In this document: in pieces, positions 1 through 64,000 of the stretch
Numbering within the stretch: the stretch's first letter is position 1
Layout: the number at the start of each line of letters is the position of its first letter
Origin: Alphaproteobacteria bacterium
Lineage (GTDB): Bacteria > Pseudomonadota > Alphaproteobacteria > SMXQ01
DNA length: 64,000 nt
Assembly: GCA_030831315.1 (NCBI GenBank)
Contig: JAURLI010000052.1
Location: forward strand, 25,905-89,904
Direction: 5' to 3'
Made by a program: the position numbers and the translations under genes
Notes under the pieces: model-generated
Databases searched by the model: none
Seen by the model: the letters and a program-made list of their open reading frames with translations, nothing else
Told to the model about the DNA's origin: nothing

Positions 1-423
1 TGCGCCGTCGAATGAATCATTCCCGGGCCGTAGGCGCGGGTCTGTCCGGGGCCGATGTCGTACTTCTTGTCGGCGACGAGTTCCGCATGATCGGCACTTT
101 CGGGATTGGTCCGGCGCCATTCGGTCATTTCCGTTATTCCGGCGCAGTTCGAATAGATCGCCCAGGAATTGCCGTGGCTGTGCGGGTTGCCGCCCTTGCC
201 GGCGCGCTGCACGTGGGCGAGCACGTAAACGTCGAGATCCTTGTCGTGAAACAGGACTTCCTTGCCCGGGGGCGTATCGTCCTTGAAGGTCGCCTTGACG
301 AAGTCGGGATTGGAGACGAGCGCCTTGAGCTTTTCGGCGACCGCTTCACGCGATGCGTCGTTGACGCCCCTGGCGAGGGTGTCGTGCATGTCCTTGCAGA
401 ACTGGTCGAGGGTGTAGCCCATT
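1..423 (-). CDS. Cupin-fold protein (cysteine-dioxygenase-like, COG5553-type); C-terminus beyond window start
   Basis: ATG at 423 preceded by AGGAGGAAAC RBS; minus-strand frame open to position 1; HSHGNSWAIY-type metal-binding cupin motif; not in the ORF track because it is truncated by the window edge. Confidence 0.5.
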
Positions 424-520
424 GTTTCCTCCTGCGGCGGTGGCCGTTTTTGCTTGGCCGCTAGCCTAGGGAAAAGCCCCGCTGGCCGCAAGGTGCGGGC
501 GCAAAGTCCCGGTTTCCGGG

Positions 521-558
521 AATAAAAAAACCCCGCCGGTCCGAACCGGCGGGGTTTT
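521..558 (-). terminator. Rho-independent terminator for upstream minus-strand tctC-like gene
   Basis: GC stem CCCCGCCGG/CCGGCGGGG flanked by A7 (U-run on minus strand) directly after stop of 576..1586. Confidence 0.7.
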
Positions 559-575
559 ATCGAAGTACGGTGGCC

Positions 576-1586
576 TTACTTGATCATGCCGCCCACCTTG
601 GCGATGACCGCCTTGGGGGTGGCATAAATCTCGCGGACGGCGGTTTCGGCTTCCTCGCCGCTCATTGGGCCGATGATTTCGCGGTTGCCCTTGTCGGCCT
701 CGGCCATGAACGCCTTGTCCTTGACCGTGTCGACGAAAGCCTTGCGCAGGGTGGCGAGCGCCTGTGCGGGAACCTTCGCCGACTGGACGAAGGGCCGGCC
801 GATTTCGCTCGGCGCCAGGATGACGTTCAGGATCTGGCGGTGTTCGGCCCCTTTGGCGAAGTCCATGATGTAGGGCATCTGGGGCATGTCGGGCGCGGAG
901 GCCTTGGAGAAGCGGACCAGCATGTTGATCTTCTTGTCCTTGATCCACGACTGGGGCGTCGAGCCCCAGGCGCCGCAGTCGGCCTCAAGCTCGCCGCGCT
1001 CGATGGCGATGCGCATTTCCGCAGAGCCGGGATAGCCGAGCACGTGCTTGATCTTGGCCCCGAACATGTTGCGGAGCAGCGCGCCGTTCACATAGGCCGA
1101 AGACCCCGACGTCGTGCCGCCCATCACGATCTGCGGACGCTTGAGAAAATCGTCCATCGACTTGATGCCGGTCTTGCCCCAGGCATAGCAGAGCCGGATA
1201 TCGGACGAGGCCGAGCCGATGAAGCGTAGCTTGGTGAAGTCGATCGGTGCCTTCTTCGGGTCCGTGAGCGACTGGGTGATCAGCCCAGGATTGAAGATGG
1301 TCATGGCGGTACCGTCCTTCGGCCCGCCCGCGTCGAGATAACGGATTGCCGTCATCGAGCCCGCCCCCGGCATGTTCTGCACGATGACCGTGGGCTTGCC
1401 GTCGATCTGCTTGCCCATGTGGCGCCCGATCAGGCGGCCATAGGCATCGTAGCCGCCGCCGGGGGAAAACCCGACGATGACCCTGATGGTCTTGCCCTTG
1501 AAGTCCTGGGCGACGGCAGCACCCTGCGCCGCACAGATGAAGACGGACGCTGCCGCTGCAGCGCCGAGGATACGGAGGGACATCAT
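576..1586 (-). CDS. Tripartite tricarboxylate transporter substrate-binding protein (Bug/TctC family), canonical length 336 aa
   Basis: Signal peptide, FKGKTIRVIVGFSPGGGYD and IKHVLGYPGSAE motifs typical of TctC/Bug family; no C-terminal extension. Confidence 0.85.
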   Translation of the reverse strand: MMSLRILGAAAAASVFICAAQGAAVAQDFKGKTIRVIVGFSPGGGYDAYGRLIGRHMGKQIDGKPTVIVQNMPGAGSMTAIRYLDAGGPKDGTAMTIFNPGLITQSLTDPKKAPIDFTKLRFIGSASSDIRLCYAWGKTGIKSMDDFLKRPQIVMGGTTSGSSAYVNGALLRNMFGAKIKHVLGYPGSAEMRIAIERGELEADCGAWGSTPQSWIKDKKINMLVRFSKASAPDMPQMPYIMDFAKGAEHRQILNVILAPSEIGRPFVQSAKVPAQALATLRKAFVDTVKDKAFMAEADKGNREIIGPMSGEEAETAVREIYATPKAVIAKVGGMIK

Positions 1587-1768
1587 GATTGCCTCGTCTG
1601 GGAAGGGTTGATCCGGGGTCTTGGGGCCCTGTTTTGGCCGGAGTTTGCTGCCGCCGCCCCGTATCGCGCAACTGGATTTTGCAGACCTGCCACGGGCGGG
1701 CCTTTGCCCGGCTCCCCGCTTGGCCTATCCTGTGCCGAAGACTGAGGACAGGACAGGCGGGACGGGCC

Positions 1769-2728
1769 ATGAGCCAGGACGACGCGAGCCGGCCGGACCC
1801 CGGCAATTACGGGTTCGATCTGGAAGAAACGCTGCGCGGCATCGTCGGCCTGCGCGCGACCGTGCCGGCCGATGCCCATAGCGCCGAGCGGCTCGGTACC
1901 GAACGTGCGGGCAACGGCTGCGTGATTTCCCCCGACGGGCTGGTGGCGACGGTCGGCTACCTGGTGACCGAGGCGGAACAGGTTTGGCTTGTGACCGGCG
2001 ATGGCCAGGTCAGCGACGCCCATGTGGTCGGCCGCGACCATGAAACGGGTTTCGCCCTCGTGCAGGCCTTGCAGCCGCTCGGCGTGCCGCCATTCCGGAT
2101 CGGGCGTTCCTCAGCCGTCAAAGCGGGCGACAGGGTCGTGGTCGGCGGCGTCGGCGGTCTCGATGCCGCGGTCGATGCCCGCGTCGTCGCCCGCCAGGAA
2201 TTCGCGGGCTACTGGGAATATCTTCTCGACGAGGCGATCTATACGACCCCACCGCATCCGCACTGGGCGGGCACCGGCCTGATCGACGGCAACGGCGGTC
2301 TCGTCGGCATCGGATCGCTGTTCATGCAGCAGGTGACGCAGAACCGCACGGCGCTGGACGTCAACATGATGATTCCCATCGATCTGCTGCCGCCCATCAT
2401 CGACGATCTCGTGCGCTACGGGCAGACCCAGGCGCCGCCGCGGCCCTGGATCGGCATGCAGGCGGCGGAATTTGGTGAAAACCTCGTGGTCATCGGCCTG
2501 ACCGACAACGGCCCCGCAGCCAAGGCGGGCGTCAGCGTCGGCGACGTCGTGCTGGGCGTCGGCGGAGAGCGGGTGCAGAGCCTTGGCGGCCTGTTCCGCA
2601 AGATGTGGGCCGTCGGCGAGGCGGGCGTCACGATCGACCTTGCCATTTTCCGCAACGGCGAGGAGAGGACGATCAATATTCGCTCGGTCGATCGCCTGAG
2701 CAATTACAAGGCGCCGAAACTCCACTGA
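1769..2728 (+). CDS. Trypsin-like (S1C/HtrA-like) peptidase domain protein with C-terminal PDZ-like region; no signal peptide
   Basis: ORF track frame 1589..2728 trimmed to ATG 1769; His (DAHVVG) and Asp (ETGFALV) blocks present; expected GNSGGP serine block reads AGTGLIDGNGGLVGI. Confidence 0.6.
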   Translation: MSQDDASRPDPGNYGFDLEETLRGIVGLRATVPADAHSAERLGTERAGNGCVISPDGLVATVGYLVTEAEQVWLVTGDGQVSDAHVVGRDHETGFALVQALQPLGVPPFRIGRSSAVKAGDRVVVGGVGGLDAAVDARVVARQEFAGYWEYLLDEAIYTTPPHPHWAGTGLIDGNGGLVGIGSLFMQQVTQNRTALDVNMMIPIDLLPPIIDDLVRYGQTQAPPRPWIGMQAAEFGENLVVIGLTDNGPAAKAGVSVGDVVLGVGGERVQSLGGLFRKMWAVGEAGVTIDLAIFRNGEERTINIRSVDRLSNYKAPKLH

Positions 2729-2747
2729 GCGCCGGGGGGAAACGCAC

Positions 2748-3632
2748 ATGCTTGATCAACCGAAGACGGCATTCCGTGACTGGCGCGAACTGAGCCAGCA
2801 GGAACTTGACGACAACTACAACCAGAACAGCCTGGTGCCCGACAACGGCCCCTACAGGGAACGCAAGGTCCGGGAAAGCGAGAGGGCGCGCGCGACGCTG
2901 AAATGCATCCTCGACGTACCCTATGGGCCGACGCTCAAGGAGAAGCTCGACATTTTTCCGGCGGCGCAAAAGGGTGCACCGATCCAGATCTTCATTCACG
3001 GCGGTGCGTGGAAGTCGGGCAACAAGTCTGATGTCAGCTATCCTGCCCCGGTGTTCCATGCTGCCGGTGCGAGCTTCATCGCGGTCAACTTTGCTTCAGT
3101 TCCCGATGTGATGATCGAGGAGCAGGTGCGCCAGTGCCGCGCGGCGATCGCCTGGACCTATCGCAATGCTGCCAGCTTCGGCGGCGATCCCGAGCGCATC
3201 TTCATTTCAGGTCATTCGTCGGGTGGCCATGTCACCGGCATGATGGTCGTGACCGACTGGGAAGGCATTTACGGGCTCCCCGCCGATATCATCAAGGGTG
3301 CAGCTCCGGTATCGGGCATGTACGACCTCGAGCCCGTGCGCCATTCATGGCGTAACAGCTACCTGCACCTCGACGAGGAGCGGGCGCGGGCCCTCAGTGC
3401 CATTCACCATATTCCGGCCACGCGCATTCCGCTCGTCATCGGCGTCGGTGGCGGCGAATTGCAGGAATTCCAGCGCCAGAATCATGCCTTTGTCACCGCC
3501 TGGCGCGCGGCCGGGCAGGAATGCGAGTTTCTCGTGCTGGAGGGAAAGAACCACTTTGACATGGGCGCCGAGTTCGGCGATCCGAACAGCCCTGTCGTCA
3601 AGGCCATCTTGCGTCAGATGAGACTCGCCTGA
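2748..3632 (+). CDS. Alpha/beta hydrolase (esterase / arylformamidase-like)
   Basis: HGGAW oxyanion motif and GHSSGGH nucleophile elbow. Confidence 0.8.
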   Translation: MLDQPKTAFRDWRELSQQELDDNYNQNSLVPDNGPYRERKVRESERARATLKCILDVPYGPTLKEKLDIFPAAQKGAPIQIFIHGGAWKSGNKSDVSYPAPVFHAAGASFIAVNFASVPDVMIEEQVRQCRAAIAWTYRNAASFGGDPERIFISGHSSGGHVTGMMVVTDWEGIYGLPADIIKGAAPVSGMYDLEPVRHSWRNSYLHLDEERARALSAIHHIPATRIPLVIGVGGGELQEFQRQNHAFVTAWRAAGQECEFLVLEGKNHFDMGAEFGDPNSPVVKAILRQMRLA

Positions 3633-3637
3633 GCACC

Positions 3638-4252
3638 TCAGGCGAGCCAGCGCGCGCCTTCGCAGGCGACGACAAACCGTGCCCGGACTATCGTGGCCTT
3701 GCCGGTCGAAAGATCCATGATCCGGGCATCGACGCCCTCGCCATCCTGGCTGATGCTTTCGCAGCGGGTGCGGTGACGCAGCGTGACGGAAGGAAAGGAC
3801 CGCGCGCGGGCCATAAGCAGGGGATCTAAAACGGTCTGTGGGCAACGCTGGAACGGTTCCAGTGCGCCCGACGGCGGCGAGACTTCTTCAAGGGGCGGCT
3901 GCGAATGCCGGTAGATGAGATGCCCGGCCAGGGTAGTGAAGTAGATGTGGTCATGGGGCCGGTCGCGTGGGTAGCCCTGCTCGCGCACTGCATCATGGAT
4001 GCCCCAGCGGCGGCAGAACTCCATGGTGCGCATGTTGACGCCTTTGGTCTTGGGGTGATCGACGGTGCCGTCGCCATGATCGACCAGCAGGCAGCGGATA
4101 CCCCGCCAGCCTAGTTCCACGGCCATGGCGAGACCGACGGGATCGCCGCCTACGATCAGGACCGGGAAAACCTCCTGTGTTGCTTCGGGCTGCGCCGCCA
4201 AGTGTCCTCTCCCTGTCTTTTTCGGTGATGATAGGCCTTGCCATATACCCAA
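3638..4252 (-). pseudogene. FAD-dependent aromatic monooxygenase, N-terminal ~200 aa only (3'-truncated remnant)
   Basis: Rossmann GxGxxG (VLIVGGDPVGLAMAVEL) and CEGARW (GD-like) motif, then stop after 204 aa; full-length family members are >390 aa; abuts stop of 2748..3632. Confidence 0.6.
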
Positions 4253-4370
4253 GACAATCGTTCGGACGACGGATCGTGACGACGTTTCCCCCGGTGGCGC
4301 GGGGCGCCCGATCCGTCTATAAAACTACCTGAAGAACAAGCCGCGCTCGCGGCACGAGGGGGAGGTTTCC

Positions 4371-5360
4371 ATGAAGCGCGTTCCGCTGACCATCGCCATG
4401 TCCGATTACGATCACATGCGGGATTTTCGCATCGGCGAGGTGCGGGCCGAAGGCATCGATCCGACCTTCCTGACGATGGAGATCCACGAGGTCTTCTCGC
4501 GCTTCACCTACAACCGGGAATGGGATGTCTCGGAGCTGAGCTTCGCCAAGTTCATCGCCCAGGTGACGCGTGAAAATCCGGATATCATCGGCCTGCCGGT
4601 TTGGACGTCGCGCCAGTTTCGCTTCTCGTCGTTCTATTACAACGTCAAATCCGGCATCAAGACGGCGAAGGATCTCGCGGGCAAGCGCGTGGCGGTCCCC
4701 GAATGGGCGCAGACGGCGGCGGTCTATACGCGTGGCTGGCTGCAGCATTCGGCGGGCGTGGACCTGACGTCCATCGACTGGGTCCAGGCCGGTACCGAGC
4801 AGCCCGGCCGCGAGGAAAAGGTCGAGCTCTACCTGCCCAAGGGCCTGAAGCTGACGCGTATTACCGACAAGTCGATTTCGGAAATGCTGGCGTCGGGCGA
4901 AATCGATGCGGCCCTGGTCGCGCGCGAGCCGAAGGTCTTTACCCGCAAGCATCCTGATGTGAAGCGGCTGTTCCCCGATTACCGGGCGATGGAAGAAAAA
5001 TACTTCGATGAAACGGGCATCTTCCCCATCATGCATATCGTCTGCATGCGCAAGGCGATCCTCGAAGACAATCCTTGGATTGCGCGCAACCTCTTGATGG
5101 CTTTCGAGCAGTCGAAGAACAATGCCATGGACAGGTTCCTTGAAATTTCGGTGTCGCGCTATTGCCTGCCCTGGGCGGTTGATCATGCCGAGCAGATGAA
5201 GAAAAAATTCGGTGGCGACTTCTTCCCCTACGGATTGGAGCCGAACCGCAAGACGCTGGAGGCGTTCTGCCAGTACACCTTCGAGCAGGGCATCACCCGC
5301 GTGCGTGCCAAGCCCGAGGACCTGTTCCCGGGCGGCCTCGACTTCTCCGTCCTTATCTGA
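4371..5360 (+). CDS. 4,5-dihydroxyphthalate decarboxylase-like protein (SBP-like fold, NMT1/THI5-like)
   Basis: N-terminus MKRVPLTIAMSDYDHMRDF and overall architecture recalled from PhtD-type decarboxylases; GGAGG RBS upstream. Confidence 0.5.
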   Translation: MKRVPLTIAMSDYDHMRDFRIGEVRAEGIDPTFLTMEIHEVFSRFTYNREWDVSELSFAKFIAQVTRENPDIIGLPVWTSRQFRFSSFYYNVKSGIKTAKDLAGKRVAVPEWAQTAAVYTRGWLQHSAGVDLTSIDWVQAGTEQPGREEKVELYLPKGLKLTRITDKSISEMLASGEIDAALVAREPKVFTRKHPDVKRLFPDYRAMEEKYFDETGIFPIMHIVCMRKAILEDNPWIARNLLMAFEQSKNNAMDRFLEISVSRYCLPWAVDHAEQMKKKFGGDFFPYGLEPNRKTLEAFCQYTFEQGITRVRAKPEDLFPGGLDFSVLI

Positions 5361-5369
5361 GGGCGTGCG

Positions 5370-6251
5370 GTGAGCGAGGACGCGCCCCGCCCGTTGCGCC
5401 CGCCGCGGCGCAATGGCCGGGCGCCTCGCATCAAGGTTCCGGCAGGCGCCTGTGATACCCATTTCCACATCTACGAGGACAATGTTGCCTACCGGGCGAA
5501 GCGGCGCTACACGCCGGTCGATGCGGGGCTTGACCAATACCGCGCCACAGCGGCGCGGCTCGGCCTCGCCCGCGGGGTGATCGTCACCGGCAGCGCGCTT
5601 CTCGATAATGGGCCGACGCTGGCGGCAATTGCCGCGGCGAAGGGAGCCTTCAAGGGGCTGGCCCTGCTTCCGCCCGACATCACGGACAATGAGCTCGAAC
5701 ATCTCGCCGCGGGCGGTATGACCGGCTTTCGCATTTCGACCCGTTCGGTCGGTGGCATGGGGCCGGAACATCTCGCCCGCCTTGCTGCGCGCGTGAAGGA
5801 CCTCGGCTGGCATGTTGAAATTCACCTGCGTGACGCGGCCGAGGTGATCGATCTTCTGCCGGTCCTCAGGTGTCTTGCTATACCGCACAGCCTCGACAGT
5901 ATCGCCAATCTCGGCCCGACCGATCTTCCGGGTACGCCCGCCTTCGATGCGGTGGCGCGTCATTTGCGCGAATGCGAGGATGCGTGGCTGAATATCTATG
6001 GCGTCTACAACGCATCCCGCGCGGGCCCGCCGGGATACGCCGACATCGTGGCGCCTGTGGCGGCGCTGGTGGCGGCGCGGCCTGATCGCGTCATCTGGGG
6101 CCTCAACTGGCCGCATCCGACCTTCGACGGCGAAGTCCCGGAAGATGCCGACGTGCTCGACTTCGTCGGTGCCGTCGCACCGGATGAACATGTCCAGAAA
6201 CTGATTCTCGCCGACAATCCGGCAAGGCTGTACGGTTTCGATTCGCCATGA
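5370..6251 (+). CDS. Amidohydrolase-2 family hydrolase, LigI-like (2-pyrone-4,6-dicarboxylate lactonase-like)
   Basis: 293 aa, N-terminal CDTHFHIY block matches LigI-type DxHxH; GTG start. Confidence 0.6.
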   Translation: MSEDAPRPLRPPRRNGRAPRIKVPAGACDTHFHIYEDNVAYRAKRRYTPVDAGLDQYRATAARLGLARGVIVTGSALLDNGPTLAAIAAAKGAFKGLALLPPDITDNELEHLAAGGMTGFRISTRSVGGMGPEHLARLAARVKDLGWHVEIHLRDAAEVIDLLPVLRCLAIPHSLDSIANLGPTDLPGTPAFDAVARHLRECEDAWLNIYGVYNASRAGPPGYADIVAPVAALVAARPDRVIWGLNWPHPTFDGEVPEDADVLDFVGAVAPDEHVQKLILADNPARLYGFDSP

Positions 6252-6752
6252 TCAGTGATGACGCCGGGTGAATTCCGGCGGCACGAAGTGGCAATGGGCG
6301 CCGCCGTGCTTCTCGAAATAGCGCTGATGGTATTCCTCCGCCCGCCAGAACGTATTTGCCGGTGAAATCTCGGTGACGATGGGGCGGGGGAAACGGCGCG
6401 CGGCTTCAAGCTGGTCGCGAACTGCCGTCGCGGTCGCCTTCTGCGCGTCATCGTAAAAGAAGATGGCCGAGCGGTACTGGTCGCCGATGTCGGGGCCCTG
6501 GCGGTTGAACTGGGTGGGGTCGTGAATGGCGAAGAAGGCTTCGCACAGCCGCTCGAAGGATACGACGTTGGGATCGAAGGTCACCTCGATGACCTCGGCA
6601 TGGCCGGTGCCGTGGCCGCAGACCTCGCGGTAGGTGGGGTTGTCGGTGTGCCCGCCGGAATAGCCGCAGATGGCCTCTTCCACGCCCGGTATTTGGCGAA
6701 AGGCCGATTCTACTCCCCAGAAACAGCCTGCGCCGAACATCACCTTTTCCAT
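6252..6752 (-). CDS. msrA: Peptide methionine sulfoxide reductase MsrA
   Basis: MEKVMFGAGCFWGVE active-site block; ORF track N-terminal extension (6890) rejected as Arg/Pro-rich high-GC read-through. Confidence 0.85.
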   Translation of the reverse strand: MEKVMFGAGCFWGVESAFRQIPGVEEAICGYSGGHTDNPTYREVCGHGTGHAEVIEVTFDPNVVSFERLCEAFFAIHDPTQFNRQGPDIGDQYRSAIFFYDDAQKATATAVRDQLEAARRFPRPIVTEISPANTFWRAEEYHQRYFEKHGGAHCHFVPPEFTRRHH

Positions 6753-6769
6753 CGTCGTCTCTCCCATGC

Positions 6770-7768
6770 TTAGCTGACATCGACCGGCGCGCGACCGGGG
6801 TGCGGCAGTTCGCGCCCCGCGCCCTTCGCCTTGGCGCGCTTCAGGATCTCGATCCCGGCGGCAAGGTCGGCGAGGCCGACGCCCATCCACTTGAACAGAG
6901 TCAGGTCGGCGCCGGCGGGCCGCTTCTCGCCCCTGCCGACGATGTCCTTCAATTCGATCATATCGTTCCAGTCGCCGCCTTCGCCGTCATAGAAGGACTG
7001 CAATTCGCGGCTGTCGGAGCGGCAGCCTTCCAGGTTGTCCACCACTACGCGGTCGGCACGGGCGACAACGTCGGCGGTAATTTCGGCAAAGCCCGTGATG
7101 ATGGCGCCGGCAGCATTCAGGTGTGAGCCGGGCGACAGCATGTCGGCGGTGAGGAACGGCTCCTTCGCGCGCGTCACTGTGGTGACGATGGGCGCGTCCT
7201 TGACGCAAGCTTCGACCGAACCGCGCTCGACCACCTCGAAGCCGTATTTCGCGCGCACTTCGGCGGCGAAGCGGGCACGGTTCTCGGGGGTCGGCGAGAA
7301 CACGCGCAGGCGTTTCAGGGGGCGCACCGCATTGACGGCGGCGACCTGGGTCATCGACTGCTTGCCCGAGCCGACCACCGCCATGTCGTCAGCGCCTTCG
7401 GCGGCAAGGTAGTGGGTGGCGACACCGGCAAGCGCCGCGGTGCGCATCTGGCCAAGCGCCACCGCTTCGATGATCGCCTTCAGCTGGCCGTCGTTCGATC
7501 CGTGCAGCAGGACAAGCGGCGCGGATTTGCCGCCGACATTCGTCCATACCTTGGCGCCGGAAAAGCCGATGCCGGTGAACTGGGCGCCGGTGATGTTGAG
7601 GCTACCTCCCGTCCACGCCGTCTGGCCCTTGCGTAGGTTTTTCGCCTTGCCTTCGTATTCGAGACGAAGCGCGTCCTCCAGCGCATTGATGACGCCGGAC
7701 AGGTTGATCAGGGATACGACCTCAGCCTCGGTGATCCAGATGAAGGTCTTGGGCGCGGCGTCGGCCAT
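6770..7768 (-). CDS. Ornithine cyclodeaminase / mu-crystallin family protein
   Basis: Length 332 aa, Rossmann region VVGSGKQSMTQVAAV, family-typical N- and C-terminal blocks. Confidence 0.75.
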   Translation of the reverse strand: MADAAPKTFIWITEAEVVSLINLSGVINALEDALRLEYEGKAKNLRKGQTAWTGGSLNITGAQFTGIGFSGAKVWTNVGGKSAPLVLLHGSNDGQLKAIIEAVALGQMRTAALAGVATHYLAAEGADDMAVVGSGKQSMTQVAAVNAVRPLKRLRVFSPTPENRARFAAEVRAKYGFEVVERGSVEACVKDAPIVTTVTRAKEPFLTADMLSPGSHLNAAGAIITGFAEITADVVARADRVVVDNLEGCRSDSRELQSFYDGEGGDWNDMIELKDIVGRGEKRPAGADLTLFKWMGVGLADLAAGIEILKRAKAKGAGRELPHPGRAPVDVS

Positions 7769-7841
7769 CGGCTACTCCTTGGGTTGCTCTAGTCCCGGTT
7801 TTAGCGAAGCGGGCTCTCGATGGCCAGCCCCGGGTTGGCCA

Positions 7842-7877
7842 TAAAAAACGGGCGGCCATGGCGGCCGCCCGTTTTCA
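7842..7877. terminator. Bidirectional rho-independent terminator
   Basis: A6-ACGGGCGGCC-loop-GGCCGCCCGT-T4 between 6770..7768 and 7899..9206. Confidence 0.65.
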
Positions 7878-7898
7878 GGAAATATATCCGGGGATTGC

Positions 7899-9206
7899 TT
7901 ACTTGCAGTCCACGTTGGCGGCTTCCTTGGCGCCTTCATTCGGCAGGGTGACGTTGCACTCCATGCCTTCCTTGAAGGCGCTGCGGTTGGCCGCCTTGCC
8001 GGCGACGGTGATCTTGGTGCGCGAGCCGGAAATGCCGGTCTGCACGTCCTTGCCGCCGACGCTGACGGCGATCTTGCGGCCGCCCTCGATGACCTTCGAG
8101 ATCTTGCCCGAGAACTTGGGCTGCTCGACCTTGGCGGTCTGGGTGGGGCCCTTGAACTTCAGCATGTCGTCGAGCTTGGCCAGCGCCGACTTGGGCTGGG
8201 CCGCCATTTCGGCGACGATCTTCTGGATCTCTTCGCCGGTGATCAGGTCGACGTCACGCTTGAGCTTCTTGGCTTCCGCCTGGAACTGAGCGTCCTTGGC
8301 GGTGGCATCGAAAGCAACGCGCATCGCCTTGACGCGGTCGGCCGGAACCTTCGCCGCCATCGCAAACGGGCGGCCCATGACGCGCACGCCCATCAGGATC
8401 TGGAAATAGGCGGAGGCCTCTTCCTGGGTGACACCCGCACCAAGGTGCTTGCCGGTTTTGATCACGTCGAAAACGGTCGGCACGCCCATCTTGGTCAGCT
8501 CGGGCACCGGCTTGACGGTGAGCTGGATGATCGGCTTCAGGGTGCCTGCGCGTATCATCGGGCCGCCCTGGTCGCTGAGCGACGCCCAGGACTGGCAGAT
8601 GCCATCGACTTCGCCGCGTTCGATCGCGAGGTGGATAGGCGGCGTGGACGGATAGCCCTTGATCAGGCGGAACTTGCCGCCGAGCGCGTTGTTGATCAGC
8701 GCGGGGTTGATTTCGGTGTCGTTCGGACCCGTGCCGCCCATGATGAAGGTGCGGGTGAAGACTTCCTCGAACGACTTAATGCTCGTGCGCGTCGCGATGG
8801 CGCAGGCGCCCGGCTCGTCGGCAAGGCTGCCCAGCCAGTTGAGTTCGACGGACTTGAACTTGGGACCCTTCTGGCCCATCAGTTCGGCCATCGCGGCGTT
8901 GCGCTGCATGCCGGCGATCACGGTGCCGTCCTTGGGCGCGACGTTGAAGACGTAGTTCGCCATGACGATGGAGCCGGCGCCTTCCATGTTCTTCACAAGG
9001 AAGCCCGGGTTGCCGGGGATATGGCGGCCCATGTGGCGCGACAGCATACGCGCGTAAACGTCATAGCCGCCGCCCGGACCGGAACCGACCAGCAGCTGGA
9101 TCCGCTTGCCCTTGTAGAAATCGGCAATGGCGTCGGCTGAGGCGGGGCCTGAGGCAAACATGCCGCACAGGGCCGCCGCAGCGGTCATGATGTGGGGAAA
9201 ACGCAT
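7899..9206 (-). CDS. Bug/TctC-family substrate-binding protein with ~110 aa C-terminal Lys/Gly-rich two-Cys extension (paralog 1)
   Basis: Signal peptide plus full TctC core (DFYKGKRIQLLVGSGPGGGYD ... IKGYPSTPP); extension KISKVIEGGRKIAVSVGGKDV...SGSRTKITVAGK...KEGMECNVTL...VDCK. Confidence 0.85.
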   Translation of the reverse strand: MRFPHIMTAAAALCGMFASGPASADAIADFYKGKRIQLLVGSGPGGGYDVYARMLSRHMGRHIPGNPGFLVKNMEGAGSIVMANYVFNVAPKDGTVIAGMQRNAAMAELMGQKGPKFKSVELNWLGSLADEPGACAIATRTSIKSFEEVFTRTFIMGGTGPNDTEINPALINNALGGKFRLIKGYPSTPPIHLAIERGEVDGICQSWASLSDQGGPMIRAGTLKPIIQLTVKPVPELTKMGVPTVFDVIKTGKHLGAGVTQEEASAYFQILMGVRVMGRPFAMAAKVPADRVKAMRVAFDATAKDAQFQAEAKKLKRDVDLITGEEIQKIVAEMAAQPKSALAKLDDMLKFKGPTQTAKVEQPKFSGKISKVIEGGRKIAVSVGGKDVQTGISGSRTKITVAGKAANRSAFKEGMECNVTLPNEGAKEAANVDCK

Positions 9207-9309
9207 GGAAGACTCCCTAGTAAATTGAGTGAAAGAGCCGGGTTGGCGGTTCTAACCGGCCCCGTCGGGGGACGCAAGCTGGCTGTGGCTATATGGCTAC
9301 AAAGTGGCG

Positions 9310-9343
9310 CAAAAAAGGCACCCCCAGAAAACCGGGGGTGCCG
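9310..9343 (-). terminator. Rho-independent terminator after paralog 2
   Basis: GGCACCCCC-loop-GGGGGTGCC with A6 on plus (U-run on minus) 40 nt after stop at 9382. Confidence 0.6.
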
Positions 9344-9381
9344 AAGAGCCGCGAAAGCCGCGGATACTGGGGTTCAGGTGA

Positions 9382-10692
9382 TCAGCCCTTGCAGTCGACT
9401 ACCGTGGCTTCCTTGGAACCAGGCGGCAGGCTGATCGCGCAGGTCATGCCTTCCTTGAACGCCGAACGCTTGGCGTTCTTGCCGCCCACCTTGATCTTCG
9501 TGCGCGAGCCGGAAATCTTGGCCGACACCTTCTTACCACCAGCATCGACGGTGATCTTGCGGCCGCCCTTTTCGATCTTGGTGATCTTGCCGGTATGCTT
9601 CGGGATCTCGACCTTCGCGGTCTTGACCGGGCCGTGCCACTGGCTCACGTACTCGAGCTTCTTCAGGACGTCCTTCGGAGCCGAAGCCATCTTTTCGACG
9701 ATGTCCTGAATTTCATCGCCGGTGACGAGGCTGAGATCGCGGCCCTGCTTATTGGCCTCTTCGACGAACTTCTTGTCCTCGGTCGTCTTGTTGAAGGCGT
9801 TACGCAAAACCTTGACCTTGTCGGCCGGCACCTTGGGGCCGAGCGCGAAGGGACGGCCCATCGTCTTGGTCGCCATTAGCAGGCGGAACAGGGTGCGAAC
9901 CTGATCCTTCGTGTAGCCGGGCTGTAGACGGTTCTCATCGACGAGATCCATCAGCAGCGGCACGCCCTTGGCCTTGAGCTCAGGCAGCGGCTTCAGCGAC
10001 AGCTGGGCCAGCAGCACCATTTCGCCCTTCGCATAAAGGTTTGACTGGTGTGCAAAGGACGCCCAGGACTGGCTGATGCCGTCGACCTCGCCGCGCTCCA
10101 TCGCGAGATGGGTCGGCGGCGTGGACGGATACCCCTTGATCAGGCGAATCTTCGCGGCCAGCGTGTTGGCGATCAGGGCGGGGTAGAATTCCGTGTCGTT
10201 CGGGCCGGTGGAGCCGAACAGCACTTCCTTCCCGTACATGTCCTCGAACTTCTTGATGCCGGCGCGCTTAGACACCGCGATGATACCGACTTCGTTGTTG
10301 AAGCTGCCAAGCCAGTTGAGTTTGGTCGCCTCAAATTTCGGGCCCTTCTGGCCCATGATCTGGACGATCGGCGCATTGCGCTGCAGCGAGGCGATCACCG
10401 TGCCGTCCTGGGGGGCGACGTTATAGACGTAGTTGGCGGCGATGATCGAGCCGGCGCCGTCCATGTTCTTGACGATGAAATTGGGGTTACTGGGGATATG
10501 GCGCCCCATGTGGCGGCCCATCATGCGGGCATAGGTGTCGTATCCGCCGCCGGGGCCAGAGCCGACATAAACTACGATGTCCTTGCCTTTGTAGAAGTCA
10601 GAAATCGCATCAGCATGGGCAGACAAAGCAAAAACAGATGTCATCGCAAGAACTGCGACAGAATAGTTGCGGAATTTCCGAACAATTTTCAT
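9382..10692 (-). CDS. Bug/TctC-family substrate-binding protein with C-terminal two-Cys extension (paralog 2, tandem to paralog 1)
   Basis: Same core and extension architecture as 7899..9206 (GKITKIEKGGRKITVDAGGKKV...SGSRTKIKVGGK...KEGMTCAISL...VDCKG). Confidence 0.85.
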   Translation of the reverse strand: MKIVRKFRNYSVAVLAMTSVFALSAHADAISDFYKGKDIVVYVGSGPGGGYDTYARMMGRHMGRHIPSNPNFIVKNMDGAGSIIAANYVYNVAPQDGTVIASLQRNAPIVQIMGQKGPKFEATKLNWLGSFNNEVGIIAVSKRAGIKKFEDMYGKEVLFGSTGPNDTEFYPALIANTLAAKIRLIKGYPSTPPTHLAMERGEVDGISQSWASFAHQSNLYAKGEMVLLAQLSLKPLPELKAKGVPLLMDLVDENRLQPGYTKDQVRTLFRLLMATKTMGRPFALGPKVPADKVKVLRNAFNKTTEDKKFVEEANKQGRDLSLVTGDEIQDIVEKMASAPKDVLKKLEYVSQWHGPVKTAKVEIPKHTGKITKIEKGGRKITVDAGGKKVSAKISGSRTKIKVGGKNAKRSAFKEGMTCAISLPPGSKEATVVDCKG

Positions 10693-10936
10693 TGTGAATT
10701 ACTCCCAGATGTTTTGCGTTCGGGGCGTTTCTGATTGTTGTTATTTCTTAAAAGGATAGCGATATTCTGACCATGATCAACCCCGCGCGATAAATTTGTC
10801 ATAATCTATTCAAATTATTGAGGACAAAGCGAGATTTCCGCTGTTTTGATTGATCCCATTGCGTCTTGATGCTCCGGGCTGCTCCGGTTAACAAGGAATC
10901 GAACGGTCTTTAATTGCCTGTGGCGGGGCCAGGGAA
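10693..10936. promoter_or_regulatory. AT-rich divergent intergenic region (promoters for 9382..10692 and 10937..12328)
   Basis: ~244 bp markedly AT-rich relative to ~65% GC surroundings; contains TTGACA-like and TATAAT-like hexamers. Confidence 0.5.
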
Positions 10937-12328
10937 ATGGTGAAACAGGTCAAATCGGGGTCCAAAAGTACAGCCGGGCTTCCGGAGGAAATCGGCAGAA
11001 AGAGGGCCGAAGCGGTGTCTCGCACGGTGATCGGGCGCAAGCGGCGCAAGACCGTGCAGCGGGAGGATGTTTTCCGCATATCCGCGCTCGGCCTCGACTG
11101 GGATATCGGCGTCATGACCTATAGCCCGGCCGGTGCGGTTACCCGCGGCGCCGATGGCCGCAAGGCCGGCTTCTTCCTGCTGCACGGTGGCAACGGCGAT
11201 TTCAAGTCGGTCGAGCCGCTGGCGCTGCTGCTCAGCCAGCGCTTCGGCTACAAGGTCGTATCGATGACCTTCCCCGGCCGGCTTTATCTGCCCGACCCGT
11301 CGCGGGACTGGCCCGGCGACACGATAGAATCCGACGGTGCCGCACGGATGCCGATCTGGAAGAAGGGCGAGGTCATCACCCGCGACCAGTACGATCTGGT
11401 TCACGACGACAAGCTGCGTGCGCGCTATGGCATCCGTACCTTTGCACGCGCCCGTCCGAGAACCTTGTTCCATGAGCGCATGGCGGCCTGGCCTGTCGCC
11501 TTCGAGGACGGAATGCTCGAAGCGTGCCGAAGGCATTTTCCCGCCGACGAGTTCTCGGTCTATCTGCACGGCCATTCGACGGGCGGCGCCTTTACGGCGA
11601 TCCTGAGCCAGCGACTCGAGAACTGCGCGGGCCAGACCGAAGTGGAAACCGCGCCCATCGGCGTCATTAACCGGGCCAAGCACGCATGGTCAGGTTCGAT
11701 GGGCAAGATCAAGGGTTACGCCAAGGCCGGGCCGAAGGAACCCGACGACGTCCTTCACGATCCATTCACTGATCTTTATCTGCGCACCTGGCGTGATCGG
11801 GCACGCTATTCGGGGCCCGAGGCGCTGGGACGGGAGGGAGCGGCGGCGCTGATGCGTCTGCCCTGGCTGATGGAAGAAATCCTAGACGGCTGGCAGGAAG
11901 AACGTCTGCGCCCGCAGTTCAAGGCGGAATTCCCCGTGACCCATAACGTCGAGGGGACGCTGGCAAAGGCCGCCCGCGTGGCGGCGCGCAGGCTCGGTCT
12001 GGGCCGGAAGGAAACGCGGGCACTGGTGGAACGCTACCTTGATTACGGGCGCTATCGCACAGGGAAGAACGCGCGTCCGGTGCCGCCCGTCTATTTCGTC
12101 AATTCGCGGCTGAGCCGCGACAACTCGGAAGAAGCCTTTAGCGCCGTCGTCATTCCGATGCTGAAAGCCTTGCGTCCCGCGCCGCAGGTGCATCTGACCA
12201 TGGTCGATGCGGGCAGTCATATCTACATGGAGCCAGATGGCCCCGCGCTGCCCATGGGCATAGCGCCCGTAGCGGCGTATCTTTTCGATGAAGCGGTGCG
12301 CGGCGGTTTTTTCGCCCAAGCCGGGTAG
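10937..12328 (+). CDS. Hypothetical alpha/beta-hydrolase-fold protein (463 aa)
   Basis: LHGGNGDF oxyanion-like and LHGHSTGG nucleophile-elbow motifs; unusual N-terminal basic region; start codon uncertain. Confidence 0.55.
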   Translation: MVKQVKSGSKSTAGLPEEIGRKRAEAVSRTVIGRKRRKTVQREDVFRISALGLDWDIGVMTYSPAGAVTRGADGRKAGFFLLHGGNGDFKSVEPLALLLSQRFGYKVVSMTFPGRLYLPDPSRDWPGDTIESDGAARMPIWKKGEVITRDQYDLVHDDKLRARYGIRTFARARPRTLFHERMAAWPVAFEDGMLEACRRHFPADEFSVYLHGHSTGGAFTAILSQRLENCAGQTEVETAPIGVINRAKHAWSGSMGKIKGYAKAGPKEPDDVLHDPFTDLYLRTWRDRARYSGPEALGREGAAALMRLPWLMEEILDGWQEERLRPQFKAEFPVTHNVEGTLAKAARVAARRLGLGRKETRALVERYLDYGRYRTGKNARPVPPVYFVNSRLSRDNSEEAFSAVVIPMLKALRPAPQVHLTMVDAGSHIYMEPDGPALPMGIAPVAAYLFDEAVRGGFFAQAG

Positions 12329-12344
12329 AACTCAAGAGGCCTGA

Positions 12345-12900
12345 ATGGTCCTCCTTCAGCTTCTCGTCATCATCGTCCTGACACGCGCCTGCGGCGAGGG
12401 CGCGGTGCGCCTCGGCCATCCGTCGACGATCGGGGAAATCCTTGCCGGTGTTCTGCTTGCCGGCGCGGCGGCGGGCTTCGGCAGTAAAATTCCGTTCCTC
12501 GTCGCGCTTCTCGAAGGCGAGGTATTCCACCACGCGGCGACGGTGGGAATTTTCTTCCTCATGCTGCTCGCGGGCATCGAACTGAAGCCGCGTGAAATTT
12601 TTTCGCGTTCGCTGTCTTCCCCGTTCGTTGCCCTTGGCGGCGTGCTCGTGCCCCTCGGTGGTGCAGGGCAAGGAATATCCGTGGAAGGCCGGCGACTTCA
12701 TGTTCTCGGCGCCGGGCTGGGCCATTCATGCCCACACCGCGGACAAGGGGCCGGTCTACGAGCTGACCATCCAGGACATGCCCTTCTCCACTAATACCGA
12801 CTGCCTGCTCTGGCAGGAAGACATGAAGGGTCCGATTTCGCTGCTTGGCTCACACGCGGGCTTCCAGACCAACCGCGACAAGCTTGCGAAGGCGAGTTGA
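12345..12900 (+). pseudogene. Mosaic remnant: CPA2 (Kef/NhaP-type) antiporter N-terminus joined out of frame to the C-terminal cupin of a gentisate-dioxygenase-like protein
   Basis: Frame 12345 MVLLQLLVIIVLTRACGEGAVRLGHPSTIGEILAGVLL is a typical Kef N-terminus, degenerating after ~95 aa; frame 12592 KEYPWKAGDFMFSAPGWAIHAHTADKGPVYELTIQDMPF is a cupin C-terminal block; switch near 12650-12665. Confidence 0.6.
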
Positions 12901-12979
12901 CGGCCTGAGAGATCAGACCGCCGGGGGAACGGGAGCGTCTATAGGTCTCTGCCGGTTTCCGTTCCCCCACATACCCCTG

Positions 12980-13015
12980 CCGGGTCCGTCCCCTCGGACC
13001 CGGCTTCTTTTTTTC
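12980..13015 (+). terminator. Rho-independent terminator (shared region with convergent peroxiredoxin gene)
   Basis: CCGGGTCCG-loop-CGGACCCGG followed by CTTCTTTTTTT. Confidence 0.6.
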
Positions 13016-13526
13016 AGACTTCCCCGCGGGCCGGTTCGCCGGTTTCGGTCATGCGCGCGATGGTGTCGATGATGTCGTCGGGGTAGGGGCGCATGCGTTG
13101 CATGGAATTGATGACGACGAACTGCACGGTGCCGTCGGCGCGGATGAGAAAACAAGCCGGCTCGCTGAACAGCGGCGCCTCGTCGGGGCGGATCGGCGTT
13201 GACAGAAACAGGTCCCAGTCCCGTGCGGTTGCGGTGTCCATGCCGTAGGCAACCGCGACGCGCTTCAACTCCCACTCCTTCTTCGTACGTTCCGCCGCCT
13301 CACGGTCATCCATGCTGATGGCGACGATCCCCGTGCCGAGCGCGTCGAGCTTGTCCATCTTCTGGTCAAGATCGCGCAGTTGGCCCCGGCAGCGCTGGCA
13401 GAAATGCCCACGGTAGAACATCAGGAGAGTGAACTTTTCCGCCTTGTGCGCATGCAGCTCAAAGCGACCGCCGCCCGCGAGCGGGAGATCGAGCGCAGGG
13501 GCCTTCTGGCGGGGCATTACGGTCAT
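13014..13526 (-). CDS. Peroxiredoxin (AhpC/TSA / redoxin family)
   Basis: Thioredoxin-fold motifs FTLLMFYRGHFCQRC and ACFLIRADGTVQF; start taken at internal ATG (MTVMPRQ). Confidence 0.7.
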   Translation of the reverse strand: MTVMPRQKAPALDLPLAGGGRFELHAHKAEKFTLLMFYRGHFCQRCRGQLRDLDQKMDKLDALGTGIVAISMDDREAAERTKKEWELKRVAVAYGMDTATARDWDLFLSTPIRPDEAPLFSEPACFLIRADGTVQFVVINSMQRMRPYPDDIIDTIARMTETGEPARGEV

Positions 13527-13689
13527 GGTCGTGGTCCCTTGGATGTTCGTGGGCGGCACAAAAGGCGCAGATGCGACGCCTCTGGAATGGTTGGCACCAA
13601 GCCCCCATTTTGTAACAATGACCGAATATAACGTGGAGCGGCACCGCCGACCACAGGAGCGCCGCCCGATACGTCAGGAGGCAGCAGAC

Positions 13690-13899
13690 ATGAGCTTGCA
13701 AACCAACAACAGCAGCCAGGTTGCAATCCGCACCCGCATGAAGGATGCCCTCGCCAGGGTTCTGGAGAAGGCCAAACCACGCGACCGTTTCGTCCATCGT
13801 CCGCGCCTTGATGTGGCCAAGCCCGCGCCGAGCGGTGCGGCGGCAGATACGCGCGAGCTTGTGTCCTTCGCCATCAACACCCTTGGACCCGCGTCCTAA
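13690..13899 (+). CDS. Small hypothetical protein (69 aa)
   Basis: AGGAGG 9 nt upstream of ATG; same frame stays open after the TAA stop to 14057. Confidence 0.3.
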   Translation: MSLQTNNSSQVAIRTRMKDALARVLEKAKPRDRFVHRPRLDVAKPAPSGAAADTRELVSFAINTLGPAS

Positions 13900-14041
13900 C
13901 GTGCGGCGGTGCTTGGTACGCCGGTTACCGTCAGCGTCGAGGACGAGGCGACAGCCGAAGTGCTGCGCGAGGCGATCGAACTGTCGTGCAGGGAACGTCC
14001 GGCCAATCGCCTTATCGAGATAAAGGTGAAAGGGGCGGGCG

Positions 14042-14842
14042 TCAGAACACCCGGTTGATGCCTTTCCACAGCAGGATGAGCGCGCCCACCATCAGCACGA
14101 TCTGGAAGGCGTTGTAGAACCGCTTCGCGTCGGCGCGGTGAAAGAACCGGATGCCGGCCCACGCACCCGCGAGCGAGAGCGGTAGCAGAAACAGGGATTC
14201 CACAACGAGCCGCCACGACACCAGGCCGATAGCGATGGATACCACCAGTCGCCAGAACAGGATGATCGCGCCGATCAGGATCGAGGTTCCGCGAAACAGC
14301 GTCGGCGTCGGGCAGGCGAGCTTCAGGTAAACCGACAGCAGGTACATGCCGCCGCCGCCCGCGACGCCTGCGATCAGACCGCTGACCGACGACAGGCCGA
14401 GCGCCACGTCGAAGCGGGTCAGGTCGACCCGCTGCGCCAGCCGGTCGAGCATTTTGTAGCGGTCCATCATCGCGATGCCCAGCATCGCAACGCCAAGGAA
14501 GATGGTGAGCCAGCCCGGCTCAAGCTTTTCGAAGATGAACGTGCCGACGGTGATGGCGACCATGCTGGACAGCAGCAGCGGTTTCACCAGTTTCCAGTCG
14601 CCGTGCTTCAGGCCGAAGGGCGCGATCTGCGCCTGCGCCCAGGTGCCGGTCGCCAGCGCCAGCATGACCGCGTGATGGGGTTCGAGGATGATCGAGGAAA
14701 AAACGATGGTCGGTGCCACCGCGCCGAAGCCGAGCGCCCCGCGCACGCTGGCCAGAATGCCGTAGATCGCCATCAGGGCGACGATCTGGAAAGCGCTCAG
14801 GGCGTGGAACGGAGCGAGGTCCGGCGGGAAGAGTTCGGCCAT
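14042..14842 (-). CDS. TauE/SafE family sulfite exporter (DUF81 membrane protein)
   Basis: Multi-pass membrane protein with two repeated halves; start trimmed to MAELFPPDLAPF (ATG 14842) from 366-aa ORF. Confidence 0.7.
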   Translation of the reverse strand: MAELFPPDLAPFHALSAFQIVALMAIYGILASVRGALGFGAVAPTIVFSSIILEPHHAVMLALATGTWAQAQIAPFGLKHGDWKLVKPLLLSSMVAITVGTFIFEKLEPGWLTIFLGVAMLGIAMMDRYKMLDRLAQRVDLTRFDVALGLSSVSGLIAGVAGGGGMYLLSVYLKLACPTPTLFRGTSILIGAIILFWRLVVSIAIGLVSWRLVVESLFLLPLSLAGAWAGIRFFHRADAKRFYNAFQIVLMVGALILLWKGINRVF

Positions 14843-15062
14843 CAGGGTTCGATCGGGAAAGGGGACCTGAAACCAGGCGGGAGTCAGGTGATAAACCTTC
14901 CCCCGGTCCCGGTCAGTAATAATTCTCCTTCGCGGGGGAAAACCCCGAAACCGCAGGGTTTCCGGGCCCGGTTGCGGGGGCCGGGGTTTTGCACTAGAAC
15001 GGGCACGGAAATGGTATGTTGCCGGTTGGCACGTATGTAAAAGGGCAGGAAAGGCTTCGAAA

Positions 15063-15941
15063 ATGGCGTCTGCAAATCCCTCTCTCCATCTCGCGAACGA
15101 TTCCATCCCGGCCCCCGCGGGCGTCCGGGTCAAGGCGATCAAGCCGGCGGTCGGCTCCTACATTTCCGGCTATCGCTTCGACGGCAACACGGTGTCCGAT
15201 GACTTCCGTGCTTCCATGCGCGAATTGCTGCATACGCGCGGCCTCGTCGTCTTCGAGCCGGGCACCGTCACGGCCGAAAATTTCACCAGGTTCGCGGGCT
15301 TCCTCGGCGAGTTCTTCAACTACGCGGGTCCGCACACGCCGCGCGCGCCTGAAAACCCCGACGCGACCATGATCAGCGCCTCCAAGGACGCCCATCTTCG
15401 CAATCACGTCTGGCATGCCGACGGCGGTTTCCGCGCCGATGCGCCGGCGTTTACCGCTCTGTTCGGCAAGCAGATCCCCGATTCGGGCGGCGACACGATG
15501 TTTGCGAACGCGGCCCATGTCTACGACATGCTCGATCCGCTGTTTGCGCAGTATCTCGAAACCCTCAAGGTGGTTCAGTCGCCCGACGCCACCGGCCACA
15601 TCACCGACCGCTATCTCGATCCCGAGGAAGCGGCCCAGGCGCGTCTGCGCATGCCGCCGTTCGAAATGCCGCTGATCCGCGTGCACCCGGTGTCGGGCCG
15701 CAAGTGGGTGGCGATCAACGAATCCTACGTCTGCTACATCAAGGGCGTCGGCCGCATCCACAGCCAGAACATCCTCGGCATCCTGTTCGACATGATCAAG
15801 TCGCCCGAAGCGACCTGCCGCGTCGAATGGGAGCAGGGTGCGCTTGCCGTATGGGACAACCGGGTCGTGCAGCATCGCGCGATCAAGGACTACACCAGCA
15901 ACGCCACGCGCATCCTCTACCGCTGCACAATGACGGCGTGA
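15063..15941 (+). CDS. TauD/TfdA-family Fe(II)/2-oxoglutarate dioxygenase
   Basis: WHADGG (HxD) facial-triad block and C-terminal VWDNRVVQHRA block. Confidence 0.8.
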   Translation: MASANPSLHLANDSIPAPAGVRVKAIKPAVGSYISGYRFDGNTVSDDFRASMRELLHTRGLVVFEPGTVTAENFTRFAGFLGEFFNYAGPHTPRAPENPDATMISASKDAHLRNHVWHADGGFRADAPAFTALFGKQIPDSGGDTMFANAAHVYDMLDPLFAQYLETLKVVQSPDATGHITDRYLDPEEAAQARLRMPPFEMPLIRVHPVSGRKWVAINESYVCYIKGVGRIHSQNILGILFDMIKSPEATCRVEWEQGALAVWDNRVVQHRAIKDYTSNATRILYRCTMTA

Positions 15942-15948
15942 GGCGGGC

Positions 15949-16788
15949 ATGAGTGATTCCCGCGCAAGCGTCCTCATTTCCGTGGGCGACCTGGCGGCTC
16001 GCATTGCCGCCAAGGGCAGCCTTGTTCTTCTCGATGTCAGCGACGACCTCGACACGGCGCCGCTCGAACGCCCGGTGATTCCGGGCGCGATCGCGGTGTC
16101 GCTCGCCTCCGACCTGTCCGGTGCGGCGACGAAGCTGGGCGGACGCCGCCCGCTGCCCGATCCGGCGGCATTGCAGGACAACGTACGACGCTGGGGCATC
16201 AGTGCCGATACCCTCGTCGTCGTCTATGACAATGCATCGGGCGCCCAGGCGGGCCGCGCGTGGTGGACCCTGCGTTGGGCCGGTCACGGCAACGTGCGCC
16301 TGCTCGACGGCGGTCTCGCCGCGTGGAAGGCAGCGGGCCAGCCGCTCGCCGATCAGCCCGTTCATGCCACGGGCAATGGCAGCTTCAAGGTATCGCCCGG
16401 CAGCATGCCGACGATCGAGGCCGACGACGCGGCCCGCATCGCGCGCGAAGGCGCGCTTTTGGACGCGCGCGGCAAGGCCGCCTACGAGGGCGAGGCCGAC
16501 AAGCCCGCGACCGGCCATATACCGGGTGCCGTCTGCGCACCTGCGGCGGGTGCAGTGGGCGCCAATGGCTTCTTCAAGTCGACCGAGGACCTGCGCGCAC
16601 ATTTTGCCGCCCTTGGTGCCGACGGCAAGCAGCCGGTGGGTGTCTATTGCGGCAGCGGCAATTCCGCCGCCCACGAACTCGCGGCCATGTATGCCGCCGG
16701 GATCGAGGCGCCGCTTTACGTCGGCTCGTGGTCGGCCTGGTCCGCCGATCCGGCGCGCCCCGTCGCCAAGGGTTCGGCGCGCGGCTAG
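15949..16788 (+). CDS. Two-domain rhodanese (thiosulfate/3-mercaptopyruvate sulfurtransferase family)
   Basis: Tandem rhodanese domains, active-site loop VYCGSGNSAA. Confidence 0.75.
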   Translation: MSDSRASVLISVGDLAARIAAKGSLVLLDVSDDLDTAPLERPVIPGAIAVSLASDLSGAATKLGGRRPLPDPAALQDNVRRWGISADTLVVVYDNASGAQAGRAWWTLRWAGHGNVRLLDGGLAAWKAAGQPLADQPVHATGNGSFKVSPGSMPTIEADDAARIAREGALLDARGKAAYEGEADKPATGHIPGAVCAPAAGAVGANGFFKSTEDLRAHFAALGADGKQPVGVYCGSGNSAAHELAAMYAAGIEAPLYVGSWSAWSADPARPVAKGSARG

Positions 16789-16836
16789 GCCCTTGCGGCT
16801 CAAGCGGATATAGTGGCCGCAATCAAGGGGGCCACG

Positions 16837-17733
16837 ATGTTCGAAGGGTTCGAGCAATCCGACATTGAAACGTCCGGTGCGGTGATCCGCACGCTTCGCG
16901 GCGGCGACGGCCCGCCGCTTTTGCTGCTGCACGGCAATCCGCTGACCCATGTGAGCTGGCACAAGGTCGCGCCGAAGTTGGCCGAAAATTTCACCGTAAT
17001 CGCCACCGACCTGCGCGGCTATGGCGATTCGTCGAAGCCCGACGGCGGCGACAACAGCGTCAATTATTCCTTCCGCACGATGGCCCGCGACCAGGTCGAG
17101 GTCATGTCCCATTTCGGCTTTGAACGTTTCTACGTCGCCGGTCACGACCGCGGGGCGCGGGTCGGCCACCGCATGGCGCTCGATTGCCCCGAAAAGGTCG
17201 TGCGGCTTGCGCTCCTCGACATCATGCCGACCTACCAGTTGCTGGCCGATATCCCGATGGGCTGGGCGGAAGAATCCTATCACTGGTTCTTCATGGCCCA
17301 GCCCTTCGACTTTCCCGAGCATTTCCTGTCGCTCGATCTCGACTATTACATCCGCAAGAAGCTGAACAAGAAGGGCGTCGGTCTCGGCCCCTTCACCGAT
17401 GAGGCGATGGCCGAGTACGTCCGTTGCTGCACGCCGGAAAACATCCATGCGGTGTGCGAAGATTACCGCGCCACCCTGCATGTGGATTTCCCCATGGATG
17501 AAGCCGATTTCAAGTCGGGCAAAAAAATCGACTGCCCGCTCCTGGTGCTGTGGGGAGAGAACTCCCACGTCGGCCGCCATTCGGACCCGCCGGCCGCATG
17601 GAACCAGTGGGTCGCCGATCCCGACGCGGTGACGTACCGTCCCATTCCCTCCGGCCATTACCCGGCCGAGCAGTGTCCGGACCTCGTTCTTGCGGCCTTC
17701 GATGGCTTCTTTCCCGCAGGCAGCCTTGCATGA
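16837..17733 (+). CDS. Alpha/beta hydrolase of haloacetate dehalogenase / epoxide hydrolase type
   Basis: LLLLHGNPLTHVSW and VAGHDRGARVGHRMA blocks; start ambiguous between GTG 16813 and ATG 16837. Confidence 0.7.
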   Translation: MFEGFEQSDIETSGAVIRTLRGGDGPPLLLLHGNPLTHVSWHKVAPKLAENFTVIATDLRGYGDSSKPDGGDNSVNYSFRTMARDQVEVMSHFGFERFYVAGHDRGARVGHRMALDCPEKVVRLALLDIMPTYQLLADIPMGWAEESYHWFFMAQPFDFPEHFLSLDLDYYIRKKLNKKGVGLGPFTDEAMAEYVRCCTPENIHAVCEDYRATLHVDFPMDEADFKSGKKIDCPLLVLWGENSHVGRHSDPPAAWNQWVADPDAVTYRPIPSGHYPAEQCPDLVLAAFDGFFPAGSLA

Positions 17734-18881
17734 GCGGAAATTTTTCCGACATCCGCGAACAGATCCGCGCACTCTGCGCCGGCTTTCCCGGCGCGTACTG
17801 GCGCGAACATGATCGCGCGCGCACCTACCCCCGCGAGTTCGTCGATGCGCTGACGACAGGCGGCTGGCTCGCCTGCCTGATCCCGGAAGCCTATGGCGGC
17901 TCGGGCCTTGGCCTCAGGGAAGCTGCCGCGATCATGGAGGAAATCCAGGCGTCGGGATGCAACGGCGCCGCTGCGCACGCGCAGATGTACACGATGGGCA
18001 CGATCCTGCGTCACGGATCGGATGCCCAGAAGACCTCCTACCTGCCCGAGATCGCCGCCGGGCGCCTGCGCCTTCAGGCCTTCGGCGTGACCGAGCCCGA
18101 AAGCGGCACCGATACGCTGTCGCTGCGCACCCGCGCGGTCAGGGATGGGGATCATTACATCGTCAACGGCTCGAAGGTTTGGACGTCGCGGGCGGAACAT
18201 TCGGACCTGATGCTGCTGTTGGCGCGCACCACGGCGAGGGAAGACGCGCCGAGCCGGACCGAGGGTCTCTCCGTGTTCATCGTCGATCTGCGCGAAGCGC
18301 GCGGCAAGGGCATCGAGATCAGGCCCATTCCGACGATGATCAACCACGCCACCTGCGAGGTATTCATCGACAACCTGCGCGTGCCCGCCGCCAACCTGAT
18401 CGGCGAGGAGGGCAAGGGCTTCCGCTACATCCTCGACGGCATGAATGCCGAGCGCATATTGATCGGCGCCGAATGCATCGGCGATGCGCGCTGGTTCGTG
18501 GCGCGGGCGGGCGACTATGCGAAAACCCGCAAGGTTTTCAACCGCCCCATCGGCCAGAACCAGGGCGTGCAGTTCCCCATTGCACGGGCCTACGCACAGA
18601 TGCGTGCCGCCGCCCTGATGGTGGAACGCGCCGCCGCCCTGTTCGATGCGGGCGAGCGCTGCGGCGAGGAAGCGAACCTTGCCAAGCTTCTGGCCTCGGA
18701 AGCCTCATGGGAAGCGGCGGACACCTGCATGCAGACCTTCGGCGGCTACGGCTTTGCCGAGGAATTCGACGTCGAGCGCAAGTTCCGCGAGGCGCGGCTT
18801 TATCGCACCGCGCCGATCTCCACCAACATGATCCTCTCGTACGTGGCCGAGCACGTTCTCGGCCTGCCGCGCTCCTATTGA
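17730..18881 (+). CDS. Acyl-CoA dehydrogenase
   Basis: ATG overlaps upstream stop (ATGA); ACAD blocks FGVTEPESGTD, GSKVWTS, QTFGGYGF. Confidence 0.85.
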   Translation: MSGNFSDIREQIRALCAGFPGAYWREHDRARTYPREFVDALTTGGWLACLIPEAYGGSGLGLREAAAIMEEIQASGCNGAAAHAQMYTMGTILRHGSDAQKTSYLPEIAAGRLRLQAFGVTEPESGTDTLSLRTRAVRDGDHYIVNGSKVWTSRAEHSDLMLLLARTTAREDAPSRTEGLSVFIVDLREARGKGIEIRPIPTMINHATCEVFIDNLRVPAANLIGEEGKGFRYILDGMNAERILIGAECIGDARWFVARAGDYAKTRKVFNRPIGQNQGVQFPIARAYAQMRAAALMVERAAALFDAGERCGEEANLAKLLASEASWEAADTCMQTFGGYGFAEEFDVERKFREARLYRTAPISTNMILSYVAEHVLGLPRSY

Positions 18882-18892
18882 TCGGGGCAGCG

Positions 18893-20005
18893 ATGGCGGG
18901 CGCGCTCGACGGCATTCTGGTGGTGGCCCTCGAACAGGCGGTGGCCGCTCCCTATTGCACCTCGCGCCTTGCCGATGCGGGGGCGCGGGTCATCAAGATC
19001 GAGCGCGCGGGCGGCGACTTCGCCCGCCACTATGACCGCGTCGTGCACCGGGAAAGCGCCTATTTCGTCTGGCTCAACCGCGGCAAGGAATCGGTCGTCC
19101 TCGATGTGAAGGATGGCGCCGACCGCGCGTTGCTTGCCCGCATGGTGGCCCGCGCCGATGTGTTCATCCAGAATCTCGCGCCGGGCGCCGCCGCGCGGCT
19201 CGGCTTCGGCGCAGACGTGTTGCGGGCGGAATATCCACGGCTCATCACCTGTTCGGTCACCGGCTATGGCGAGGACGGGCCCTATGCGCGCATGAAGGCC
19301 TACGATCTTCTGGTGCAGGCCGAATCGGGCCTGTCGTCGATCACCGGCACGCCCGAGGGCATGGCCCGCGTCGGCGTGTCGGTCGCCGATATCGCGGCGG
19401 GCCAGCAGGCCCACGCGGCGATCCTCGAAGCGTTGATCGCGCGGGAGCGAACGGGCGAGGGGCGGCGGATCGATATCTCGCTGTTTGCCGCCATGGCCGA
19501 CTGGATGACCGTGCCGCTCCTGCATTTCGATTACGGCGGCAAAGCACCGGCACGCACCGGCCTCAATCACCCGTCCATCGCGCCCTATGGTGCGTATCCT
19601 TACAAGGACGGCGTGGTACTGATTTCGATCCAGAACGAACGCGAATGGCGGTCCTTCTGCGCAGGCGTTCTGAACGATGCTGCCATCGCCGCCGATCCGC
19701 GTTTTTGCGACAACACGGCACGGGTCGAACACCGCTCCGTGCTCGATGCCATCATCGTAGGGGTTTTCGGCGCGCTTGATCGCGCAGCACTTACCAAACG
19801 CCTCGATGCGGCGGGGACGGCCTACGGCATGGTCAACGGCGTTGATGGGTTGTCGAACCATCCGCAGCTCGCCCGCATTCGCATCGATACCCCGTCGGGC
19901 CCCGTCGACATGCCCGCACCGCCCGCGCGCGGGCGCGACTTCGCGCCCGGCCCCGTGCCCGAAGTGGGCCGGCACACCGACGCCATCCGCCGGGAGTTTT
20001 CCTGA
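18893..20005 (+). CDS. CoA transferase family III (CaiB/BaiF/Frc type)
   Basis: LDGILVVALEQAVAAPYCTSRLADAGARVIKIER N-terminal signature. Confidence 0.85.
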   Translation: MAGALDGILVVALEQAVAAPYCTSRLADAGARVIKIERAGGDFARHYDRVVHRESAYFVWLNRGKESVVLDVKDGADRALLARMVARADVFIQNLAPGAAARLGFGADVLRAEYPRLITCSVTGYGEDGPYARMKAYDLLVQAESGLSSITGTPEGMARVGVSVADIAAGQQAHAAILEALIARERTGEGRRIDISLFAAMADWMTVPLLHFDYGGKAPARTGLNHPSIAPYGAYPYKDGVVLISIQNEREWRSFCAGVLNDAAIAADPRFCDNTARVEHRSVLDAIIVGVFGALDRAALTKRLDAAGTAYGMVNGVDGLSNHPQLARIRIDTPSGPVDMPAPPARGRDFAPGPVPEVGRHTDAIRREFS

Positions 20006-20029
20006 TGGAGGGAACGCGGCCTGACGGGT

Positions 20030-21394
20030 TCAGGCGCGGGTGAGGGGGCGCAGCTCGCGCAGGTCGGCCACCGATTCGAGCGCCAGAACCTTGCCGATCA
20101 GGGCTTCGGTGCGCTCAGGCCCAAGGATGGGCGCGATCAGGTCGCGGGCCTTGGCGGCAACCTCGTCCTCGGTCATCGGGTTCTGCGCGGTGCCGCGCAC
20201 ATGCACGGTTTCGTGGGTGAGCTTGCCGGTCCTGGCGCTTTCCAGCTCGATCACCCCGGCGCGGCGCGGCAGGGTGGGGTCGGCCACCATCTTGATGCGT
20301 TCGCGCAAGGCACGCACGCGCGCATCCTTCATGCGTTCGTAATCGTGGGTCGAGACGAAGGTCAGCGTGCCGTCGATCATGAGAACCGCCATCAGGTGCT
20401 GAAGGCAGATGTCGGGCATGGTGCGGTCGTCGACGATATGGGCCTCGACCGCGGGGACGCGGGCGGTGACCGCGCCGACGTCGTCGGGGGCGAGGCCGTT
20501 TTCCGCCATCAGGTGCTGGAGCGAATCGAGCAGCGCCTGGCAGGGTGAGCCCACGGTCCATTTCTTGATGTTGGCGTTCATGATCTCGTATGTCGCGCCG
20601 AGCTCGCGCGCGATTTCATCCAGATTGCCGCCGTAGGCCTGGAAGAAGCCGCGCTCGCCGGTAAAGACATCCTCGACCCCGGTCATGCCGGAAGCCACCA
20701 TCTGCGCCGCCGCGACGCCGTGTTCGGCGCCCATGCCGCCGAAGTCGAAGGCCTTTTCCACGTGTTCGGAATCGCGCGCCCATGAACCGAGGCCCGAGGC
20801 CATCTGCGCCGTGTAGGACAGAAGCCAGCGGCACTGATCGGCATCGAGGCCGGCGAGCGAACCGGCAGCCGCCGCCGCGCCGAACTTGGCGCCGAAGCTG
20901 TGGGTGGAAAAGCCCTGCTTGCCGTAGAAGCGCTCGACGCCGAGGGCGAGGTTGATGCGCGCGCCGACGTCATAGCCGAGCGCCACCGCATTGACGACCG
21001 CGCGGCCCGATGTGCCGCCCCGTTCCGCCATTGCCCAGGCGGCGGGCACGATGGCGCAGCCGGGATGGAAAAAGGCGGTCGGGTGGGAATCATCTGTTTC
21101 GTCCGCATGCGCCATCATGCCGCCCGCGAGTGCGGCAAGACGCGCAGATGTCTCGATCCCGGTGCCGGGCAGAAGCACTTCGGTCCGCGCGCCTTCGGCG
21201 GCGACGAAGGCGAGAGCCATTTCGCCCGGCTTGAGGCGCGCGCCCGAGATCATGGCGGCGAGGCTGTCGAGGATATGCAGCCGCGTCTTGGCGGCGACAT
21301 GGGCGGGAAGCGCCGACTTTGCCGCGCCCGCCATATGGGCGGCGAGCGCCGCCGTCTGCGGGGAAACCGCCCCGCCGGAAGCCGCCCCCGCCAT
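20030..21394 (-). CDS. MmgE/PrpD family protein (2-methylcitrate-dehydratase-like)
   Basis: 454 aa from ATG 21394, which overlaps the tctA stop; PrpD-family length and blocks. Confidence 0.75.
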   Translation of the reverse strand: MAGAASGGAVSPQTAALAAHMAGAAKSALPAHVAAKTRLHILDSLAAMISGARLKPGEMALAFVAAEGARTEVLLPGTGIETSARLAALAGGMMAHADETDDSHPTAFFHPGCAIVPAAWAMAERGGTSGRAVVNAVALGYDVGARINLALGVERFYGKQGFSTHSFGAKFGAAAAAGSLAGLDADQCRWLLSYTAQMASGLGSWARDSEHVEKAFDFGGMGAEHGVAAAQMVASGMTGVEDVFTGERGFFQAYGGNLDEIARELGATYEIMNANIKKWTVGSPCQALLDSLQHLMAENGLAPDDVGAVTARVPAVEAHIVDDRTMPDICLQHLMAVLMIDGTLTFVSTHDYERMKDARVRALRERIKMVADPTLPRRAGVIELESARTGKLTHETVHVRGTAQNPMTEDEVAAKARDLIAPILGPERTEALIGKVLALESVADLRELRPLTRA

Positions 21395-22905
21395 CAGTCT
21401 TCCAGCACGCGGCCTTCGGGCTTCATGCGGCTGACCATTCTGTTGATGCCCTTGAAGATCAGCGGTCCGAAGAAGCCGAGCAGGGTGAAGAACAGGAACA
21501 GGTCGACGATCCAGCTTTCGAAGAAACGGAACCAGTTGTTGTCGAAAATGATCATCGACTGGGACCAGAATTCCTCGACCAGGCGGCCGAGGATCAGTCC
21601 CATGACGAAGGGTGCCGGGCCGAAGCCGTGGCGCAGCATGACGAAGCCGAGAAGCCCCGCGAGAAGCATCACCCAGACGTCGAACACCGACTGGTGATAG
21701 GCATAGGCACCGATCATCGAGAAGACGAACACCGCGGGCCACAGAAGCTGGCGCTTGACCAGCGTGATGCGCGCGAACAGCTTGGCGCCGGGCAGGCCGA
21801 TCACCAGGAACAGGATGTTGGCGAGGAACATCGCCGTGAAGATCGCATAGACGAAATGGGGCGTGTTCTGCACCAGGTAGGGACCCGGGCGGAAGCCGTG
21901 GACCATCAGCGCGGCGAGGATGATCGCGGTGGTGCCGGAGCCGGGAATGCCGAGCGCCAGCGTCGGCACCATGGCGCCGCCGGTGGCGGCGTTGTTGGCC
22001 GCTTCAGGCCCGGCGATGCCTTCGATGGCGCCCTTGCCGAATTCCGACTTGTTCTTGGACCAGCGCTTGGCCTCGTTGTAGCCGATGATGGCGGCGACGG
22101 TGGAGCCTTCGGCGGGCAGGATGCCGATGAAAGTGCCGATGACGGACGAGCGCAGCATGACCCAGCGCAGCTTCACGATTTCGGCCCAGCTCGGCAGCTT
22201 GATGGCGACCGACTTGATGCGCTCGACATGTTCATTGAGCCGCTGCGACTGGTTGAGCAATTCGCCCATGGCGAACAGGCCGATGAGGACGGGCACGAAG
22301 CTGATACCTTCGACGAATTCGGAGACGCCAAAGACGAAGCGCTCGACGCCGGTGGTCAGGTGAACGCCGATGGTCGAGACCAGAACGCCGAAGGCGCCCG
22401 CGATCAGGTTTCTGAGCGATGACTTGCCGGAAATGGAGGCGAGCATCGACAGGCCGAACAGCGACAGGGCGAAATATTCGGGCGGCCTGAACGACAGCGC
22501 GACCTTGGCCAGCAGTGGTGCCGCGAGAATGAACACCACCAGCGAGAACATGCCGCCCACGACCGACGACACCGCGGCGATGCCAAGCGCGCGTCCGGCC
22601 TCGCCCTTCTGGGCGAGCGGATAGCCGTCGAGGGCGGTGGCCACCGCGGGCGGCGCGCCCGGGGTGTTGATGAGGATCGCGGTGATCGAGCCGCCGAAGG
22701 TGCCCGCGCAGTAAAGCGCCGCCATCATGGCGATGGCAGGGATGGGCGGCAGTTGCAGGGTGAACGGCAGCAAGAGGGCGACCGCCATGGTCGACGACAG
22801 GCCGGGCAGCGCGCCGACGAGCACGCCGAGCAGCACGCCCACCAGGATCAGGAAGAAATGATAGGGCACGAGGATGAGGCCGATGCCCTGAAGAATCGGT
22901 TCCAT
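21394..22905 (-). CDS. tctA: Tripartite tricarboxylate transporter permease TctA
   Basis: 503 aa polytopic membrane protein, duplicated GxxPG-containing halves typical of TctA. Confidence 0.85.
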   Translation of the reverse strand: MEPILQGIGLILVPYHFFLILVGVLLGVLVGALPGLSSTMAVALLLPFTLQLPPIPAIAMMAALYCAGTFGGSITAILINTPGAPPAVATALDGYPLAQKGEAGRALGIAAVSSVVGGMFSLVVFILAAPLLAKVALSFRPPEYFALSLFGLSMLASISGKSSLRNLIAGAFGVLVSTIGVHLTTGVERFVFGVSEFVEGISFVPVLIGLFAMGELLNQSQRLNEHVERIKSVAIKLPSWAEIVKLRWVMLRSSVIGTFIGILPAEGSTVAAIIGYNEAKRWSKNKSEFGKGAIEGIAGPEAANNAATGGAMVPTLALGIPGSGTTAIILAALMVHGFRPGPYLVQNTPHFVYAIFTAMFLANILFLVIGLPGAKLFARITLVKRQLLWPAVFVFSMIGAYAYHQSVFDVWVMLLAGLLGFVMLRHGFGPAPFVMGLILGRLVEEFWSQSMIIFDNNWFRFFESWIVDLFLFFTLLGFFGPLIFKGINRMVSRMKPEGRVLED

Positions 22906-22914
22906 GGTCGGATG

Positions 22915-23451
22915 CTATCCCAGTATCGGGGCCAAGAGCCCGGGGAGGAAATGAACCTTGAGGCCGTTGACGAAAATCAGCCGCACGGTGAGGGGGAACA
23001 GGATGGCGAAGGGCAGGATCACCCAGAGGCGCCGCTCGTTCCACAGGATCGGCAGCAGCAGGCAGGCGAGAACCATGCTCAGGTCCGTACCCAGCCATTC
23101 GAACAGGGTGACGATCAGGACAAGCGCAAGCGCCGTGATGAAGGTGATCGAAACGACCTTGTTGCTTCGTTCTTCATCGAGGTCCGCACCCTTCTTCTTC
23201 TTGAAGTGGTTTTCAAAGGGCAGGTAAAGCGACATCGCCATGATGCAGCCGAGGATGATGCGCGGGAAGAATGTCGGCGGGACGTTCTGGCTCAGCTGCG
23301 CGGCGACGGTGTCCCAGCGCGTGGTCTCAAACCAGAGAGCCGCGCAGGCGACGAGAATGATGATGGTAATCCAGAGATCGGTACGGTGCACGAAGGGCGC
23401 ACTTCTGCGCGCGCCCTTCGCACCCGTCGATCCGGCGTTGCCGGTGGTCAC
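22915..23451 (-). CDS. tctB: Tripartite tricarboxylate transporter small subunit TctB
   Basis: 178 aa, four hydrophobic helices, between tctC and tctA. Confidence 0.75.
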   Translation of the reverse strand: MTTGNAGSTGAKGARRSAPFVHRTDLWITIIILVACAALWFETTRWDTVAAQLSQNVPPTFFPRIILGCIMAMSLYLPFENHFKKKKGADLDEERSNKVVSITFITALALVLIVTLFEWLGTDLSMVLACLLLPILWNERRLWVILPFAILFPLTVRLIFVNGLKVHFLPGLLAPILG

Positions 23452-23472
23452 GGAAATATACTCCGGCTTCCG

Positions 23473-24510
23473 TTATTTCTTCTTCTTGAGGAGGCCGAGC
23501 TCGCCCAGCGCTTCGCGGGCAATCTTGATCTCTTCCTGGATCTGGTCGGTCCAGACCTTGGAGCCGGCCGGGCTGGTCTTCGGATCGAGGCCCGAGCCGC
23601 GCAGGTAGCCCGCGAAGACGTCATGCTTCATCGCGGCCAGAATGCCCTTTTCCAGCGCCTTGATCACTTCCGGCGGCGTGCCGGCCTTGACCGCATAGCC
23701 GCGGGTCGTGGTGACCGTCAGCTGCCAGCCCTTTTCATGGCTGGAGGGGACGTTCTTGTAGGCAGGCAGCCGCGCCTTGTCGAGCAGCAGCAGCGGGCGA
23801 ACCGTGCCGTCCTCGATCTGGCCGCCGGCTTCCGAGACGTTCGGCAGGGTCGCGTCGATGGCGTTCGACAGCAGCGCCTGAACCATCTTGCCGCCCGAGC
23901 CGAAGGGCACGACCTTGAACTTGATGCCCGCCGCCTTGGCAAAACGCGCAAGGCCGACGTGCTCGGTGCCGCCGATCTGCGACACGCCCCAGTTCAGCGG
24001 CTTGTCCTTGGAGGCGGCAATCAGTTCCTCGATCGTCTTGTACTTGCTGTTCTTGCCGACGACGATGAAGGTCGGATCGTCCATGGCGCGCGCCACGCCG
24101 ACCAGTTCCGGGCCCTTCAGCGGCGATTTGCCGAGAGCAATTGTGTAGAAGTGCGTCTGGGTCAGCGCGATCAGGGTGTGGCCGTCGGCCGGGCGCGACA
24201 TCAGGTATTCATGGGCGACCTTGCCCGAGCCGCCGCGCTTGTAGACGACGTTGATGACGGCGCCGGTGTCCTTGTATTCCGGGTTGCCCTTCGCCAGTTC
24301 ACGGCGCGAGCGGATCATCATCATGCGGGCGGTGACGTCGGTGCCGCCGCCGGGTGCGGCGTGGCTGATGATCTGGATTTCCTTGGTCGGGAACTTTTCC
24401 GCGGCAATGGCGGAGCCTGCATAGGCGCCGATCGTGAAAGCGGCGGCGAGGCCGGTCGCCATGCCAAGGCGTGCGGCCGTCGTGGAAACGGTTGTGGTGT
24501 GGATTCGCAT
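23473..24510 (-). CDS. tctC: Tripartite tricarboxylate transporter substrate-binding protein TctC (canonical, 345 aa)
   Basis: Signal peptide and TctC core; heads a tctCBA-prpD operon; no C-terminal extension. Confidence 0.85.
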   Translation of the reverse strand: MRIHTTTVSTTAARLGMATGLAAAFTIGAYAGSAIAAEKFPTKEIQIISHAAPGGGTDVTARMMMIRSRRELAKGNPEYKDTGAVINVVYKRGGSGKVAHEYLMSRPADGHTLIALTQTHFYTIALGKSPLKGPELVGVARAMDDPTFIVVGKNSKYKTIEELIAASKDKPLNWGVSQIGGTEHVGLARFAKAAGIKFKVVPFGSGGKMVQALLSNAIDATLPNVSEAGGQIEDGTVRPLLLLDKARLPAYKNVPSSHEKGWQLTVTTTRGYAVKAGTPPEVIKALEKGILAAMKHDVFAGYLRGSGLDPKTSPAGSKVWTDQIQEEIKIAREALGELGLLKKKK

Positions 24511-24649
24511 AGGTGCCTCCCGTTTGCGAAAAATTTCAACGCGGTGACCGAGCAGGGCTTGCCGTACCGGCGCGATTGCTATTTGTATGCGCCGGAAGGC
24601 CCCTTGTATGCCTGTCGGACGAAAGCTAAGGGGCGGGGCCGGGGGCCGT

Positions 24650-24668
24650 CAACCCGTCAATCGGGTTG
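24650..24668. promoter_or_regulatory. Perfect 7-5-7 inverted repeat CAACCCG-tcaat-CGGGTTG (candidate operator)
   Basis: In divergent intergenic region between tctC (minus) and the rhodanese gene (plus), ~40 nt upstream of ATG 24708. Confidence 0.4.
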
Positions 24669-24707
24669 GGGCTTGAAAAATCAGGGTTTTCCACAGCAGA
24701 TTTCGAT

Positions 24708-26318
24708 ATGAGCCATAAAATTTCCGCATCCCGCCTCAAAGATCGTATCGCTGCCGTCGCCAGCGGGCGCGAACTCGCCATTCTCGATGTGCGCGAGGAA
24801 GGTGTTTACGCCGAAGGCCACCTTCTGTTCGCCTCGACCTGCCCACTCAGCCGGCTCGAACTTCTGGCGCCGTCGCTCGTGCCCAGGCGCGATGTTGCGG
24901 TCGTCGTCATGGACGGCGGCGCGGGGGAGGACCTTGCCGAACGGGCCGCTACGCGCCTTACGGCGCTCGGCTGGAGCGACGTCGCCGTGCTCGAAAACGG
25001 CCTTGCCGGGTGGCGCGAGGCGGGGTTCGAGGTTTTTGGCGGCATGAACGTGCCGTCAAAGGCATTCGGCGAACTGGTCGAGCTGCGTCTCGGCACGCCC
25101 CATGTCACCGCCCACCAGCTGCGCATCATGATGGACCGCGGCGACGATCTCGTGGTTCTCGATTCGCGGCCGATGGACGAGTTTCGCATGATGAATATTC
25201 CGGGCGCCCTCGACTGCCCGGTGTCGGAGCTGGTCTATCGCGTCCGCGATCTGGCGCCCGACGCCGACCGCACGGTGGTGGTCAACTGCGCCGGGCGCAC
25301 GCGCTCCATCCTCGGTGCCCAGTCGCTGATCAACGCGGGCGTGCCCAATCGCGTGGTGGCGCTGGAAGACGGAACCATGGGCTGGCACCTCGCGGGCTAC
25401 GAGCTTGAGCGCAACCAGTCGCGCATGGCGCCCGCGCCTTCGCCCGAAGCCTTGCAGATCGCTGCCGGCCGCGCGGCCCGCATCGCTGAACGCGCCGGCG
25501 TGCGCGAGGTCGAATATGCCGAACTGAACCAGTGGCGCGCCGATACGGGCCGTACGACCTATGTTTTCGACGTGCGCCTGCCCGAGGAATACGAGGCCGG
25601 GCATCTTGCCGGAAGCCGTCACGCCATCGGCGTGCAGCTGACGCAGAAGACCGATGCCTTCATGGCCACCCTCGGCGCGCGCGTCGTGGTGGTGGATGAT
25701 GACGGCGTGCGTGCGCGCCTTGCCGCCGCTTGGCTGCGCCAGATGGGTTGGGATGCTTCCGTGCTGGCGGGCGGCCTTTCAGAGGGCCCGACGGCATCCG
25801 GCCCTGACCGGGGTGATGTCGCCGGTCTTGACGGCGCGACCCGCGAAAGCGTGGCGCCGCGCATGCTGGCGGTCAGCCAGATGCGCGGGCGCGTGCACCT
25901 GCTCGATCTTTCGCGCAGCCTGACCTTTGCCCGCGGCCATATTCCGGGCGCGCGTTTCGCCATCCGTTCGCGTTTTGCCGACAGCCTTTCGCGCCTGGCC
26001 CCGGGCGATATCGTACTGACCTGCGAGGACGGGACGCTGTCGCGCTTGGCCGCGCCGGAAGTCGCGGCGCTCGGGCGCAACGTCAAGGTTCTGGCGGGCG
26101 GCAATGCCGCGTGGCGGCGCGAAAAGCTGCCGTGGGAAACGGGGCGCGGCGATCCGCTGGACGAGCTTGAGGACGAGGCCTTCTGGCGGCCATATGAGCG
26201 CGCCAGCGGCCAGGAAGAGGCAATGCACCGCTACCTGTCTTGGGAAAAGGGCCTGATCGGGCAGATCGAGCGCGACGGCGATGCGCGCTTCGAGGTGATC
26301 GACTTTTCCGCGGTCTAG
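24708..26318 (+). CDS. Multi-domain rhodanese-like sulfurtransferase (four tandem rhodanese repeats)
   Basis: Four ~120 aa repeats each with a rhodanese-type loop; Cys-containing loop VVVNCAGRTRSIL in repeat 2; start taken at MSHKISASRL. Confidence 0.65.
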   Translation: MSHKISASRLKDRIAAVASGRELAILDVREEGVYAEGHLLFASTCPLSRLELLAPSLVPRRDVAVVVMDGGAGEDLAERAATRLTALGWSDVAVLENGLAGWREAGFEVFGGMNVPSKAFGELVELRLGTPHVTAHQLRIMMDRGDDLVVLDSRPMDEFRMMNIPGALDCPVSELVYRVRDLAPDADRTVVVNCAGRTRSILGAQSLINAGVPNRVVALEDGTMGWHLAGYELERNQSRMAPAPSPEALQIAAGRAARIAERAGVREVEYAELNQWRADTGRTTYVFDVRLPEEYEAGHLAGSRHAIGVQLTQKTDAFMATLGARVVVVDDDGVRARLAAAWLRQMGWDASVLAGGLSEGPTASGPDRGDVAGLDGATRESVAPRMLAVSQMRGRVHLLDLSRSLTFARGHIPGARFAIRSRFADSLSRLAPGDIVLTCEDGTLSRLAAPEVAALGRNVKVLAGGNAAWRREKLPWETGRGDPLDELEDEAFWRPYERASGQEEAMHRYLSWEKGLIGQIERDGDARFEVIDFSAV

Positions 26319-27415
26319 ATGCTCTGGCGCGGTGCAATCGCCCGCCAGACCTCGCGCCGGTGCGCTTCCAGCGACGTGCGGTCGATGCGCGGCATGTAAC
26401 CCGCGGGCAGGCGCATTGCACCTTGCGAGAACGTCATCGGGTTTTCGAGCAGCGTCGCCCGGGTCTTCAGAAAGCCGTTGAACTCGCCCGCGTTGGTGAT
26501 GCCGCCCGCGGTGCCGAGCCGCGCCACGCAGGCCTCCATCCAGCAACCGATATCGGCGGCGACGCCGTCGCCCAGCACCGGTTCCATGCCGAGCGCGCGA
26601 ATGCGCGCGAGCCCTGCGCGCAGGTCGTCGAGCCCACCCATCTTCTTGATCTTGAGCTTGACGAACCCGATACCCCGGATTTTTCCGGCGCGTTCGATAT
26701 CGGGAAGGCCGTAAATCGATTCGTCGAGCATGACCGGGACTTTTGAAACGGACGCAACGGCGGCGTTCGCCTCCCAGTCCTTCGAGGCGCAGGGCTGTTC
26801 GAACAGTTCGATCCCCATCGGGTCCAGTCCCTCAGCGAAGCGCACGCCGTCTTCGCGTGAAAAACCGCGGTTGGCGTCGAGCCGGATGATGGCGCGCCCC
26901 GCTGCTGCATCGCGTACCTGCGCCACGCGGATAAGATCGTTTTCCCAGTCCTTGCCGACCTTCACCTTGAGGGTGCGAAAGCCTTCCTTGAGCCGCCGCT
27001 CGACTTCGCCCGGAATGTCAGCGGGCTTCGTCGCATGGAAAGGCGTGAGCAGCGGCAGCATCACGTCGTCGCGCAGATGAAGGAGGGGATTGTCCTCCAG
27101 CGCCTCGATCGCGCATATGAGGCCGCTCGCCGCGACCGGGCTTTCAGCCTTGCGCGACTGGGCCAGCGCCTTGGCGTCGGAGGTTTCCATGCCGGCCATG
27201 CGCGCGGCCAGTTCCTGGCAGAAGACGAAGCCGCCTTCGACGGTTTCATCGGAATAGCCGGGTGAAATATGTCCTTCGCCCCAGCTGATGCGCCCGTCTG
27301 TGTCCTCGACCTCGACCATGATGGGGTCGAAGTCTTCGTAGACGCGATAGGACACGTGGTAGGGCTCGCTCAGCGGCAGCTTGAGCAGATGAAGGGTCAA
27401 TGAGCGGATGCGCAT
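26315..27415 (-). CDS. Enolase-superfamily enzyme (mandelate racemase / muconate lactonizing enzyme / dipeptide epimerase-like)
   Basis: KVKVG...IRLDANRGFS...MLDES metal-ligand spacing of the MR/MLE fold; start ATG 27415 or GTG 27445. Confidence 0.7.
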   Translation of the reverse strand: MRIRSLTLHLLKLPLSEPYHVSYRVYEDFDPIMVEVEDTDGRISWGEGHISPGYSDETVEGGFVFCQELAARMAGMETSDAKALAQSRKAESPVAASGLICAIEALEDNPLLHLRDDVMLPLLTPFHATKPADIPGEVERRLKEGFRTLKVKVGKDWENDLIRVAQVRDAAAGRAIIRLDANRGFSREDGVRFAEGLDPMGIELFEQPCASKDWEANAAVASVSKVPVMLDESIYGLPDIERAGKIRGIGFVKLKIKKMGGLDDLRAGLARIRALGMEPVLGDGVAADIGCWMEACVARLGTAGGITNAGEFNGFLKTRATLLENPMTFSQGAMRLPAGYMPRIDRTSLEAHRREVWRAIAPRQSI

Positions 27416-27419
27416 GGGA

Positions 27420-28286
27420 TCAGGCTGCCTCAAGGGCGCGCGCACCCTTGATCTGGGTGCGGTGCAGGACGCGGCGTGCCGTCGGCGTGAAGCCGTCGCG
27501 CCGGTGCAGGGTTGCGAGGTTGTCCCACATCAGCACATCCCGCTCGTTCCATACGTGGGTGACGGCGAACTGCGGTTGCGTCGCGTGTGCCCACAGCGCA
27601 TCGAGCAGCGCTTCGCTTTCGGCGAGGCCGAGGCCGGATATGTAGGCATTGCGGCGCCGGCCGAGGAACAGCGCATCGCGTCCGGTATAGGGATGGCGGA
27701 TGACCAGCGGATGGCGGGCGCCGGGTGCCTCGCGCGGGTCGGTCACTTCCTTGTAGCCCTTGCGCATCATGCCGGCCGAATTGTAGGTGGCGTCGTGCAC
27801 GCAGGTGCGCCCCTTGATCGCAGCCGTCAGGTGGGCGGGCATTTCGTCATGGGCCGCGTACATGTTGGCGAAGTAGGTATTGCCCTCGCCCTTGGGGATT
27901 TCGAGGCCAAGCAGCACCGCGCCCATCGGCGGCACGTCGATATAGGTCATGTCCGCGTGCCAGATGGCTTCGCCCGCGCCGAGGTTGCCGATCGGCTTGC
28001 CGTTTTCCATGACGTTGGAAATGACATTGATCTCCGGATGTTCCGGCAGGAAAGGCGCGCCGTATGGATTGGGGCCGGGCGGGTCTAGGTCACCGAACAG
28101 GCGGGTGAAGGCGATCAGTTCGTCGTCGCCGATATTCTGGTCCGGGAAGACAAGGATCAGGCGATCGCGCCATGCTTTCGCTATGGCATCCCGCGTCGCG
28201 GCATCGACGGGACGCGCCAGGTCGACGCCGGTGATGCGCGCGCCCAGTGCCGCATCCATGTTTTCGATCTTGATCGTCGTGGTCAT
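27420..28286 (-). CDS. TauD/TfdA-family Fe(II)/2-oxoglutarate dioxygenase (second copy)
   Basis: WHADMTY (HxD) and C-terminal MWDNLATLHRR blocks. Confidence 0.8.
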   Translation of the reverse strand: MTTTIKIENMDAALGARITGVDLARPVDAATRDAIAKAWRDRLILVFPDQNIGDDELIAFTRLFGDLDPPGPNPYGAPFLPEHPEINVISNVMENGKPIGNLGAGEAIWHADMTYIDVPPMGAVLLGLEIPKGEGNTYFANMYAAHDEMPAHLTAAIKGRTCVHDATYNSAGMMRKGYKEVTDPREAPGARHPLVIRHPYTGRDALFLGRRRNAYISGLGLAESEALLDALWAHATQPQFAVTHVWNERDVLMWDNLATLHRRDGFTPTARRVLHRTQIKGARALEAA

Positions 28287-28332
28287 GACGGCCTCCGGTT
28301 TTGCCCTTACTTACCCGCCCGGGATGCCTGTG

Positions 28333-29328
28333 TCACGCCTCCAGCACGATCTTGCCGATGTGCGCCGAGGATTCCATGCGGGCGTGGGCCTTTGCGGCGT
28401 CCGCCAACGGAAAGACCGAATCGATGACCGGGCGGATGCGTCCCTGTTCGATCAGGGGCCAGACCTTCTCGCGCAAGTTACGCGCTATGGCGGCCTTGAA
28501 CGCGACTTCGCGTGGGCGCAGCGTCGATCCGGTCAGGGTGATGCGGTTGCGCATCAAGGCCATCAGGTCGAGGGTCACTTTTGATCCGCCGAGAAACGCG
28601 ATCTGTACGATACGGCCGTCGGCAGCACAGGCCTTGAGGTTGCGCGCGACATAGTCGCCGCCGACCATGTCGAGGATGACGTCGGCGCCCTTGCCATTGG
28701 TCGCTTCGCGCACGGCTTCGACGAAATCCGTTTCCTTGTAATTGATCCCCTGCGCAGCGCCGAGTTCTACGCAGGCCGCGCATTTTTCGGCCGATCCCGC
28801 TGTCGCCAGCACGCGCGCGCCGAAGGCCGACGCCATTTGGATCGCGGTGATGCCGATGCCGCTGGTGCCGCCGTGGACGAGCAGCGTTTCTCCCCCCTGC
28901 AGGTGCGCCCGGTCGAACAGATTGGACCAGACCGTGAAGAAGGTTTCGGGCAGGGATGCGGCTTCCGTCATCGAAAGGCCCTTGGGTACCGGCAGGCATT
29001 GGCCCGCGGGCGCGGCCGCGTATTGGGCGTAGCCGCCGCCCGCAAGCAAGGCGCAGACCGCATCGCCGGTTCTCCACTCGGTGACGCCCGCGCCGACGGC
29101 GGCAATCTCGCCTGCGACTTCAAGGCCCGGCAGGGGCGAAGCGCCCGGCGGTGGCGGGTATGCTCCCTTGCGCTGGATGACGTCAGGCCGGTTGATGCCG
29201 GCGGCGCGCACGGCGATCAGAACCTCGCCCGGGGCCGGTGTCGGCACGGGCAAGGTTGCCGCGCGCAGGACATCGGGTGCGCCCGGTGTCGAAATTTCTA
29301 TGGCGGTCATGGTTTCAGGCAGGGTCAT
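28333..29328 (-). CDS. NADPH:quinone oxidoreductase (MDR superfamily, zeta-crystallin-like)
   Basis: GETLLVHGGTSGIGITAIQMA cofactor-binding block; no zinc ligands. Confidence 0.8.
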   Translation of the reverse strand: MTLPETMTAIEISTPGAPDVLRAATLPVPTPAPGEVLIAVRAAGINRPDVIQRKGAYPPPPGASPLPGLEVAGEIAAVGAGVTEWRTGDAVCALLAGGGYAQYAAAPAGQCLPVPKGLSMTEAASLPETFFTVWSNLFDRAHLQGGETLLVHGGTSGIGITAIQMASAFGARVLATAGSAEKCAACVELGAAQGINYKETDFVEAVREATNGKGADVILDMVGGDYVARNLKACAADGRIVQIAFLGGSKVTLDLMALMRNRITLTGSTLRPREVAFKAAIARNLREKVWPLIEQGRIRPVIDSVFPLADAAKAHARMESSAHIGKIVLEA

Positions 29329-29484
29329 GGCAGCGGTGTTTCAATGCGAGTTGTCGGAAGGAGGCGATTTTGCGCTGGCTCGCCCGCCCTGTCCACGCGC
29401 ATGACCGCAGCGAGATACGAAGTTGCGCGGGGCGCGTCACTTGGGCATAACGGACTGGAACACCGTGAACAGGAGATCTGAGCC

Positions 29485-30879
29485 GTGGCCGAACAGTCGC
29501 TGACCGAATATGTCGCCGAATTCATCACCACGACCTGTTACGAAGACATTCCCGCCGATGTAATCGAGCTGGGCCGCAAGTCCATCCTCGATGGTTTCGG
29601 CCTCGCGCTGTCGGGCAACCACGCCGCGTCCGGCGGCCTTGTGCGGGCGCACCTGGAAAGTCTCGGTCTCGGCGCCGGGGCCTGCACGGTGATCGGCTCG
29701 CGTCTCAAGATTGCGCCGCGCTTCGCGGCCTTCGCCAATGGTGTCGCCATTCATGCCGACGATTACGACGACACCCAGCTTGCCGTCGCCAAGGACCGCG
29801 TCTACGGGCTTTTGACCCATCCGACCGCGCCGTGTCTTCCTGCCGCACTTGCGATCGCCGAGCGCGACCGCCGGTCAGGCCGCGATTTCATGCTGGCCTA
29901 TCACCTCGGCATCGAGACCGAATGCAAGATCAGCGAGGCGATCAACCCGCGCCATTATCAGGAAGGTTTCCATTCGACGGCGACCTGCGGCACTTTCGCC
30001 GCCGCTGCCGCGGCATCGCGGCTGGCGGGCTTTGATCTGGCGACGACACGGCGCGCGCTGTCCATCGCCGGTTCGCAATCGGCGGGCCTGCGCGAAAACT
30101 TCGGTTCCATGACCAAGCCGTTCCATGCCGGGCGGGCATCCGAATCGGGCCTCGTCGCGGCGGATTTCGCCGGACGCGGCTGGACGGCGGCGGGAACCAT
30201 CCTCGAAGCGCCCCGCGGTTTCTTCCGCGCGGCGGGCGGCGGCTACGACGACGCGGCGATCCGCGGCAAGCTGGGCAAGCCTTGGACATTCGCCAACCCC
30301 GGCGTATCGATCAAGCCGCATCCGTCGGGCTCGCTCACCCATCCGGGCATGACCAAGATGCGCGAGTTGATCGCCGCCAACGGCATCAAGGCCACCGATG
30401 TCGTGTCGGTAAAGGTCGGCACCAACAAGAACATGCCGAATGCGCTGATCCATCATCGACCGACCGACGAGTTGCAGGCCAAGTTCTCGATGGAATTCTG
30501 CATGGCGATCCTGCTGCTCGACGGCAAGGCGGGCCTGTCCGAATTCAACGACGAAACCGTGGCGCGTGCGGATGTGAAGGCGATGATCGAGAAGATCGAT
30601 TTCGGCGTGCATCCGGAGGCGGAGGCCGCGGGTTACGACAAGATGACGACGATCATCGAGATCGCCCTCAAGGACGGGCGCAAGATCGAAGGGCGCGCCG
30701 ATTTCGGCAAGGGCAGCCCCGCCAACCCGATGTCCTTCGACGAGGTGGCGGAGAAATTCCTTGATTGCGCATCCTTCGCCGGCCACCCGGCCGACCGGGC
30801 GCGGGCGGTGGTGGACAGGGTGCGGGGGCTGGAAAAGGTCGCCGACATTGCCGAACTGACCGGCCTGCTCGCGGCCTGA
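29485..30879 (+). CDS. MmgE/PrpD family protein (second copy)
   Basis: 464 aa, PrpD-family blocks throughout. Confidence 0.75.
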   Translation: MAEQSLTEYVAEFITTTCYEDIPADVIELGRKSILDGFGLALSGNHAASGGLVRAHLESLGLGAGACTVIGSRLKIAPRFAAFANGVAIHADDYDDTQLAVAKDRVYGLLTHPTAPCLPAALAIAERDRRSGRDFMLAYHLGIETECKISEAINPRHYQEGFHSTATCGTFAAAAAASRLAGFDLATTRRALSIAGSQSAGLRENFGSMTKPFHAGRASESGLVAADFAGRGWTAAGTILEAPRGFFRAAGGGYDDAAIRGKLGKPWTFANPGVSIKPHPSGSLTHPGMTKMRELIAANGIKATDVVSVKVGTNKNMPNALIHHRPTDELQAKFSMEFCMAILLLDGKAGLSEFNDETVARADVKAMIEKIDFGVHPEAEAAGYDKMTTIIEIALKDGRKIEGRADFGKGSPANPMSFDEVAEKFLDCASFAGHPADRARAVVDRVRGLEKVADIAELTGLLAA

Positions 30880-30987
30880 GAGCCGGAAACCGGGGGCGGA
30901 GCGGGCGGCTGGACTCCCGCTTCTGCCGGGGCTTAAGATGCTTCCCAATGACAGGGCGAAAAAAGCCCGAGCCCCAGGGAGGCCAGC

Positions 30988-32031
30988 ATGCCCGCCACGA
31001 TCCCCGCGATCGATGCCGACGGTCATATTCTCGAACGTCAGGATGAAATCCGGAAATATCTCGATTCCCGGTGGGCGAATCGCGAGAGCGCGCTGTGGCC
31101 GGGCGGCCAGACCTGGGACCTGGAGCTGTCCGGCAAGTTGCCGCCACCCTACGGCTATCGCCGCAACATGAGCGCGCGCGAACAGCGCGAGTTGTGGACG
31201 CACATCTGCGACGATGATGAAATCGAGAAGGCGGTGCTGTTTCCGACCGGGTCGGGCAACATCGCCAAGAGCCAGGACCGCGCCTGGGCGCGCGACGTCT
31301 GCCGCGCCGCCAATCGCCACTTCGCCGAAGACTACATGACGGACCGGTTGTTCCCGGTGGGTGCGCTTCCAATGTGCGATCCGCAGGCGGCGGCGGCCGA
31401 AGTCGAATACGCGACGAAGGAGCTTGGCCTCAAGGGGTTCGAGGTGGTGACCGACGGCATGCCCTTCGGCCTTGGCGACACTTTCTTCGATCCGGTATTC
31501 GAGGCGGCGGAAAAGTTCGGCGCCACCATCGGCGTGCATGGCACGCGCCACTGGGCTCATGAATGGGGTGCGGACAAGCTCAGCACCTTTGCCGAGGTCC
31601 ATGCCTATGCCTTTCCCGCGGGCGTCATCCTGAATTTCACCTCGGCCCTGTGCCACGGGGTCAGCGTGAGGTTCCCCAGGCTCAAGCTCGGCTTTTTGGA
31701 AATCGGGGCGACCTGGCTGCCCTATTATCTGGACCGGCTCGATGAGCACTGGGAAAAGCGCGCGGAAGAGGAAATGCCGCATCTCAAGAAGAAGCCGTCG
31801 CAGACCTTTCGCGAATCTTCGATCAAGGTCTCGATCGAGGGCAAGGAAACACTCCTGCGTGAAACAATCGATTTTGTCGGCGCCGAACATCTGATCTACG
31901 CGACCGACGTTCCCCATTGGGACGGCGAGTTTCCCGAGAACCTCGAGGAAATGCGTGCCGCCAACAATCTGTCCGACGCGGAAAAGCGCGCGATCCTTCA
32001 CGACAATGCGGCCGCCTTGTTCGGCCTGTGA
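30988..32031 (+). CDS. Amidohydrolase-2 family metal-dependent hydrolase/decarboxylase (ACMSD-like TIM barrel)
   Basis: IDADGHILE N-terminal HxH-type block and GVHGTRHW / HWDGEFPE later blocks. Confidence 0.65.
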   Translation: MPATIPAIDADGHILERQDEIRKYLDSRWANRESALWPGGQTWDLELSGKLPPPYGYRRNMSAREQRELWTHICDDDEIEKAVLFPTGSGNIAKSQDRAWARDVCRAANRHFAEDYMTDRLFPVGALPMCDPQAAAAEVEYATKELGLKGFEVVTDGMPFGLGDTFFDPVFEAAEKFGATIGVHGTRHWAHEWGADKLSTFAEVHAYAFPAGVILNFTSALCHGVSVRFPRLKLGFLEIGATWLPYYLDRLDEHWEKRAEEEMPHLKKKPSQTFRESSIKVSIEGKETLLRETIDFVGAEHLIYATDVPHWDGEFPENLEEMRAANNLSDAEKRAILHDNAAALFGL

Positions 32032-32144
32032 TTTTTCGCCGCCCGTCCTCTAGGCCGGGCCGATATCAAGCGTAAAAGCGTTCGTCGCGAGTCAGGGGGC
32101 ACAAGACAAAACAATCCCTTGGCCCGCCTTACAGGGAGGCATCC

Positions 32145-33428
32145 ATGACGACAGTTCTCAGAACCGCTTTTCTCGGTGCGCTGTTCGCGTGCCTGTCGGT
32201 TTTTGCGGTCCTTTCGCCCGCGAAGGCCGATGCGGTCGCCGATTTCTACAAGGGCAAGAATGCGCAGATGATCATCGGATCGTCGGCGGGCGGCGGCTAC
32301 AACCAGTATGGCCGCCTGGTCGCCCGTCATATCGATCGGCACATCCCGGGCCATCCGTCGATCGCGGCCAAGAACCAGCCGGGCGGCTCCGGGCGCAAGG
32401 CGCTCAATTACGTTGCCAACGTTGCCAAGCCCGATGGCCTGACCATGGGCATCGTCAGCCGCAACACGCATTTCGACCGGCTTCTCTACGGGGACAAGTC
32501 GGTTGACGTCGATTCGACCAAGCTGGTCTGGCTCGGCAGCGCCAACAGCGAGGTGTCGCTCTGTGTGTCCTGGCACGCAACGCCCATCAAGACGATCCAG
32601 GATGCCCGCAACGGCATGACCATCGGTTCGTCGGGGCCGGTCGCCACCGATACGCTGATGGCGCGCATCCTCAACCAGATTGCTGATACCAAGATCAAGG
32701 TCATCCTCGGCTATCCGGGTTCGACCGAAGTGCATCTGGCGCTCGAGCGCGGCGAAGTGACGGGCCGTTGCGGCTTTGGCTGGGACAGCATCGTTTCGCG
32801 CTACTACGACTGGATCAAGGACAAGAAGATCAACCTGCTGGTGCAGCTTGCCACCAACAAGCATCCGGACCTTCCCAACGTTCCGTCGTTCAAGGACTTC
32901 GCCAAGACCGATACCGAACGCCAGATGCTGCAGATCTTCACGCTGCCCAATGAAATGGGACGTCCCTTCTTCGCTCGTTCGGGCATCCCGGCCGACCGCG
33001 TGAAGGCGCTGCGCGCTGCATTCGTGGCGGCGATGAAGGATCCGGCGCTGCTGGCGGAAGCAAAGAAGCAGCGTCTCGCCATCGAGGCACTCGACGGTGC
33101 CACGGTCGAAAAGATGGTGAAGGAGGTCTACGCCAGCCCCGCCGAAGCGGTGAAACTGGCGGCATCCATCGTGAACACGACGGAGAAGCTCGAGAAGCGC
33201 AAGGAGAACTTCTACACCGTCAGCGTCTCGCTGGGTGCGGTGAAGAAGAAAGGCCGCGAGCTGAGCTTCATGGAAAAGGGCAAGGAGGCGAAAGCCGTCC
33301 TCACCCGCGCGACCAAGGTTACGGTCGGCGGCGAGAAGGCCAAGACCTCGAAGCTCAAGGCCGGAATGACCTGCGACGTCACCTACGAAGGCAACCTGTC
33401 GGTCGCCAAGTCGGTCGCCTGCAAGTAA
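32145..33428 (+). CDS. Bug/TctC-family substrate-binding protein with C-terminal two-Cys extension (paralog 3, most divergent)
   Basis: TctC core to ~aa 330, then KKGRELSFMEKGKEAKAVLTRATKVTVGGEKAKTSKLKAGMTCDVTYEGNLSVAKSVACK. Confidence 0.8.
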   Translation: MTTVLRTAFLGALFACLSVFAVLSPAKADAVADFYKGKNAQMIIGSSAGGGYNQYGRLVARHIDRHIPGHPSIAAKNQPGGSGRKALNYVANVAKPDGLTMGIVSRNTHFDRLLYGDKSVDVDSTKLVWLGSANSEVSLCVSWHATPIKTIQDARNGMTIGSSGPVATDTLMARILNQIADTKIKVILGYPGSTEVHLALERGEVTGRCGFGWDSIVSRYYDWIKDKKINLLVQLATNKHPDLPNVPSFKDFAKTDTERQMLQIFTLPNEMGRPFFARSGIPADRVKALRAAFVAAMKDPALLAEAKKQRLAIEALDGATVEKMVKEVYASPAEAVKLAASIVNTTEKLEKRKENFYTVSVSLGAVKKKGRELSFMEKGKEAKAVLTRATKVTVGGEKAKTSKLKAGMTCDVTYEGNLSVAKSVACK

Positions 33429-33445
33429 AACGCCGTTTGGCGGAA

Positions 33446-33478
33446 AACGGGCGCCCGGTTCCGCCGGGCGCCCGTTTT
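33446..33478 (+). terminator. Rho-independent terminator after paralog 3
   Basis: AACGGGCGCCCGG-ttcc-CCGGGCGCCCGTT-TT. Confidence 0.7.
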
Positions 33479-33560
33479 GATGCGATATGGACGGCGGGCT
33501 TGGCGCCGTGTTCAAATGGCGAAAATGTGCGCGCAGGCCGCGCTGGAACAGGAGGAACAG

Positions 33561-34061
33561 ATGAGCAGCAGCGAAACCGTTCTGCCCCCGGATCAAGAGG
33601 CCCGTCACCGCGCGGCCGAGGCGAAGGTGCAGAGCTTCAAGTACGTCAAGCCGCAGCTGCCGGACGGTTCCAACAAGGGCATCGTGCGTCTTGCCGCGAC
33701 CGGCATGACCAAGGGCTTTCTCCAGATCATCCAGGACGGCGGGGAAAACAACCTGCATTTCCATGACGGCATGGACAGCTTCTGGATGGTCATCAAGGGC
33801 CGGGTGAAGTTTTACGGGCCGGGCGACAAGCTGATCGGCGAATACGGGCCGATGGAAGGACTGATCACGCCGGCCGGCGCGCGCTACTGGTTCGAGAAGG
33901 CTTCCGATGATGACCTCGAGCTTTTGCAGGTGGCCTCTTACGAGCAGGACGCGAGCAAGGCACGGCGCATCTCGGTTGCGGGCGACAAGCCGCAGTCGAA
34001 CCGCAACCAGTGGTTCGATGGCCAGAACGACAACGCGATGATTGACAAGACCCAGGCGTGA
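33561..34061 (+). CDS. Cupin-domain protein
   Basis: AGGAGG RBS before ATG 33561; HFHDGMDSFWMVIKGRVKFYGPGD cupin motifs; paralog of 46772..47305. Confidence 0.65.
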   Translation: MSSSETVLPPDQEARHRAAEAKVQSFKYVKPQLPDGSNKGIVRLAATGMTKGFLQIIQDGGENNLHFHDGMDSFWMVIKGRVKFYGPGDKLIGEYGPMEGLITPAGARYWFEKASDDDLELLQVASYEQDASKARRISVAGDKPQSNRNQWFDGQNDNAMIDKTQA

Positions 34062-34675
34062 GCGCGTCCGCCGAAGGGGGCGACCGTTTTACGGCGGCCA
34101 TCGCGGCCATCGACGCGGTCAATGCCCAGGACCCCACGCATGAGCGCCACCATGGTGAAGCGGGGGAGGCGGAAATGCCTTCCGCGTTGCTCTATGGCCA
34201 GCGCGTGAGCGCATGGCTGCTGCGTCTGGCGCCTGACGCGTCCGAAGAATTGCGTCTTGCCGCCCGCGCCCAGCACATCGCGCGCTGGAAAATTCCCCGC
34301 AGTTCTTATCCCGATGGCCGCGACGGCTATCTCGCCTGGCGTTCGGCCCTTGCCCGCTTTCACGCCGAGACGGCGGGAGAAATTCTTTCCCGTTGCGGTT
34401 ACGGGGACGAGACCGTCGCGCGGGTCGGATCACTCCTGCAAAAGCGGGGTCTCAAGCGCGACGCGGAAGTGCAGGCGCTGGAAGACGCGGCTTGCCTGGT
34501 CTTTCTTGAAAATCAGTTTGCCGGTTTCGCGACCAAGCACGCGGACGAAAAGGTCGTCGATATCTTGCGCAAGACGGTCGCCAAGATGTCATCCGAGGGG
34601 GTGGCCGAGGCGATGAAATTGGGCGCAAAACTGCCGGCCACAGCGCGGGCGCTGATTGCCCGCGCCCTTGGATGA
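34058..34675 (+). CDS. DUF4202-family protein
   Basis: GTG overlapping upstream stop; blocks LAARAQHIARWKIPRSSYPDGRDGYLAWR as recalled for DUF4202. Confidence 0.55.
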   Translation: MSASAEGGDRFTAAIAAIDAVNAQDPTHERHHGEAGEAEMPSALLYGQRVSAWLLRLAPDASEELRLAARAQHIARWKIPRSSYPDGRDGYLAWRSALARFHAETAGEILSRCGYGDETVARVGSLLQKRGLKRDAEVQALEDAACLVFLENQFAGFATKHADEKVVDILRKTVAKMSSEGVAEAMKLGAKLPATARALIARALG

Positions 34676-34788
34676 GCGAATATATATAAAAACATCTAGG
34701 TGTTATTAAGTAATTATCAAGGGTTCTTGGTCATCGTGGGGCATCAAACGCCTTGTCGTCACTCGGCAAAGGCCAGAGGAGAGCCGCC

Positions 34789-35175
34789 ATGACCATGACC
34801 GAACACCCAGTTGAAAGCCTGTTTCGCCGTCTTGGCGGGGGCATCGCCGTCGACGCCGCCGTTGACCTTTTTTACGGCAAGGTGCTGGGTGATCCGCTCC
34901 TGAAGCCCTTTTTCGAAGGGGTCGACATGAAGCGCCAGCGGGCGCAGCAGAAGGCCTTTCTGACCTTTGCATTTGGCGGTCCCAACACCTACACGGGCCA
35001 GGACTTGCGCAAGGCCCATGCCGGTCTCGTCGCCCGTGGTTTGTCGGACAAGCATTTCGATGCGGTCGCCGGCCACCTTCAGGCAACCCTCAAGGAACTG
35101 GGCGTTCCCCAGAACCTGCAGGACGAAGTGATGACGATCGCGGCCTCGACCCGCGGCGACGTCCTCGGCCGCTGA
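34789..35175 (+). CDS. Truncated (2/2) hemoglobin, group I (trHbN-like)
   Basis: GAGGAGAG RBS; LFRRLGG...FYGKVLGDPLLKPFF...QKAFLTFAFGGP...HFDAVAGHL globin blocks; AT-rich promoter upstream. Confidence 0.8.
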   Translation: MTMTEHPVESLFRRLGGGIAVDAAVDLFYGKVLGDPLLKPFFEGVDMKRQRAQQKAFLTFAFGGPNTYTGQDLRKAHAGLVARGLSDKHFDAVAGHLQATLKELGVPQNLQDEVMTIAASTRGDVLGR

Positions 35176-35291
35176 TCTTTTCCGGCTTGCCCCCTGCCCA
35201 GGCCTTAACCTGTCGTTGAGGAATAGGGGGCATTCTGCCTGCAGATTTGGCTTATCCCGCCCGCGAAAGGGCGGTCCTGTGGGGGAGCCCA

Positions 35292-35642
35292 GTGAGCGAC
35301 GCAGGCAGCAAGAAAGACGGCAGGGAACGCAGGCAGCACGCCCGCGTGGGCGTTTCCGTGCGTGCAAGCCTTGAAGTTCCGCCGCGTGCGCCGCTCGTCT
35401 GCGAGATCTACAACATGTCCGTCGGTGGTGCGCTGATGAATTGCGCGCAAAGCGTGCGCCTGCATCAGCCGGTCGTTTTGCATGTTGACGACTTCGGGCC
35501 CATTTCCGGCCATGTCGCCCGCGTATCCTCGACCGTCATCGCTATCTCTTTTGACGATTGCGACGAGGCCGCGCTGGCGGATTTCCTGATCCGCCGCCAG
35601 ACCGGCCTTCGGGCCGCCGATCTGGCGACTTCAGCCGGCTAG
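35292..35642 (+). CDS. PilZ-domain protein
   Basis: RRQHARV (RxxxR) and NMSVGGA (D/NxSxxG) c-di-GMP-binding motifs; GTG start with GGGGGAG RBS, alternative TTG 35247. Confidence 0.5.
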   Translation: MSDAGSKKDGRERRQHARVGVSVRASLEVPPRAPLVCEIYNMSVGGALMNCAQSVRLHQPVVLHVDDFGPISGHVARVSSTVIAISFDDCDEAALADFLIRRQTGLRAADLATSAG

Positions 35643-35853
35643 TTCCCGGCGTTTCCGCGCCTTCCGAATCGTTTTGACAGTGCCGAGAGCGGCGCGGCAT
35701 CATCGCGCCAATCCCGGCCGCTTGTGGCCGGGCGATTTGCAAGCTCTGGCTTGGCGCAAATGTGCATGCCACCGGCATCGTGCCGGGGTATGGGCCCCCG
35801 AAGAAGGCCGCGTTCCAGCAACACCTCGCCGCCTTCTTTTGGGAGACACGAAA

Positions 35854-37119
35854 ATGACATTCTCATTGCGCGCGCGCGCCTTACTCGGCGCGGCAGTTTC
35901 GTTCGGCCTTGCCTCTACAGCATCGGCGGAGACGCCCGCCGAATTCTTCAAGGGCAAGACCGTCAACATGTACATTTCCTCGGGCGCGGGCGGCACCAAC
36001 GATGCCTATGCGCGCCTGATCGCCGAACACATCACCCGGCACCTGCCGGGTCAGCCCAACGTGCTGCCGCGCAACATGCCGGGTGCGGGCGGGCTGAAGG
36101 CGACGAAGTACCTTTATACCGTCGCGCCCAAGGACGGGCTCGCGATGGGTGTTGTGCAACGCGCCGTCGCGGTGCAGCCGCTGCTCGGCATCAAGGGGGC
36201 GGATTTCAATCCGCTCGAATTCAACTGGGTCGGCTCCACCGCCCAGGAAGTTTCCGTCGCGGTCGCCTGGAAGACTTCGAAGGTTCAATCGATCAAGGAG
36301 GCCGTGCAGAACGAACTGGTGGTGGGTTCGTCCGGCGTCGGCAACGACACCGGCGCGTTCCCGCGCGTCGTGAATTACTTCCTCGGCACCAAGGTTCGCC
36401 CCATCCACGGCTATGTCAGCGGCACCGACATCACGCTGGCCATGGAGCGCGGCGAAGTGCATGGCCGCTTCGGCTGGTCGTGGGGCTCGCTCAAGAGCCG
36501 CGAAGCGCGCTGGCTCAAGGACGGCTCGATTAAGGTCATCCTGCAGATGGGTCTCAAGAAGGCGCCAGACCTCGATGCGCCGCTGGTGCTCGATCTCGCC
36601 AAGACGCCCGAGGACCGCAAGGCGATGGAAGTGATCTTCGCCGCCACCACCATCGGCTGGCCGTCGCTGTTGCCGCCGAAGGTGGCCGCCGAACGCGTCG
36701 CCGCGTTCCGCGCCGCTTATGCCGCGACCGTGAAGGACCCTGCCTTCGTGAAGGGGGCGGAGAAGCGCGGGCTTGAGCTCGATCCGTTGAGCGGCGAGGA
36801 AATCCAGTCGATCATCGCCAACATCTATGCGTCTTCGCCCGACATCGTCGAGCGCGCCCGCAAGGCCTACGCGCCGGGCGGCAAGGTCGAAATGGCGAAG
36901 GTCCTCAACGCCAAGGGCAAGATCGCCAAGATCAACAAGAAGGGCACGCGCATGACCATCGATGACGGCAAGGCCAAGGTCGAGGCGCGCATCGCCGGTG
37001 ATACCAAGATCACCATTGCCGGCGAAGCGGCCAAGCGCGAGGCGCTCAAGCAGGACTTGACCTGCGCGGTGACGCTGGTGGCTTCCGGCGCGGTTGCGCA
37101 CGCGGTTACCTGCGATTGA
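35854..37119 (+). CDS. Bug/TctC-family substrate-binding protein with C-terminal two-Cys extension (paralog 4)
   Basis: ATG 35854 with GGGAGA RBS; signal peptide; TctC core; extension GKIAKINKKGTRMTIDDGKAKVEARIAGDTKITIAGEAAKREALKQDLTCAVTLVASGAVAHAVTCD. Confidence 0.85.
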   Translation: MTFSLRARALLGAAVSFGLASTASAETPAEFFKGKTVNMYISSGAGGTNDAYARLIAEHITRHLPGQPNVLPRNMPGAGGLKATKYLYTVAPKDGLAMGVVQRAVAVQPLLGIKGADFNPLEFNWVGSTAQEVSVAVAWKTSKVQSIKEAVQNELVVGSSGVGNDTGAFPRVVNYFLGTKVRPIHGYVSGTDITLAMERGEVHGRFGWSWGSLKSREARWLKDGSIKVILQMGLKKAPDLDAPLVLDLAKTPEDRKAMEVIFAATTIGWPSLLPPKVAAERVAAFRAAYAATVKDPAFVKGAEKRGLELDPLSGEEIQSIIANIYASSPDIVERARKAYAPGGKVEMAKVLNAKGKIAKINKKGTRMTIDDGKAKVEARIAGDTKITIAGEAAKREALKQDLTCAVTLVASGAVAHAVTCD

Positions 37120-37142
37120 CCGTATTGCAGGTGTATTTGTGA

Positions 37143-37170
37143 AAGGGCGGGGGATTCCCCGCCCTTTTTC
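37143..37170 (+). terminator. Rho-independent terminator after paralog 4
   Basis: GGGCGGGGG-att-CCCCGCCC-TTTTT. Confidence 0.7.
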
Positions 37171-37330
37171 TTGCTTAAAGCCGGGTTTGACTCGCGTCAT
37201 TCAGTCGGGGCATCATTTTCCATAATTCGGGCCATCGCCCCAAGATCAAGAAACCGCCACGACAGGAACGCGGCGCCCGACAGCGACGCCTGTTTCTGGC
37301 CAATAACGAACAACGACACGGAGGCCAGTC

Positions 37331-38593
37331 ATGAACCGCTTTCAAACCATCAGTGTATTCGCGTTGGCAGCCCTTGGCGCGGGCCTGAGCCAGCCGGCAG
37401 GTGCTGCACCCGAAGACGTGCTCAAGGGCAAGAACGTCAACATGTTCATTTCGTCTGGCGCGGGGGGAACCAACGATACCTTCGCCCGCCTGATTGCCGA
37501 TCACATGGCGCGTCATTTGCCGGGCCAGCCCAATATCCTGCCGAAGAACCTGCCCGGCGCCGGCGGGCTCAAGGCGGCCAAGTTCCTCTATACCCAGGCG
37601 TCGCGCGAAGGCCTGTCCATGGGCGTGGTGCAGCGTTCCATCGCGGCGCAGCCGCTTCTCGGCATCAAGGGCGCGGATTTCAACCCGCTCGAGTTCAACT
37701 GGATCGGTTCCACCGCATCCGAAGTTTCGGCGGGCGTGGTGTGGAACGCACCCGAAATCAAATCGATCCAGGATGCGCTGCAGAACGAAGTGCTGATTGG
37801 ATCGTCCGGCGTGGGCAACGACACCGGGGCGTTCCCGCGCGTCGTGAATTATTTCCTCGGCACCAAGCTGCGGCCGATCCACGGCTATATCTCGGGGACC
37901 GACATCATCCTTGCCATGGAGCGCGGCGAGGTGAAGGGCCGTTTCGGCTGGTCCTGGGGCTCGGTCAAGAGCCGTGAGCCCAAGCGTCTCAAGGATGGCA
38001 CCATCAAGGTGCTTTTGCAGATGGGCATCAAGAAGGCGCCCGATCTCGACGCGCCGCTGGTGCTCGATCTCGCCAAGAACGAACAGGACCGCAAGGCCAT
38101 GGAAGTGATCTTCGCACAGGTCACCATCGGCTGGCCGTCGCTGCTGCCGCCGAAGGTCCCGGCCGACATGGTCAAGGCCTACCGCGACGCCTACAAGGCG
38201 ACCATGAAGGATCCGAAGTTCGTGAAGGGGGCGAAGGATCGCAGGCTCGACCTCGATCCCCTTTCGGGCGAGGAAATCCAGTCGATCATCGCCAATATCT
38301 ACGCCTCGCCGCCGGAAGTGGTGACGCTTGCCCGCAAGGCCTATTCGCCCGGCGGTAATATCGAGATGGCGAAGATCCTCAAGGTCAAGGGTCCGATCGC
38401 CAAGATCAACAAGAAGGGGTCCAAGCTGACCATGACCGTCGACGGCAAGAAGGTCGATGCGCGGGTCGCCGGGCGCACGAAGATCACCATCGCCGGCAAG
38501 AAGGCGGAACGAAAGGCGCTGAAGGCCGGGATGACCTGCACGATGTCGCTGGTGGCATCGGGCGCGGTCGCCCAGAAGATGGCCTGCAACTGA
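37331..38593 (+). CDS. Bug/TctC-family substrate-binding protein with C-terminal two-Cys extension (paralog 5, tandem to paralog 4)
   Basis: Extension GPIAKINKKGSKLTMTVDGKKVDARVAGRTKITIAGKKAERKALKAGMTCTMSLVASGAVAQKMACN; core highly similar to paralog 4. Confidence 0.85.
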   Translation: MNRFQTISVFALAALGAGLSQPAGAAPEDVLKGKNVNMFISSGAGGTNDTFARLIADHMARHLPGQPNILPKNLPGAGGLKAAKFLYTQASREGLSMGVVQRSIAAQPLLGIKGADFNPLEFNWIGSTASEVSAGVVWNAPEIKSIQDALQNEVLIGSSGVGNDTGAFPRVVNYFLGTKLRPIHGYISGTDIILAMERGEVKGRFGWSWGSVKSREPKRLKDGTIKVLLQMGIKKAPDLDAPLVLDLAKNEQDRKAMEVIFAQVTIGWPSLLPPKVPADMVKAYRDAYKATMKDPKFVKGAKDRRLDLDPLSGEEIQSIIANIYASPPEVVTLARKAYSPGGNIEMAKILKVKGPIAKINKKGSKLTMTVDGKKVDARVAGRTKITIAGKKAERKALKAGMTCTMSLVASGAVAQKMACN

Positions 38594-38617
38594 AAGCCCC
38601 TTTGGCTGAAATCTCGG

Positions 38618-38651
38618 GAAGCGGGCCTTTTCCGGGCCCGCTTCTTTTTTC
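38618..38651 (+). terminator. Rho-independent terminator after paralog 5
   Basis: GAAGCGGGCC-ttttcc-GGGCCCGCTTC-TTTTTT. Confidence 0.7.
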
Positions 38652-38701
38652 GGGGTCCCCCTGCTAGGCTTTGTGAAAACGAGGCTTCGGGGAGTGCCGC
38701 A

Positions 38702-39400
38702 ATGGCAGGTGAAATCGAACTTCAGGTCGCGGGCGCGCCGGTGCGCGCGCTGTTTCAGTCGCCAAAGGGCAAGGGTCCTTTTCCCGGCATCGTCGTGTGT
38801 TTTCACATGGGCGGGCTCGACGAATTCGAGCATTGGCTGGTGGAAGACCTCGCCCGCCAGGGCTTCGTCGCCATCGCGCCCGACCATTATCACTGGCTGC
38901 CGGAAGGCGTCGGGCCCGAGCGCCGGCGCGAATTCCTGACCGATCAGGGCCTCGCCTTGGACCTTGCCGTCTGCCGCAGCTATCTCGAGATGCAGGAGAA
39001 CGTCGATGGCGACCGCCTCGGCATTCTTGGCCACTGCATGGGCGGGCGCACGACGCTTCTCGGCGCCGGTTGTGACAAGCGCTACAAGGCGGCCTGCATC
39101 TGGTACGGGGGCAGCGCCTTCAAGCCGCTGGGCCAGGGGCCGTCGCCGGTCGACCGTATTCCCAATATTGCTGCCCGGGTCATGGGATTCTTCGGCAACG
39201 ACGACAAGAACCCGTCGCCCGATGACGTCGACAAGATCGATGCGGCGATGACCAAGGCGAAAATACCCCACGAGTTCCATCGCTACGATGCCACCGGGCA
39301 TGGTTTCATGAGCCCGTTCAGCGAAAAATACGTCGAGAAATCCGCCAAGGATTCCTGGGCGCGCGCCAGCGCCTTCCTGAAAGAAGCCCTCGGCGCCTGA
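38702..39400 (+). CDS. Dienelactone hydrolase family protein
   Basis: GILGHCMGG nucleophile block, C-terminal HEFHRYDATGHGF block. Confidence 0.8.
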   Translation: MAGEIELQVAGAPVRALFQSPKGKGPFPGIVVCFHMGGLDEFEHWLVEDLARQGFVAIAPDHYHWLPEGVGPERRREFLTDQGLALDLAVCRSYLEMQENVDGDRLGILGHCMGGRTTLLGAGCDKRYKAACIWYGGSAFKPLGQGPSPVDRIPNIAARVMGFFGNDDKNPSPDDVDKIDAAMTKAKIPHEFHRYDATGHGFMSPFSEKYVEKSAKDSWARASAFLKEALGA

Positions 39401-39422
39401 TTGCGCCTTCCAAGGAGAGTTC

Positions 39423-40148
39423 ATGCTGCGTTTTACGACCCTGACCGCGGACAGCAGCGCGATGACGGCGCTGGTTTCAATTCCTGCCCGCGGCATGGCG
39501 CCTTTTCCCGGACTTGTCGTCATGCCCCATCGCGGCGGCATCGATCGCTTCACCATCGACCGGCTGGACCGCCTCGCCGATCTCGGTATCGCGTCGGTCG
39601 CTCCCGACATCTACCATCGCCAGCCCGTGGCAACCCCGACGACCCAGGGCAAGGACCAGTTGCGCGACGACGAAATCGAATCCGATATCGCGGCGGTTCT
39701 GGAATTCATTGCCGCGGACGGACGTTTCGACAAGGCGCGTCTCGGCATTCTGGGCCACTGCCAGGGCGGGCGTACGGCGCTGATCGGGCTGGTGTCCCGT
39801 CCTGAGGCGTTCTGCGCAGGCGTCATCTATTACGGCGGTTCGATCTTCAAGCGCATGGGCGGACCCGGCCCCGCGCCGTTCAACCGGATGTCGGTGATCA
39901 AGTGTCCGATTGCCGGTTTCTTCGGAAACGACGATTCCAATCCGTCGCCCGATGACGTCAGCCGCTTTGATGCGGAACTGCGGCGGCTCAAGATCCCGCA
40001 TGAATTTCATCGCTATGACGGCGCCGGTCACGCCTTCCAGGATTTCACCGACCACCATCGTTCGCGCGAACCGCAGGGCGAGCAGGCCTGGGCGGCAACG
40101 GTCACTTTCCTGAAGCGAGAGCTTGGCCTGGACGCGGCGGCTACCTGA
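39423..40148 (+). CDS. Dienelactone hydrolase family protein (tandem paralog)
   Basis: GILGHCQGG and HEFHRYDGAGHAF; same architecture as 38702..39400. Confidence 0.8.
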   Translation: MLRFTTLTADSSAMTALVSIPARGMAPFPGLVVMPHRGGIDRFTIDRLDRLADLGIASVAPDIYHRQPVATPTTQGKDQLRDDEIESDIAAVLEFIAADGRFDKARLGILGHCQGGRTALIGLVSRPEAFCAGVIYYGGSIFKRMGGPGPAPFNRMSVIKCPIAGFFGNDDSNPSPDDVSRFDAELRRLKIPHEFHRYDGAGHAFQDFTDHHRSREPQGEQAWAATVTFLKRELGLDAAAT

Positions 40149-40356
40149 AGACCTGCTGCAGGCCGGCGCGGAACAGCACCTTGTTTGCCGCCTCGGTCGA
40201 AACGACCGGGTAGGGCAGGGTGAATTCGCGGTTGAGGTGCGGGGTGAACCACACCTCGGTTCCGGGGTCGTCGCCTGCGCGCAAGGGGTAACAGCCCGCC
40301 TGTTCGAGGTGGTCGCGCAAGGCCATTTCGATGCGGCCCCGGGGCATGTCGATCAT
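40141..40356 (-). CDS. Small hypothetical protein (71 aa), convergent and overlapping 8 nt with upstream DLH gene
   Basis: GAGGAG RBS 6 nt before ATG at 40356; MIDMPRGRIEMALRDHLEQAGCYP... Confidence 0.35.
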   Translation of the reverse strand: MIDMPRGRIEMALRDHLEQAGCYPLRAGDDPGTEVWFTPHLNREFTLPYPVVSTEAANKVLFRAGLQQVFR

Positions 40357-40404
40357 CAAAGGTCTCCTCGGCCGGAAGTCTAGCGCGTTTTCGTTTCCGC
40401 GAAC

Positions 40405-41343
40405 ATGGCGGCTCGCTATAGTGCGCCGACCATGCGCATCGCTTCGCTCCTTCCATCCGCTACCGAAATCGTCGCCGTGCTGGGCGCCGCCGACGAACTG
40501 GTGGCGCGCAGCCATGAATGCGACTTTCCTGCGGGCATCGAAAACTTGCCGGTGCTGACCGAAGCCAAGATCGATTCATCCGGTTCATCGGCGGAAATTC
40601 ATGCGCGCATGGAAACGGCGGCGACCGATGCCCTGTCGGTTTACCGGGTGGATGTGGACGAACTGCGCCGCCTCGCCCCTGATGTCATCGTCACCCAGGC
40701 CCAATGCGAGGTCTGCGCGGTATCGGAAAACGACGTCATCGCGGCGCTGGCCGATTGGCCCGGCGGCGGGCCGGACTTGGTCAGCCTGAGGGCGGAAGAC
40801 CTTGCGGGCGTCTACGAGGACATACGCCGGGTAGGAGCCGCGCTCGGCCGCGCCGAGGCGGGTGAGCGTGCCGCCGGCGCCATGCGCGACCGCATTACCC
40901 GCATCGCGCTCGAAGCGTCCGACGCCGACTGGAAGCCGCGCCTGCTCGTCATCGAGTGGATGGAGCCGTTGATGGCCGGCGGCAACTGGATGCCGGAACT
41001 TGTCACGCTCGCGGGTGCGGAAAACCTTCTGTCGCAGGCGGGCAGGCATTCGCCGTGGATCACATGGGACGATGTCCGCGCCGCCGATCCCGACGCCATC
41101 CTGATCACGCCTTGCGGCTTCGACATTCCTCGCACGCTGTCCGATATCGCCGCCGTGACCGATCGGCCGGGGTGGGCGGAACTTGCCGCCGTGCGCGCGG
41201 GCCGCGTGGGCGTGGCCGACGGCAATGCGTTTTTCAACCGGCCGGGGCCGCGGCTTGCCGAAAGCCTCGAAATACTGGCGGAATTTCTGCATCCGGAATT
41301 CTTCGATTTCGGCCACGCGGGAAACAATTTCCGCCGCCTCTAG
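40405..41343 (+). CDS. Periplasmic-binding-fold protein of cobalamin/Fe3+-siderophore (BtuF-like) type, apparently without signal peptide
   Basis: RIASLLPSATEIVAVLGAADELVARS class-III PBP N-terminal block; start ATG 40405 or 40432. Confidence 0.6.
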   Translation: MAARYSAPTMRIASLLPSATEIVAVLGAADELVARSHECDFPAGIENLPVLTEAKIDSSGSSAEIHARMETAATDALSVYRVDVDELRRLAPDVIVTQAQCEVCAVSENDVIAALADWPGGGPDLVSLRAEDLAGVYEDIRRVGAALGRAEAGERAAGAMRDRITRIALEASDADWKPRLLVIEWMEPLMAGGNWMPELVTLAGAENLLSQAGRHSPWITWDDVRAADPDAILITPCGFDIPRTLSDIAAVTDRPGWAELAAVRAGRVGVADGNAFFNRPGPRLAESLEILAEFLHPEFFDFGHAGNNFRRL

Positions 41344-41428
41344 CCCCGGTCTTGGCGCGTTGACAGCGCCGCGCCAAGGGTCGATCATTCGGGGAAAGCC
41401 ATAAAAAATTCCCTAGGGAGTTCCCCCA

Positions 41429-43501
41429 GTGTTCCGTTCCCCGACCCCGATTTTCCGGGCGCAAAGCGTCGCCATCATCGGCGCTTCCGACCGCGCCAAG
41501 TGGCCGCTCACGATCTATGAAAACCTGCGCGACGGGGGATACCCGGGCCGCATCTATCCGATCAATCCGCGCCGCGACGAGGTGTGGGGCGTCAAGTGCT
41601 ACACCGGTTTCGATACCCTGCCGGAAACCCCGGACCTCGGCCTGTTCATCGTACCCGCCGATGCGGTGTTGGAGACCATGGAGCAGGGCATTGCCCGCGG
41701 TCTCAAGGCGGCTATCGTCTATGCCGCCAATATTGGCGAAGGCCATGATCCGGAAGTACTGGCCCGCGGGCAGCGTCTCAGGGCGCTCTGCGCCGATGCG
41801 GGCGTCACCGTCGCCGGTCCCAACTGCATGGGCGGCATGGCGGTGCGCGAAAAGCTGTTCCTTTATCCGAACAAGCCGATCTGCCGCCGGGCGCCCGGCT
41901 CCGTTGGTGCCGTGTTCCAGTCGGGCGGCACTCTCCAGTTCTGGGTGCAGACGTCGCAGGTGCGCGGCCTGCGGTTCTCCTACGCCATGTCGTCGGGCAA
42001 CGAGCTTGGGCTTGATCTTGCCGATTACGTCAATTTTCTGGTGGACGATCCCGAGACCAAGACCATCGTCCTGTTCATCGAGGGCATCCGGCGCATGGAT
42101 GCCTTCAAGGAAGCCTGTGCGCGCGCACTTGCCGCCCGCAAGCCGATCGTCGCCATCAAGACCGGGCGCACCGTGCGCTCGCGCGAGGCGGCCCAGTCCC
42201 ACACCGGCGCCATCGGCGGCGACTGGTCGGGCTATGCGGCTCTTTGCGAACGCTACGGCATCACCAATTGCGCCACTCTCGACGACCTGACCGAGACCGT
42301 GCTCGCCTTCCAGCAGGGCCGCCTGCCGGCGGGGCCGAACATCGGCTTCGTTACTACCTCGGGCGGCACCGTCGATCTGCTTTATGACTATGTCGAGGAC
42401 GAGGGGTCCTCAATGCCGGCCTATGGCGCCAAGACCCTGGCGCGGATCAAGCCGCATATCCCGCCCGAGATGAACCCGAAGAACCCGCTCGATTCGGGCA
42501 TCCCCGCGGGCAACAAGACGATGGCGGCGATCTGTCAGGCGGTGCTTGATGATCCCGCGATCGACATGCTCGCCTTTGCCGGCCAGATATCGGCGGGCCG
42601 CGCCGATATCGAAGGGGCCGAGCCGATCAAGACGCTGCTCGAGTATTCCACGAAGCCGGTCATCGGCTTCGGTCGCATGCGCTACCAGATGAGCGACGAA
42701 AGCATCCGCTATCAAGATCACGTCGGCATTCCCTATTTGCAGGGATTGCCCGAGACTTTGCGCGCACTCAACGCCCTTGCGGCCTATGGCGCGCGCGCGG
42801 GCAGGGCGGTGGCGAAGCTTCCGGCCGCCAACGGCAAAGCGGTCGAGCTCGCCGGCAAGGCCTTCGACAAATTGCTGAACGCCAACGGCGTGACCCTGCC
42901 CAAAAGCGCGCTGTGCAAATCGGGCGCTGAAGCCGCGCGCGCGGCGAAACGCATCGGCTTCCCCGTCGCCGTCAAGGTTGTCGCGCCGAAGTTCTCCCAC
43001 AAGACGGAAGTGGGCGGCGTGATCCTTAACCTGGCGTCGGCTGCCGACGTGGCGAAGGCGGCGAAGACCTTGGCGCAACGCATCCGCAAGGCCGACCGCA
43101 AGGCGGAAATCACCGGTTATCTCGTGCAGGAAATGGTGTCGGGCGTGGAGATGATCGCGGGCTGCCGCAATGATCCGGTCTATGGCCCGGTGCTCCTGCT
43201 GGGTTCGGGCGGCGTGCTGGTGGAGCTGACCCGCGATACCACCCAGCGCCTGCTGCCGGTCAGCGCCGCCGATGTGCGCGCCATGATCGGGGAATTGAAA
43301 GTGAAGAAGCTGCTCGATGGCTTCCGTGGCGCCAGGCCGGCCGATACGGCGGCGCTGGTCAAGGCGGTGGTCGGCCTCGGCAAGGTATTCCTCAGGCACC
43401 GGGAAAATCTCTCGGATCTCGAGGTCAACCCGCTGATCGTGCGGGAAAAAGGAAAAGGTGTCGCCGCCGTGGACGTCCGTCCCGTGCGGCGCAAGGTCTA
43501 G
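41429..43501 (+). CDS. NDP-forming acyl-CoA synthetase (acetyl-CoA synthetase ADP-forming family; FerA-type feruloyl/hydroxycinnamoyl-CoA synthetase candidate)
   Basis: 690 aa; CoA-binding N-domain (VAIIGASDR), succinyl-CoA-synthetase-like ligase domain and C-terminal ATP-grasp; GTG start with AGGGAG RBS; HCHL gene downstream. Confidence 0.75.
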   Translation: MFRSPTPIFRAQSVAIIGASDRAKWPLTIYENLRDGGYPGRIYPINPRRDEVWGVKCYTGFDTLPETPDLGLFIVPADAVLETMEQGIARGLKAAIVYAANIGEGHDPEVLARGQRLRALCADAGVTVAGPNCMGGMAVREKLFLYPNKPICRRAPGSVGAVFQSGGTLQFWVQTSQVRGLRFSYAMSSGNELGLDLADYVNFLVDDPETKTIVLFIEGIRRMDAFKEACARALAARKPIVAIKTGRTVRSREAAQSHTGAIGGDWSGYAALCERYGITNCATLDDLTETVLAFQQGRLPAGPNIGFVTTSGGTVDLLYDYVEDEGSSMPAYGAKTLARIKPHIPPEMNPKNPLDSGIPAGNKTMAAICQAVLDDPAIDMLAFAGQISAGRADIEGAEPIKTLLEYSTKPVIGFGRMRYQMSDESIRYQDHVGIPYLQGLPETLRALNALAAYGARAGRAVAKLPAANGKAVELAGKAFDKLLNANGVTLPKSALCKSGAEAARAAKRIGFPVAVKVVAPKFSHKTEVGGVILNLASAADVAKAAKTLAQRIRKADRKAEITGYLVQEMVSGVEMIAGCRNDPVYGPVLLLGSGGVLVELTRDTTQRLLPVSAADVRAMIGELKVKKLLDGFRGARPADTAALVKAVVGLGKVFLRHRENLSDLEVNPLIVREKGKGVAAVDVRPVRRKV

Positions 43502-43510
43502 GAGACGTCG

Positions 43511-44665
43511 ATGGAATACGAACTGCCCGAAGAGCTGCGGCTTCTCAAGGAGACGCTCAGGCGCTACGTCAACGAGGTGATGATCCCGATCGAGCGCGAA
43601 ACCTGCGAAGGGGTCAAGCTCAAGTCCGAATACAAGAAGAAGTTCGACGAGGATTCGAAGCGCCTCGGCCTGTGGCTCCTCGATGTGCCCGAGGAATTCG
43701 GCGGCCAGGGCATGGGCGTTCTCGCCACCTGCATCGTGACCGAAGAAATGGCCCGCTCCATCGCCCTGCCGACGCGCGGCGGCTACTTCACCGGCCCGAA
43801 CGTGCGTTCGATCCTCTACGAACTCGACGATGAGATGAAGGAGCAGTACCTCTATCCCGTCATCCGCGGCGAAAAGAAGGCCTGCTTCGGCCAGACCGAG
43901 CCGGACGCGGGCTCCGATCCCGGCTCCATGCGCACCACCGCCGTGCGCGACGGCGACGATTACGTCATCAACGGCGTGAAGCGCTTCATCACCGGCGCGG
44001 GCGAAGCCGATTTCATCCAGTTGATGGCGGCGACCGACCGCTCGAAAGGCTCGCGCGGTGGTATTTCGTGCTTCATCATCGACATGAACACACCGGGCGT
44101 CCGGCTCGGTGCCCAGTACGAGACGATGATGGGCGACCGGCCCTGGGAAATCATTTTCGAAAACGTCCGGGTTCCGGCGAAGCGCCTTGTCGGCAAGGAA
44201 GGCGAGGGCTTCAAGCTGGGCCAGCGTTGGCTCGGCGCGGGGCGTTTGCGCCACGGCTCGCGCGCGCTTGGCGTTGCCGAGCGCTGCATCGAGATGATGG
44301 TGAGCTATGCCAAGCAGCGCGTGACCTTCGGCAAGCCGCTCGCCGATCGCCAGGCGATCCAGTGGATGATCGCCGATTCCTATATCGAACTTCATGCGGC
44401 GCGGCTGATGGTCTATCACGCCGCGGCCAAGGCCGATTCGGGCGAGGACTACCGTATGGAAGCCTATATTGCGAAGTACTATTCGGACGAAATGGCCTTC
44501 CGTGTCGCCGACCGCTGCCTGCAGGTACATGGCGGCATCGGCCTGACCAAGGACCTGCCGATCGAGCACATGTGGCGCCAGCAGCGCTCCACCCGCATCA
44601 CCGAAGGTGCCAGCGAGGTCATGAAAATGGTCATCGCGCGCGGTATCCTGCGGCAGTACGATTAG
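43511..44665 (+). CDS. Acyl-CoA dehydrogenase
   Basis: ACAD blocks FGQTEPDAGSD, GVKRFITG, QVHGGIGL. Confidence 0.85.
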   Translation: MEYELPEELRLLKETLRRYVNEVMIPIERETCEGVKLKSEYKKKFDEDSKRLGLWLLDVPEEFGGQGMGVLATCIVTEEMARSIALPTRGGYFTGPNVRSILYELDDEMKEQYLYPVIRGEKKACFGQTEPDAGSDPGSMRTTAVRDGDDYVINGVKRFITGAGEADFIQLMAATDRSKGSRGGISCFIIDMNTPGVRLGAQYETMMGDRPWEIIFENVRVPAKRLVGKEGEGFKLGQRWLGAGRLRHGSRALGVAERCIEMMVSYAKQRVTFGKPLADRQAIQWMIADSYIELHAARLMVYHAAAKADSGEDYRMEAYIAKYYSDEMAFRVADRCLQVHGGIGLTKDLPIEHMWRQQRSTRITEGASEVMKMVIARGILRQYD

Positions 44666-44769
44666 ACCGGAATTTGGCGGGAACCGCGGGTTTCCGTCGC
44701 TTGCGCCCGTGGGGGGCGGTTGCTACCCTGCGGGCAGAATCAACATAACTTAATGTCAGGGAGTGTCGC

Positions 44770-45636
44770 ATGGCCAAAGCCGCGAAGTCGTCCAAGAGCA
44801 AGAAAACCGTCCGCAACCTCGAAACCGTCATCATCGAAAAGGAAGACGGCATCGCCTGGTGCATCTTCAACCGGCCCGAAAAGCGCAACGCGATGAGCCC
44901 GCAGTTGCACCTGGACATGAACCAGGCGCTCGACGAGCTCGCCATCGACCCGGAAGTGAACGTCGTCATCATCACCGGCGCGGGCAAGGCCTTCTCGGCG
45001 GGTCAGGACATCCGCCTTTACTTCCGCGGCACCACCGAAGATCCGGCGAAGCGCCACAAGGCGAAGCACGCCTCCCACGCCTGGCGCTGGACGAAGCTTG
45101 CCAGCTTCCCGAAGCCGACCATCGCCATGGTCAACGGCTACTGCTTCGGCGGTGCCTTTACCCAGGTCTCGGCCTGCGACTTCGCCATTGCCGCCGATGA
45201 TGCGGTCTTCGGCCTGTCGGAAATCAACTGGGGCATCCTTCCGGGCGGCATCGTCAGCTGGAACGTGGTCGAGATGATGACCATGCGCGACGCCATGTAC
45301 TACGCCTGCACCGGCGAAACCTTCACCGGCAAGCAGGCCTCCGCCATGCGCTTCATCACCAAGTCGGTGCCGAAGGCGAAGCTGCGCGCGGAAACGGTCA
45401 AGCTCGCCAAGCTCCTCCAGCAGAAGAGCCCGGCGGCGCTCCGCTACACCAAGGAAGGCGTGCGCGCCGTCCGTTACATGAGCGTCGATCAGGCGGCCGA
45501 TTACCTCAACGCCAAGTCGGACGCGCTGAAATATGTCGACAAGGAACGCTCGCGCGAAAAGGGCATGAAGCAGTTCCTCGACGACAAGACCTATCGTCCG
45601 GGCCTCGGTCACTTCGACCGCTCCAAGGATCTCTAG
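44770..45636 (+). CDS. Hydroxycinnamoyl-CoA hydratase-lyase (HCHL/feruloyl-CoA hydratase-lyase, crotonase superfamily)
   Basis: Recalled near-identity of blocks to HCHL: NRPEKRNAMSP, TIAMVNGYCFGG, LSEINWGILPG, C-terminal GMKQFLDDKTYRPGL. Confidence 0.75.
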   Translation: MAKAAKSSKSKKTVRNLETVIIEKEDGIAWCIFNRPEKRNAMSPQLHLDMNQALDELAIDPEVNVVIITGAGKAFSAGQDIRLYFRGTTEDPAKRHKAKHASHAWRWTKLASFPKPTIAMVNGYCFGGAFTQVSACDFAIAADDAVFGLSEINWGILPGGIVSWNVVEMMTMRDAMYYACTGETFTGKQASAMRFITKSVPKAKLRAETVKLAKLLQQKSPAALRYTKEGVRAVRYMSVDQAADYLNAKSDALKYVDKERSREKGMKQFLDDKTYRPGLGHFDRSKDL

Positions 45637-45685
45637 CGTCCGGGGGGCGGCGGCTTATCGCCGCCCCATCGCTCGCCCGGCCATC

Positions 45686-46663
45686 ATGACAGCCACCATC
45701 GGCATCATCGGGCTCGGCAACCTCGGCCTTTCCATGTCGAAGAACCTGATGGCGCGCGGCCATCGGGTGATCGGCTTTCGCCGCTCGGCCATGACCGGGT
45801 TCGCAAGCCTTGGCGGCATCCCGGCAACATCGCCGCGCGAGGTCGCGGAAAAATCCGATTTCGTCATCACCAGCCTGCCCTCGGGCGAAGCCCTTGCCGA
45901 AGTTTGCTCGGGCGCGAACGGTATCGCGCGCGCATCACGACCGGGGCTTGCCTTGTTCGAGCTGTCGACCCTGCCGCTTGCAGCAAAGCTTGAACAGAAA
46001 AAGGCGCTCGAAGCCGCCGGCATGACGATGCTGGACGGCACGATTTCCGGCAACCCCGTCTATTTCGCCAATCGCAGCGCGGCCGTCTTCATCGGCGGCG
46101 AACGTGCCGCCTTCGATAACCATGCCGCCACCTTGCGCGACATGACCGACAAGGTGACCTGGCTCGGCCCCTTCGGCGCGGGCAGGGTGGCCAAGTTCGT
46201 GGCGTTGTATCTGGTCTGCGCGCATACGCTGGCGGCGGCAGAAGCGTTCGAACTGGCAAGCCGTGCCGGACTCGATCGCAAGGCGATGTTCGAGGCCATC
46301 AAGGGCTCGAACGCGTCTTCGGCGATGCTGGAAAGCCGCGGTGCCCTGATGCTTGATCGCGACTATTCGAGTTTTTCCCAGGACAAGGAAGGCCGCGTCA
46401 AGGCGCGGACGAAGGATGGCGACGCAGCACCCGTGCGCGGCATGGCAAGTCGTGTGCGCCAGGTAGAACGCCTTGCCGATTTTGCCCATGAACTGGGCGG
46501 TCGCTACCCGCTGCTCGATGCCATGAACGCGGCTTACGGCGAGGCCATCGCCGCCGGCGTCGGGCGCTACGACATCGCCGAGGTGTTCGAGCACCTGATG
46601 GCGGATGCCCCGGAAACCGCCGATATCGACGCTGTTCTGGCGCTTCTGGCCGGCCAGCGCTGA
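45686..46663 (+). CDS. NAD(P)-dependent beta-hydroxyacid dehydrogenase (3-hydroxyisobutyrate dehydrogenase family)
   Basis: IGIIGLGNLGLSMSKNL Rossmann N-terminus. Confidence 0.75.
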   Translation: MTATIGIIGLGNLGLSMSKNLMARGHRVIGFRRSAMTGFASLGGIPATSPREVAEKSDFVITSLPSGEALAEVCSGANGIARASRPGLALFELSTLPLAAKLEQKKALEAAGMTMLDGTISGNPVYFANRSAAVFIGGERAAFDNHAATLRDMTDKVTWLGPFGAGRVAKFVALYLVCAHTLAAAEAFELASRAGLDRKAMFEAIKGSNASSAMLESRGALMLDRDYSSFSQDKEGRVKARTKDGDAAPVRGMASRVRQVERLADFAHELGGRYPLLDAMNAAYGEAIAAGVGRYDIAEVFEHLMADAPETADIDAVLALLAGQR

Positions 46664-46771
46664 GGCGCCCGAAATCCCCCAAAGCTTCATTCAGCGCCGT
46701 TTTCCCGGGGCGGCCTTCCGGTGCTATAATGCCGCAAACGCCAATCGAACGATAAATATGGAGGAAACGTG

Positions 46772-47305
46772 ATGTCGGTCGAAAATATCCCCATGAGTGC
46801 CCGCGAGTCCGAAGAGTTCAAGCACGGCAACGCGCGCGATGAACTTCTCGCCACGGCGGAAAAGCCGGTGTTCTTCAGCATGCGCACGCGGATGGTGAAA
46901 ACCGGCCGCACCAATACCCCGGTGTGCAAGACCGAGAACATGTGGGGCACGGTCAAGGTTTATGCATCGGGCGGTGAAAACGGCCTGCATGCCCATACCA
47001 AGCAGGATCACATGTTCGTCGTCATGCAGGGTTCGGCCCGCTTTTACGGCCCCAATGGCGAAACCCGCGACGTCGGCAAGCATGAAGGCGTGCTGCTGCC
47101 CAAGGGCTGCTATTACTGTTTCAACGCCACGTCGAAGGAGCCGCTGGTGCTGTTCCGCGTCGGCTGCCATACCGAGGAAGCGAAGGACAAGTCCTTGCCC
47201 GGTCGCTTGGACATCAAGGGCGGGTCAATGCCCGGCGATCATCCGGAAAACGCCAAGGGCGCCAAGGCCGCGCCGCTGGTTTACAGCGACGAATGGTTTG
47301 AATAA
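46772..47305 (+). CDS. Cupin-domain protein (paralog of 33561..34061)
   Basis: GGAGGA RBS; LHAHTKQDHMFVVMQGSARFYGPNG cupin motifs. Confidence 0.65.
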   Translation: MSVENIPMSARESEEFKHGNARDELLATAEKPVFFSMRTRMVKTGRTNTPVCKTENMWGTVKVYASGGENGLHAHTKQDHMFVVMQGSARFYGPNGETRDVGKHEGVLLPKGCYYCFNATSKEPLVLFRVGCHTEEAKDKSLPGRLDIKGGSMPGDHPENAKGAKAAPLVYSDEWFE

Positions 47306-47344
47306 GCCACCGACGCGTTCCACCGTTTCCTGCGATGCCGGCGC

Positions 47345-48139
47345 CTAAAGCGCCGGCATCAGCTTTTCGGCCCTGAGGAATTCGATCACCGCGGCATCGA
47401 ACGCGGCCGGGTCTTCGAGGCAGCAGGCATGGCCCGTCCCCGGAATCATGACATGGCGCCCGCGCGGCAGGATTTCCGCCATGGCGCGCCCGCGCGGCAG
47501 GGCATTGTCAAACTCGCCGTTGATGACCATCACCGCCTTGTCGAGGGTGCGGCATTCGTTGGTGACGTCGGACACAGCGAGCGCCCGGAAGCCCTGGGCG
47601 ATGGCCTTGCCCGAGAGCGTCGGGTTGCGTTCGGAGAAGATGTTGAGGAGATAAGCACCGAGCTGCGTTCCCGGGAAATCGGGCGAGACGAGCGAGCGCA
47701 GATGCTCGGCGTGGTAGCCGGGAAGGTCGGGCCCTTCGTATCCCTTGATGCGCCGGTCGAAGTTGGCCCCGCGCGGCTCCGAGCCGGAGCCGACGGCGAT
47801 CACCGCGGCGATTTCGGGGCCGTAGTCGATGGCCATCTTCATGACGATGCGCGAACCCACGCTGACGCCGACGATGACGGCGCCTTCCGCCTTCTCGTCA
47901 TGGATGACGCCCATGACGTCGGCGGTCATGTCGTCGATGGTGAAGGGCGTCTCAACCCGGGCCGAACGGCCGTAGGAGCGTATATCGACGGCGATCACCT
48001 TGAACCAGGTTGAAAACCGCGCGCGCTGATACAAAAAAAGATCGTGGTCGAACGGGTTCGCGTGCACGAGGACCATCGGCGGTCCCTTGCCCGAAACTTC
48101 GTACCAGATATCGACGCCGTTCGCGCGTGACAGGGGCAT
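47345..48139 (-). CDS. Alpha/beta hydrolase
   Basis: 264 aa; VGVSVGS nucleophile elbow, C-terminal GTGHACCLEDP. Confidence 0.75.
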   Translation of the reverse strand: MPLSRANGVDIWYEVSGKGPPMVLVHANPFDHDLFLYQRARFSTWFKVIAVDIRSYGRSARVETPFTIDDMTADVMGVIHDEKAEGAVIVGVSVGSRIVMKMAIDYGPEIAAVIAVGSGSEPRGANFDRRIKGYEGPDLPGYHAEHLRSLVSPDFPGTQLGAYLLNIFSERNPTLSGKAIAQGFRALAVSDVTNECRTLDKAVMVINGEFDNALPRGRAMAEILPRGRHVMIPGTGHACCLEDPAAFDAAVIEFLRAEKLMPAL

Positions 48140-48142
48140 GGC

Positions 48143-51100
48143 TTACTCCGCGGCCACCTGGGCCTGTTCCTTTTCGAAGGCCGCATTACGGCCCATTTCC
48201 GTTTTCAGCTTCCAGCTCAGCAGCGACAGGAGCGGCGGGATCAGCAGAAGCGTCAGTAGCGCGGAAAGGGACAGCCCGCCGACGACGACGGCGCCAAGGC
48301 CACGGTACAGTTCCGACCCGGCGCCCGGCGCCAGCACCAGCGGCAGCATGCCGAACACCGTCGTCAATGTGGACATGAAGATGGGCCGGATGCGCGTCTG
48401 GGTCGAATCGAGGATCGCCTGTTCGGGCGTCATGCCCTGATCGCGCACGTTCGACAGCGTATAGGTCACCAGAAGGATGGCGTTGTTGACGACGGTGCCG
48501 ATCAGGATGATGAAGCCGAGCAGCGTCAGCATATCGAGGGGCTGGCGGTCGCTTGAGGGAAGCACGACGGCGTTGAGGAACCACAGGCCGAGCACGCCGC
48601 CGGCGGTGGCCAGCGGCACTGACAGGATGATGATGAACGGATAGATGAAGCTTTCCAGGATGACGGCCATTACCAGGAACACGACGACGACGGCGACCAG
48701 AAGATCGAACTTGAGGTGATTCCAGGTTTTGGTCAGTTCGTCGGCAGCGCCGGAGAGGCGGATCTTGACGCCGGGCGGCAGGCCTTCCTTCTCGATGACC
48801 TCGATAACCTCCTTGCGGACCTTCTCGATTGTGGTTTCGAGGGGGATGAGCTTGGCCGGGCGGATATCAAGCTGAACGTAGCGCGTGCGCTCAAGGTGCC
48901 AGACCTCTGTCGGGCCCGCGGTAACCTCGACCCTTGCCAGCGACGATGCCGGCACGATGCGCCCGTCGCGCGTGACGATGGGCAGGGCCGCGATCCCCTG
49001 TGTGGTGCCGACGAGGTTTTCCGGGCCCCTGAGGGTCAAATCGATGCGCCGGTCGCCGACGGTGATTTCGGCGATGCGTACGCCATCGTTGAAGGCATCC
49101 ACCGTCTGGGCGAAGTCGCGGGCGCTCAGCCCGGCATCGGCGAGGCGCAGCTGGTCGGGCGTCAGCCGGACTTCCGGCGCGCCCAGTTCGAGGCCGGGGC
49201 GCGGGCGCACCCGGTGCCCTTCGCGCCTGGGCACGACGTCGCGCAGCAGGTCATCGACGCGCCGCGCGATTTCGAGGTTCTGCTCCAGATTGGGGCCGGA
49301 GATATCGACGCGGATCGAGCGCGAGCCGCCGACACCGCGCGAAAAGATGGACGACTGCTCGACCGAGCCGCGGGTGCCGGGTTCGCGCAGAACCGGCTCT
49401 TCGATGATGCTTTCCAGTTCCGCCGCGCGCTTGGGATCGACGGCGCTTGCGCCGATGAAGGTTTGTTCGTTGCGGGCGACGAAGAAGAAATGGTCCATCT
49501 TGGGCGGCTCGCCCGGCTTGGATTCCGGGCCTGATACGCTTGCCCAGTAGGGGCGCACGGCTTTTTCGATTTCCTGGGCCGAGCGCATCATGGTTTCGAG
49601 GTTGTAGCCGGGTGGCGGCGTGATGCGCCCCCAGACCTGGTTCCGGTTGCCGTCGGGCAGGAAGTCGAGCGGCGGCAGCGCCAGCGCCGTAAACAGCGCC
49701 GTACCGCCGAATACCCCTGCAATGACGCCCATGGCCAGTTTCTTCGAGGTGATGACGCTCTGGGCGAAACGCATGATGGCGGCGGCGAAGCGTTCGCCGA
49801 AATCGTCGAGGACGGGAATGCGATAGGGTTGTTCACCCTTGGCGGGAACCTTCTTCAGGAGCGAGCGCGACAGCGCCGGCACCACCGTGATGGCGACGAT
49901 CAGCGACAGGACGACTGCCACAGACAGCGCCACGGCGATATCGCGGAACAGCTGGCCGACCGTCAGTTGCAGCATCAGCACCGGGGCGAACACCACCACC
50001 GTCGTGAGCGCCGAGGCGAAGACCGCGGGCCAGACCTGCTTGGTGCCGAGGAGCGCCGCCACCATCGGCGATTTGCCTTCTTCCCGGTAGCGGTAGACGT
50101 TTTCCAGAACGACGATGGCCGCATCGACGACCATGCCGACGGCGAAAGCGATGCCGGCCAGTGAAATCACGTTGAGCGACCGGCCCAGCATCGCCATGGC
50201 GACGAAGGCGCCGATGATCGAAACGGGAATCGCCAGCGTTACCACCAGCGTCGGCCGCCATGACCGCAGGAAGAGCAGGAGGATCATTGCCGCCAGCGCG
50301 CCGCCCGCCCAGATGTTCTGGGTTACGAGGTCGATGGCCGCGTTGATGTAGACGGTCTCGTCATAGACCTGGCGGATCTCGAGGCCTTCGCGCTTCAGCG
50401 CATTCCTGTTGATGTCCTCCACCGCGGCGCGGATGCCGCGCATGGTTTCGATGACGTTGGCGCCTGCCTCGCGCACGACGTCCAGCGTGATGGTGTCCTC
50501 GCCCAGGTAGCGGCGATGGGTGGAGGGTTCCTTGTAGTCGAACTTGACCTCGGCGATATCGCCGACGGTGACGCGCGCGACGCGGCCCGATCCGTCATCG
50601 GATTCGCGCCGCAGGACCACCGCCTTGGCCTGTTCGACCGTGGTGATCTCGCCTTCGGTGCGGACGATGTAGCTGCGCTTGCCTTCATCGACCTTGCCCG
50701 CGGAAATCGAGGCGCTCGAGTCACGAAGCGTGCGCAGGACATCCGGCACGGTCAGGCGGAAGGCGGCAAGCCTTTCCGGATCGACGACGATCCTGAGCTC
50801 CCGGCGCGACCCGCCCCGGAAATCGGCGCCGGCAACGCCCGGCACCCGTTCCAGGCGTTCGATCACGACGTCCTCGATCAGGTCGCCATAGGTTTCAAGC
50901 TCGCGCGTGTTGCCGTCGATCCGGCGCATGACGAAATAGGCGATGGGGACGTCTTCGGAGCCGCGTGTCAGGATGCGCGGCTCCTGGGCTTCCGGCGGCA
51001 GGTTGTCGAGGCTTGCCAGCCGGTTGCCGATCAGCAGCATGGCCTTTTCGAGGTTGTAGCCGATCTCGAATTCCATGCGGATGCGCGACGACCCCAGCGT

Positions 51101-51355
51101 CGAACGGCTCGACAGTTCGATCGTTCCCTCGATGCCGCCAAGTTCCTGCTCGATCCGGTTGGTGATCTCGCGTTCGACTTCGACCGGCGCCGCGCCGCTC
51201 CAGCGCGTGCGGATGTCGATCTGCGGGCGGCGGATATCGGGGGTGAGCTGGATCGGAATGGTATTGAGTGCCACGAGGCCAAAGGCCAGCACCAGCATCA
51301 CGGCCGCCATCACAGCGATGGGGCGCCTGAGCGAGACCTCGATCAGCTTGTTCAT
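48143..51355 (-). CDS. RND efflux transporter permease (AcrB/HAE1-type)
   Basis: 1070 aa, 12-TM with two large periplasmic loops. Confidence 0.9.
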   Translation of the reverse strand: MNKLIEVSLRRPIAVMAAVMLVLAFGLVALNTIPIQLTPDIRRPQIDIRTRWSGAAPVEVEREITNRIEQELGGIEGTIELSSRSTLGSSRIRMEFEIGYNLEKAMLLIGNRLASLDNLPPEAQEPRILTRGSEDVPIAYFVMRRIDGNTRELETYGDLIEDVVIERLERVPGVAGADFRGGSRRELRIVVDPERLAAFRLTVPDVLRTLRDSSASISAGKVDEGKRSYIVRTEGEITTVEQAKAVVLRRESDDGSGRVARVTVGDIAEVKFDYKEPSTHRRYLGEDTITLDVVREAGANVIETMRGIRAAVEDINRNALKREGLEIRQVYDETVYINAAIDLVTQNIWAGGALAAMILLLFLRSWRPTLVVTLAIPVSIIGAFVAMAMLGRSLNVISLAGIAFAVGMVVDAAIVVLENVYRYREEGKSPMVAALLGTKQVWPAVFASALTTVVVFAPVLMLQLTVGQLFRDIAVALSVAVVLSLIVAITVVPALSRSLLKKVPAKGEQPYRIPVLDDFGERFAAAIMRFAQSVITSKKLAMGVIAGVFGGTALFTALALPPLDFLPDGNRNQVWGRITPPPGYNLETMMRSAQEIEKAVRPYWASVSGPESKPGEPPKMDHFFFVARNEQTFIGASAVDPKRAAELESIIEEPVLREPGTRGSVEQSSIFSRGVGGSRSIRVDISGPNLEQNLEIARRVDDLLRDVVPRREGHRVRPRPGLELGAPEVRLTPDQLRLADAGLSARDFAQTVDAFNDGVRIAEITVGDRRIDLTLRGPENLVGTTQGIAALPIVTRDGRIVPASSLARVEVTAGPTEVWHLERTRYVQLDIRPAKLIPLETTIEKVRKEVIEVIEKEGLPPGVKIRLSGAADELTKTWNHLKFDLLVAVVVVFLVMAVILESFIYPFIIILSVPLATAGGVLGLWFLNAVVLPSSDRQPLDMLTLLGFIILIGTVVNNAILLVTYTLSNVRDQGMTPEQAILDSTQTRIRPIFMSTLTTVFGMLPLVLAPGAGSELYRGLGAVVVGGLSLSALLTLLLIPPLLSLLSWKLKTEMGRNAAFEKEQAQVAAE

Positions 51356-52545
51356 TGGCCGGACGCGCCCTTGCCGTTGAAGCGCACGCGGCTGCCGTCG
51401 CGCAGGCGTTCGTTGCCGCGCACGACGACGATATCCCCGGCCTTGAGGCCGTCGAGCACCTCGAACCGGGTGCCGACCGCCTCGCCCACCAGTACGGTAC
51501 GGGACTGGGCGCGGCCATCCTCGACGACGAAGGCTGTGGGTTGCCCGCGCGATGCGATCAACGCATCCTTGTGAACGGACAGGACATTGCGTCCCTTGCC
51601 GATCGGCACGTGGACCGTGGCCGACTGGTTGGCGGCCATGGCCGCCGGCCGGTCGCCGAATTTGGGCGTCAGGCGTACCGTGCGCGTGCGCGTGCGCAGG
51701 TCTTCTTCCGGCACGATGGCACGTACCACGGCTTCGAAGCGGCGTTTGCCGAGTTCAAAGGTGCAGACGATGCCGGGCTTCAGGGCTTCGACCCGTGCCG
51801 CCGGGACATCGATCTCGATTTCCAGCGCGCCGTCGGAGACCATCGTGTAAACGGCCTGTCCTTCCTTGAGGTAGGATCCCATTTCCGAATGACGGCGGGT
51901 GATGGTCCCGTCATAGGGCGCGATGATCTTCGTGTAGGAAAGGTTGGTCTCGCTGAGCCGCAGGTTGGCGGCGGCACGTTCCGCCTTGGCCTGGTACTCG
52001 ACCATTTCGGTGCGCAGGCGGGTGACGTCGACGAGCTTGTCTTCGTAACGCGCCTTGGGGAAGGCGGACGAGTTGCGGAGATCGGCGTAACGCTTGAGTT
52101 CCTGTTCCGCGAGGGCGACGCGCGCCTTCGAAGTTTCCACCGCCGCCTTAGCCGCGTTTAGTTCCGCAAGTTTCTGGTCGCGGTCGAGAGCCAACCGCTG
52201 ATCGGCGAGTTTTGCCAGCAACTGGCCCTTTTTCACGCGATTGCCGATATCGACCATCATTTCTGCGACCGGAGCATCGATCCGCGCCGCGACGGTGCCT
52301 GACCGCAGGGCGACGAGGCGGCCGACCAGCGGCAGCGTCTGCGCCATGGGAACCACGCGAACCTCATCGACACCCACCAGGGTGGCGGCGCGTTTCTTGC
52401 GCTTCTTGGCGTCTTCGCCATTGCCGGAGTCTTGCGCATGGGCAGCCGTGACTGATCCCGGATGGGGAAGGGACCACGACAGCGAAAAAATGAAAACGGC
52501 CGCAGTGGCGGCAGCGGAAATGCGGACGATACCTTTTATGCGCAC
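51352..52545 (-). CDS. RND efflux periplasmic adaptor (membrane fusion protein, HlyD family)
   Basis: Signal/anchor, coiled-coil hairpin, beta-barrel; stop/start overlap with permease. Confidence 0.85.
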   Translation of the reverse strand: MRIKGIVRISAAATAAVFIFSLSWSLPHPGSVTAAHAQDSGNGEDAKKRKKRAATLVGVDEVRVVPMAQTLPLVGRLVALRSGTVAARIDAPVAEMMVDIGNRVKKGQLLAKLADQRLALDRDQKLAELNAAKAAVETSKARVALAEQELKRYADLRNSSAFPKARYEDKLVDVTRLRTEMVEYQAKAERAAANLRLSETNLSYTKIIAPYDGTITRRHSEMGSYLKEGQAVYTMVSDGALEIEIDVPAARVEALKPGIVCTFELGKRRFEAVVRAIVPEEDLRTRTRTVRLTPKFGDRPAAMAANQSATVHVPIGKGRNVLSVHKDALIASRGQPTAFVVEDGRAQSRTVLVGEAVGTRFEVLDGLKAGDIVVVRGNERLRDGSRVRFNGKGASGQ

Positions 52546-52694
52546 GGACCCTTGCTCCCTTCGCGCCGGTTACTGTTCCGGTGCCGTTTAAGTCGACGGG
52601 AGGTGCGGGGACCCCATCGACACCCTGCCGCGCCGTTGTTCTTGGCTTTTGGCGGTGCGGTCTTTTCAACGGTTTTGGGCGACATTTGGCCCCC

Positions 52695-52706
52695 TGTCAA
52701 TTGACA
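52695..52706. promoter_or_regulatory. Perfect 12-bp palindrome TGTCAATTGACA (candidate operator)
   Basis: In divergent region between RND adaptor start (52545) and HDAC-like gene start (52800). Confidence 0.45.
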
Positions 52707-52799
52707 TCGCCCGGGCAGGATTTGGCTCCGGCCTGCGCCTTGCGCCGCCCCGCAAAATCCCCAAGAATCGGTCCTCTCCAGCGAAACTGCCCCGGTGCC

Positions 52800-53723
52800 A
52801 TGACCACCCTTGTTCTGACCCATCCGGCCTGCCTTGCGCACGATCCAGGGCCCGGCCATCCGGAAACGCCGGCGCGGCTGGTGGCCGTGCTCGATGGGCT
52901 GGAAGGGGTAGGGGGCCTTGACCGGGTCGAGGCGCCCCGCGCCGACGAAACGACCCTCGCCGCCGTCCATACCCCTGAAATGATCGAAACCGTGTTCGCG
53001 GCAGTCCCCGAAAGCGGATATGGCGCACTTGATCACGACACGCTGGTATCGCCCGGCTCGGGGGATGCGGCGCTTTGCGCGGCGGGTGCGGCAATCGCCG
53101 CCGTCGATGCGGTGATGACGGGGCGGGCAGCGGCTGCGTTCTGCGCGGTGCGTCCGCCCGGTCACCACGCGATGCCGACACGTGCCATGGGTTTTTGCCT
53201 GTTCAACAATGCCGCCCTTGCCGCCGTCCATGCGCGCGAAGTCCATGGCTGCGCGCGCGTCGCCGTTGTCGATTTCGATGTGCACCATGGCAACGGCACG
53301 GAGGATTGCCTGCGCGGGCGCGAGGGCTTCCTTTATGCCTCGTCGCACGAATATCCGAATTACCCGGGCACCGGCCTTCAGTCCGAGGACGGTCCCTGCC
53401 GCATCGTCAACGTGCCTTTGCCGCGCGGCACCGACGGCCCCACTTTCCGCGCGGCATGGTCGGAGCGCATCCTGCCGGCGCTTGATGATTTCGCGCCGGA
53501 TTTCCTGATCGTATCGGCGGGCTTCGACGGCCATCGCAAGGATCCCCTGTCGCTGATGCAGCTCGAGGCGGCGGATTTCGGCTGGCTGACCCTTGAACTC
53601 AGGCATCTCGCGGAGCGCCATGCGGCGGGCCGAATCGTATCGGTGCTGGAGGGGGGCTACGACCTCGGCGCGCTCGCGGCCTCGGCTCATGCGCATGTGG
53701 CGGCGCTGGCGGGGCCGATTTAG
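52800..53723 (+). CDS. Histone deacetylase-family amidohydrolase (AcuC/HDAC-like)
   Basis: RPPGHHA, DFDVHHGNGT, GGYD motifs; ORF-track 5' extension rejected. Confidence 0.8.
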   Translation: MTTLVLTHPACLAHDPGPGHPETPARLVAVLDGLEGVGGLDRVEAPRADETTLAAVHTPEMIETVFAAVPESGYGALDHDTLVSPGSGDAALCAAGAAIAAVDAVMTGRAAAAFCAVRPPGHHAMPTRAMGFCLFNNAALAAVHAREVHGCARVAVVDFDVHHGNGTEDCLRGREGFLYASSHEYPNYPGTGLQSEDGPCRIVNVPLPRGTDGPTFRAAWSERILPALDDFAPDFLIVSAGFDGHRKDPLSLMQLEAADFGWLTLELRHLAERHAAGRIVSVLEGGYDLGALAASAHAHVAALAGPI

Positions 53724-53801
53724 CGATTTTCCTGCCGCGCGCCTTGCTCCGGGGCGCGGCGTTTCCTACACTGGCGCCCGCAAAACGGGAGTGCCGAAAA
53801 C

Positions 53802-54074
53802 ATGGCAAAAGCCGACAAATCCGAAGCCAAAGGCAAGGGCGACGCCGACATCGCCGTCATGAGCTTCGAGGATGCGCTGGCCGAGCTCGAAACCATCGTG
53901 CGCGAGCTTGAAGACGGACGCGTCAAGCTCGACGGCGCGATCTCGGCCTACGAGCGCGGCGCCCGCCTCAAGGCTCATTGCGAAAAGAAGCTCGCCGAAG
54001 CCAAGGCGAAGGTCGAAAAGATTTCCCTCGGCTCTTCCGGCCCCGAAGGCGTCGAACCCGCCGACATCGGCTGA
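53802..54074 (+). CDS. xseB: Exodeoxyribonuclease VII small subunit
   Basis: [18 protein letters not shown] signature. Confidence 0.85.
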
Positions 54075-54078
54075 CATC

Positions 54079-54993
54079 GTGGCCGCTAACGACAGAGCGT
54101 CAGGGGAAAGCCTTGCCGACGCCATGGTGCGCGTCGCTGATGGCGTTGAGAAAGTCCTCGATACCATTCTTCCGCCGGCCGGCCCCGGCCCTGAAGGCCG
54201 GCTTGCCGAAGCCATGCGCTATGTGGCGCTGGGTTCGGGCAAGCGCTTCCGGCCGTTTCTGGTGGTGGCGTCTGCGGATCTTTTCGGCGTGCCCGAGCAG
54301 GTCAGCCTGCGTGTCGGTGCCGCGGTCGAGATGATCCATGCCTATTCCCTGGTCCATGACGACCTGCCGAGCATGGACGACGACGCCATGCGCCGGGGCA
54401 AGCCTGCCTGTCATGTCGAGTTCGGCGAAGCGCTGGCCATTCTCGTCGGCGATGCGTTGTTGCCGCTCGCCTTTGAAACCCTCGTCGAGCCTGCGACGCA
54501 CCCGGACGCCGCGGTGCGCGGCGCGCTTGTCTCGGGCCTCGCCGTGGCGGCGGGCGCGCGCGGCATGGTCGGCGGTCAGGTGCTCGACCTCGCGGCCGAG
54601 GACATGGACCTCGACGCCGGGGAGATTGCCCGCCTTGAGAGGCTCAAGACCGGCGCCCTCATCGGCTTCTGCTGCGATGCCGGGGCCATTCTCGGCCATG
54701 CGCAGGACGCCGAGCGCCGGGCGCTTGCGGCTTACGCCCATGATCTCGGCCTCGCCTACCAGATGGCCGACGATCTTCTCGATGCCGAAGGCGATGCGGC
54801 GACCGTCGGCAAGGCCGTGCACAAGGACGCCGGGCGCGGCAAGGCAACCTTTGTTTCTGCTCTCGGCATTGAACAGGCCCGCGCACAGGCCGCAAGGCTG
54901 GCCCAACAGGCGGCGGCGCATCTCGATGTTTTCGGCCCCCGTGCGGACTTGTTGAAAAACGTCGCCCGTTTTGTGGTGGAGCGCGGTTCGTGA
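54079..54993 (+). CDS. ispA: (2E,6E)-farnesyl diphosphate synthase / polyprenyl synthetase
   Basis: LVHDDLPSMDDD (FARM) and QMADDLLD (SARM) aspartate-rich motifs; xseB-ispA synteny. Confidence 0.8.
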   Translation: MAANDRASGESLADAMVRVADGVEKVLDTILPPAGPGPEGRLAEAMRYVALGSGKRFRPFLVVASADLFGVPEQVSLRVGAAVEMIHAYSLVHDDLPSMDDDAMRRGKPACHVEFGEALAILVGDALLPLAFETLVEPATHPDAAVRGALVSGLAVAAGARGMVGGQVLDLAAEDMDLDAGEIARLERLKTGALIGFCCDAGAILGHAQDAERRALAAYAHDLGLAYQMADDLLDAEGDAATVGKAVHKDAGRGKATFVSALGIEQARAQAARLAQQAAAHLDVFGPRADLLKNVARFVVERGS

Positions 54994-55739
54994 GTCGTGA
55001 ACGCCCGCGTCTCGATCAGTTGCTGGTCGAGCGCGGCCTTGTCGAAACGCGGGCCAAGGCACAGGCGCTGGTCATGGCGGGCAAGGTCTTTTCGGGCGAA
55101 GCCAAGCTGGAAAAGCCGGGCCAGCGCCTCGATCCGGAAACCGAGCTGGAGGTGCGCGGCCAGCCTCATCCCTGGGTGTCGCGCGGTGGGCTCAAGCTCG
55201 CCCATGCGATTGAGCATTTCGGCATTTCCCTGCAGGGCGCCACGGTTATCGACGTTGGTTCCTCGACCGGCGGTTTCACCGATGTTGCGCTCGCCAACGG
55301 CGCCAGCCGCGTCTATGCGGTCGATGTCGGCAAGGGCCAGCTTGCCTGGAAACTGCGCACCAATGACCGCGTCGTTCTGCTCGAAGGCGTCAACGCCCGC
55401 CACCTGACGGCGGAACAGATACCCAAACCTGCCGATGCGGTAGTCTGCGATGCGAGCTTCATCGGTCTTGAACTCGTATTGCCCGCGGCTCTTGCGCTGG
55501 CGCGTCCCGGTGCGACATTGGTTGCGCTGATCAAGCCCCAGTTCGAGGTCGGCAAGGGCCGCGTCGGCAAGGGTGGCATCGTGCGCGAACCGGAGTTGCA
55601 TGCCGAAGTGGTCGAGCGCATCCGCAACTGGTTGTCGGACGTCATGCACTGGCGAGTGATTGGCGTCACCGAAAGCCCGGTTACCGGCGCCGACGGCAAC
55701 GTCGAATTCCTGATTTATGCCGTCAAGGAGGCGCCGTGA
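54990..55739 (+). CDS. tlyA: TlyA-family rRNA 2'-O-methyltransferase (hemolysin A-like)
   Basis: RLDQLLVERGLVETRAKAQALVMAGKV S4 domain plus FtsJ-like MTase block VIDVGSSTGGFTD. Confidence 0.8.
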   Translation: MSRERPRLDQLLVERGLVETRAKAQALVMAGKVFSGEAKLEKPGQRLDPETELEVRGQPHPWVSRGGLKLAHAIEHFGISLQGATVIDVGSSTGGFTDVALANGASRVYAVDVGKGQLAWKLRTNDRVVLLEGVNARHLTAEQIPKPADAVVCDASFIGLELVLPAALALARPGATLVALIKPQFEVGKGRVGKGGIVREPELHAEVVERIRNWLSDVMHWRVIGVTESPVTGADGNVEFLIYAVKEAP

Positions 55740-57028
55740 ACGGCAGTACGAACGAGGAAACTGAAATCGCGATCACGGCGGTGGGCGCGCGTGGCGATGG
55801 TATCGGCCGCGATGATGCGGGCCGCGCGGTATTCGTCGCGGGCGCACTGGCGGGGGATCGCGTGCGTGTGCGCACCAACGCGGGGGCGGAGGGCCGGGCC
55901 GATCTCGTCTCCGTCGTCGCGGCTGCGCCCGGACGCGCCGAGCCGCCTTGCCGTCATTTCCTCGATTGCGGCGGCTGCGTCGCCCAGCACATGGGCGATG
56001 CGGTTTACGAAAACTGGAAGCGCGGCATCGTCGCCGATGCGCTCGCCCATCAGGGCGTGGCGGCGAATGTCGGACCGTTGGCCCGCATCCGTGGCGCGAG
56101 CCGCCGCCGTGCCCGCCTGTTCGGCGTTCGCACCGCCCAAGGTGCCGTCATCGGCTTCCAGGCGGCAGGCAGTCATCGCGTCGTCGACATGGCCATGTGC
56201 CCGGCACTTGAGCCGGCGATCTTCGCCCTTGTGCCGCGGCTCAGGGAGTTCTTCGCGGAGATCCTTCCGCCCGCGGCACGCGCCGAAGCCGAAGTTCAGG
56301 TGGTGGGTGCGGCGCTCGATGTCGTGTTGCGCCTGCCGGGCGATCTCGACCGCCAGCGCCGCGAACGCCTCGTCCGCTTCGCCGCCGATGCCGGGATTGC
56401 CCGCATCGGTTGGCAAAGGCTGGGCAAGGGCCGTCGTGCGGCGCTTGCCCCGGCTGAAACGGTGGCGGCACTCGCACCCGTGCAGGCCGTCTTCGGCGGC
56501 ATTGCGGTGACGCTGCCGCCGCTTGCCTTCCTTCAGGCCTCCGCCGAGGGCGAACGCGCGCTGGCGGCATTGGTCACCGGGCAGGTACCTGAAGGCAGCC
56601 GCGTTGCCGATCTTTACTGCGGAGCGGGGACCTTTACCCTGCCGCTCGCGCACGGGCGCCATGTCGGCGCCTTCGATGCCGCCGCCGACATGGTGGCGGC
56701 ACTCGATGCTGCGGCGCGGGGCGGGGGGCTCGGCATGCGGGTGAAGGCGGTGGCGCGGGATCTCGACCGCAGGCCGCTGCTTGCCCGCGAGTTCGACGCC
56801 TTCGATGTTGCCGTGTTCGATCCGCCGCGCGGCGGGGCCGAAGCGCAGGCGCGTGAAGTCGCCGCATCGAAACTGAAGCTGGCGGTGGCGGTGTCGTGCA
56901 ATCCCGTCACATTCGCGCGCGATGCGCGCATCCTGATCGATGCCGGTTTCGAAATCGGGCCGGTGATGCCGGTGGACCAATTCGTCTGGACCCGCCATCT
57001 CGAAGTGGTGGCGGCCTTCAGGCGCTAG
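55736..57028 (+). CDS. RumA/TrmA-family 23S rRNA (uracil-5)-methyltransferase (TRAM + class I MTase)
   Basis: TRAM N-domain, Cys cluster CRHFLDCGGC, SAM-binding DLYCGAGTF, C-terminal VSCNP. Confidence 0.75.
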   Translation: MNGSTNEETEIAITAVGARGDGIGRDDAGRAVFVAGALAGDRVRVRTNAGAEGRADLVSVVAAAPGRAEPPCRHFLDCGGCVAQHMGDAVYENWKRGIVADALAHQGVAANVGPLARIRGASRRRARLFGVRTAQGAVIGFQAAGSHRVVDMAMCPALEPAIFALVPRLREFFAEILPPAARAEAEVQVVGAALDVVLRLPGDLDRQRRERLVRFAADAGIARIGWQRLGKGRRAALAPAETVAALAPVQAVFGGIAVTLPPLAFLQASAEGERALAALVTGQVPEGSRVADLYCGAGTFTLPLAHGRHVGAFDAAADMVAALDAAARGGGLGMRVKAVARDLDRRPLLAREFDAFDVAVFDPPRGGAEAQAREVAASKLKLAVAVSCNPVTFARDARILIDAGFEIGPVMPVDQFVWTRHLEVVAAFRR

Positions 57029-57037
57029 GAAGCTGTG

Positions 57038-58108
57038 TCAGCCGCACTGCGCCCGGTGGCGCAGCAGGTGATCGGCCAGCACGTTTGCCATCATCGCTTC
57101 GCCGACGGGCACGCCACGGATGCCGACGCAGGGGTCATGACGGCCCTTGGTGACGATCTCGGTGTCCTTGCCGTGAACGTCCACGGTCTTGACCGGGGTC
57201 AGGATCGAGCTCGTCGGCTTCACCGCGAAACGCACGATGACGTCCTGGCCGGTGGTGATGCCCGCCAGCACGCCGCCCGCATTGTTCGACAGGAACGTGA
57301 CGTCGTTGCCTTTCATGCGCATCTGGTCGGCGTTTTCCTCGCCGCGCAGTTCGGCGGCATGGAAGCCCGCGCCGATCTCCACACCCTTGACCGCGTTGAT
57401 GCCCATCATCGCTGCCGCGAGGTCGCATTCGACCTTGCCGTAAACCGGCGCGCCGAGGCCGGCGGGAACCCCTTCGGCCACCACTTCGATGATGGCGCCG
57501 ACGCTCGATCCCGCCTTGCGCACCCCGTCGAGGTAGCCTTCCCATTCCTTGGCCATTTCCGCATCGGGGCAGAAGAAGGGATTGCGGTCCACTTCCGCCC
57601 AGTCCCAGCGTTTGCGCTCGATGGCATGCGGGCCGATCTGGATCAGCGCGCCGCGAATGGTGACGCCTGCGCCCAGAACCTTGCGTGCGACGCCGCCGGC
57701 CGCCACGCGCATCGCGGTTTCGCGCGCACTTGAGCGGCCGCCGCCGCGGTAATCGCGGATGCCGTATTTCTTCCAGTAGGTGTAATCGCCGTGGCCCGGG
57801 CGGAACTTGTCCTTGATGTCGCCGTAGTCTTTCGAGCGGACATCCTCGTTCTCGATCATCAGGCTGATCGCGGTGCCGGTGGTCACGCCTTCGAAGGTGC
57901 CGGACAGGATCTTCACCGTGTCCGATTCCTTGCGCTGGGTGGTGAAGCGGCTCTGCCCCGGGCGGCGCTTGTCGAGCCAGACCTGAAGATCTGATTCCTG
58001 CAACGCAATGCCCGGCGGGCAGCCATCGACCACGCAGCCGATCGCCGGCCCGTGGCTTTCACCCCAGGTCGTGACCCTGAACAGATGGCCGAAGGTGTTG
58101 TGCGACAT
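57038..58108 (-). CDS. aroC: Chorismate synthase
   Basis: [11 protein letters not shown] and [11 protein letters not shown] signature blocks. Confidence 0.9.
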
Positions 58109-58126
58109 GGCTTTGCCCCGGCTGGT

Positions 58127-58930
58127 CTAGACGGTTGCGATATCCGGCGCGTCGACCGCCTTCATGCCGACGACATGGTAACCGCCGTCCACGTGCAGGA
58201 CTTCGCCGGTGACGCCCGAGGCCCAGTCCGACAACAGGAAGACGCCGGCCTTGCCGACCTCTTCGATGCTGACCGTGCGCTTGAGCGGCGCGTTGTATTC
58301 GTTCCACTTGAGGATATAGCGGAAATCGCCGATGCCGCTTGCGGCCAGCGTCTTGATGGGGCCTGCCGAAATCGCGTTGACGCGGATCTGGCGCTTGCCG
58401 AGATCGACCGACAGCGCGCGGACGCTCGCCTCGAGTGCGGCCTTGGCGACGCCCATGACGTTGTAGTGCGGCATGACCTTTTCCGCGCCGTAGTAGGTGA
58501 GCGTCACCATCGAGCCGGTATCGCCCATCAGTTCGGCGGCACGCTTGGCGAGCGCCGTGAAGGAGTAGCAGGAAATGTCCAGGGTCCGCGCGAAGTTCGC
58601 CGGGCTGGTGTCGATGTAGCCGCCGGTCAGCTCTTCCTTGTCGGAAAAGGCGATGCAGTGGACCAGGAAATCGAGCCCGCCCCACTTGTCCTTGATTGCG
58701 GCGAACAGCCGGTCGATGGAAGCACCGTCGGTCACGTCGCAGGGCAGGACCAGATCGGCACCGATCTGGGCGGCCAGCGGCTCGACGCGCTTCTTCAGGT
58801 TGTCGCCCTGGTAGTTGAAGGCGAGCTTGGCGCCGTTGTCGGCAGCGCACTTGGCGATACCCCAGGCGATCGAACGATCATTGGCGACACCCATGACGAG
58901 GCCGCGCTTTCCCGCCAGCAATCCGGACAT
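58127..58930 (-). CDS. fabI: Enoyl-[acyl-carrier-protein] reductase (NADH)
   Basis: [22 protein letters not shown]-terminus, Y-x6-K catalytic pair. Confidence 0.9.
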
Positions 58931-59044
58931 TTGAACCCCTCTAACTGAAGGCCCGGGCCGGTCAGGCCCAAGGCTTTTCGATTGCGGCGCATCCTACACG
59001 AAAGGCGGGAGCGATCAAACCGCGCCGGCGGGCCGTATTTCGGC

Positions 59045-59587
59045 CTAGCCCGCGACGCGCCATGTGCCGTCGGCGGCGCGGCAGGCAGTGCCGCGCTCGG
59101 TGGCGACGCGTCCGTCCTTGGTGGCGACGGATTGCTCGAAGTCGCGGCAGGTCGCGCCGTCGGTGGGGCGCACGGCCTCGCGCAGCGGCGTGACGGTGCC
59201 GGAATTCCCGCTTTCGGGATTGGACCAGGATACTGATTTGCCGACGGGTGCGCGCATGGCGTCGTCGGCAGCCTGTTTCTGCATCTGGCGGTCGCGTTCA
59301 TCGAACATGCGCCCAAGGCGTCCGCCTGCCCAGGAACCCATGATGCCGCCGGCGATCGTGCCGAGGGTGCTGACGCGATCGCGCCCCACGCGCGATCCCA
59401 GCAAGGCGCCGCCGATGGCGCCGACGATGGTGCCGATCTGTTCGCCGGTGCGATCTTCGCGGGCACCATTCTGTCCGTTCTGCGTGGCGCAGCCGGGCAT
59501 CGCAAGGGCGAAGGCGCATATGAGGACGCGCGTGATGAAACAGCGGAACATGGTTTGCACCGGAATATTTCTGCGAATCGTTTGCAT
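59045..59587 (-). CDS. Glycine-zipper / 17-kDa surface antigen family outer-membrane lipoprotein
   Basis: Lipoprotein-type signal ending AMPGC; glycine-zipper IVGAIGGALLGSRVG; alternative ATG at 59551. Confidence 0.65.
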   Translation of the reverse strand: MQTIRRNIPVQTMFRCFITRVLICAFALAMPGCATQNGQNGAREDRTGEQIGTIVGAIGGALLGSRVGRDRVSTLGTIAGGIMGSWAGGRLGRMFDERDRQMQKQAADDAMRAPVGKSVSWSNPESGNSGTVTPLREAVRPTDGATCRDFEQSVATKDGRVATERGTACRAADGTWRVAG

Positions 59588-59712
59588 GACGCGGCGCCAA
59601 GAAAAATTCTGCAGCCCCGGCGTCGTTGGGGTAAATTCTAGCTCATTCCACGGCCCCGCAGAAAGGGCCAGAAAAGCAGCCGTAACCGCGTATTCGCGTG
59701 ATGTGAGGAACG

Positions 59713-60312
59713 ATGGACGAAGGAACAGCCCGGCTCGAACGATCCGACCCGCTCGCCCTTTTCGACGAATGGCTGAAGGAAGCCTGGGCAGGGGAACCCG
59801 ACGCCAACGCGATGTCCTGTGCCACGGCGACCAAGGATGGCGTTCCTGCGGTCCGTCTCGTCCTGCTCAAGGGTCGCGACGAACGCGGCTTCGTTTTCTA
59901 CACCAATTTCAACAGCCGCAAGGGGCGTGAGATCGGCGAACGCCAGCAGGCCTCTCTCGCCTTTCACTGGAAAAGCCTCAAGCGCCAGCTGCGCATCGAC
60001 GGCGTGACCGAGATCGTGACCGAGGCGGAAGCCGACGCCTATTTCGCCTCCCGCCCGCGTGACAGCCAGATCGCGGCATGGGCCTCGCACCAGTCCGAGA
60101 AGATGGGCGAGCGGTTCGATCTGGAAAAGCGCTTCGCGCATTTCAGCCTGAAGTTCGACGGCGCCCCCGTGCCGCGTCCGCCGCACTGGTCGGGTTTCCG
60201 CGTGGTGCCGCAGGCAATCGAGTTCTGGCTTGACCGGCCGTTCCGCCTGCACGAGCGCATCCTGTTCGAGCGCGAAGGCAAGGGCTGGAGCGTGTCGAGG
60301 CTCTATCCATGA
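59713..60312 (+). CDS. pdxH: Pyridoxamine 5'-phosphate oxidase
   Basis: VRLVLLKG...[13 protein letters not shown] and C-terminal [14 protein letters not shown]. Confidence 0.85.
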
Positions 60313-61256
60313 CCGTCTCGCACTCGTCGCGCTCCTACGATCAGATCAAGCCGGAAACGGCGCGCCTGTTGCGCGTGGCGACAATGGCGTCCGTCGCCGT
60401 GGCGACGACACTGATCGCCGCCAAGGGCGTGGCTTTCGCCATGACCGGCTCGGTCAGCGTGCTGTCGACGCTGATTGATTCGCTGATGGACGCGGGCGCT
60501 TCGCTGGTCAATGTTTTTGCGGTACGCAACGCGCTGAAGCCCGCAGATACCGAACACCGCTTCGGCCACGGCAAGGCCGAACCGCTTGCCGGGCTGGGGC
60601 AGGCGGCCTTCGTTGCGGGTTCGTCGCTGTTCCTGGTCATCGAGGCGATTGACCGTCTGGTCGCCCCGACGGCCATAACCCGCCACGGCATCGGCATCGG
60701 GGTGATGGTGTTTTCGATCATCGCCACCATCGGCCTCGTCATGTTCCAGAGCCATGTCGTCAAGCGGACGAAATCGCTCGCGATCAATGCCGATTCGCTT
60801 CATTACAAGGGTGACGTTCTGATCCACGGCAGCGTCATCCTGTCTTTGCTGATCAGCGCGAATTTCGGGGTCAATTATCTTGATCCGCTGTTCGGCATCG
60901 GCATCGCCGCTTACCTGCTGTGGAATGCGCGCGCCATCGCGATGGGCGCTTTGCATGAGTTGATGGACCGCGAGCTTAACCAGGAAGACCGCGACCGGGT
61001 CGTCGCCATCGCCATGGCCCATCCCGAGGTCAGGGACATCCATGACCTGCGCACCCGCTCGGCCGGGCCGCGTTCGTTCATCCAGTTCCATCTGGAACTT
61101 GACCAGAGCATTTCGTTGATGCGCGCCCACGAGATTTCGGACGATGTCGAGGCCAAGGTCCGGGCTGCTTTCCCGGGCAGCGGCGTGATCATTCACCAGG
61201 ATCCGGAAGGAATCATGGAGCATCGGGCGGTTTTCGACGGCGAGAACCGCAAGTAA
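60309..61256 (+). CDS. Cation diffusion facilitator family transporter (FieF-like)
   Basis: Six TM N-domain with HxxxD-type sites, cytoplasmic C-terminal domain; overlaps pdxH stop. Confidence 0.8.
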
Positions 61257-61376
61257 CTTTGGTCATATTTTCGACTTTGCCCTTGTTTAGGGGCCTTACC
61301 TTATCCAGATAAAAAATATACTCTTGCTTGCAAGAAGGGTTGCGCGGCCGATGTGCCGCATCGAGGGAGGACAGCC

Positions 61377-62204
61377 ATGCCTATTAAAGTCGTATTCGTG
61401 CCGCTTGCGGATTCCGAGGGCGCCCAGTCGATCATCGGCGCGGCGATGGGCGTTGCCGCATCGCTGGGGGCAGAGGTGGACGTTGCGCATCTCGGCGGTG
61501 ATCCGACCCGCGCGCTCGGCGATCTCGTCGGCGAGGCGGTCTCGCCGCAGCTCATCGAAGAAGTTCTTGCCCAATCCGAGAAGCGCGCCAAGACTTCGGC
61601 GCAGGCTTCCCGCAAGGCTTACGACGCAGCTGCCGCAAAGGCCAAGGGCGTGAAGTCGCGCTATCAGGAAATTCAGGCGGCTGTCGATGTCGCGATCGAG
61701 GACCGTGGGCGTTTCGCCGACCTCATCGTGGTGCGTCGTGCAAGCAGCGCCAGGGATGTGGGCGTTCGCGTCGTTGCCGAAGTGGCGCTGATGTCGACCG
61801 CCCGGCCGGTTCTCGTCGTGCCGTCGAAGGCGTCTGCAAGTATCGGCAGCAATGTCGCCATCGCGTGGAACGACAGCCTGGAATCGAGCAAGGCGGTCGC
61901 TGCGGCGCTGCCCTTCATCACCCGGGCAGCCAAGGTCACGGTGATTTCCGCGACCGACGGCGGCGCGATAAACCAGAAGTCGATCCTCGCCTATCTCGCC
62001 CGCCACGGCGTCAAGGCCAAGGGTGTTTCCGTCAAGGCGGGTGCCGACGCGGGCAAGGCGATCACCGCCGCCGCATCCAAGGCTGGCGCCAATCTTCTGG
62101 TCATGGGTGCCTACAGCCACAGCCGGGTACGCGAACTGATCTTCGGCGGCGTCACCGAGCATGCCCTCGCGTCGGCGCGGTTGCCGGTGCTGATGGTTCA
62201 CTGA
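61377..62204 (+). CDS. Universal stress protein (tandem UspA domains)
   Basis: Two Usp domains; C-terminal LLVMGAYSHSRVRELIFGGVTEH ATP-binding-type block; GGAGGA RBS. Confidence 0.7.
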   Translation: MPIKVVFVPLADSEGAQSIIGAAMGVAASLGAEVDVAHLGGDPTRALGDLVGEAVSPQLIEEVLAQSEKRAKTSAQASRKAYDAAAAKAKGVKSRYQEIQAAVDVAIEDRGRFADLIVVRRASSARDVGVRVVAEVALMSTARPVLVVPSKASASIGSNVAIAWNDSLESSKAVAAALPFITRAAKVTVISATDGGAINQKSILAYLARHGVKAKGVSVKAGADAGKAITAAASKAGANLLVMGAYSHSRVRELIFGGVTEHALASARLPVLMVH

Positions 62205-62232
62205 TCGCAAGACAGCAAGGAGTTTCGTCCCC

Positions 62233-62592
62233 GTGTCTTTCAAGAAAATCCGCCTGGAACTTGCACGCACCAGTGAATTTCCGGAAGGAAGCGCCCGCCA
62301 CGGCTATGAGTTCTCGTTGCCGCTCGATGCTTCCGGCCACATCGATGTCGAGGGCTGGCGCGCAGCGAAGGACCGCTGCACGGTGCACCGTTTCTGGGGC
62401 GAGGACGATCCCGAAGACGGCTTTCTGGTTCATACCCGCCACCGGACCTGGGCGTTTTCCTATGCCCCCGGCGAAGAGGATGACGAGCCCTTCTTTCGCT
62501 TCGAGGACCACACGTTCAAGGTCGGCGAATATGTGTCGCTGACCGGCCATGATGGGGAAATCCATCCCTTCCGCGTGGTCAGCGTCGCCTAG
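62233..62592 (+). CDS. Conserved hypothetical protein (119 aa)
   Basis: AAGGAG RBS then GTG; acidic/His-rich, no recognised motif. Confidence 0.45.
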   Translation: MSFKKIRLELARTSEFPEGSARHGYEFSLPLDASGHIDVEGWRAAKDRCTVHRFWGEDDPEDGFLVHTRHRTWAFSYAPGEEDDEPFFRFEDHTFKVGEYVSLTGHDGEIHPFRVVSVA

Positions 62593-62634
62593 CGGGGGCT
62601 GGCGGCGAGGCGGGAAGTTCTCTATCCTTAGCCA

Positions 62635-63381
62635 ATGGCTTCAGAGACACCTTCAAAAACTGTTGTCGTGACCGGTGCGAGCCGGGGTATCGGCCATGCG
62701 GCCGCGCGCATGTTCGCGGCCGATGGCTGGCGCGTCATTACCTGCTCGCGCGAAGGCGTGCCCGAGGCCTGCGAGGTCGAACCCAACTGGCAGGGTCATA
62801 TCAGCTGCGACCTGTCGAAACCGGCGGATCAGGACCGTTTCGTGTCGGAGGCCCTCGACATGCTGGACGGCGCGCCGCTGATGGCGCTGGTCAATAACGC
62901 CGGCGTGTCGCCGAAAACGCCGTACCGGGAACGGCTGGGCTGCCTTAACGGCGATATCGTCGCCTGGAAAGAGGTGTTCGAGCTCAACCTGTTTGCGCCG
63001 CTCAGGCTCGCGCGCGGGTTTGCCCCGGCGCTGCATCGGGCGCGCGGTGCGGTGGTCAACGTCACCTCCATCGCCGGTCACGCCATCCACCCCTTCGCCG
63101 GATCCGCCTACAGCGTGTCCAAGGCGGCGCTGTCGGCATTGACCCGCGAAATGGCGTCGGAATTCGGCGCGCTCGGCGTGCGCGTGAATGCCATCGCGCC
63201 GGGGGAAATCGCTACCGACATGCTGTCGCCCGATACCGAGGCGCTGATCCCCCGTATTCCGCTTGAACGCCTTGGCACCCCCGAAGAGGTCGCCAAGGTC
63301 ATCTATTTCCTGTGCAGCGATGGATCGGGATACGTTTCCGGCACGGAGATCTTCGTGACCGGCGCCCAGCACATTTTCTAG
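62635..63381 (+). CDS. SDR-family oxidoreductase
   Basis: VVVTGASRGIG cofactor motif, catalytic YSVSK. Confidence 0.85.
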   Translation: MASETPSKTVVVTGASRGIGHAAARMFAADGWRVITCSREGVPEACEVEPNWQGHISCDLSKPADQDRFVSEALDMLDGAPLMALVNNAGVSPKTPYRERLGCLNGDIVAWKEVFELNLFAPLRLARGFAPALHRARGAVVNVTSIAGHAIHPFAGSAYSVSKAALSALTREMASEFGALGVRVNAIAPGEIATDMLSPDTEALIPRIPLERLGTPEEVAKVIYFLCSDGSGYVSGTEIFVTGAQHIF

Positions 63382-63387
63382 AGACTT

Positions 63388-64000
63388 TCAGGGTCGGCCC
63401 GCCGCTTCCACCGGCGAGGGATCGCTGACGCCGGCGATCTCGCGGATCAGCTTGGTCAGGATCGCGGCATTGAAATCCTTGAAGCCGCGCGCGGGGATCG
63501 AAAACGCGCCCGGTCCGCCGATGACGTTGTCGAGGTAATATACATCGAGGCTGCGAAAGTCGCTGAGAATGGGAAGGGCGTTGATGGTGATGCCTTGTGC
63601 CGTCGCCTGGTCGCGTCCGAAAGCCGCCGAGATGCCACGATTGTTCGGGCCGTCGCCGGAAATATCGATGACCCGCCGCGTTCCCTCGAAGCGGTTTTCC
63701 GAAAGGGCTTTGGCACCATAAAGGATCGCGTGGCCGACCGCGGTACCGCCGCTGAACAGCTGGCGCGGCACCGTTTCCAGTTTCTGGACGAATTGCTCGA
63801 TGGAGAGGGGATCTGAAAGTTCCGTCCAACCGGTAATCGGAACCTGGAGGAAGGGACCGGTCCATTCCACATAGGCGACGGCGATGCGCCCAAGCGGGCC
63901 GTTGCCGATCGCCGAGACCACGCGCGGGTTGCGAAAGGCGCGCGCATAGCCCTGACGCTGCAGTTCGTATTCGTTGTCGTCGATGCTGCCCGATGCGTCG
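63388..64000 (-). CDS. DUF1194 (vWA-like) domain protein, N-terminus beyond window end
   Basis: Frame stays open from 63921 to 64000 (…DASGSIDDNEYELQRQGYARAFRNPRVVSAIG…); blocks match what I recall of the DUF1194 family. Confidence 0.55.
   Translation of the reverse strand, partial: DASGSIDDNEYELQRQGYARAFRNPRVVSAIGNGPLGRIAVAYVEWTGPFLQVPITGWTELSDPLSIEQFVQKLETVPRQLFSGGTAVGHAILYGAKALSENRFEGTRRVIDISGDGPNNRGISAAFGRDQATAQGITINALPILSDFRSLDVYYLDNVIGGPGAFSIPARGFKDFNAAILTKLIREIAGVSDPSPVEAAGRP

Follow-up and report, generated by a model that had tools for sequence, protein, structure and literature searches.

The TTT transporters are the least understood among the binding-protein-dependent secondary transporters, and in these systems a few membrane units are shared by dozens to hundreds of 'orphan' binding proteins. 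Their binding proteins, the TctC/Bug family (PF03401; BugD, BugE, Bug27, TphC/TBP, MatC and AdpC), have the same exported two-lobe fold as the proteins described here and, as with these, many 'orphan' paralogues adjoin catabolic enzymes. The first-pass annotation of the present locus took Bug proteins to be normally single-domain; congruently, every solved TTT binding protein that we found is a single-domain protein of 288–302 residues, and the literature searched describes none that carries an additional domain. A secondary-transporter binding protein that, like ours, carries extra non-ligand domains is on record in a different binding-protein family: BP0403 of Bordetella pertussis, a multi-domain 'elongated' TAXI-TRAP binding protein that was noticed by its unusual length (PMC12344293). 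In this case the extra domains are N-terminal and consist of a globular alpha/beta part and a helical dimerisation region, the protein has a lipoprotein anchor, and its partner is GltS, not TctA/TctB (PMC12344293).

We analysed a window of 64 kb, the whole stretch of DNA under study, in which the earlier tally of seven TctC-like genes stands. Five of them encode proteins of 420–436 aa, hereafter the long forms, and all five proposed ORFs were present. Proteins 1 and 2 lie on the minus strand (7899..9206, 435 aa, and 9382..10692, 436 aa), while proteins 3, 4 and 5 lie on the plus strand (32145..33428, 427 aa; 35854..37119, 421 aa; and 37331..38593, 420 aa), the last two in tandem. The length of protein 4 is counted from the ATG at 35854, which we judged to be the sensible start; the mechanical ORF opens upstream at a TTG at 35674. 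The long forms are mutually alignable along their full length and, as read from the sequence, all five begin with a Sec-type signal peptide with an AxA-like site. The two remaining genes are short, and the alignment agreed with the earlier observation that both end where the extension starts. One (576..1586, minus strand, 336 aa) encodes a paralogue of the same binding-protein subfamily, without the module, whose core branches amid those of the long forms. The other (23473–24510, 345 aa) is the tctC gene of a canonical tctC-tctB-tctA operon (21394..24510, minus strand), with TctB at 22915–23451 and TctA at 21394–22905; the three products scored 82.3 bits with Pfam TctC, 64 bits with TctB and 518 bits with TctA. 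The only TTT membrane components in the window are those of this operon, and none of the five long forms adjoins a membrane component, this sole tctBA pair being 9–12 kb away.

Our results showed that a long form consists of a Sec signal peptide, a divergent two-lobe TctC-type core and a C-terminal OB barrel of ~80 residues. The assignment of the cores to the Bug/TctC type held by profile and by fold, but not by the Pfam TctC model, with which proteins 1 to 5 gave no score, no score, 26.9, 20.2 and 20.9 bits, respectively, all below the 27-bit cut-off. The family profile reached solved Bug/TctC chains at E=2e-9 (2dvz, 7ndr, 4x9t, 8hka and 2qpq), and its matches include BugE, TphC, TBP and Bug27. 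Protein 2 was chosen for AlphaFold2 (AF2) modelling, and its full-length model reached a mean pLDDT of 90.8 and a pTM of 0.80. When an AF2 model was compared with solved structures using Foldseek, the top 17 matches were all TTT binding proteins (E from 1e-15 to 2.5e-10), the best of them with a TM of 0.77–0.82 on the target. Moreover, the core keeps the Gly-rich PGGG-x-D loop of the family, which could be aligned to the window's canonical TctC. What sets the long forms apart from the solved TctC/Bug proteins is the addition of one or two OB domains and a sequence too divergent for the Pfam cut-off.

Next, we delimited the C-terminal extension. The claim that it is conserved and alignable across all five proteins was correct, but the proposed length of 85–110 aa was not: the module comprises ~78–82 aa and follows a linker of ~10 aa. 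It spans residues 355–435 of protein 1 (7902..8144, minus strand; module HMM E=3e-30), 356–436 of protein 2 (9385..9627, minus strand), 349–427 of protein 3 (33189..33425, plus strand; E=2.6e-23), 345–421 of protein 4 (36886..37116, plus strand) and 345–420 of protein 5 (38363..38590, plus strand). A weak module match was also observed at 51352–52545 of the window; the gene encodes a membrane-fusion protein of the HlyD type, and we did not count it as a module carrier.

The pair of invariant Cys reported earlier is conserved in the five window modules, with a spacing of 16–17 residues across the family. These Cys are the only invariant columns among 39 diverse modules, in which four Gly, one Arg and one Ala are nearly invariant as well, and at least two Cys were found in each of the 115 full-coverage modules from the library representatives. 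Few surface residues are conserved family-wide among the 39 modules, which disfavours a conserved small-molecule pocket. Members of the main clade share an SGSRTK loop and, close to strand 1, a His, but these are conserved neither family-wide nor across the five window paralogues. The internal duplication suggested in the first-pass annotation did not survive a comparison of the two halves by hhalign, which returned a probability of 5% over 14 columns and a score of 11.7, versus 4.0–10.1 for 30 column shuffles. The supposed repeat is a short strand-plus-Gly/Lys-turn motif and not a duplication.

The expectation that the extension would be beta-rich agreed with AF2, which predicted with confidence a small OB-fold barrel. 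DSSP assigned strands to residues 63–67 and 77–81 of the module model, with the Cys at 64 and 80, and to residues 416–420 and 430–434 of the full-length model, with Cys 417 and 433. In these models the last two, adjacent antiparallel strands form a hairpin on which both Cys would face each other in register, and a structural disulfide between them is most likely in the periplasm. Among solved folds, Foldseek placed CusF, generic OB domains and a self-assembly domain of an S-layer protein nearest to the module, and a sequence search of the PDB with the module profile gave nothing below E=1. A faint likeness to TOBE/Mop domains, proposed earlier, holds at the level of the fold only, since no TOBE HMM matched and many other OB-folds matched better; furthermore, the TOBE/Mop domains of ABC ATPases and of ModE/ModG are cytoplasmic, whereas the module is part of a periplasmic protein that starts with a signal peptide.

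To place the module among known families, the module alone, the full proteins and the 39 diverse modules were compared with Pfam and NCBIfam, and no existing model matched the extension. Only scattered sub-threshold matches were found (MSSS SH3, DUF1344 and GpP-like), with no consistent family among them: DUF1344 (PF07076) matched one of the 39 modules at E=0.05, with 13.8 bits against a cut-off of 23.1 bits, and the DUF5666 model gave zero direct matches at E<=5 to either the five modules or the 39. The domain had been described as unrecognised, and as far as Pfam and NCBIfam models go this is right, but it is not an orphan. The module profile matched the tandem-array proteins P0122, P0126, P0161 and P0236, with E-values down to 3.9e-27; three of these four pass the Pfam DUF5666 cut-off and two pass that of CusF_Ec. 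When the module was aligned by hhalign with the repeats labelled DUF5666 or CusF_Ec, the match reached 97.7% (E=1.9e-12, 72 columns). At the level of sequence profiles, these results showed that the module belongs to the DUF5666/CusF-like secreted OB domains, of which it forms a remote branch that had not been modelled before.

Both relatives share features with the module and differ from it. The tandem-repeat proteins of DUF5666 (PF18914) contain a homologous small barrel, are likewise secreted, and have in common with the module the pattern T-x-I-x-x-x-G-x-x-A-x-x-x-x-L-x-x-G-M (strand, turn and short helix); however, the module occurs singly or doubly on a binding protein and not in arrays of 5–9, its Cys pattern is different and it is very basic. 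CusF (PF11604) is, like the module, a periplasmic OB barrel of ~80 residues, with a TM of about 0.6 by Foldseek, in which its entries 3e6z, 2vb2, 2qcp and 1zeq took ranks within 2–7. The periplasmic adaptor SilB reportedly has a CusF-like domain fused at its C-terminus, and the architecture of the long forms would then have a precedent. In contrast, there is no direct HMM match between CusF and the module, whose context is organic-acid transport and not metal efflux. The CusF ligands His36, Trp44, Met47 and Met49 are absent from the modules, in which Asp/Ala and Ser/Arg/Thr/Lys occupy these positions according to a low-confidence alignment with a CusF sequence; the five window modules contain no Trp and at most one His each.

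We then studied how widely the module is distributed. A module-profile search of 1.84 billion proteins retrieved 451 cluster representatives at E<=1e-3, of which 168 reached E<=1e-10, indicating that the module of the five paralogues is not due to chance. More than 3,400 homologues were found; nearly all of the best 120 listed are ~435–440 aa long, and the named ones among these come from uncultured Alphaproteobacteria. With thousands of metagenomic homologues, the architecture is not rare. Some binding proteins carry two modules (P0121, P0125 and P0230), and the module is also found in tandem arrays within unrelated secreted proteins. A search for stand-alone copies, proposed earlier as a check, was successful as well. 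Because many of the apparently 'stand-alone' library matches of 70–270 aa were N-terminally truncated fragments of long forms, a free module was counted only if it had a signal peptide of its own; P0186, P0224, P0267 and P0149 are of this kind, and families of free modules of 95–104 aa were found as well. The module is thus an autonomous unit that occurs once or twice on binding proteins and also as a free secreted protein of ~100 aa. In a tree of 137 core sequences, the long and short forms are intermixed, with about 16 parsimony changes between them.

The relation to the membrane components was examined in the loci that contain tctA and tctB genes. In L085 and L086 the gene order is long tctC, free module, tctA and tctB. 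Congruently, an independent sample of the same lineage (L094) displays tctC with its module, a free module and tctA, the contig ending inside tctA. In three other loci (L040, L076 and L039) a long form lies 51–220 nt upstream of TctA or of a fused TctA-TctB, and the membrane genes associated with long forms follow the order tctC-tctA-tctB, frequently with a TctA-TctB fusion. However, short-form members adjoin the same kind of TctA/TctB genes (L015, L028, L062 and L073). We therefore rejected the idea that the module marks a distinct clade or TctA type; since the two forms interleave and both stand beside TctA/TctB, docking cannot strictly require the module, which is dispensable for transport itself. 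The identity of the domain and its association with TTT systems are very probably correct.

In the reading that we prefer, the module would be an accessory periplasmic component in a subclass of TTT transporters, usually very basic and stapled by a disulfide, that takes no part in binding the transported solute. Its role would rather be to tether the binding protein to an acidic surface, which may be that of the membrane or the periplasmic side of TctA/TctB, and tethering would let many paralogous binding proteins reach scarce membrane units. Taken as a whole, the identity of the OB module together with this account of docking or tethering in TTT transport has a probability of roughly 0.45, a compromise figure; the docking or tethering mechanism by itself is tentative, with the odds against it. 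A further proposal is that a large TTT subclass has a fourth component, so far overlooked, in the form of the module, which would be needed for the coupling of binding proteins to a TctA-TctB membrane unit. Cells would provide it either in cis, as part of the binding protein, or in trans, as a secreted protein of ~100 aa; it might form a bridge to TctB, for instance, or raise the local concentration of the many paralogous binding proteins near the membrane. We regard this proposal as unlikely. A link to a sensor kinase, suggested in the first-pass annotation, is speculative.

The charge of the module bears on the tether. Over its ~80 aa it has a median net charge of +12 to +14, and its charge density (0.17, versus 0.036 for the core) exceeds that of the core in 68 of 70 proteins. 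Nevertheless, certain modules are uncharged overall or acidic, with net charges as low as −9, and a purely electrostatic tether cannot therefore be universal. Core charge and module charge correlate across lineages (rho 0.80), which indicates that the basic character is partly a lineage trend. Overall, the core charge is +13 in long forms versus +2 in short forms; the notion that long-form cores are inherently more basic was discarded, as within the loci that hold both forms the difference is gone and slightly reversed, pointing to a lineage effect.

Two other readings were considered quite unlikely. According to the first, the module is a self-association domain, by which the binding proteins would be dimeric or oligomeric, or would be joined among themselves and with the free module. 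The long tandem arrays of the domain in other secreted proteins, its variable copy number and the lineage that has a cis module plus a free trans copy are all consistent with self-association, and a multi-domain dimeric TAXI binding protein has been described (PMC12344293). However, the S-layer domain found by Foldseek is just 16–18% identical to the module, with numerous unrelated OB-folds scoring nearly as high, and very basic domains of like charge would repel each other unless bridged by anions. According to the second, which we hold to be similarly improbable, the module has no specific partner and is a stabilising or solubility appendage, or a neutral accretion spread by the lineage-specific expansion of paralogues. 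The repeated change between presence and absence of the module inside the subfamily fits this possibility, as do the presence of both forms beside TctA/TctB, the low surface conservation family-wide and arrays of tandem paralogues, for instance the 7 copies within 17 kb of L074, in which rapid gene duplication would carry along any appendage. Against it stand the retention of the module in thousands of proteins at 30–60% identity with invariant Cys, its occasional doubling and a separate gene with its own signal peptide that is kept inside the TTT operon in independent samples, which is hard to explain without a function.

Finally, a second ligand site or a CusF-like carrier, passing a metal or an anionic small molecule to the core or the transporter, is very unlikely: CusF ranks among the top Foldseek matches, related tandem repeats match Pfam CusF_Ec, a conserved Gly-Met-x-Cys motif is accompanied by a second Cys, the main clade retains the SGSRTK loop and strand-1 His, and the strong positive charge would draw carboxylates, but the four CusF ligands have no counterparts in the low-confidence alignment, the loop and the His vary even among the five window paralogues, Gly-Met is also general in Cys-less DUF5666-type repeats, and periplasmic Cys pairs are, as a rule, in the oxidised state.

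Docking or tethering of TTT binding proteins is the role that we tentatively prefer for the module. The current Pfam and NCBIfam models miss both the binding-protein subfamily and the domain appended to it, and as a result these genes are annotated as 'hypothetical'. With its placement on TTT binding proteins, a DUF5666-type OB domain gains its first defined functional context. Moreover, a module that is present on thousands of TTT binding proteins, and that in at least one lineage is also encoded by a separate gene intervening between tctC and tctA, provides a handle on docking, tethering and oligomerisation in this transporter family.

The five long forms, binding proteins of the tripartite tricarboxylate transporter (TTT) type in which a core is followed by a C-terminal module, were all found as ORFs where the first-pass annotation had placed them, at 7899-9206 (−, 435 aa), 9382-10692 (−, 436 aa), 32145-33428 (+, 427 aa), 35854-37119 (+, 421 aa; the mechanical ORF start is an upstream TTG at 35674) and 37331-38593 (+, 420 aa). 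All five start with a hydrophobic N-terminal signal peptide that has an AxA-like site at its end, and a full-length alignment holds across them. When aligned with them, the two shorter relatives, one from the same subfamily (576-1586, −, 336 aa) and one a canonical TctC (23473-24510, −, 345 aa) of the tctC-tctB-tctA operon (24510-21394, −), stop exactly where the extension starts, as had been claimed. The neighbours of the long-form genes are catabolic enzyme genes (ornithine cyclodeaminase-like, Amidohydro_2, cupin, two dienelactone hydrolases and a PrpD-like protein), surroundings that match those of 'orphan' Bug genes in the literature (PMC5812351, PMC5994714).

Sulfur and redox genes also gather around the binding-protein genes of the window (6252-6890, −; 13014-13559, −; 14042-15142, −; 24666-26318, +; 27420-28286, −). 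They encode a methionine sulfoxide reductase, an AhpC/TSA peroxiredoxin, a TauE-type sulfite exporter, a four-rhodanese-domain protein and a TauD-family dioxygenase, and a second TauD gene was called in the flank (L001). Divergent from the tandem long-form pair lies a 463-aa ORF (10937-12328, +) with no Pfam match, whose GHSTGG motif resembles the nucleophile elbow of alpha/beta hydrolases; the ORF stays in place in L001-L003, three further assemblies of this sequence.

The 'Bug/TctC' label proved right in kind, but the long forms fall under the cut-off of the current Pfam TctC model (0-26.9 bits against 27, that is, under it or with no match), whereas the canonical TctC of the window scored 82 bits. 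NCBIfam gave no name to any of the five. A profile of 73 family members matched solved Bug/TctC chains (BugE at 2e-9, also TphC, TBP and Bug27), and solved TTT binding proteins occupied structural ranks 1-17 for the AF2 model of the protein at 9382-10692 (pLDDT 90.8, pTM 0.80; E down to 1e-15, target TM up to 0.82). Since these matches, together with a Gly-rich PGGG-x-D loop that aligns with the same loop in canonical TctC, place the cores there, they are a divergent TTT binding-protein subfamily.

The extension is conserved and alignable in all five proteins, as first described, but the module proper covers ~78-82 residues behind a linker of ~10 residues. Its two cysteines, reported as invariant, are kept in all five modules; they form the only invariant columns across 39 diverse modules, and at least two Cys occur in 115/115 full-coverage modules among library representatives. 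The proposed internal duplication was not supported, as a half-versus-half comparison reached 5% probability over 14 columns, little more than column shuffles did. Modelled alone (AF2, pLDDT 86.7), the module is a six-strand barrel with a short helix ahead of the fifth strand. The cysteines occupy mirrored positions on the final two DSSP strands both in this model (strands 63-67 and 77-81, Cys 64 and 80) and in the full-length one (416-420 and 430-434, Cys 417 and 433), which suggests that they may form a structural cross-strand disulfide. The top Foldseek ranks were an S-layer self-assembly domain and E. coli CusF (TM about 0.6); the former, as the top structural match, would fit a rival reading of the module as a self-association domain.

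Consistent with the claim that the extension is not a known domain, neither the five modules nor the 39 diverse modules had a Pfam or NCBIfam match, and a PDB sequence search with the module returned none. A profile of the five modules gave 451 matches at E<=1e-3 in 1.84 billion representative proteins. Among the best were four long secreted proteins with 5-9 tandem copies each, in which Pfam placed DUF5666 (P0126, P0236 and P0161) and CusF_Ec (P0122 and P0126) above the cut-off, with a weaker CusF_Ec match, under the cut-off, in P0161 (21.5 bits). Because the repeats labelled in this way match the module at the profile level (97.7%, E=1.9e-12, 72 columns), the module is a remote, unmodelled branch of the DUF5666/CusF-like secreted OB domains. 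The later DUF5666-type repeats of P0122, P0126 and P0161 have a two-Cys pattern of their own, unlike that of the binding-protein module, with one Cys immediately preceding strand 1 and the other within an F-C-R-E motif. The module could also be a second ligand or metal site. Counterparts of the CusF metal ligands (His36, Trp44, Met47 and Met49) are absent from it. Since conservation across the family extends to few surface positions, we infer that it does not bind solute.

A weak module-profile match to an HlyD/CusB-type membrane-fusion protein of the window (E=0.008) was rejected as spurious. Its gene follows a 1070-aa ORF (48143-52545, −, for both), and the pair would fit an RND-type efflux operon.

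The long architecture is common. A search at E<=1e-5 gave more than 3,400 homologues, and almost all of the best 120 listed are ~435-440 aa long; those listed are labelled 'hypothetical' by NCBI and 'TctC' by JGI. A scan of GTDB species representatives gave 80 loci, all from MAGs and nearly all labelled Alphaproteobacteria (including Rhodospirillaceae, Hyphomicrobiaceae and Beijerinckiaceae), and in 80/80 a binding protein of ~410-440 aa ends in the module. Long-form genes often stand in tandem arrays, for instance seven in 17 kb at L074. Some binding proteins carry two modules (P0121, P0125, P0230), and free modules with their own signal peptide exist in families of 95-104 aa. Many shorter matches considered as stand-alone forms were merely truncated gene calls. 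In P0131, P0208 and P0260 a signal peptide and the first binding-protein residues lead directly into the last helix and the module; these are internally deleted genes or else assembly chimeras.

The module is very basic: its net charge has a median of +12 to +14 per ~80 residues (range −9 to +28), and its charge density exceeds that of the protein's own core in 68/70 cases (0.17 vs 0.036). Module charge follows core charge across lineages (rho 0.80). Core net charge is itself strongly lineage-dependent (about −10 to +26, loci L005-L084), and the parallel trend suggests that periplasmic proteins have shifted in charge across whole lineages. Long-form cores seemed more positive than short-form ones, but this excess is taken as a lineage effect because it vanishes within loci that hold both forms.

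A genetic link to the membrane subunits recurs among relatives. At L040, L076 and L039 a TctA or fused TctA-TctB gene is preceded, at a distance of 51-220 nt, by a long form. The strongest case is L085/L086, with the order long tctC, 103-aa signal-peptide-plus-module gene, tctA, tctB. The same order is seen in an independent sample (L094) until the contig ends within tctA; as their free modules are closely similar, these loci belong to one lineage. Other free modules adjoin unrelated genes (a LysE exporter, a ring-hydroxylating dioxygenase cluster, cupin/OCD genes). TctA/TctB genes adjoin short forms from this subfamily too (L015, L028, L062, L073), and a neighbour-joining tree of 137 cores intermixes the long forms with the short ones (about 16 parsimony changes), both of which count against an obligatory role of the module.

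Single-chain TctA-TctB fusions, TctA first, exist at 679-688 aa, with both domains detected by Pfam (L040:9332-11371, +; L039:1894-3960, +); a 678-aa gene at the end of L085 has both by precomputed Pfam matches. Three candidates of 671-708 aa were judged by length (L015:245-2260, −, where the Pfam scan gave TctA alone; L062:5699-7795, −; L073:5784-7910, −). Gene order at fusion-bearing loci is tctC-tctA-tctB versus the canonical tctC-tctB-tctA of the window. A 2018 review mentions only one TctAB fusion (PMC5812351). At L085 (5433-7963) a DDE transposase gene lies directly upstream of a long-form tctC without its N-terminus, so that an insertion appears to have truncated it; the free module gene and tctA-tctB are still intact, and that organism's free module (P0281) has lost the first Cys.

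The long forms are thus exported TTT-type binding proteins that carry, as an add-on, an OB barrel akin to DUF5666/CusF, an autonomous domain with an invariant Cys pair and a recurrent link to TTT operons. The module may serve to dock or tether the binding protein to an acidic partner surface, which would be either the membrane or TctA/TctB on their periplasmic side. It might instead be a non-specific stabilising appendage. Every solved TTT binding protein recovered in this analysis has a single domain, unlike the long forms, and no member with an additional domain is described in the literature searched; the nearest precedent is BP0403, a multi-domain TAXI binding protein reported in 2025. This domain architecture, undescribed in the sources searched, is real and widespread.

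Follow-up and report, generated by a model that had tools for sequence, protein, structure and literature searches.

Directly downstream of an uncharacterised hydrolase gene in the genome of an uncultured alphaproteobacterium, the start of a CPA2 antiporter gene is followed, in another reading frame, by the end of a dioxygenase gene. This arrangement raises the question of whether the locus is the remains of two genes, a small gene with a use of its own or a product of faulty assembly. The stretch analysed here, referred to as the window, comprises 64,000 nucleotides (positions 25,905 to 89,904 of contig JAURLI010000052.1). The initial annotation described positions 12345-12900 as a mosaic pseudogene of an antiporter start and a bicupin end, and profile searches, tblastn and comparison with a relative, L018, agreed that this mosaic is real and was placed essentially correctly. 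We regard the segment, with high confidence, as the pseudogene scar of a single intrachromosomal deletion of about 1,989 bp. The features of the window at and around the scar are as follows.

10937..12328, plus strand: intact open reading frame of an uncharacterised alpha/beta hydrolase-like protein (463 aa, GHSTGG), the syntenic anchor
12334..12339, plus strand: Shine-Dalgarno-like AAGAGG, read from the sequence, 5 nt 5' of the CPA2 ATG
12345..12659, plus strand: CPA2 antiporter remnant, codons 1-105 of about 415, covering TM1-TM3 and the start of TM4
12345..12794, plus strand: chimeric open reading frame of 149 aa, consisting of the 105 CPA2 codons and an out-of-frame tail of 44 codons through the dioxygenase remnant
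12654..12658, plus strand: deletion junction with the microhomology CTCGG, a copy of which lies at both breakpoints in L018
12655..12900, plus strand: bicupin remnant, codons 300-380 and stop, in the +1 frame relative to CPA2
12979..13014, plus strand: intrinsic terminator, a hairpin at 12979-13004 followed by a T-run, tail TTCTTTTTTT
13690-14058, plus strand: small conserved hypothetical gene with an in-frame TAA at 13897-13899

The 149-aa open reading frame scored above the gathering threshold (26.2 bits) of the Pfam family PF00999, Na_H_Exchanger (E 2.5e-8, 33.6 bits), its residues 15-113 corresponding to profile positions 9-95 of 375, and also matched TIGR00932, the model of the CPA2 subfamily (E 1e-5). 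When intact proteins of relatives were used as tblastn queries, CPA2 residues 13-106 mapped to window positions 12381-12662. It had been proposed that the match degenerates after about 95 aa and covers the first two helices; instead, the similarity extends up to the junction at 12654-12659, with FVALGGVLVPLG the same in the remnant and in L018, and hydropathy and protein alignment place about 3.5 transmembrane helices in the fragment. At the DNA level, the remnant is collinear with L018 up to L018 position 9720 (84% identity). The intact L018 orthologue covers positions 11-373 of PF00999 and the window remnant only 9-95, so that the full CPA2 core (profile positions of about 1-375, 12-13 transmembrane helices with crossed discontinuous helices) is not present and about 75% of it is missing. 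A fragment running from TM1 to about TM3.5 without the core would be unable to transport ions. The AAGAGG upstream of its ATG may still be in use as a Shine-Dalgarno sequence.

The +1 frame is open from 12592 to the TGA at 12898-12900, and this open reading frame matched the C-terminal end of the NCBIfam 5-aminosalicylate 1,2-dioxygenase model NF049978 (E 2.2e-5, profile positions 281-324 of 351). Database homologues of the fragment, with identities of up to 95%, bear the JGI name gentisate 1,2-dioxygenase. In tblastn with the intact proteins of relatives, dioxygenase residues 268-348 mapped to window positions 12655-12897; these queries are numbered from an internal Met, and the residues equal 300-380 of the 380-aa form in L018, with which 79 of 81 amino acids are identical. 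The out-of-frame fusion, and the assignment of the second piece to the last 80 or so amino acids of a bicupin dioxygenase ending at a stop, were thus borne out, with 81 codons and the stop lying between 12655 and 12900. The remnant has kept cupin motif 2 (GWAIHAH) and has lost the HRH motif: in a DRPHRH stretch of the L018 protein, HRH aligns with the HRH iron ligands of PDB 3bu7 and 4fag, and this stretch falls inside the deletion, about ten residues N-terminal to the junction. The HxH of motif 1 and the histidine of motif 2 therefore do not occur together in one barrel of the remnant, which, with two of three histidine ligands and most of the barrel lost, is predicted to be unable to bind iron. 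As the initial annotation had held, neither piece is likely to yield a functional product, judging by the missing transporter core and iron ligands. Within a plasmid collection, distant DNA matches to the bicupin piece (70-72%) occurred in cupin/gentisate dioxygenase genes of Paraburkholderia and Ralstonia; these gave no information on synteny.

Using the hydrolase as bait, one genome per GTDB species was scanned, which yielded 110 related loci. These were examined by tblastn with six proteins (CPA2 and dioxygenase from a relative; hydrolase, peroxiredoxin, TauE and binding protein from the window). The closest available genome was L018 (MAG contig JAYQQF010000004.1), whose peroxiredoxin is 98% identical to that of the window at the protein level. 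The more distant L017 showed the same gene order, with CPA2 and dioxygenase intact and adjacent. The two loci are laid out as follows.

L018, 8001-9392: hydrolase, 90% amino acid identity to the window hydrolase
L018, 9407-10654: intact CPA2 gene of 415 aa, directly 3' of the hydrolase gene
L018, between CPA2 and dioxygenase genes: spacer of 154 bp
L018, 10809-11951: intact dioxygenase-like bicupin gene of 380 aa
L018, 3' of the bicupin gene: peroxiredoxin gene, then TauE gene, both on the minus strand
L017, 2967-4208: CPA2 gene, directly 3' of the same hydrolase gene

The window remnant therefore has an intact CPA2 orthologue at the same chromosomal position in both genomes. As L018 and the more distant L017 both carry the intact version, the order hydrolase-CPA2-dioxygenase-peroxiredoxin is ancestral. 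The intact L018 antiporter consists of the membrane domain only and has no KTN/RCK domain; it is therefore not KefB or KefC proper, and its scores of 28.8 and 22.7 bits lie far from the equivalog cut-offs of 804 and 752 bits. From the original assignment to Kef/NhaP antiporters, membership in CPA2 stands, Kef is too specific, and nothing points to NhaP. The intact L018 bicupin matched TIGR02272 (E 2e-17) and NF049978 (E 3e-21), in both cases below the equivalog level (63.1 against 442.1 bits and 76.2 against 650 bits, respectively), and also matched the solved gentisate/salicylate dioxygenases 3bu7 (E 1.9e-15), 2phd and 2d40. An alignment pairs its C-terminal cupin with the catalytic one of solved gentisate dioxygenases, and the positions of the HRH and H ligands correspond. 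It appears to be a gentisate-dioxygenase-like enzyme whose substrate is not assignable from profile scores.

Blastn between the window and L018 produced two collinear blocks, window 10000-12658 with L018 7065-9720 (84.3% identity) and window 12650-15500 with L018 11701-14548 (90.5% identity), with 9 nt of the window common to both and 1,989 bp of L018 between them unmatched. CTCGG occurs in L018 at 9716 (CPA2 codons 104-105) and at 11705 (dioxygenase codons 299-300), 1,989 bp apart; the microhomology can be extended to GCC[C/A]CTCGG with 8 of 9 matches, and in the window the single copy at 12654-12658 is common to both remnants. Removed were CPA2 codons 106-415, the 154-bp spacer and dioxygenase codons 1-299. 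The length of 1,989 bp is divisible by three, but since the two genes lie in different frames, their remnants are joined out of frame. The comparison of syntenic loci proposed in the initial annotation thus located the intact genes 3' of the same hydrolase in L018 and L017, narrowed the suggested deletion junction from 12650-12665 to 12654-12659 and confirmed that most of both genes had been taken. The further content thought to have probably been lost between them did not exist in L018, as the intact locus has no other gene between CPA2 and dioxygenase.

No long direct or inverted repeats, IS ends, tRNAs or Rfam families were found at or near the junction, so a role of a mobile element or repeat was dismissed. 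A few bases of microhomology at both ends without repeats or mobile elements are the classical signature of illegitimate recombination or slippage, and one of these processes is the likely mechanism of the deletion in the window. The sequence of events may be pictured as follows. The ancestor would have carried a 415-codon CPA2 gene starting 16 nt 3' of the hydrolase gene and, on the same strand behind a spacer of 154 bp, a bicupin gene of 380 codons. Short-homology illegitimate recombination or replication slippage between the two copies of CTCGG would then have led to one intrachromosomal loss of about 1,989 bp, joining CPA2 codons 1-105 out of frame to dioxygenase codons 300-380 and leaving two presumably dead remnants. 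Transcription from the hydrolase gene probably still runs on through the scar as far as the old dioxygenase terminator, and residual translation may give rise to a short junk membrane peptide.

The junction was found base for base in three further sequences: L001 (ENA ERZ27257201, a 54-kb contig), L002 (Logan SRR15927528) and L096 (JGI Ga0222714_10028505). Their identity to the window is 98.7-99.8%, and each has private SNPs. The deletion is common to strains differing by about 1.3% and absent from L018 (about 84-91% identical). It is thus of recent, though not very recent, origin: it followed the separation of the L018 lineage and preceded the diversification of the clade of about 1% divergence.

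The hydrolase stop lies 16 nt before the ATG of the remnant, and the hydrolase gave weak matches only, with no Pfam or NCBIfam family above threshold. Its relatives at the 110 loci (41-90% identity) occur in MAGs of Alphaproteobacteria, Binatia, Thermodesulfobacteriota and Acidobacteria, often as tandem pairs and adjoining similar binding-protein genes; the hydrolase belongs to a widespread uncharacterised family. The remnant had been placed between an AT-rich island and the hydrolase gene; it lies 3' of the latter instead. The AT-rich stretch at 10693-10936 is the intergenic region between two divergent genes, for a binding protein (minus strand) and for the hydrolase (plus strand), an arrangement kept in relatives, and is a conserved divergent promoter region 5' of the hydrolase gene. 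Because of this conservation, it provides no evidence of an island. The terminator noted after the cupin remnant was confirmed as a strong terminator-like hairpin with a 10-bp stem, including nine G-C pairs, and a T-run; it is kept in L001, L002 and L018, sits between the remnant and the convergent peroxiredoxin gene, and is the original terminator of the dioxygenase gene. As a separate observation, the window contains at least five paralogues of a periplasmic-binding-protein-like family of about 435 aa with only weak matches to NMT1_3 or Phosphonate-bd, and a shorter relative.

576-1586, minus strand: shorter sixth binding-protein-like relative, 336-aa open reading frame
7899-9206, minus strand: binding-protein-like paralogue
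9382-10692, minus strand: binding-protein-like paralogue with a lysine-rich C-terminal extension
32145-33428, plus strand: binding-protein-like paralogue
35674-37119, plus strand: binding-protein-like paralogue
37331-38593, plus strand: binding-protein-like paralogue

Decay of the same module was also found in other relatives. A related population (L011-L014; JGI samples 3300063924, 3300063996, 3300063997 and 3300066509) carries a CPA2 gene with a +1 frameshift in a C7 run (L012, about 943-949) and a dioxygenase gene with two in-frame TAG codons (L013, about 1215-1217 and 1971-1973), which arose from TGG in the N-terminal extension and from TCG just before DRPHRH; here the peroxiredoxin gene is missing (L013 2279-2524 at the site). 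In the L003 population, the CPA2 gene breaks off at codon 97, and the genes that come next, for a binding protein and a cupin, are unrelated. A kinship of this 191-aa cupin with the cupin piece of the window was considered and rejected (BLASTP E 0.77), and L003 therefore represents an independent rearrangement. L019 has no CPA2 gene, and L016 has lost CPA2, dioxygenase and peroxiredoxin genes altogether. As the genes are frameshifted or nonsense-mutated, truncated or absent in relatives, the CPA2-dioxygenase module is evidently dispensable and has repeatedly been lost in these uncultured Alphaproteobacteria. Decay of this kind agrees with what is known of bacteria, in which a deletional bias erodes dispensable genes and pseudogenes are rapidly purged (Kuo & Ochman, PMC2817411, PMC2916853). 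The suggestion of a remodelled accessory region accordingly holds for the CPA2-dioxygenase-peroxiredoxin block, which is variably decayed or absent, and fails for the AT-rich stretch as an island.

Two further observations concern gene decay nearby and in L003. L003 has a LysR-type regulator split into open reading frames of 210 and 38 aa and a dienelactone hydrolase split into open reading frames of 232, 46 and 119 aa (regions 8848-9768 and 10112-11326); L003-type relatives may be generally rich in pseudogenes. The small conserved hypothetical gene at 13690-14058 encodes 122 aa in L001, L002 and L018, and a change of TAC to TAA at 13899 occurs in the window and L096 but in none of these three, which is a second, younger pseudogenisation about 1 kb 3' of the scar.

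The divergence between the window and L018 changes abruptly at the junction. To its left, about 10-24 mismatches per 100 nt were counted, to its right 1-8 per 100 nt for about 500 nt (window 12650-13150 with L018 11701-12200); expressed as percentages, divergence falls from about 17% to about 3-4% and then returns to 10-19%. Likewise, the dioxygenase remnant of the window differs from L018 by a dS of 0.12, as opposed to values of 0.51 for the peroxiredoxin, 0.61 for the CPA2 remnant and 0.77 for the hydrolase. This step is more than a plain intrachromosomal deletion would produce on its own. Part of it reflects the generally high conservation of the dioxygenase gene end, which exceeds that of the flanks in the comparison of L018 with L019 as well, and the rest suggests a recombination tract. 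Such a tract may have lost its left end to the deletion, or homology-facilitated illegitimate recombination may itself have produced the deletion; both readings are compatible with the data.

The latter would mean that the same dead scar was formed by another mechanism, during import from an L018-like donor, with the homologous end in the dioxygenase 3' end and peroxiredoxin gene, the illegitimate end at CTCGG in CPA2, and loss of the recipient DNA in between. The step in divergence, the low dS of the dioxygenase remnant and the short G+C-rich microhomology at the junction all agree with such an event. However, an ordinary homologous tract with its left end anywhere in the later-deleted 2 kb would give the same step, and the coincidence of step and junction is therefore little informative; gene-end conservation covers part of the effect, and the sample is small (243 nt and 8 differences). 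We consider deletion during import unlikely and prefer the single intrachromosomal deletion. If true, the recombination reading would provide a natural example of homology-facilitated illegitimate recombination in an uncultured alphaproteobacterium.

Recombination is also indicated among the closest strains. SNPs between the window and L001 are strongly clustered, with 42 in 15000-15299 for example, which suggests that patches were imported by recombination, possibly from strains whose genes are intact. The dense patch at 15000-15599 has 58 mismatches to the otherwise 98.7%-identical L001, spans the divergent TauE/TauD intergenic region and the start of the TauD-like gene, and is probably an imported tract. 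In the dioxygenase remnant, window and L001 differ by five synonymous and three non-synonymous changes (dN/dS of about 0.16, from only eight substitutions). This synonymous bias runs counter to a long-dead sequence, yet the counts are very small, and purifying selection on the remnant was not accepted, given eight substitutions and patchy SNPs. In the window sublineage, the dioxygenase sequence FCINT, otherwise invariant, has changed to FCTNT (L096) and further to FSTNT (window), which would fit a beginning of drift.

A second alternative is that the N-terminal 100 or so antiporter residues, with three transmembrane helices, have been kept as a small membrane protein of the hydrolase operon. 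The Shine-Dalgarno sequence and ATG are intact, and the 105 CPA2 codons are free of stops and frameshifts. In addition, two other lineages, L003 and L011/L012, have CPA2 N-terminal open reading frames of 116-122 aa 3' of the same hydrolase, and dN/dS of the CPA2 segment between lineages is 0.13-0.24. Low values are, however, equally expected if the inactivations are recent, and the protein search with both short queries returned only proteins of about query length, which biases any inference of recurrent truncation. Since L003 and L012 came from this length-biased search, the clustering of lesions at codons 97-117 is most likely ascertainment, and the lesions at codons 97, 106 and 117 were rejected as a sign of selection for an N-terminal piece. 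The unbiased hydrolase-anchored scan found CPA2 either intact (L018, L017) or wholly absent (L019, L016), and in none of these four a retained N-terminal piece. Furthermore, the tail differs between near-identical strains: the chimeric open reading frame is 149 aa long in the window and in L096, whereas in L001 and L002 a TGA created by C12693T shortens it to 116 aa. Finally, 3.5 helices of a fold of 12-13 would lack the ion-binding core. A retained small protein is thus very improbable. That either the three-helix peptide has a use of its own or the scar stems from homology-facilitated illegitimate recombination from an L018-like lineage was, as a joint proposition, rated only slightly higher and still as improbable.

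A CPA2-cupin fusion produced by programmed frameshifting was rejected, since the TGA of L001 and L002 lies in the CPA2 frame 11 codons past the junction, and since the product would combine 3.5 transmembrane helices with a third of a cupin barrel without metal ligands. That the junction comes from faulty assembly or sequencing, for example a chimeric contig or a collapsed region, is an a priori possibility for any metagenome-derived sequence and nothing more here, and the assembly error raised as a caveat in the initial annotation has next to no chance, as three independent assemblies (L001, L002 and L096) from different archives and samples share junction and flanks while having their own SNPs, and no repeats that could mislead an assembler were found at the site.

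The pseudogene scar of one deletion represents ordinary bacterial gene decay and raises no new biological question. It is a clean small example of this process, in which one can recover the ancestral arrangement of the genes, the deletion to its exact length of 1,989 bp, its 5-nt microhomology and its approximate age. It also carries a warning for annotation, as gene callers turn this scar into two small 'genes', a Na_H_Exchanger of 116 or 149 aa and a 'gentisate 1,2-dioxygenase' of 80-91 aa. In L001, the gene caller reported products of 116 and 80 aa, and database entries P0001, P0004 and others hold the scar halves or similar fragments as stand-alone KefB or gentisate 1,2-dioxygenase.

Compared with known systems, the window locus keeps about 25% of the membrane domain of CPA2 antiporters (PF00999, TIGR00932; KefB/KefC, NapA-type), and its intact L018 orthologue differs from KefB/KefC in being without KTN/RCK and in its score (28.8 against 804 bits). 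With the bicupin gentisate, salicylate and 5-aminosalicylate 1,2-dioxygenases, the remnant shares the C-terminus, without the HRH and the whole N-terminal cupin. The closest likeness is to deletion-derived bacterial pseudogenes: as in these, a dispensable pair was killed by one deletion between a few bases of microhomology, and the remnant persists in a recent clade, with independent lesions in sister lineages and full loss farther off. Nothing about the window scar is different in kind, except that here one deletion spans two adjacent genes and so produced a two-gene chimera.

Follow-up and report, generated by a model that had tools for sequence, protein, structure and literature searches.

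Described systems closest to the locus

In Sphingobium sp. SYK-6, the ferBA genes serve a CoA-dependent, non-beta-oxidative cleavage by the feruloyl-CoA synthetase FerA and the hydratase-lyases FerB and FerB2, with FerC as the MarR repressor. FerA reportedly belongs to the NDP-forming superfamily, and we know of no acyl-CoA dehydrogenase (ACAD) in the SYK-6 fer operon. The ACAD HcaD of Acinetobacter is tied to the use of saturated (dihydro) acids. Its gene is included in the hca clusters, such as hcaABCD(E..)R of Acinetobacter baylyi ADP1, together with a lyase of the p-hydroxycinnamoyl-CoA hydratase/lyase (HCHL) type (HcaA/Ech), and stands outside the core route (PMC3560178). Rhodopseudomonas palustris uses couAB, encoding a ligase and an enoyl-CoA hydratase/aldolase, for p-coumarate and ferulate, with binding-protein-dependent uptake by the CouPSTU and TarPQM transporters and the MarR regulator CouR, and no ACAD is described in this route (PMC3610893, PMC10612212). 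Sagittula stellata E-37, a lignin degrader in culture and the subject of earlier work on hydroxycinnamate catabolism (Frank et al. 2018, cited in PMC12442348), carries a plasmid cluster (NZ_CP155730) that encodes an acetate--CoA ligase family protein, an HCHL, two ACADs, a GMC oxidoreductase, and an IclR regulator.

We analyzed a stretch of 64 kb (hereafter, the window) from an uncultured soil alphaproteobacterium that encodes an NDP-forming acyl-CoA synthetase, an ACAD, and an HCHL-family lyase in succession. The synthetase and lyase recall the SYK-6 pair, the lyase and ACAD recall the hca cluster, and the ligase-lyase pair with its probable binding-protein-dependent uptake recalls couAB. However, the window has neither the AMP-forming ligase (HcaC/Fcs) nor the vanillin dehydrogenase (HcaB/Vdh) nor the MarR regulator HcaR of the Acinetobacter hca and Pseudomonas fcs-ech-vdh clusters, and it differs from the cou system in having an ACAD and no MarR gene. 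Consistent with the preliminary description, which noted no adjacent MarR/FerC-type regulator, scans of the ORFs at 28 to 58 kb and of the remaining window gave no MarR-type regulator, a further difference from SYK-6.

The three-part architecture recurs in S. stellata E-37: in both, an NDP-forming synthetase, an HCHL, and one or more ACADs form an operon-like run that lacks an aldehyde dehydrogenase (ALDH) and has a carboxylate transporter close by. However, the parts are not orthologous (28 to 31% identity for the synthetases, 23 to 28% for the ACADs, and 51% for the HCHLs), the order is synthetase-HCHL-ACAD-ACAD there and synthetase-ACAD-HCHL here, and its IclR regulator and upstream TRAP transporter genes contrast with a TTT system in the window.

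Gene organization and the conserved three-gene core

Five ORFs on the plus strand between 40405 and 46663 had been described as one cluster; ORF calls and Pfam confirmed their positions and domains, and their GC3 of 0.77 to 0.89 indicates real genes. They encode a BtuF-like protein (40405 to 41343; 312 aa, Peripla_BP_2), a fused alpha-beta NDP(ADP)-forming acyl-CoA synthetase (41429 to 43501; 690 aa; CoA_binding_2, Succ_CoA_lig, and ATP-grasp_5), an FAD-dependent ACAD (43511 to 44665; 384 aa; Acyl-CoA_dh_N, _M, and _1), an HCHL-family enoyl-CoA hydratase/lyase (aldolase) (44770 to 45636; 288 aa, ECH_1), and an NAD(P) oxidoreductase of the beta-hydroxyacid dehydrogenase family (45686 to 46663; 325 aa; NAD_binding_2 and a partial NAD_binding_11). 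A gene for a small metal-binding monocupin follows on the same strand (46769 to 47305; 178 aa, Pfam Cupin_2). From the BtuF-like gene to the cupin gene, the intergenic gaps are 85, 9, 104, 49, and 105 bp. The 85-bp gap 5′ of the synthetase gene holds a sigma-70-like promoter candidate (TTGACA-17 nt-GATCAT; 41360 to 41388, plus strand), the sole promoter-like match within 38.5 to 48.3 kb. Its position is consistent with an operon start at the synthetase gene rather than at the BtuF-like gene, although this is weak evidence because about 1.5 such matches are expected by chance in that scan.

We surveyed the loci of the 80 closest species-representative matches to the window's HCHL, which share 58% identity or more with it and do not include R. 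palustris CouA. An orthologous synthetase-ACAD-HCHL triad was found in 12 of these loci and in further metagenome contigs, so the arrangement of the middle three genes is more than chance. The triad spans phyla, being also present in a Gemmatimonas MAG, and across this MAG and the 12 species-representative genomes its order is kept while synthetase identity drops to 51%. The conserved functional core thus consists of the synthetase, the ACAD, and the HCHL and is narrower than the five-gene cluster proposed earlier, whose outer genes are more loosely associated. In 31 of the 80 loci, an NDP-forming synthetase is encoded no more than 10 kb from the HCHL, and in 16 of the 80, ACAD orthologs (54 to 99% identity) adjoin the HCHL. 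The relatives in this HCHL clade come nearly all from MAGs, and many isolate names are of soil or peat type.

An HCHL-family enzyme in a sister clade

The crotonase scored 376 bits against NF006588, the curated HCHL equivalog of NCBIfam (cut-off, 276 bits), and stayed below the cut-off of each NCBIfam hydratase model. On the same scale, the Pseudomonas fluorescens HCHL scored 494, 6p5u 447, the Sagittula enzyme 418, and the window's clade 361 to 376. Its PDB matches include 6p5u (9e-83) and 2j5i (8.5e-81). It is 48 to 52% identical to characterized HCHLs, and among the HCHLs that cultured organisms contribute to the plasmid set, none exceeds 52%. The blocks on which the assignment had initially been based (NRPEKRNAMSP, LSEINWGILPG, and GMKQFLDDKTYRPGL) are all present in the translation, and the catalytic residues Glu143, Tyr75, and Gly151 are kept; together with Trp146, they are invariant among 120 relatives. 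HCHL family membership is therefore upheld and, judged by these comparisons, the enzyme belongs to a sister clade without characterized members.

This clade has the signature Gln70/Thr123/Gln124/Asn239, in which Gln70 and Gln124 give a more polar pocket, whereas the Sagittula HCHL has Met70 and Pro124 as in canonical enzymes. The phenol-binding Tyr239 is replaced by Asn in the window's crotonase; Asn occupies this position in 101 of the 120 relatives and Tyr in none. With at most 52% identity, this replacement, and the more polar pocket, hydroxycinnamates are therefore putative substrates. The loss of Tyr239 in itself says little, since the residue is also missing from deposited or annotated feruloyl-CoA hydratase/lyases, namely 7xwc (Ile), 6p5u (Ala), and the Sagittula enzyme (Thr).

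Coupling of the synthetase lineage to the ACAD

The synthetase is indeed of the NDP-forming type, as first described, with the motifs GPNCMG130, SHTG257 (phosphohistidine), and HKTEVGGV524. In the PDB, it comes closest to the ADP-forming 4-hydroxybutyrate-CoA ligase 8wzu (E value, 1e-90), and against the NCBIfam equivalog models every score was far under the cut-off. It shares 28 to 31% identity with the Sagittula synthetase next to an HCHL, 29 to 34% with further NDP-forming synthetases in such a position, and 31% with an archaeal 4-hydroxybutyrate-CoA ligase; its distance to the HCHL-linked enzymes is thus no smaller than that to an archaeal ligase for hydroxy acids. The earlier label "FerA-type" fits at the superfamily level only; judged through the proxy of HCHL-adjacent synthetases, the protein represents a separate lineage.

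The ACAD gene starts 9 bp past the synthetase stop and encodes the catalytic-base motif TEGASE at residue 364. By Pfam and its PDB relatives, which are Bcd 5ol2 (5.6e-77), SCAD, and the caffeyl-CoA reductase CarC 6fah (2.5e-69), the protein falls in the short-chain/butyryl-CoA dehydrogenase group, so far a generic assignment. CarC, one of these close structural relatives, interconverts caffeoyl-CoA and hydrocaffeoyl-CoA.

Orthologs of the synthetase at 51 to 97% identity always have the ACAD downstream. An ACAD was present in 12 of 12 loci with the window's synthetase lineage, but in 0 of 19 loci where only a distant NDP-forming synthetase stands beside the same HCHL clade. This pattern is expected if the synthetase makes the saturated thioester that the ACAD needs, and it suggests saturated 3-arylpropionates as primary substrates rather than as a side activity. 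The preliminary description had the ACAD as interposed and suggested that the cluster accepts saturated acids as well. The ACAD is instead obligatorily linked to this synthetase lineage, and saturated acids would be the main substrates, not an addition to the range.

Proposed pathway and alternatives

On balance, we lean toward a core that forms a three-enzyme, CoA-dependent, non-beta-oxidative module for two-carbon side-chain shortening, most likely of plant- or lignin-derived 3-(hydroxyphenyl)propionate and the matching hydroxycinnamate. In the direction of flux that we infer, the ADP-forming synthetase would thioesterify the free acid (a 3-substituted propionic acid, e.g., phloretate, dihydrocaffeate, or dihydroferulate, or the matching hydroxycinnamate) via a phosphohistidine intermediate. 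The ACAD would introduce an alpha,beta double bond into the saturated acyl-CoA and hand the electrons to an ETF whose genes lie elsewhere, and the HCHL-family enzyme would hydrate the enoyl-CoA and split the 3-hydroxyacyl-CoA by a retro-aldol reaction into an aldehyde and acetyl-CoA. The aldehyde or a derivative may go on to the adjacent dehydrogenase and cupin in this lineage. For uptake, the window's TctAB system probably works with a divergent binding protein of the TctC-like type. Such a module is a plausible and fairly ordinary addition to a known pathway type.

This reading is favored by the intact catalytic motifs, the conserved triad, the coupling of synthetase and ACAD, the Sagittula and hca clusters, and the relation of the ACAD to CarC. 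The neighborhood also looks aromatic-catabolic, with genes for Amidohydro_2 proteins, dienelactone hydrolases, cupins, and a BD-FAE esterase; the related locus L004 adds a Rieske oxygenase. Against it stand the Asn at position 239 and the more polar pocket, the low identity to characterized HCHLs, the generic ACAD assignment, the distance of the synthetase from HCHL-linked enzymes, and the placement of all three core enzymes in clades with no characterized member. It also counts against it that ORF domain scans of the 64-kb window found no ALDH, including the vanillin and 4-hydroxybenzaldehyde types, and no vanillate demethylase, pobA, or pca genes; ALDH families are also missing from the frequent neighbors of the HCHL clade. 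An alpha/beta hydrolase is encoded close to the operon on the opposite strand. In Xanthobacteraceae, members of the clade adjoin an ABC system of the Peripla_BP_6 type and a gene that distantly resembles those of NDP-forming synthetases.

The alternative that survives best, though we regard it as unlikely, has the same three steps acting on a non-phenolic substrate, e.g., a heteroaryl propionate such as indole-3-propionate or an aliphatic dicarboxylate; the latter would yield a carboxy-aldehyde (semialdehyde) for the adjacent dehydrogenase to reduce or oxidize. The clade-wide Asn239 and the polar Gln70 and Gln124 fit this reading, as do the TctC-like carboxylate-binding proteins that neighbor the HCHL clade in 18 of the 80 loci, the absence of ALDH nearby, and the hydroxy-acid ligases that are the best solved relatives of the synthetase. 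An NAD_binding_2 dehydrogenase also recurs near the HCHL clade in two unrelated settings, as the 325-aa protein at triad loci and as an approximately 290-aa protein with hydantoinase A/B. However, Tyr239 is missing from the three feruloyl-CoA enzymes named above as well, the dehydrogenase is missing at several triad loci, the neighborhood has its aromatic-catabolic look, and to our knowledge no HCHL-family enzyme with an aliphatic substrate has been described.

Somewhat more doubtful is a plain ferAB-like hydroxycinnamate cluster with a peripheral or unrelated ACAD, as often assumed for hcaD; the ACAD gene lies between those of the synthetase and the lyase, 9 bp from the former, and one would hardly expect a bystander to be coupled so strictly to the synthetase lineage (12 of 12 versus 0 of 19 loci). 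It would suit this reading that an HCHL requires an enoyl-CoA only. The ferAB and fcs/ech routes are not known to involve an ACAD, the couAB route is described without one (PMC3610893, PMC10612212), and hcaD is placed outside the core pathway (PMC3560178).

Quite improbable is a valine- or isobutyrate-like route by hydration only, from the acid via acyl-CoA and enoyl-CoA to the 3-hydroxyacyl-CoA and on through thioester hydrolysis to a 3-hydroxy acid and HIBADH-like oxidation with no lyase step: branched-chain acid catabolism has a similar series of ACAD, crotonase, and HIBADH-family dehydrogenase, Pfam gives ECH_2 as a further match of the crotonase, and the alpha/beta hydrolase is near, if on the other strand, but the HCHL equivalog is passed by 100 bits with all hydratase models under their cut-offs, identity to true HCHLs is 48 to 51% over the full length including their specific C-terminal block, and the dehydrogenase is not co-conserved with the triad and lacks its family's usual Asn.

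Accessory genes

The BtuF-like protein was correctly described as having no signal peptide: an N-terminal hydrophobic segment is absent, the Pfam domain begins at residue 12, and no in-frame start is possible further upstream. Its gene, however, has to be removed from the cluster as a lineage-specific neighbor, with unrelated genes standing between it and the triad in relatives.

The dehydrogenase, also counted as a cluster gene earlier, is present but accessory and lineage-specific, and it does not stand in for the aldehyde dehydrogenase that is usual in such clusters; members of its family are known to work on semialdehyde/hydroxy-acid pairs rather than on aromatic aldehydes. It was found in L004, L009, L015 to L017, L020 to L022, and L095 and was absent at L003 (a 92%-identical relative), L018, and the Gemmatimonas locus L010. 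The protein has the motifs GLGNLG9 and SGN121, and its family lysine lies in GAGRVAKFVALY, with Ala replacing the usual Asn after this Lys. NAD_binding_11 covers just 67 of 122 positions, the C-terminal half being divergent or extended, and the match to the tartronate semialdehyde reductase 1vpd (1.7e-37) is confined to residues 1 to 228.

The cupin had no sequence match in the PDB or NCBIfam, and its AF2 model (pLDDT, 90) matched only the generic cupin fold (TM about 0.45 to 0.5). His74, His76, Asp80, and His81 are invariant in its family of 215 proteins. The gene lies 3′ of the operon in L003, L004, L009, L015 to L018, L021, and L095, and homologs (46 to 48% identity) occur near the same HCHL clade in the rearranged loci L069, L076, and L093.

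Conservation of the synthetase, ACAD, and hydratase-lyase genes

The coordinates of the five plus-strand ORFs that the preliminary description had assigned to a phenylpropanoid cluster proved exact, and their GC3 of 0.77 to 0.89 backs them as real genes (GC content of the window DNA, 64%). They encode a BtuF-like protein (40405-41343, +; Pfam Peripla_BP_2), a 690-aa synthetase (41429-43501, +; CoA_binding_2, Succ_CoA_lig, and ATP-grasp_5), an acyl-CoA dehydrogenase (ACAD; 43511-44665, +; three Pfam ACAD domains), a hydratase-lyase (44770-45636, +; ECH_1), and a 325-aa dehydrogenase (45686-46663, +; NAD_binding_2 and part of NAD_binding_11). A sixth gene on the same strand, encoding a 178-aa cupin (46769-47305, +), follows these five. 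Three peptide blocks that had been quoted for the hydratase-lyase were found in its translation.

The exact hydratase-lyase sequence also occurs on an ENA metagenome contig, and a MAG named "Alphaproteobacteria bacterium" (JAYQQF010000004.1, locus L015) carries a 97%-identical hydratase-lyase with complete synteny. No close relative was found in any cultured organism, the best plasmid-borne homologues being 52% (lyase) and 35% (synthetase) identical; among the 80 species-representative genomes with the lyase clade (58 to 97% identity), the only cultured organism was Terripilifer ovatus (L080). Isolate names place many relatives in MAG sets from soil or peat.

We surveyed the gene contexts in metagenome contigs and the 80 genome loci. 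The conserved unit is synthetase-ACAD-lyase. As an orthologous triad, with the synthetase at least 51% and the ACAD at least 62% identical, it was found in 12 species-level loci (L015, L017-L024, L038, L079, and L085), with synthetase identities of 51 to 97% within the triad clade. The triad was also present in two further loci, L009 and L095, and in L010 of a Gemmatimonas MAG, the last showing that it crosses phylum boundaries. An ACAD orthologue accompanied the window's synthetase lineage in 12 of 12 loci and was found in 0 of the 19 loci in which the synthetase accompanying this lyase clade was only a distant one; the exact probability of this split is approximately 7e-9, calculated over loci that are not phylogenetically independent.

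A sister clade in the HCHL family

The hydratase-lyase scored 376.3 bits against NF006588, the NCBIfam equivalog for hydroxycinnamoyl-CoA hydratase-lyase (HCHL; cut-off, 276), and fell below the cut-off of every plain hydratase NCBIfam model. As calibration, the P. fluorescens HCHL scored 494, 6p5u 447, and the Sagittula enzyme 418 bits, and the lyase clade across all context types ranged from 361 to 376 bits. The nearest solved structures were 6p5u (E value, 9e-83) and the P. fluorescens HCHL 2j5i (8.5e-81; 48% identity). The HCHL catalytic residues, whose presence had been proposed as a test, were all aligned (Glu143, Tyr75, and Gly151 of the oxyanion hole, in P. fluorescens numbering); these and Trp146 were invariant throughout 120 lyase relatives. 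As far as sequence comparison can tell, the window lyase and the sister clade that holds it belong to the HCHL family.

Compared with 2j5i, the clade has a signature of Gln70 (Met in 2j5i), Thr123 (Ser), Gln124 (Pro), and Asn239 (Tyr); the lyases linked to the triad in L009 and in the Gemmatimonas locus share it. Thr at position 123 also occurs in 6p5u and the Sagittula enzyme. Position 239 is Asn in the window enzyme and in 101 of the 120 relatives, and is Tyr in none; in P. fluorescens HCHL, Tyr239 binds the phenolate. The substrate pocket of the lyase clade is predicted to differ from that of P. fluorescens HCHL. We considered the Tyr239-to-Asn exchange as a disproof of HCHL function and ruled it out, because position 239 is Ile in 7xwc (named "Feruloyl-CoA hydratase/lyase"), Ala in 6p5u, and Thr in the Sagittula enzyme, so that Tyr239 does not define the family. 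The HCHL of the Sagittula stellata E-37 plasmid (L014:7950-8807) has Phe75 along with Thr239, so that family-wide conservation holds for neither of the two "phenolate-binding tyrosines" of P. fluorescens HCHL.

The synthetase and its comparison with FerA

In Pfam searches, the synthetase showed a fused CoA-binding, ligase-flavodoxin, and ATP-grasp architecture. It carries GPNCMG, SHTG257 (with the phosphohistidine), and HKTEVGGV524, motifs that mark a functional enzyme of the NDP-forming acyl-CoA synthetase class. A GNAT domain is absent, so the protein is not a Pat-type acetyltransferase. It scored far under the cut-off in all the NCBIfam equivalogs for acetate, 3-hydroxypropionate, 4-hydroxybutyrate, and succinate. 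Its best 120 database matches (at least 54% identity) bore generic names only, and no named FerA was found among them or among its PDB matches.

Whether the enzyme is FerA-type, as had been claimed, was assessed with proxy synthetases in place of SYK-6 FerA. It was 28% identical to the HCHL-adjacent synthetase of Sagittula, 29 to 34% to other HCHL-adjacent NDP-forming synthetases, 31% to the archaeal ADP-forming 4-hydroxybutyrate-CoA ligase 8wzu, and 33% to a match on a plasmid of Novosphingobium PP1Y whose gene is not beside an HCHL. We rejected PP1Y as a FerA proxy, the neighbouring gene there encoding a generic crotonase that is 26% identical to the window HCHL and is not FerB; on the Sphingobium RAC03 plasmid, no synthetase adjoining the HCHL was found. 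Identities of 28 to 34% among the proxies suggest that the HCHL-linked NDP-forming synthetases are deeply divergent from each other, and the window synthetase seems to have no special affinity to any of those compared. The FerA-type label is correct for the enzyme class and for the pairing with HCHL, but orthology to FerA is at most putative. In the window, the two genes lie on the same strand with the ACAD gene alone between them, and an NDP-forming synthetase was found within 10 kb of the lyase in 31 of the 80 loci. Our literature searches for an NDP-forming synthetase with feruloyl-CoA hydratase, or for dihydroferulate with an ACAD, returned nothing useful.

A putative cleavage module for 3-arylpropionates

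The ACAD has the Pfam N, M, and C domains and a catalytic-base motif, TEGASE, at 364 near its C-terminus, and was under the cut-off in all substrate-specific NCBIfam equivalogs. It falls in the butyryl-CoA/short-chain dehydrogenase group, which takes in the caffeyl-CoA reductase CarC (6fah, 2.5e-69), although ordinary Bcd and SCAD enzymes matched with comparable E values. The strict coupling of the ACAD to the window's synthetase lineage and the gap of only 9 bp between the two genes argue that ligase and ACAD act in series, and hence that a saturated acid is the main substrate. This refines the earlier proposal, in which the ACAD let the cluster accept saturated acids in addition.

We lean, with slightly better than even confidence, toward the core being a module that cleaves two carbons from 3-arylpropionates and the corresponding cinnamates by a CoA-dependent, non-beta-oxidative route. 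Its reaction logic and family memberships have good support; the substrate is what we infer. The pathway would start with ADP-forming ligation of a 3-arylpropionate or the corresponding cinnamate, the ACAD would then desaturate the acyl-CoA, and an HCHL-type hydration and retro-aldol cleavage would release an aldehyde and acetyl-CoA.

The main rival explanation keeps this chemistry and makes the substrate non-phenolic, which we regard as unlikely; the Asn at position 239 counts in its favour, and the absence of Tyr239 from other enzymes of the family counts against it. It is similarly doubtful that the HCHL sister clade with Gln70, Gln124, and Asn239 and its synthetase and ACAD lineages represent an undescribed CoA-dependent retro-aldol pathway rather than a hydroxycinnamate system, acting on another class of 3-substituted propionates, for example, heteroaryl propionates, nitrile-derived arylpropionates, or semialdehyde-yielding dicarboxylates. 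Such a pathway would pass its aldehyde to the beta-hydroxyacid-dehydrogenase-type enzyme and the cupin instead of an aldehyde dehydrogenase (ALDH), and would occur widely among the uncultured Alphaproteobacteria of soil and also in Gemmatimonadota. No ALDH family was found among the frequent neighbours of the lyase clade in the 80 related loci, and the ORFs scanned in the window included no protein with an AMP-binding or Aldedh domain (AMP-forming ligase or ALDH) and no vanillate demethylase, pobA, or pca genes. A DMSP/acrylate reading, raised by a DddX match and by AcrC as the top NCBIfam match, was dismissed since the scores were generic and far below the cut-off, and it is also disfavoured by the many relatives from soil or peat MAG sets.

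The 3-arylpropionate module that we prefer can be set beside known systems. The fcs/ech/vdh and hca clusters contain an AMP-forming ligase, an ALDH, and a MarR regulator, whereas the window ORFs scanned include none of the three, which bears out the reported lack of a MarR/FerC-type regulator. The hca clusters do include an ACAD (hcaD), but off the core route (PMC3560178), and in R. palustris CouB, CouA, and CouR are combined with uptake by ABC and TRAP systems (PMC3610893; PMC10612212). On a plasmid of Sagittula stellata E-37, an NDP-forming ligase and an HCHL are encoded together with two ACADs, a GMC oxidoreductase, and an IclR regulator, and TRAP transporter genes lie upstream; the architecture is the same as in the cluster studied here, but the parts are not orthologous. 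PMC12442348 cites a study of hydroxycinnamate catabolism in Sagittula (Frank et al. 2018). Each component belongs to a known family, a cultured bacterium has an analogous cluster, and the lyase already receives a name from annotation pipelines.

If the preferred reading is true, a large group of Alphaproteobacteria from soil and peat, all uncultured, and some Gemmatimonadota would have a dedicated route for saturated phenylpropionic acids. Such acids are formed abundantly when microbes reduce lignin-derived hydroxycinnamates and when flavonoids are broken down. The route would spare energy because the ligase yields ADP and not AMP. It would also offer engineers making aromatic aldehydes a new HCHL clade with a different, more polar pocket, and a ligase/ACAD pair to bring saturated acids into vanillin-type bioconversions.

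Genes flanking the triad

In six lineages including Gemmatimonas, a nitrile-hydratase-like three-gene set is found directly upstream of the triad and divergent from it (L004:4001-5326, L010:7262-8799, L021:3868-5154, L024:648-1988, and L095:1188-2481). Its order is beta_N, beta_C, and alpha, the same as in the thiocyanate hydrolase genes scnBAC, and the alpha subunit has a cobalt-type VCTLCSCY motif. The set is absent from the window and its closest relatives. The acids fed to the triad could sometimes be nitrile derived.

The BtuF-like protein (40405-41343, +) is cytoplasmic, as it indeed lacks a signal peptide, and no upstream extension of its ORF is possible. Its gene was removed from the cluster, as unrelated genes part it from the synthetase gene in three related loci: a redoxin gene on the opposite strand in L003, and the nitrile-hydratase-like set in L004 and L095. 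In the latter two, it flanks the cobalt-type set and not the CoA operon. The protein may belong with the nitrile-hydratase system, in metal or corrinoid handling, and the gene abuts the synthetase gene in the window because that set is absent. A single sigma-70-like site, no more than chance gives, falls in the 85-bp gap that precedes the synthetase gene; in the promoter and terminator scan, sites were no more numerous than in shuffled controls.

The 325-aa dehydrogenase (45686-46663, +) holds its place in the cluster only among near relatives, being absent from L003/L018, despite 92% identity, and from L010. It keeps the Rossmann GLGNLG, the SGN, and the catalytic Lys of the beta-hydroxyacid dehydrogenases, the family of HIBADH and tartronate semialdehyde reductase, with Ala instead of the usual Asn after this Lys (GAGRVAKFVALY). 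NAD_binding_11 matched over only 67 of 122 positions, the C-terminal half being divergent and extended with an inserted, unmatched segment past approximately residue 229, and the protein was under the cut-off in all NCBIfam equivalogs. The Ala for Asn and the inserted segment suggest a non-standard substrate.

The cupin (46769-47305, +) is more persistent than the dehydrogenase, with homologues of 46 to 48% identity beside the lyase clade in the rearranged loci L069, L076, and L093. Its invariant residues are His74, His76, Asp80, and His81. No sequence match was found in PDB or NCBIfam, and Foldseek with its confident AF2 model returned generic monocupins only. A cupin paralogue of 48% identity is located at L097:6751-11355, in the same MAG as L015, clustered with TctC-like, arylmalonate-decarboxylase-family (Amdase), NMT1, and NAD_binding_2 dehydrogenase genes. 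Since a cupin and a dehydrogenase of this kind are again together there, the two enzymes may form a module that is reused for aryl-substituted acids.

Other contexts of the lyase clade and neighbouring genes

The lyase clade occurs in four types of context, of which the triad is type A. Type B, in Xanthobacteraceae loci, combines a Peripla_BP_6 ABC system with a distant, short synthetase-like ORF. In the Xanthobacteraceae MAG loci L025, L030, L043-L045, L050, L051, and L087, this ORF lies directly upstream of the HCHL gene; it has approximately 440 to 530 aa, is 32 to 36% identical to the window synthetase, and may be an alpha-only form or a truncation by the crude ORF finder. Type C (L006-L008, L026, L031, L032, L034, L056, L061, L062, and L067; HCHL identity, 66 to 74%) has an SBP_bac_1 ABC transporter, hydantoinase A/B of the acetone/acetophenone carboxylase family, a 290-aa NAD_binding_2 dehydrogenase, NMT1, Ldh_2, and a molybdopterin oxidoreductase, with no CoA ligase in view. 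Type D has two Amidohydro_2 genes, a TctC-like gene, the lyase, an ABC transporter, and a distant NDP-forming synthetase. Given such heterogeneous contexts, the automatic name "feruloyl-CoA hydratase/lyase" probably spans several different physiological roles, and there is a lesson for annotation in "p-hydroxycinnamoyl-CoA hydratase/lyase" being assigned automatically to a clade with a putative substrate and four distinct context types.

A small minus-strand ORF in the window (40141-40356, approximately 65 to 71 aa) is conserved, with 21 invariant positions over four lineages, and has the dienelactone hydrolase genes on one side and the BtuF-like or the synthetase gene on the other. No Pfam match is on record for it (L001); it looks HicA/YcfA-like by eye and was rejected as the missing regulator.

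The window also encodes six paralogues of an extended TctC/Bug-like binding protein (576-1586, -; 7899-9206, -; 9382-10692, -; 32145-33428, +; 35674-37119, +; and 37331-38593, +), which are 31 to 71% identical, approximately 420 to 435 aa long, and barely register with Pfam TctC. The N-terminus resembles a signal peptide in at least four of the six, and one complete TctABC transporter is present (TctCBA, 21394-24510, -). This divergent family was the second most frequent homologue of a window protein near the HCHL clade (18 of 80 loci). Elsewhere in the window are a BD-FAE-type hydrolase of the ferulic acid esterase family (2748-3632, +), a TauE/TauD pair (14042-15941), and a second ACAD-family ORF, 443 aa as called (17550-18881, +).
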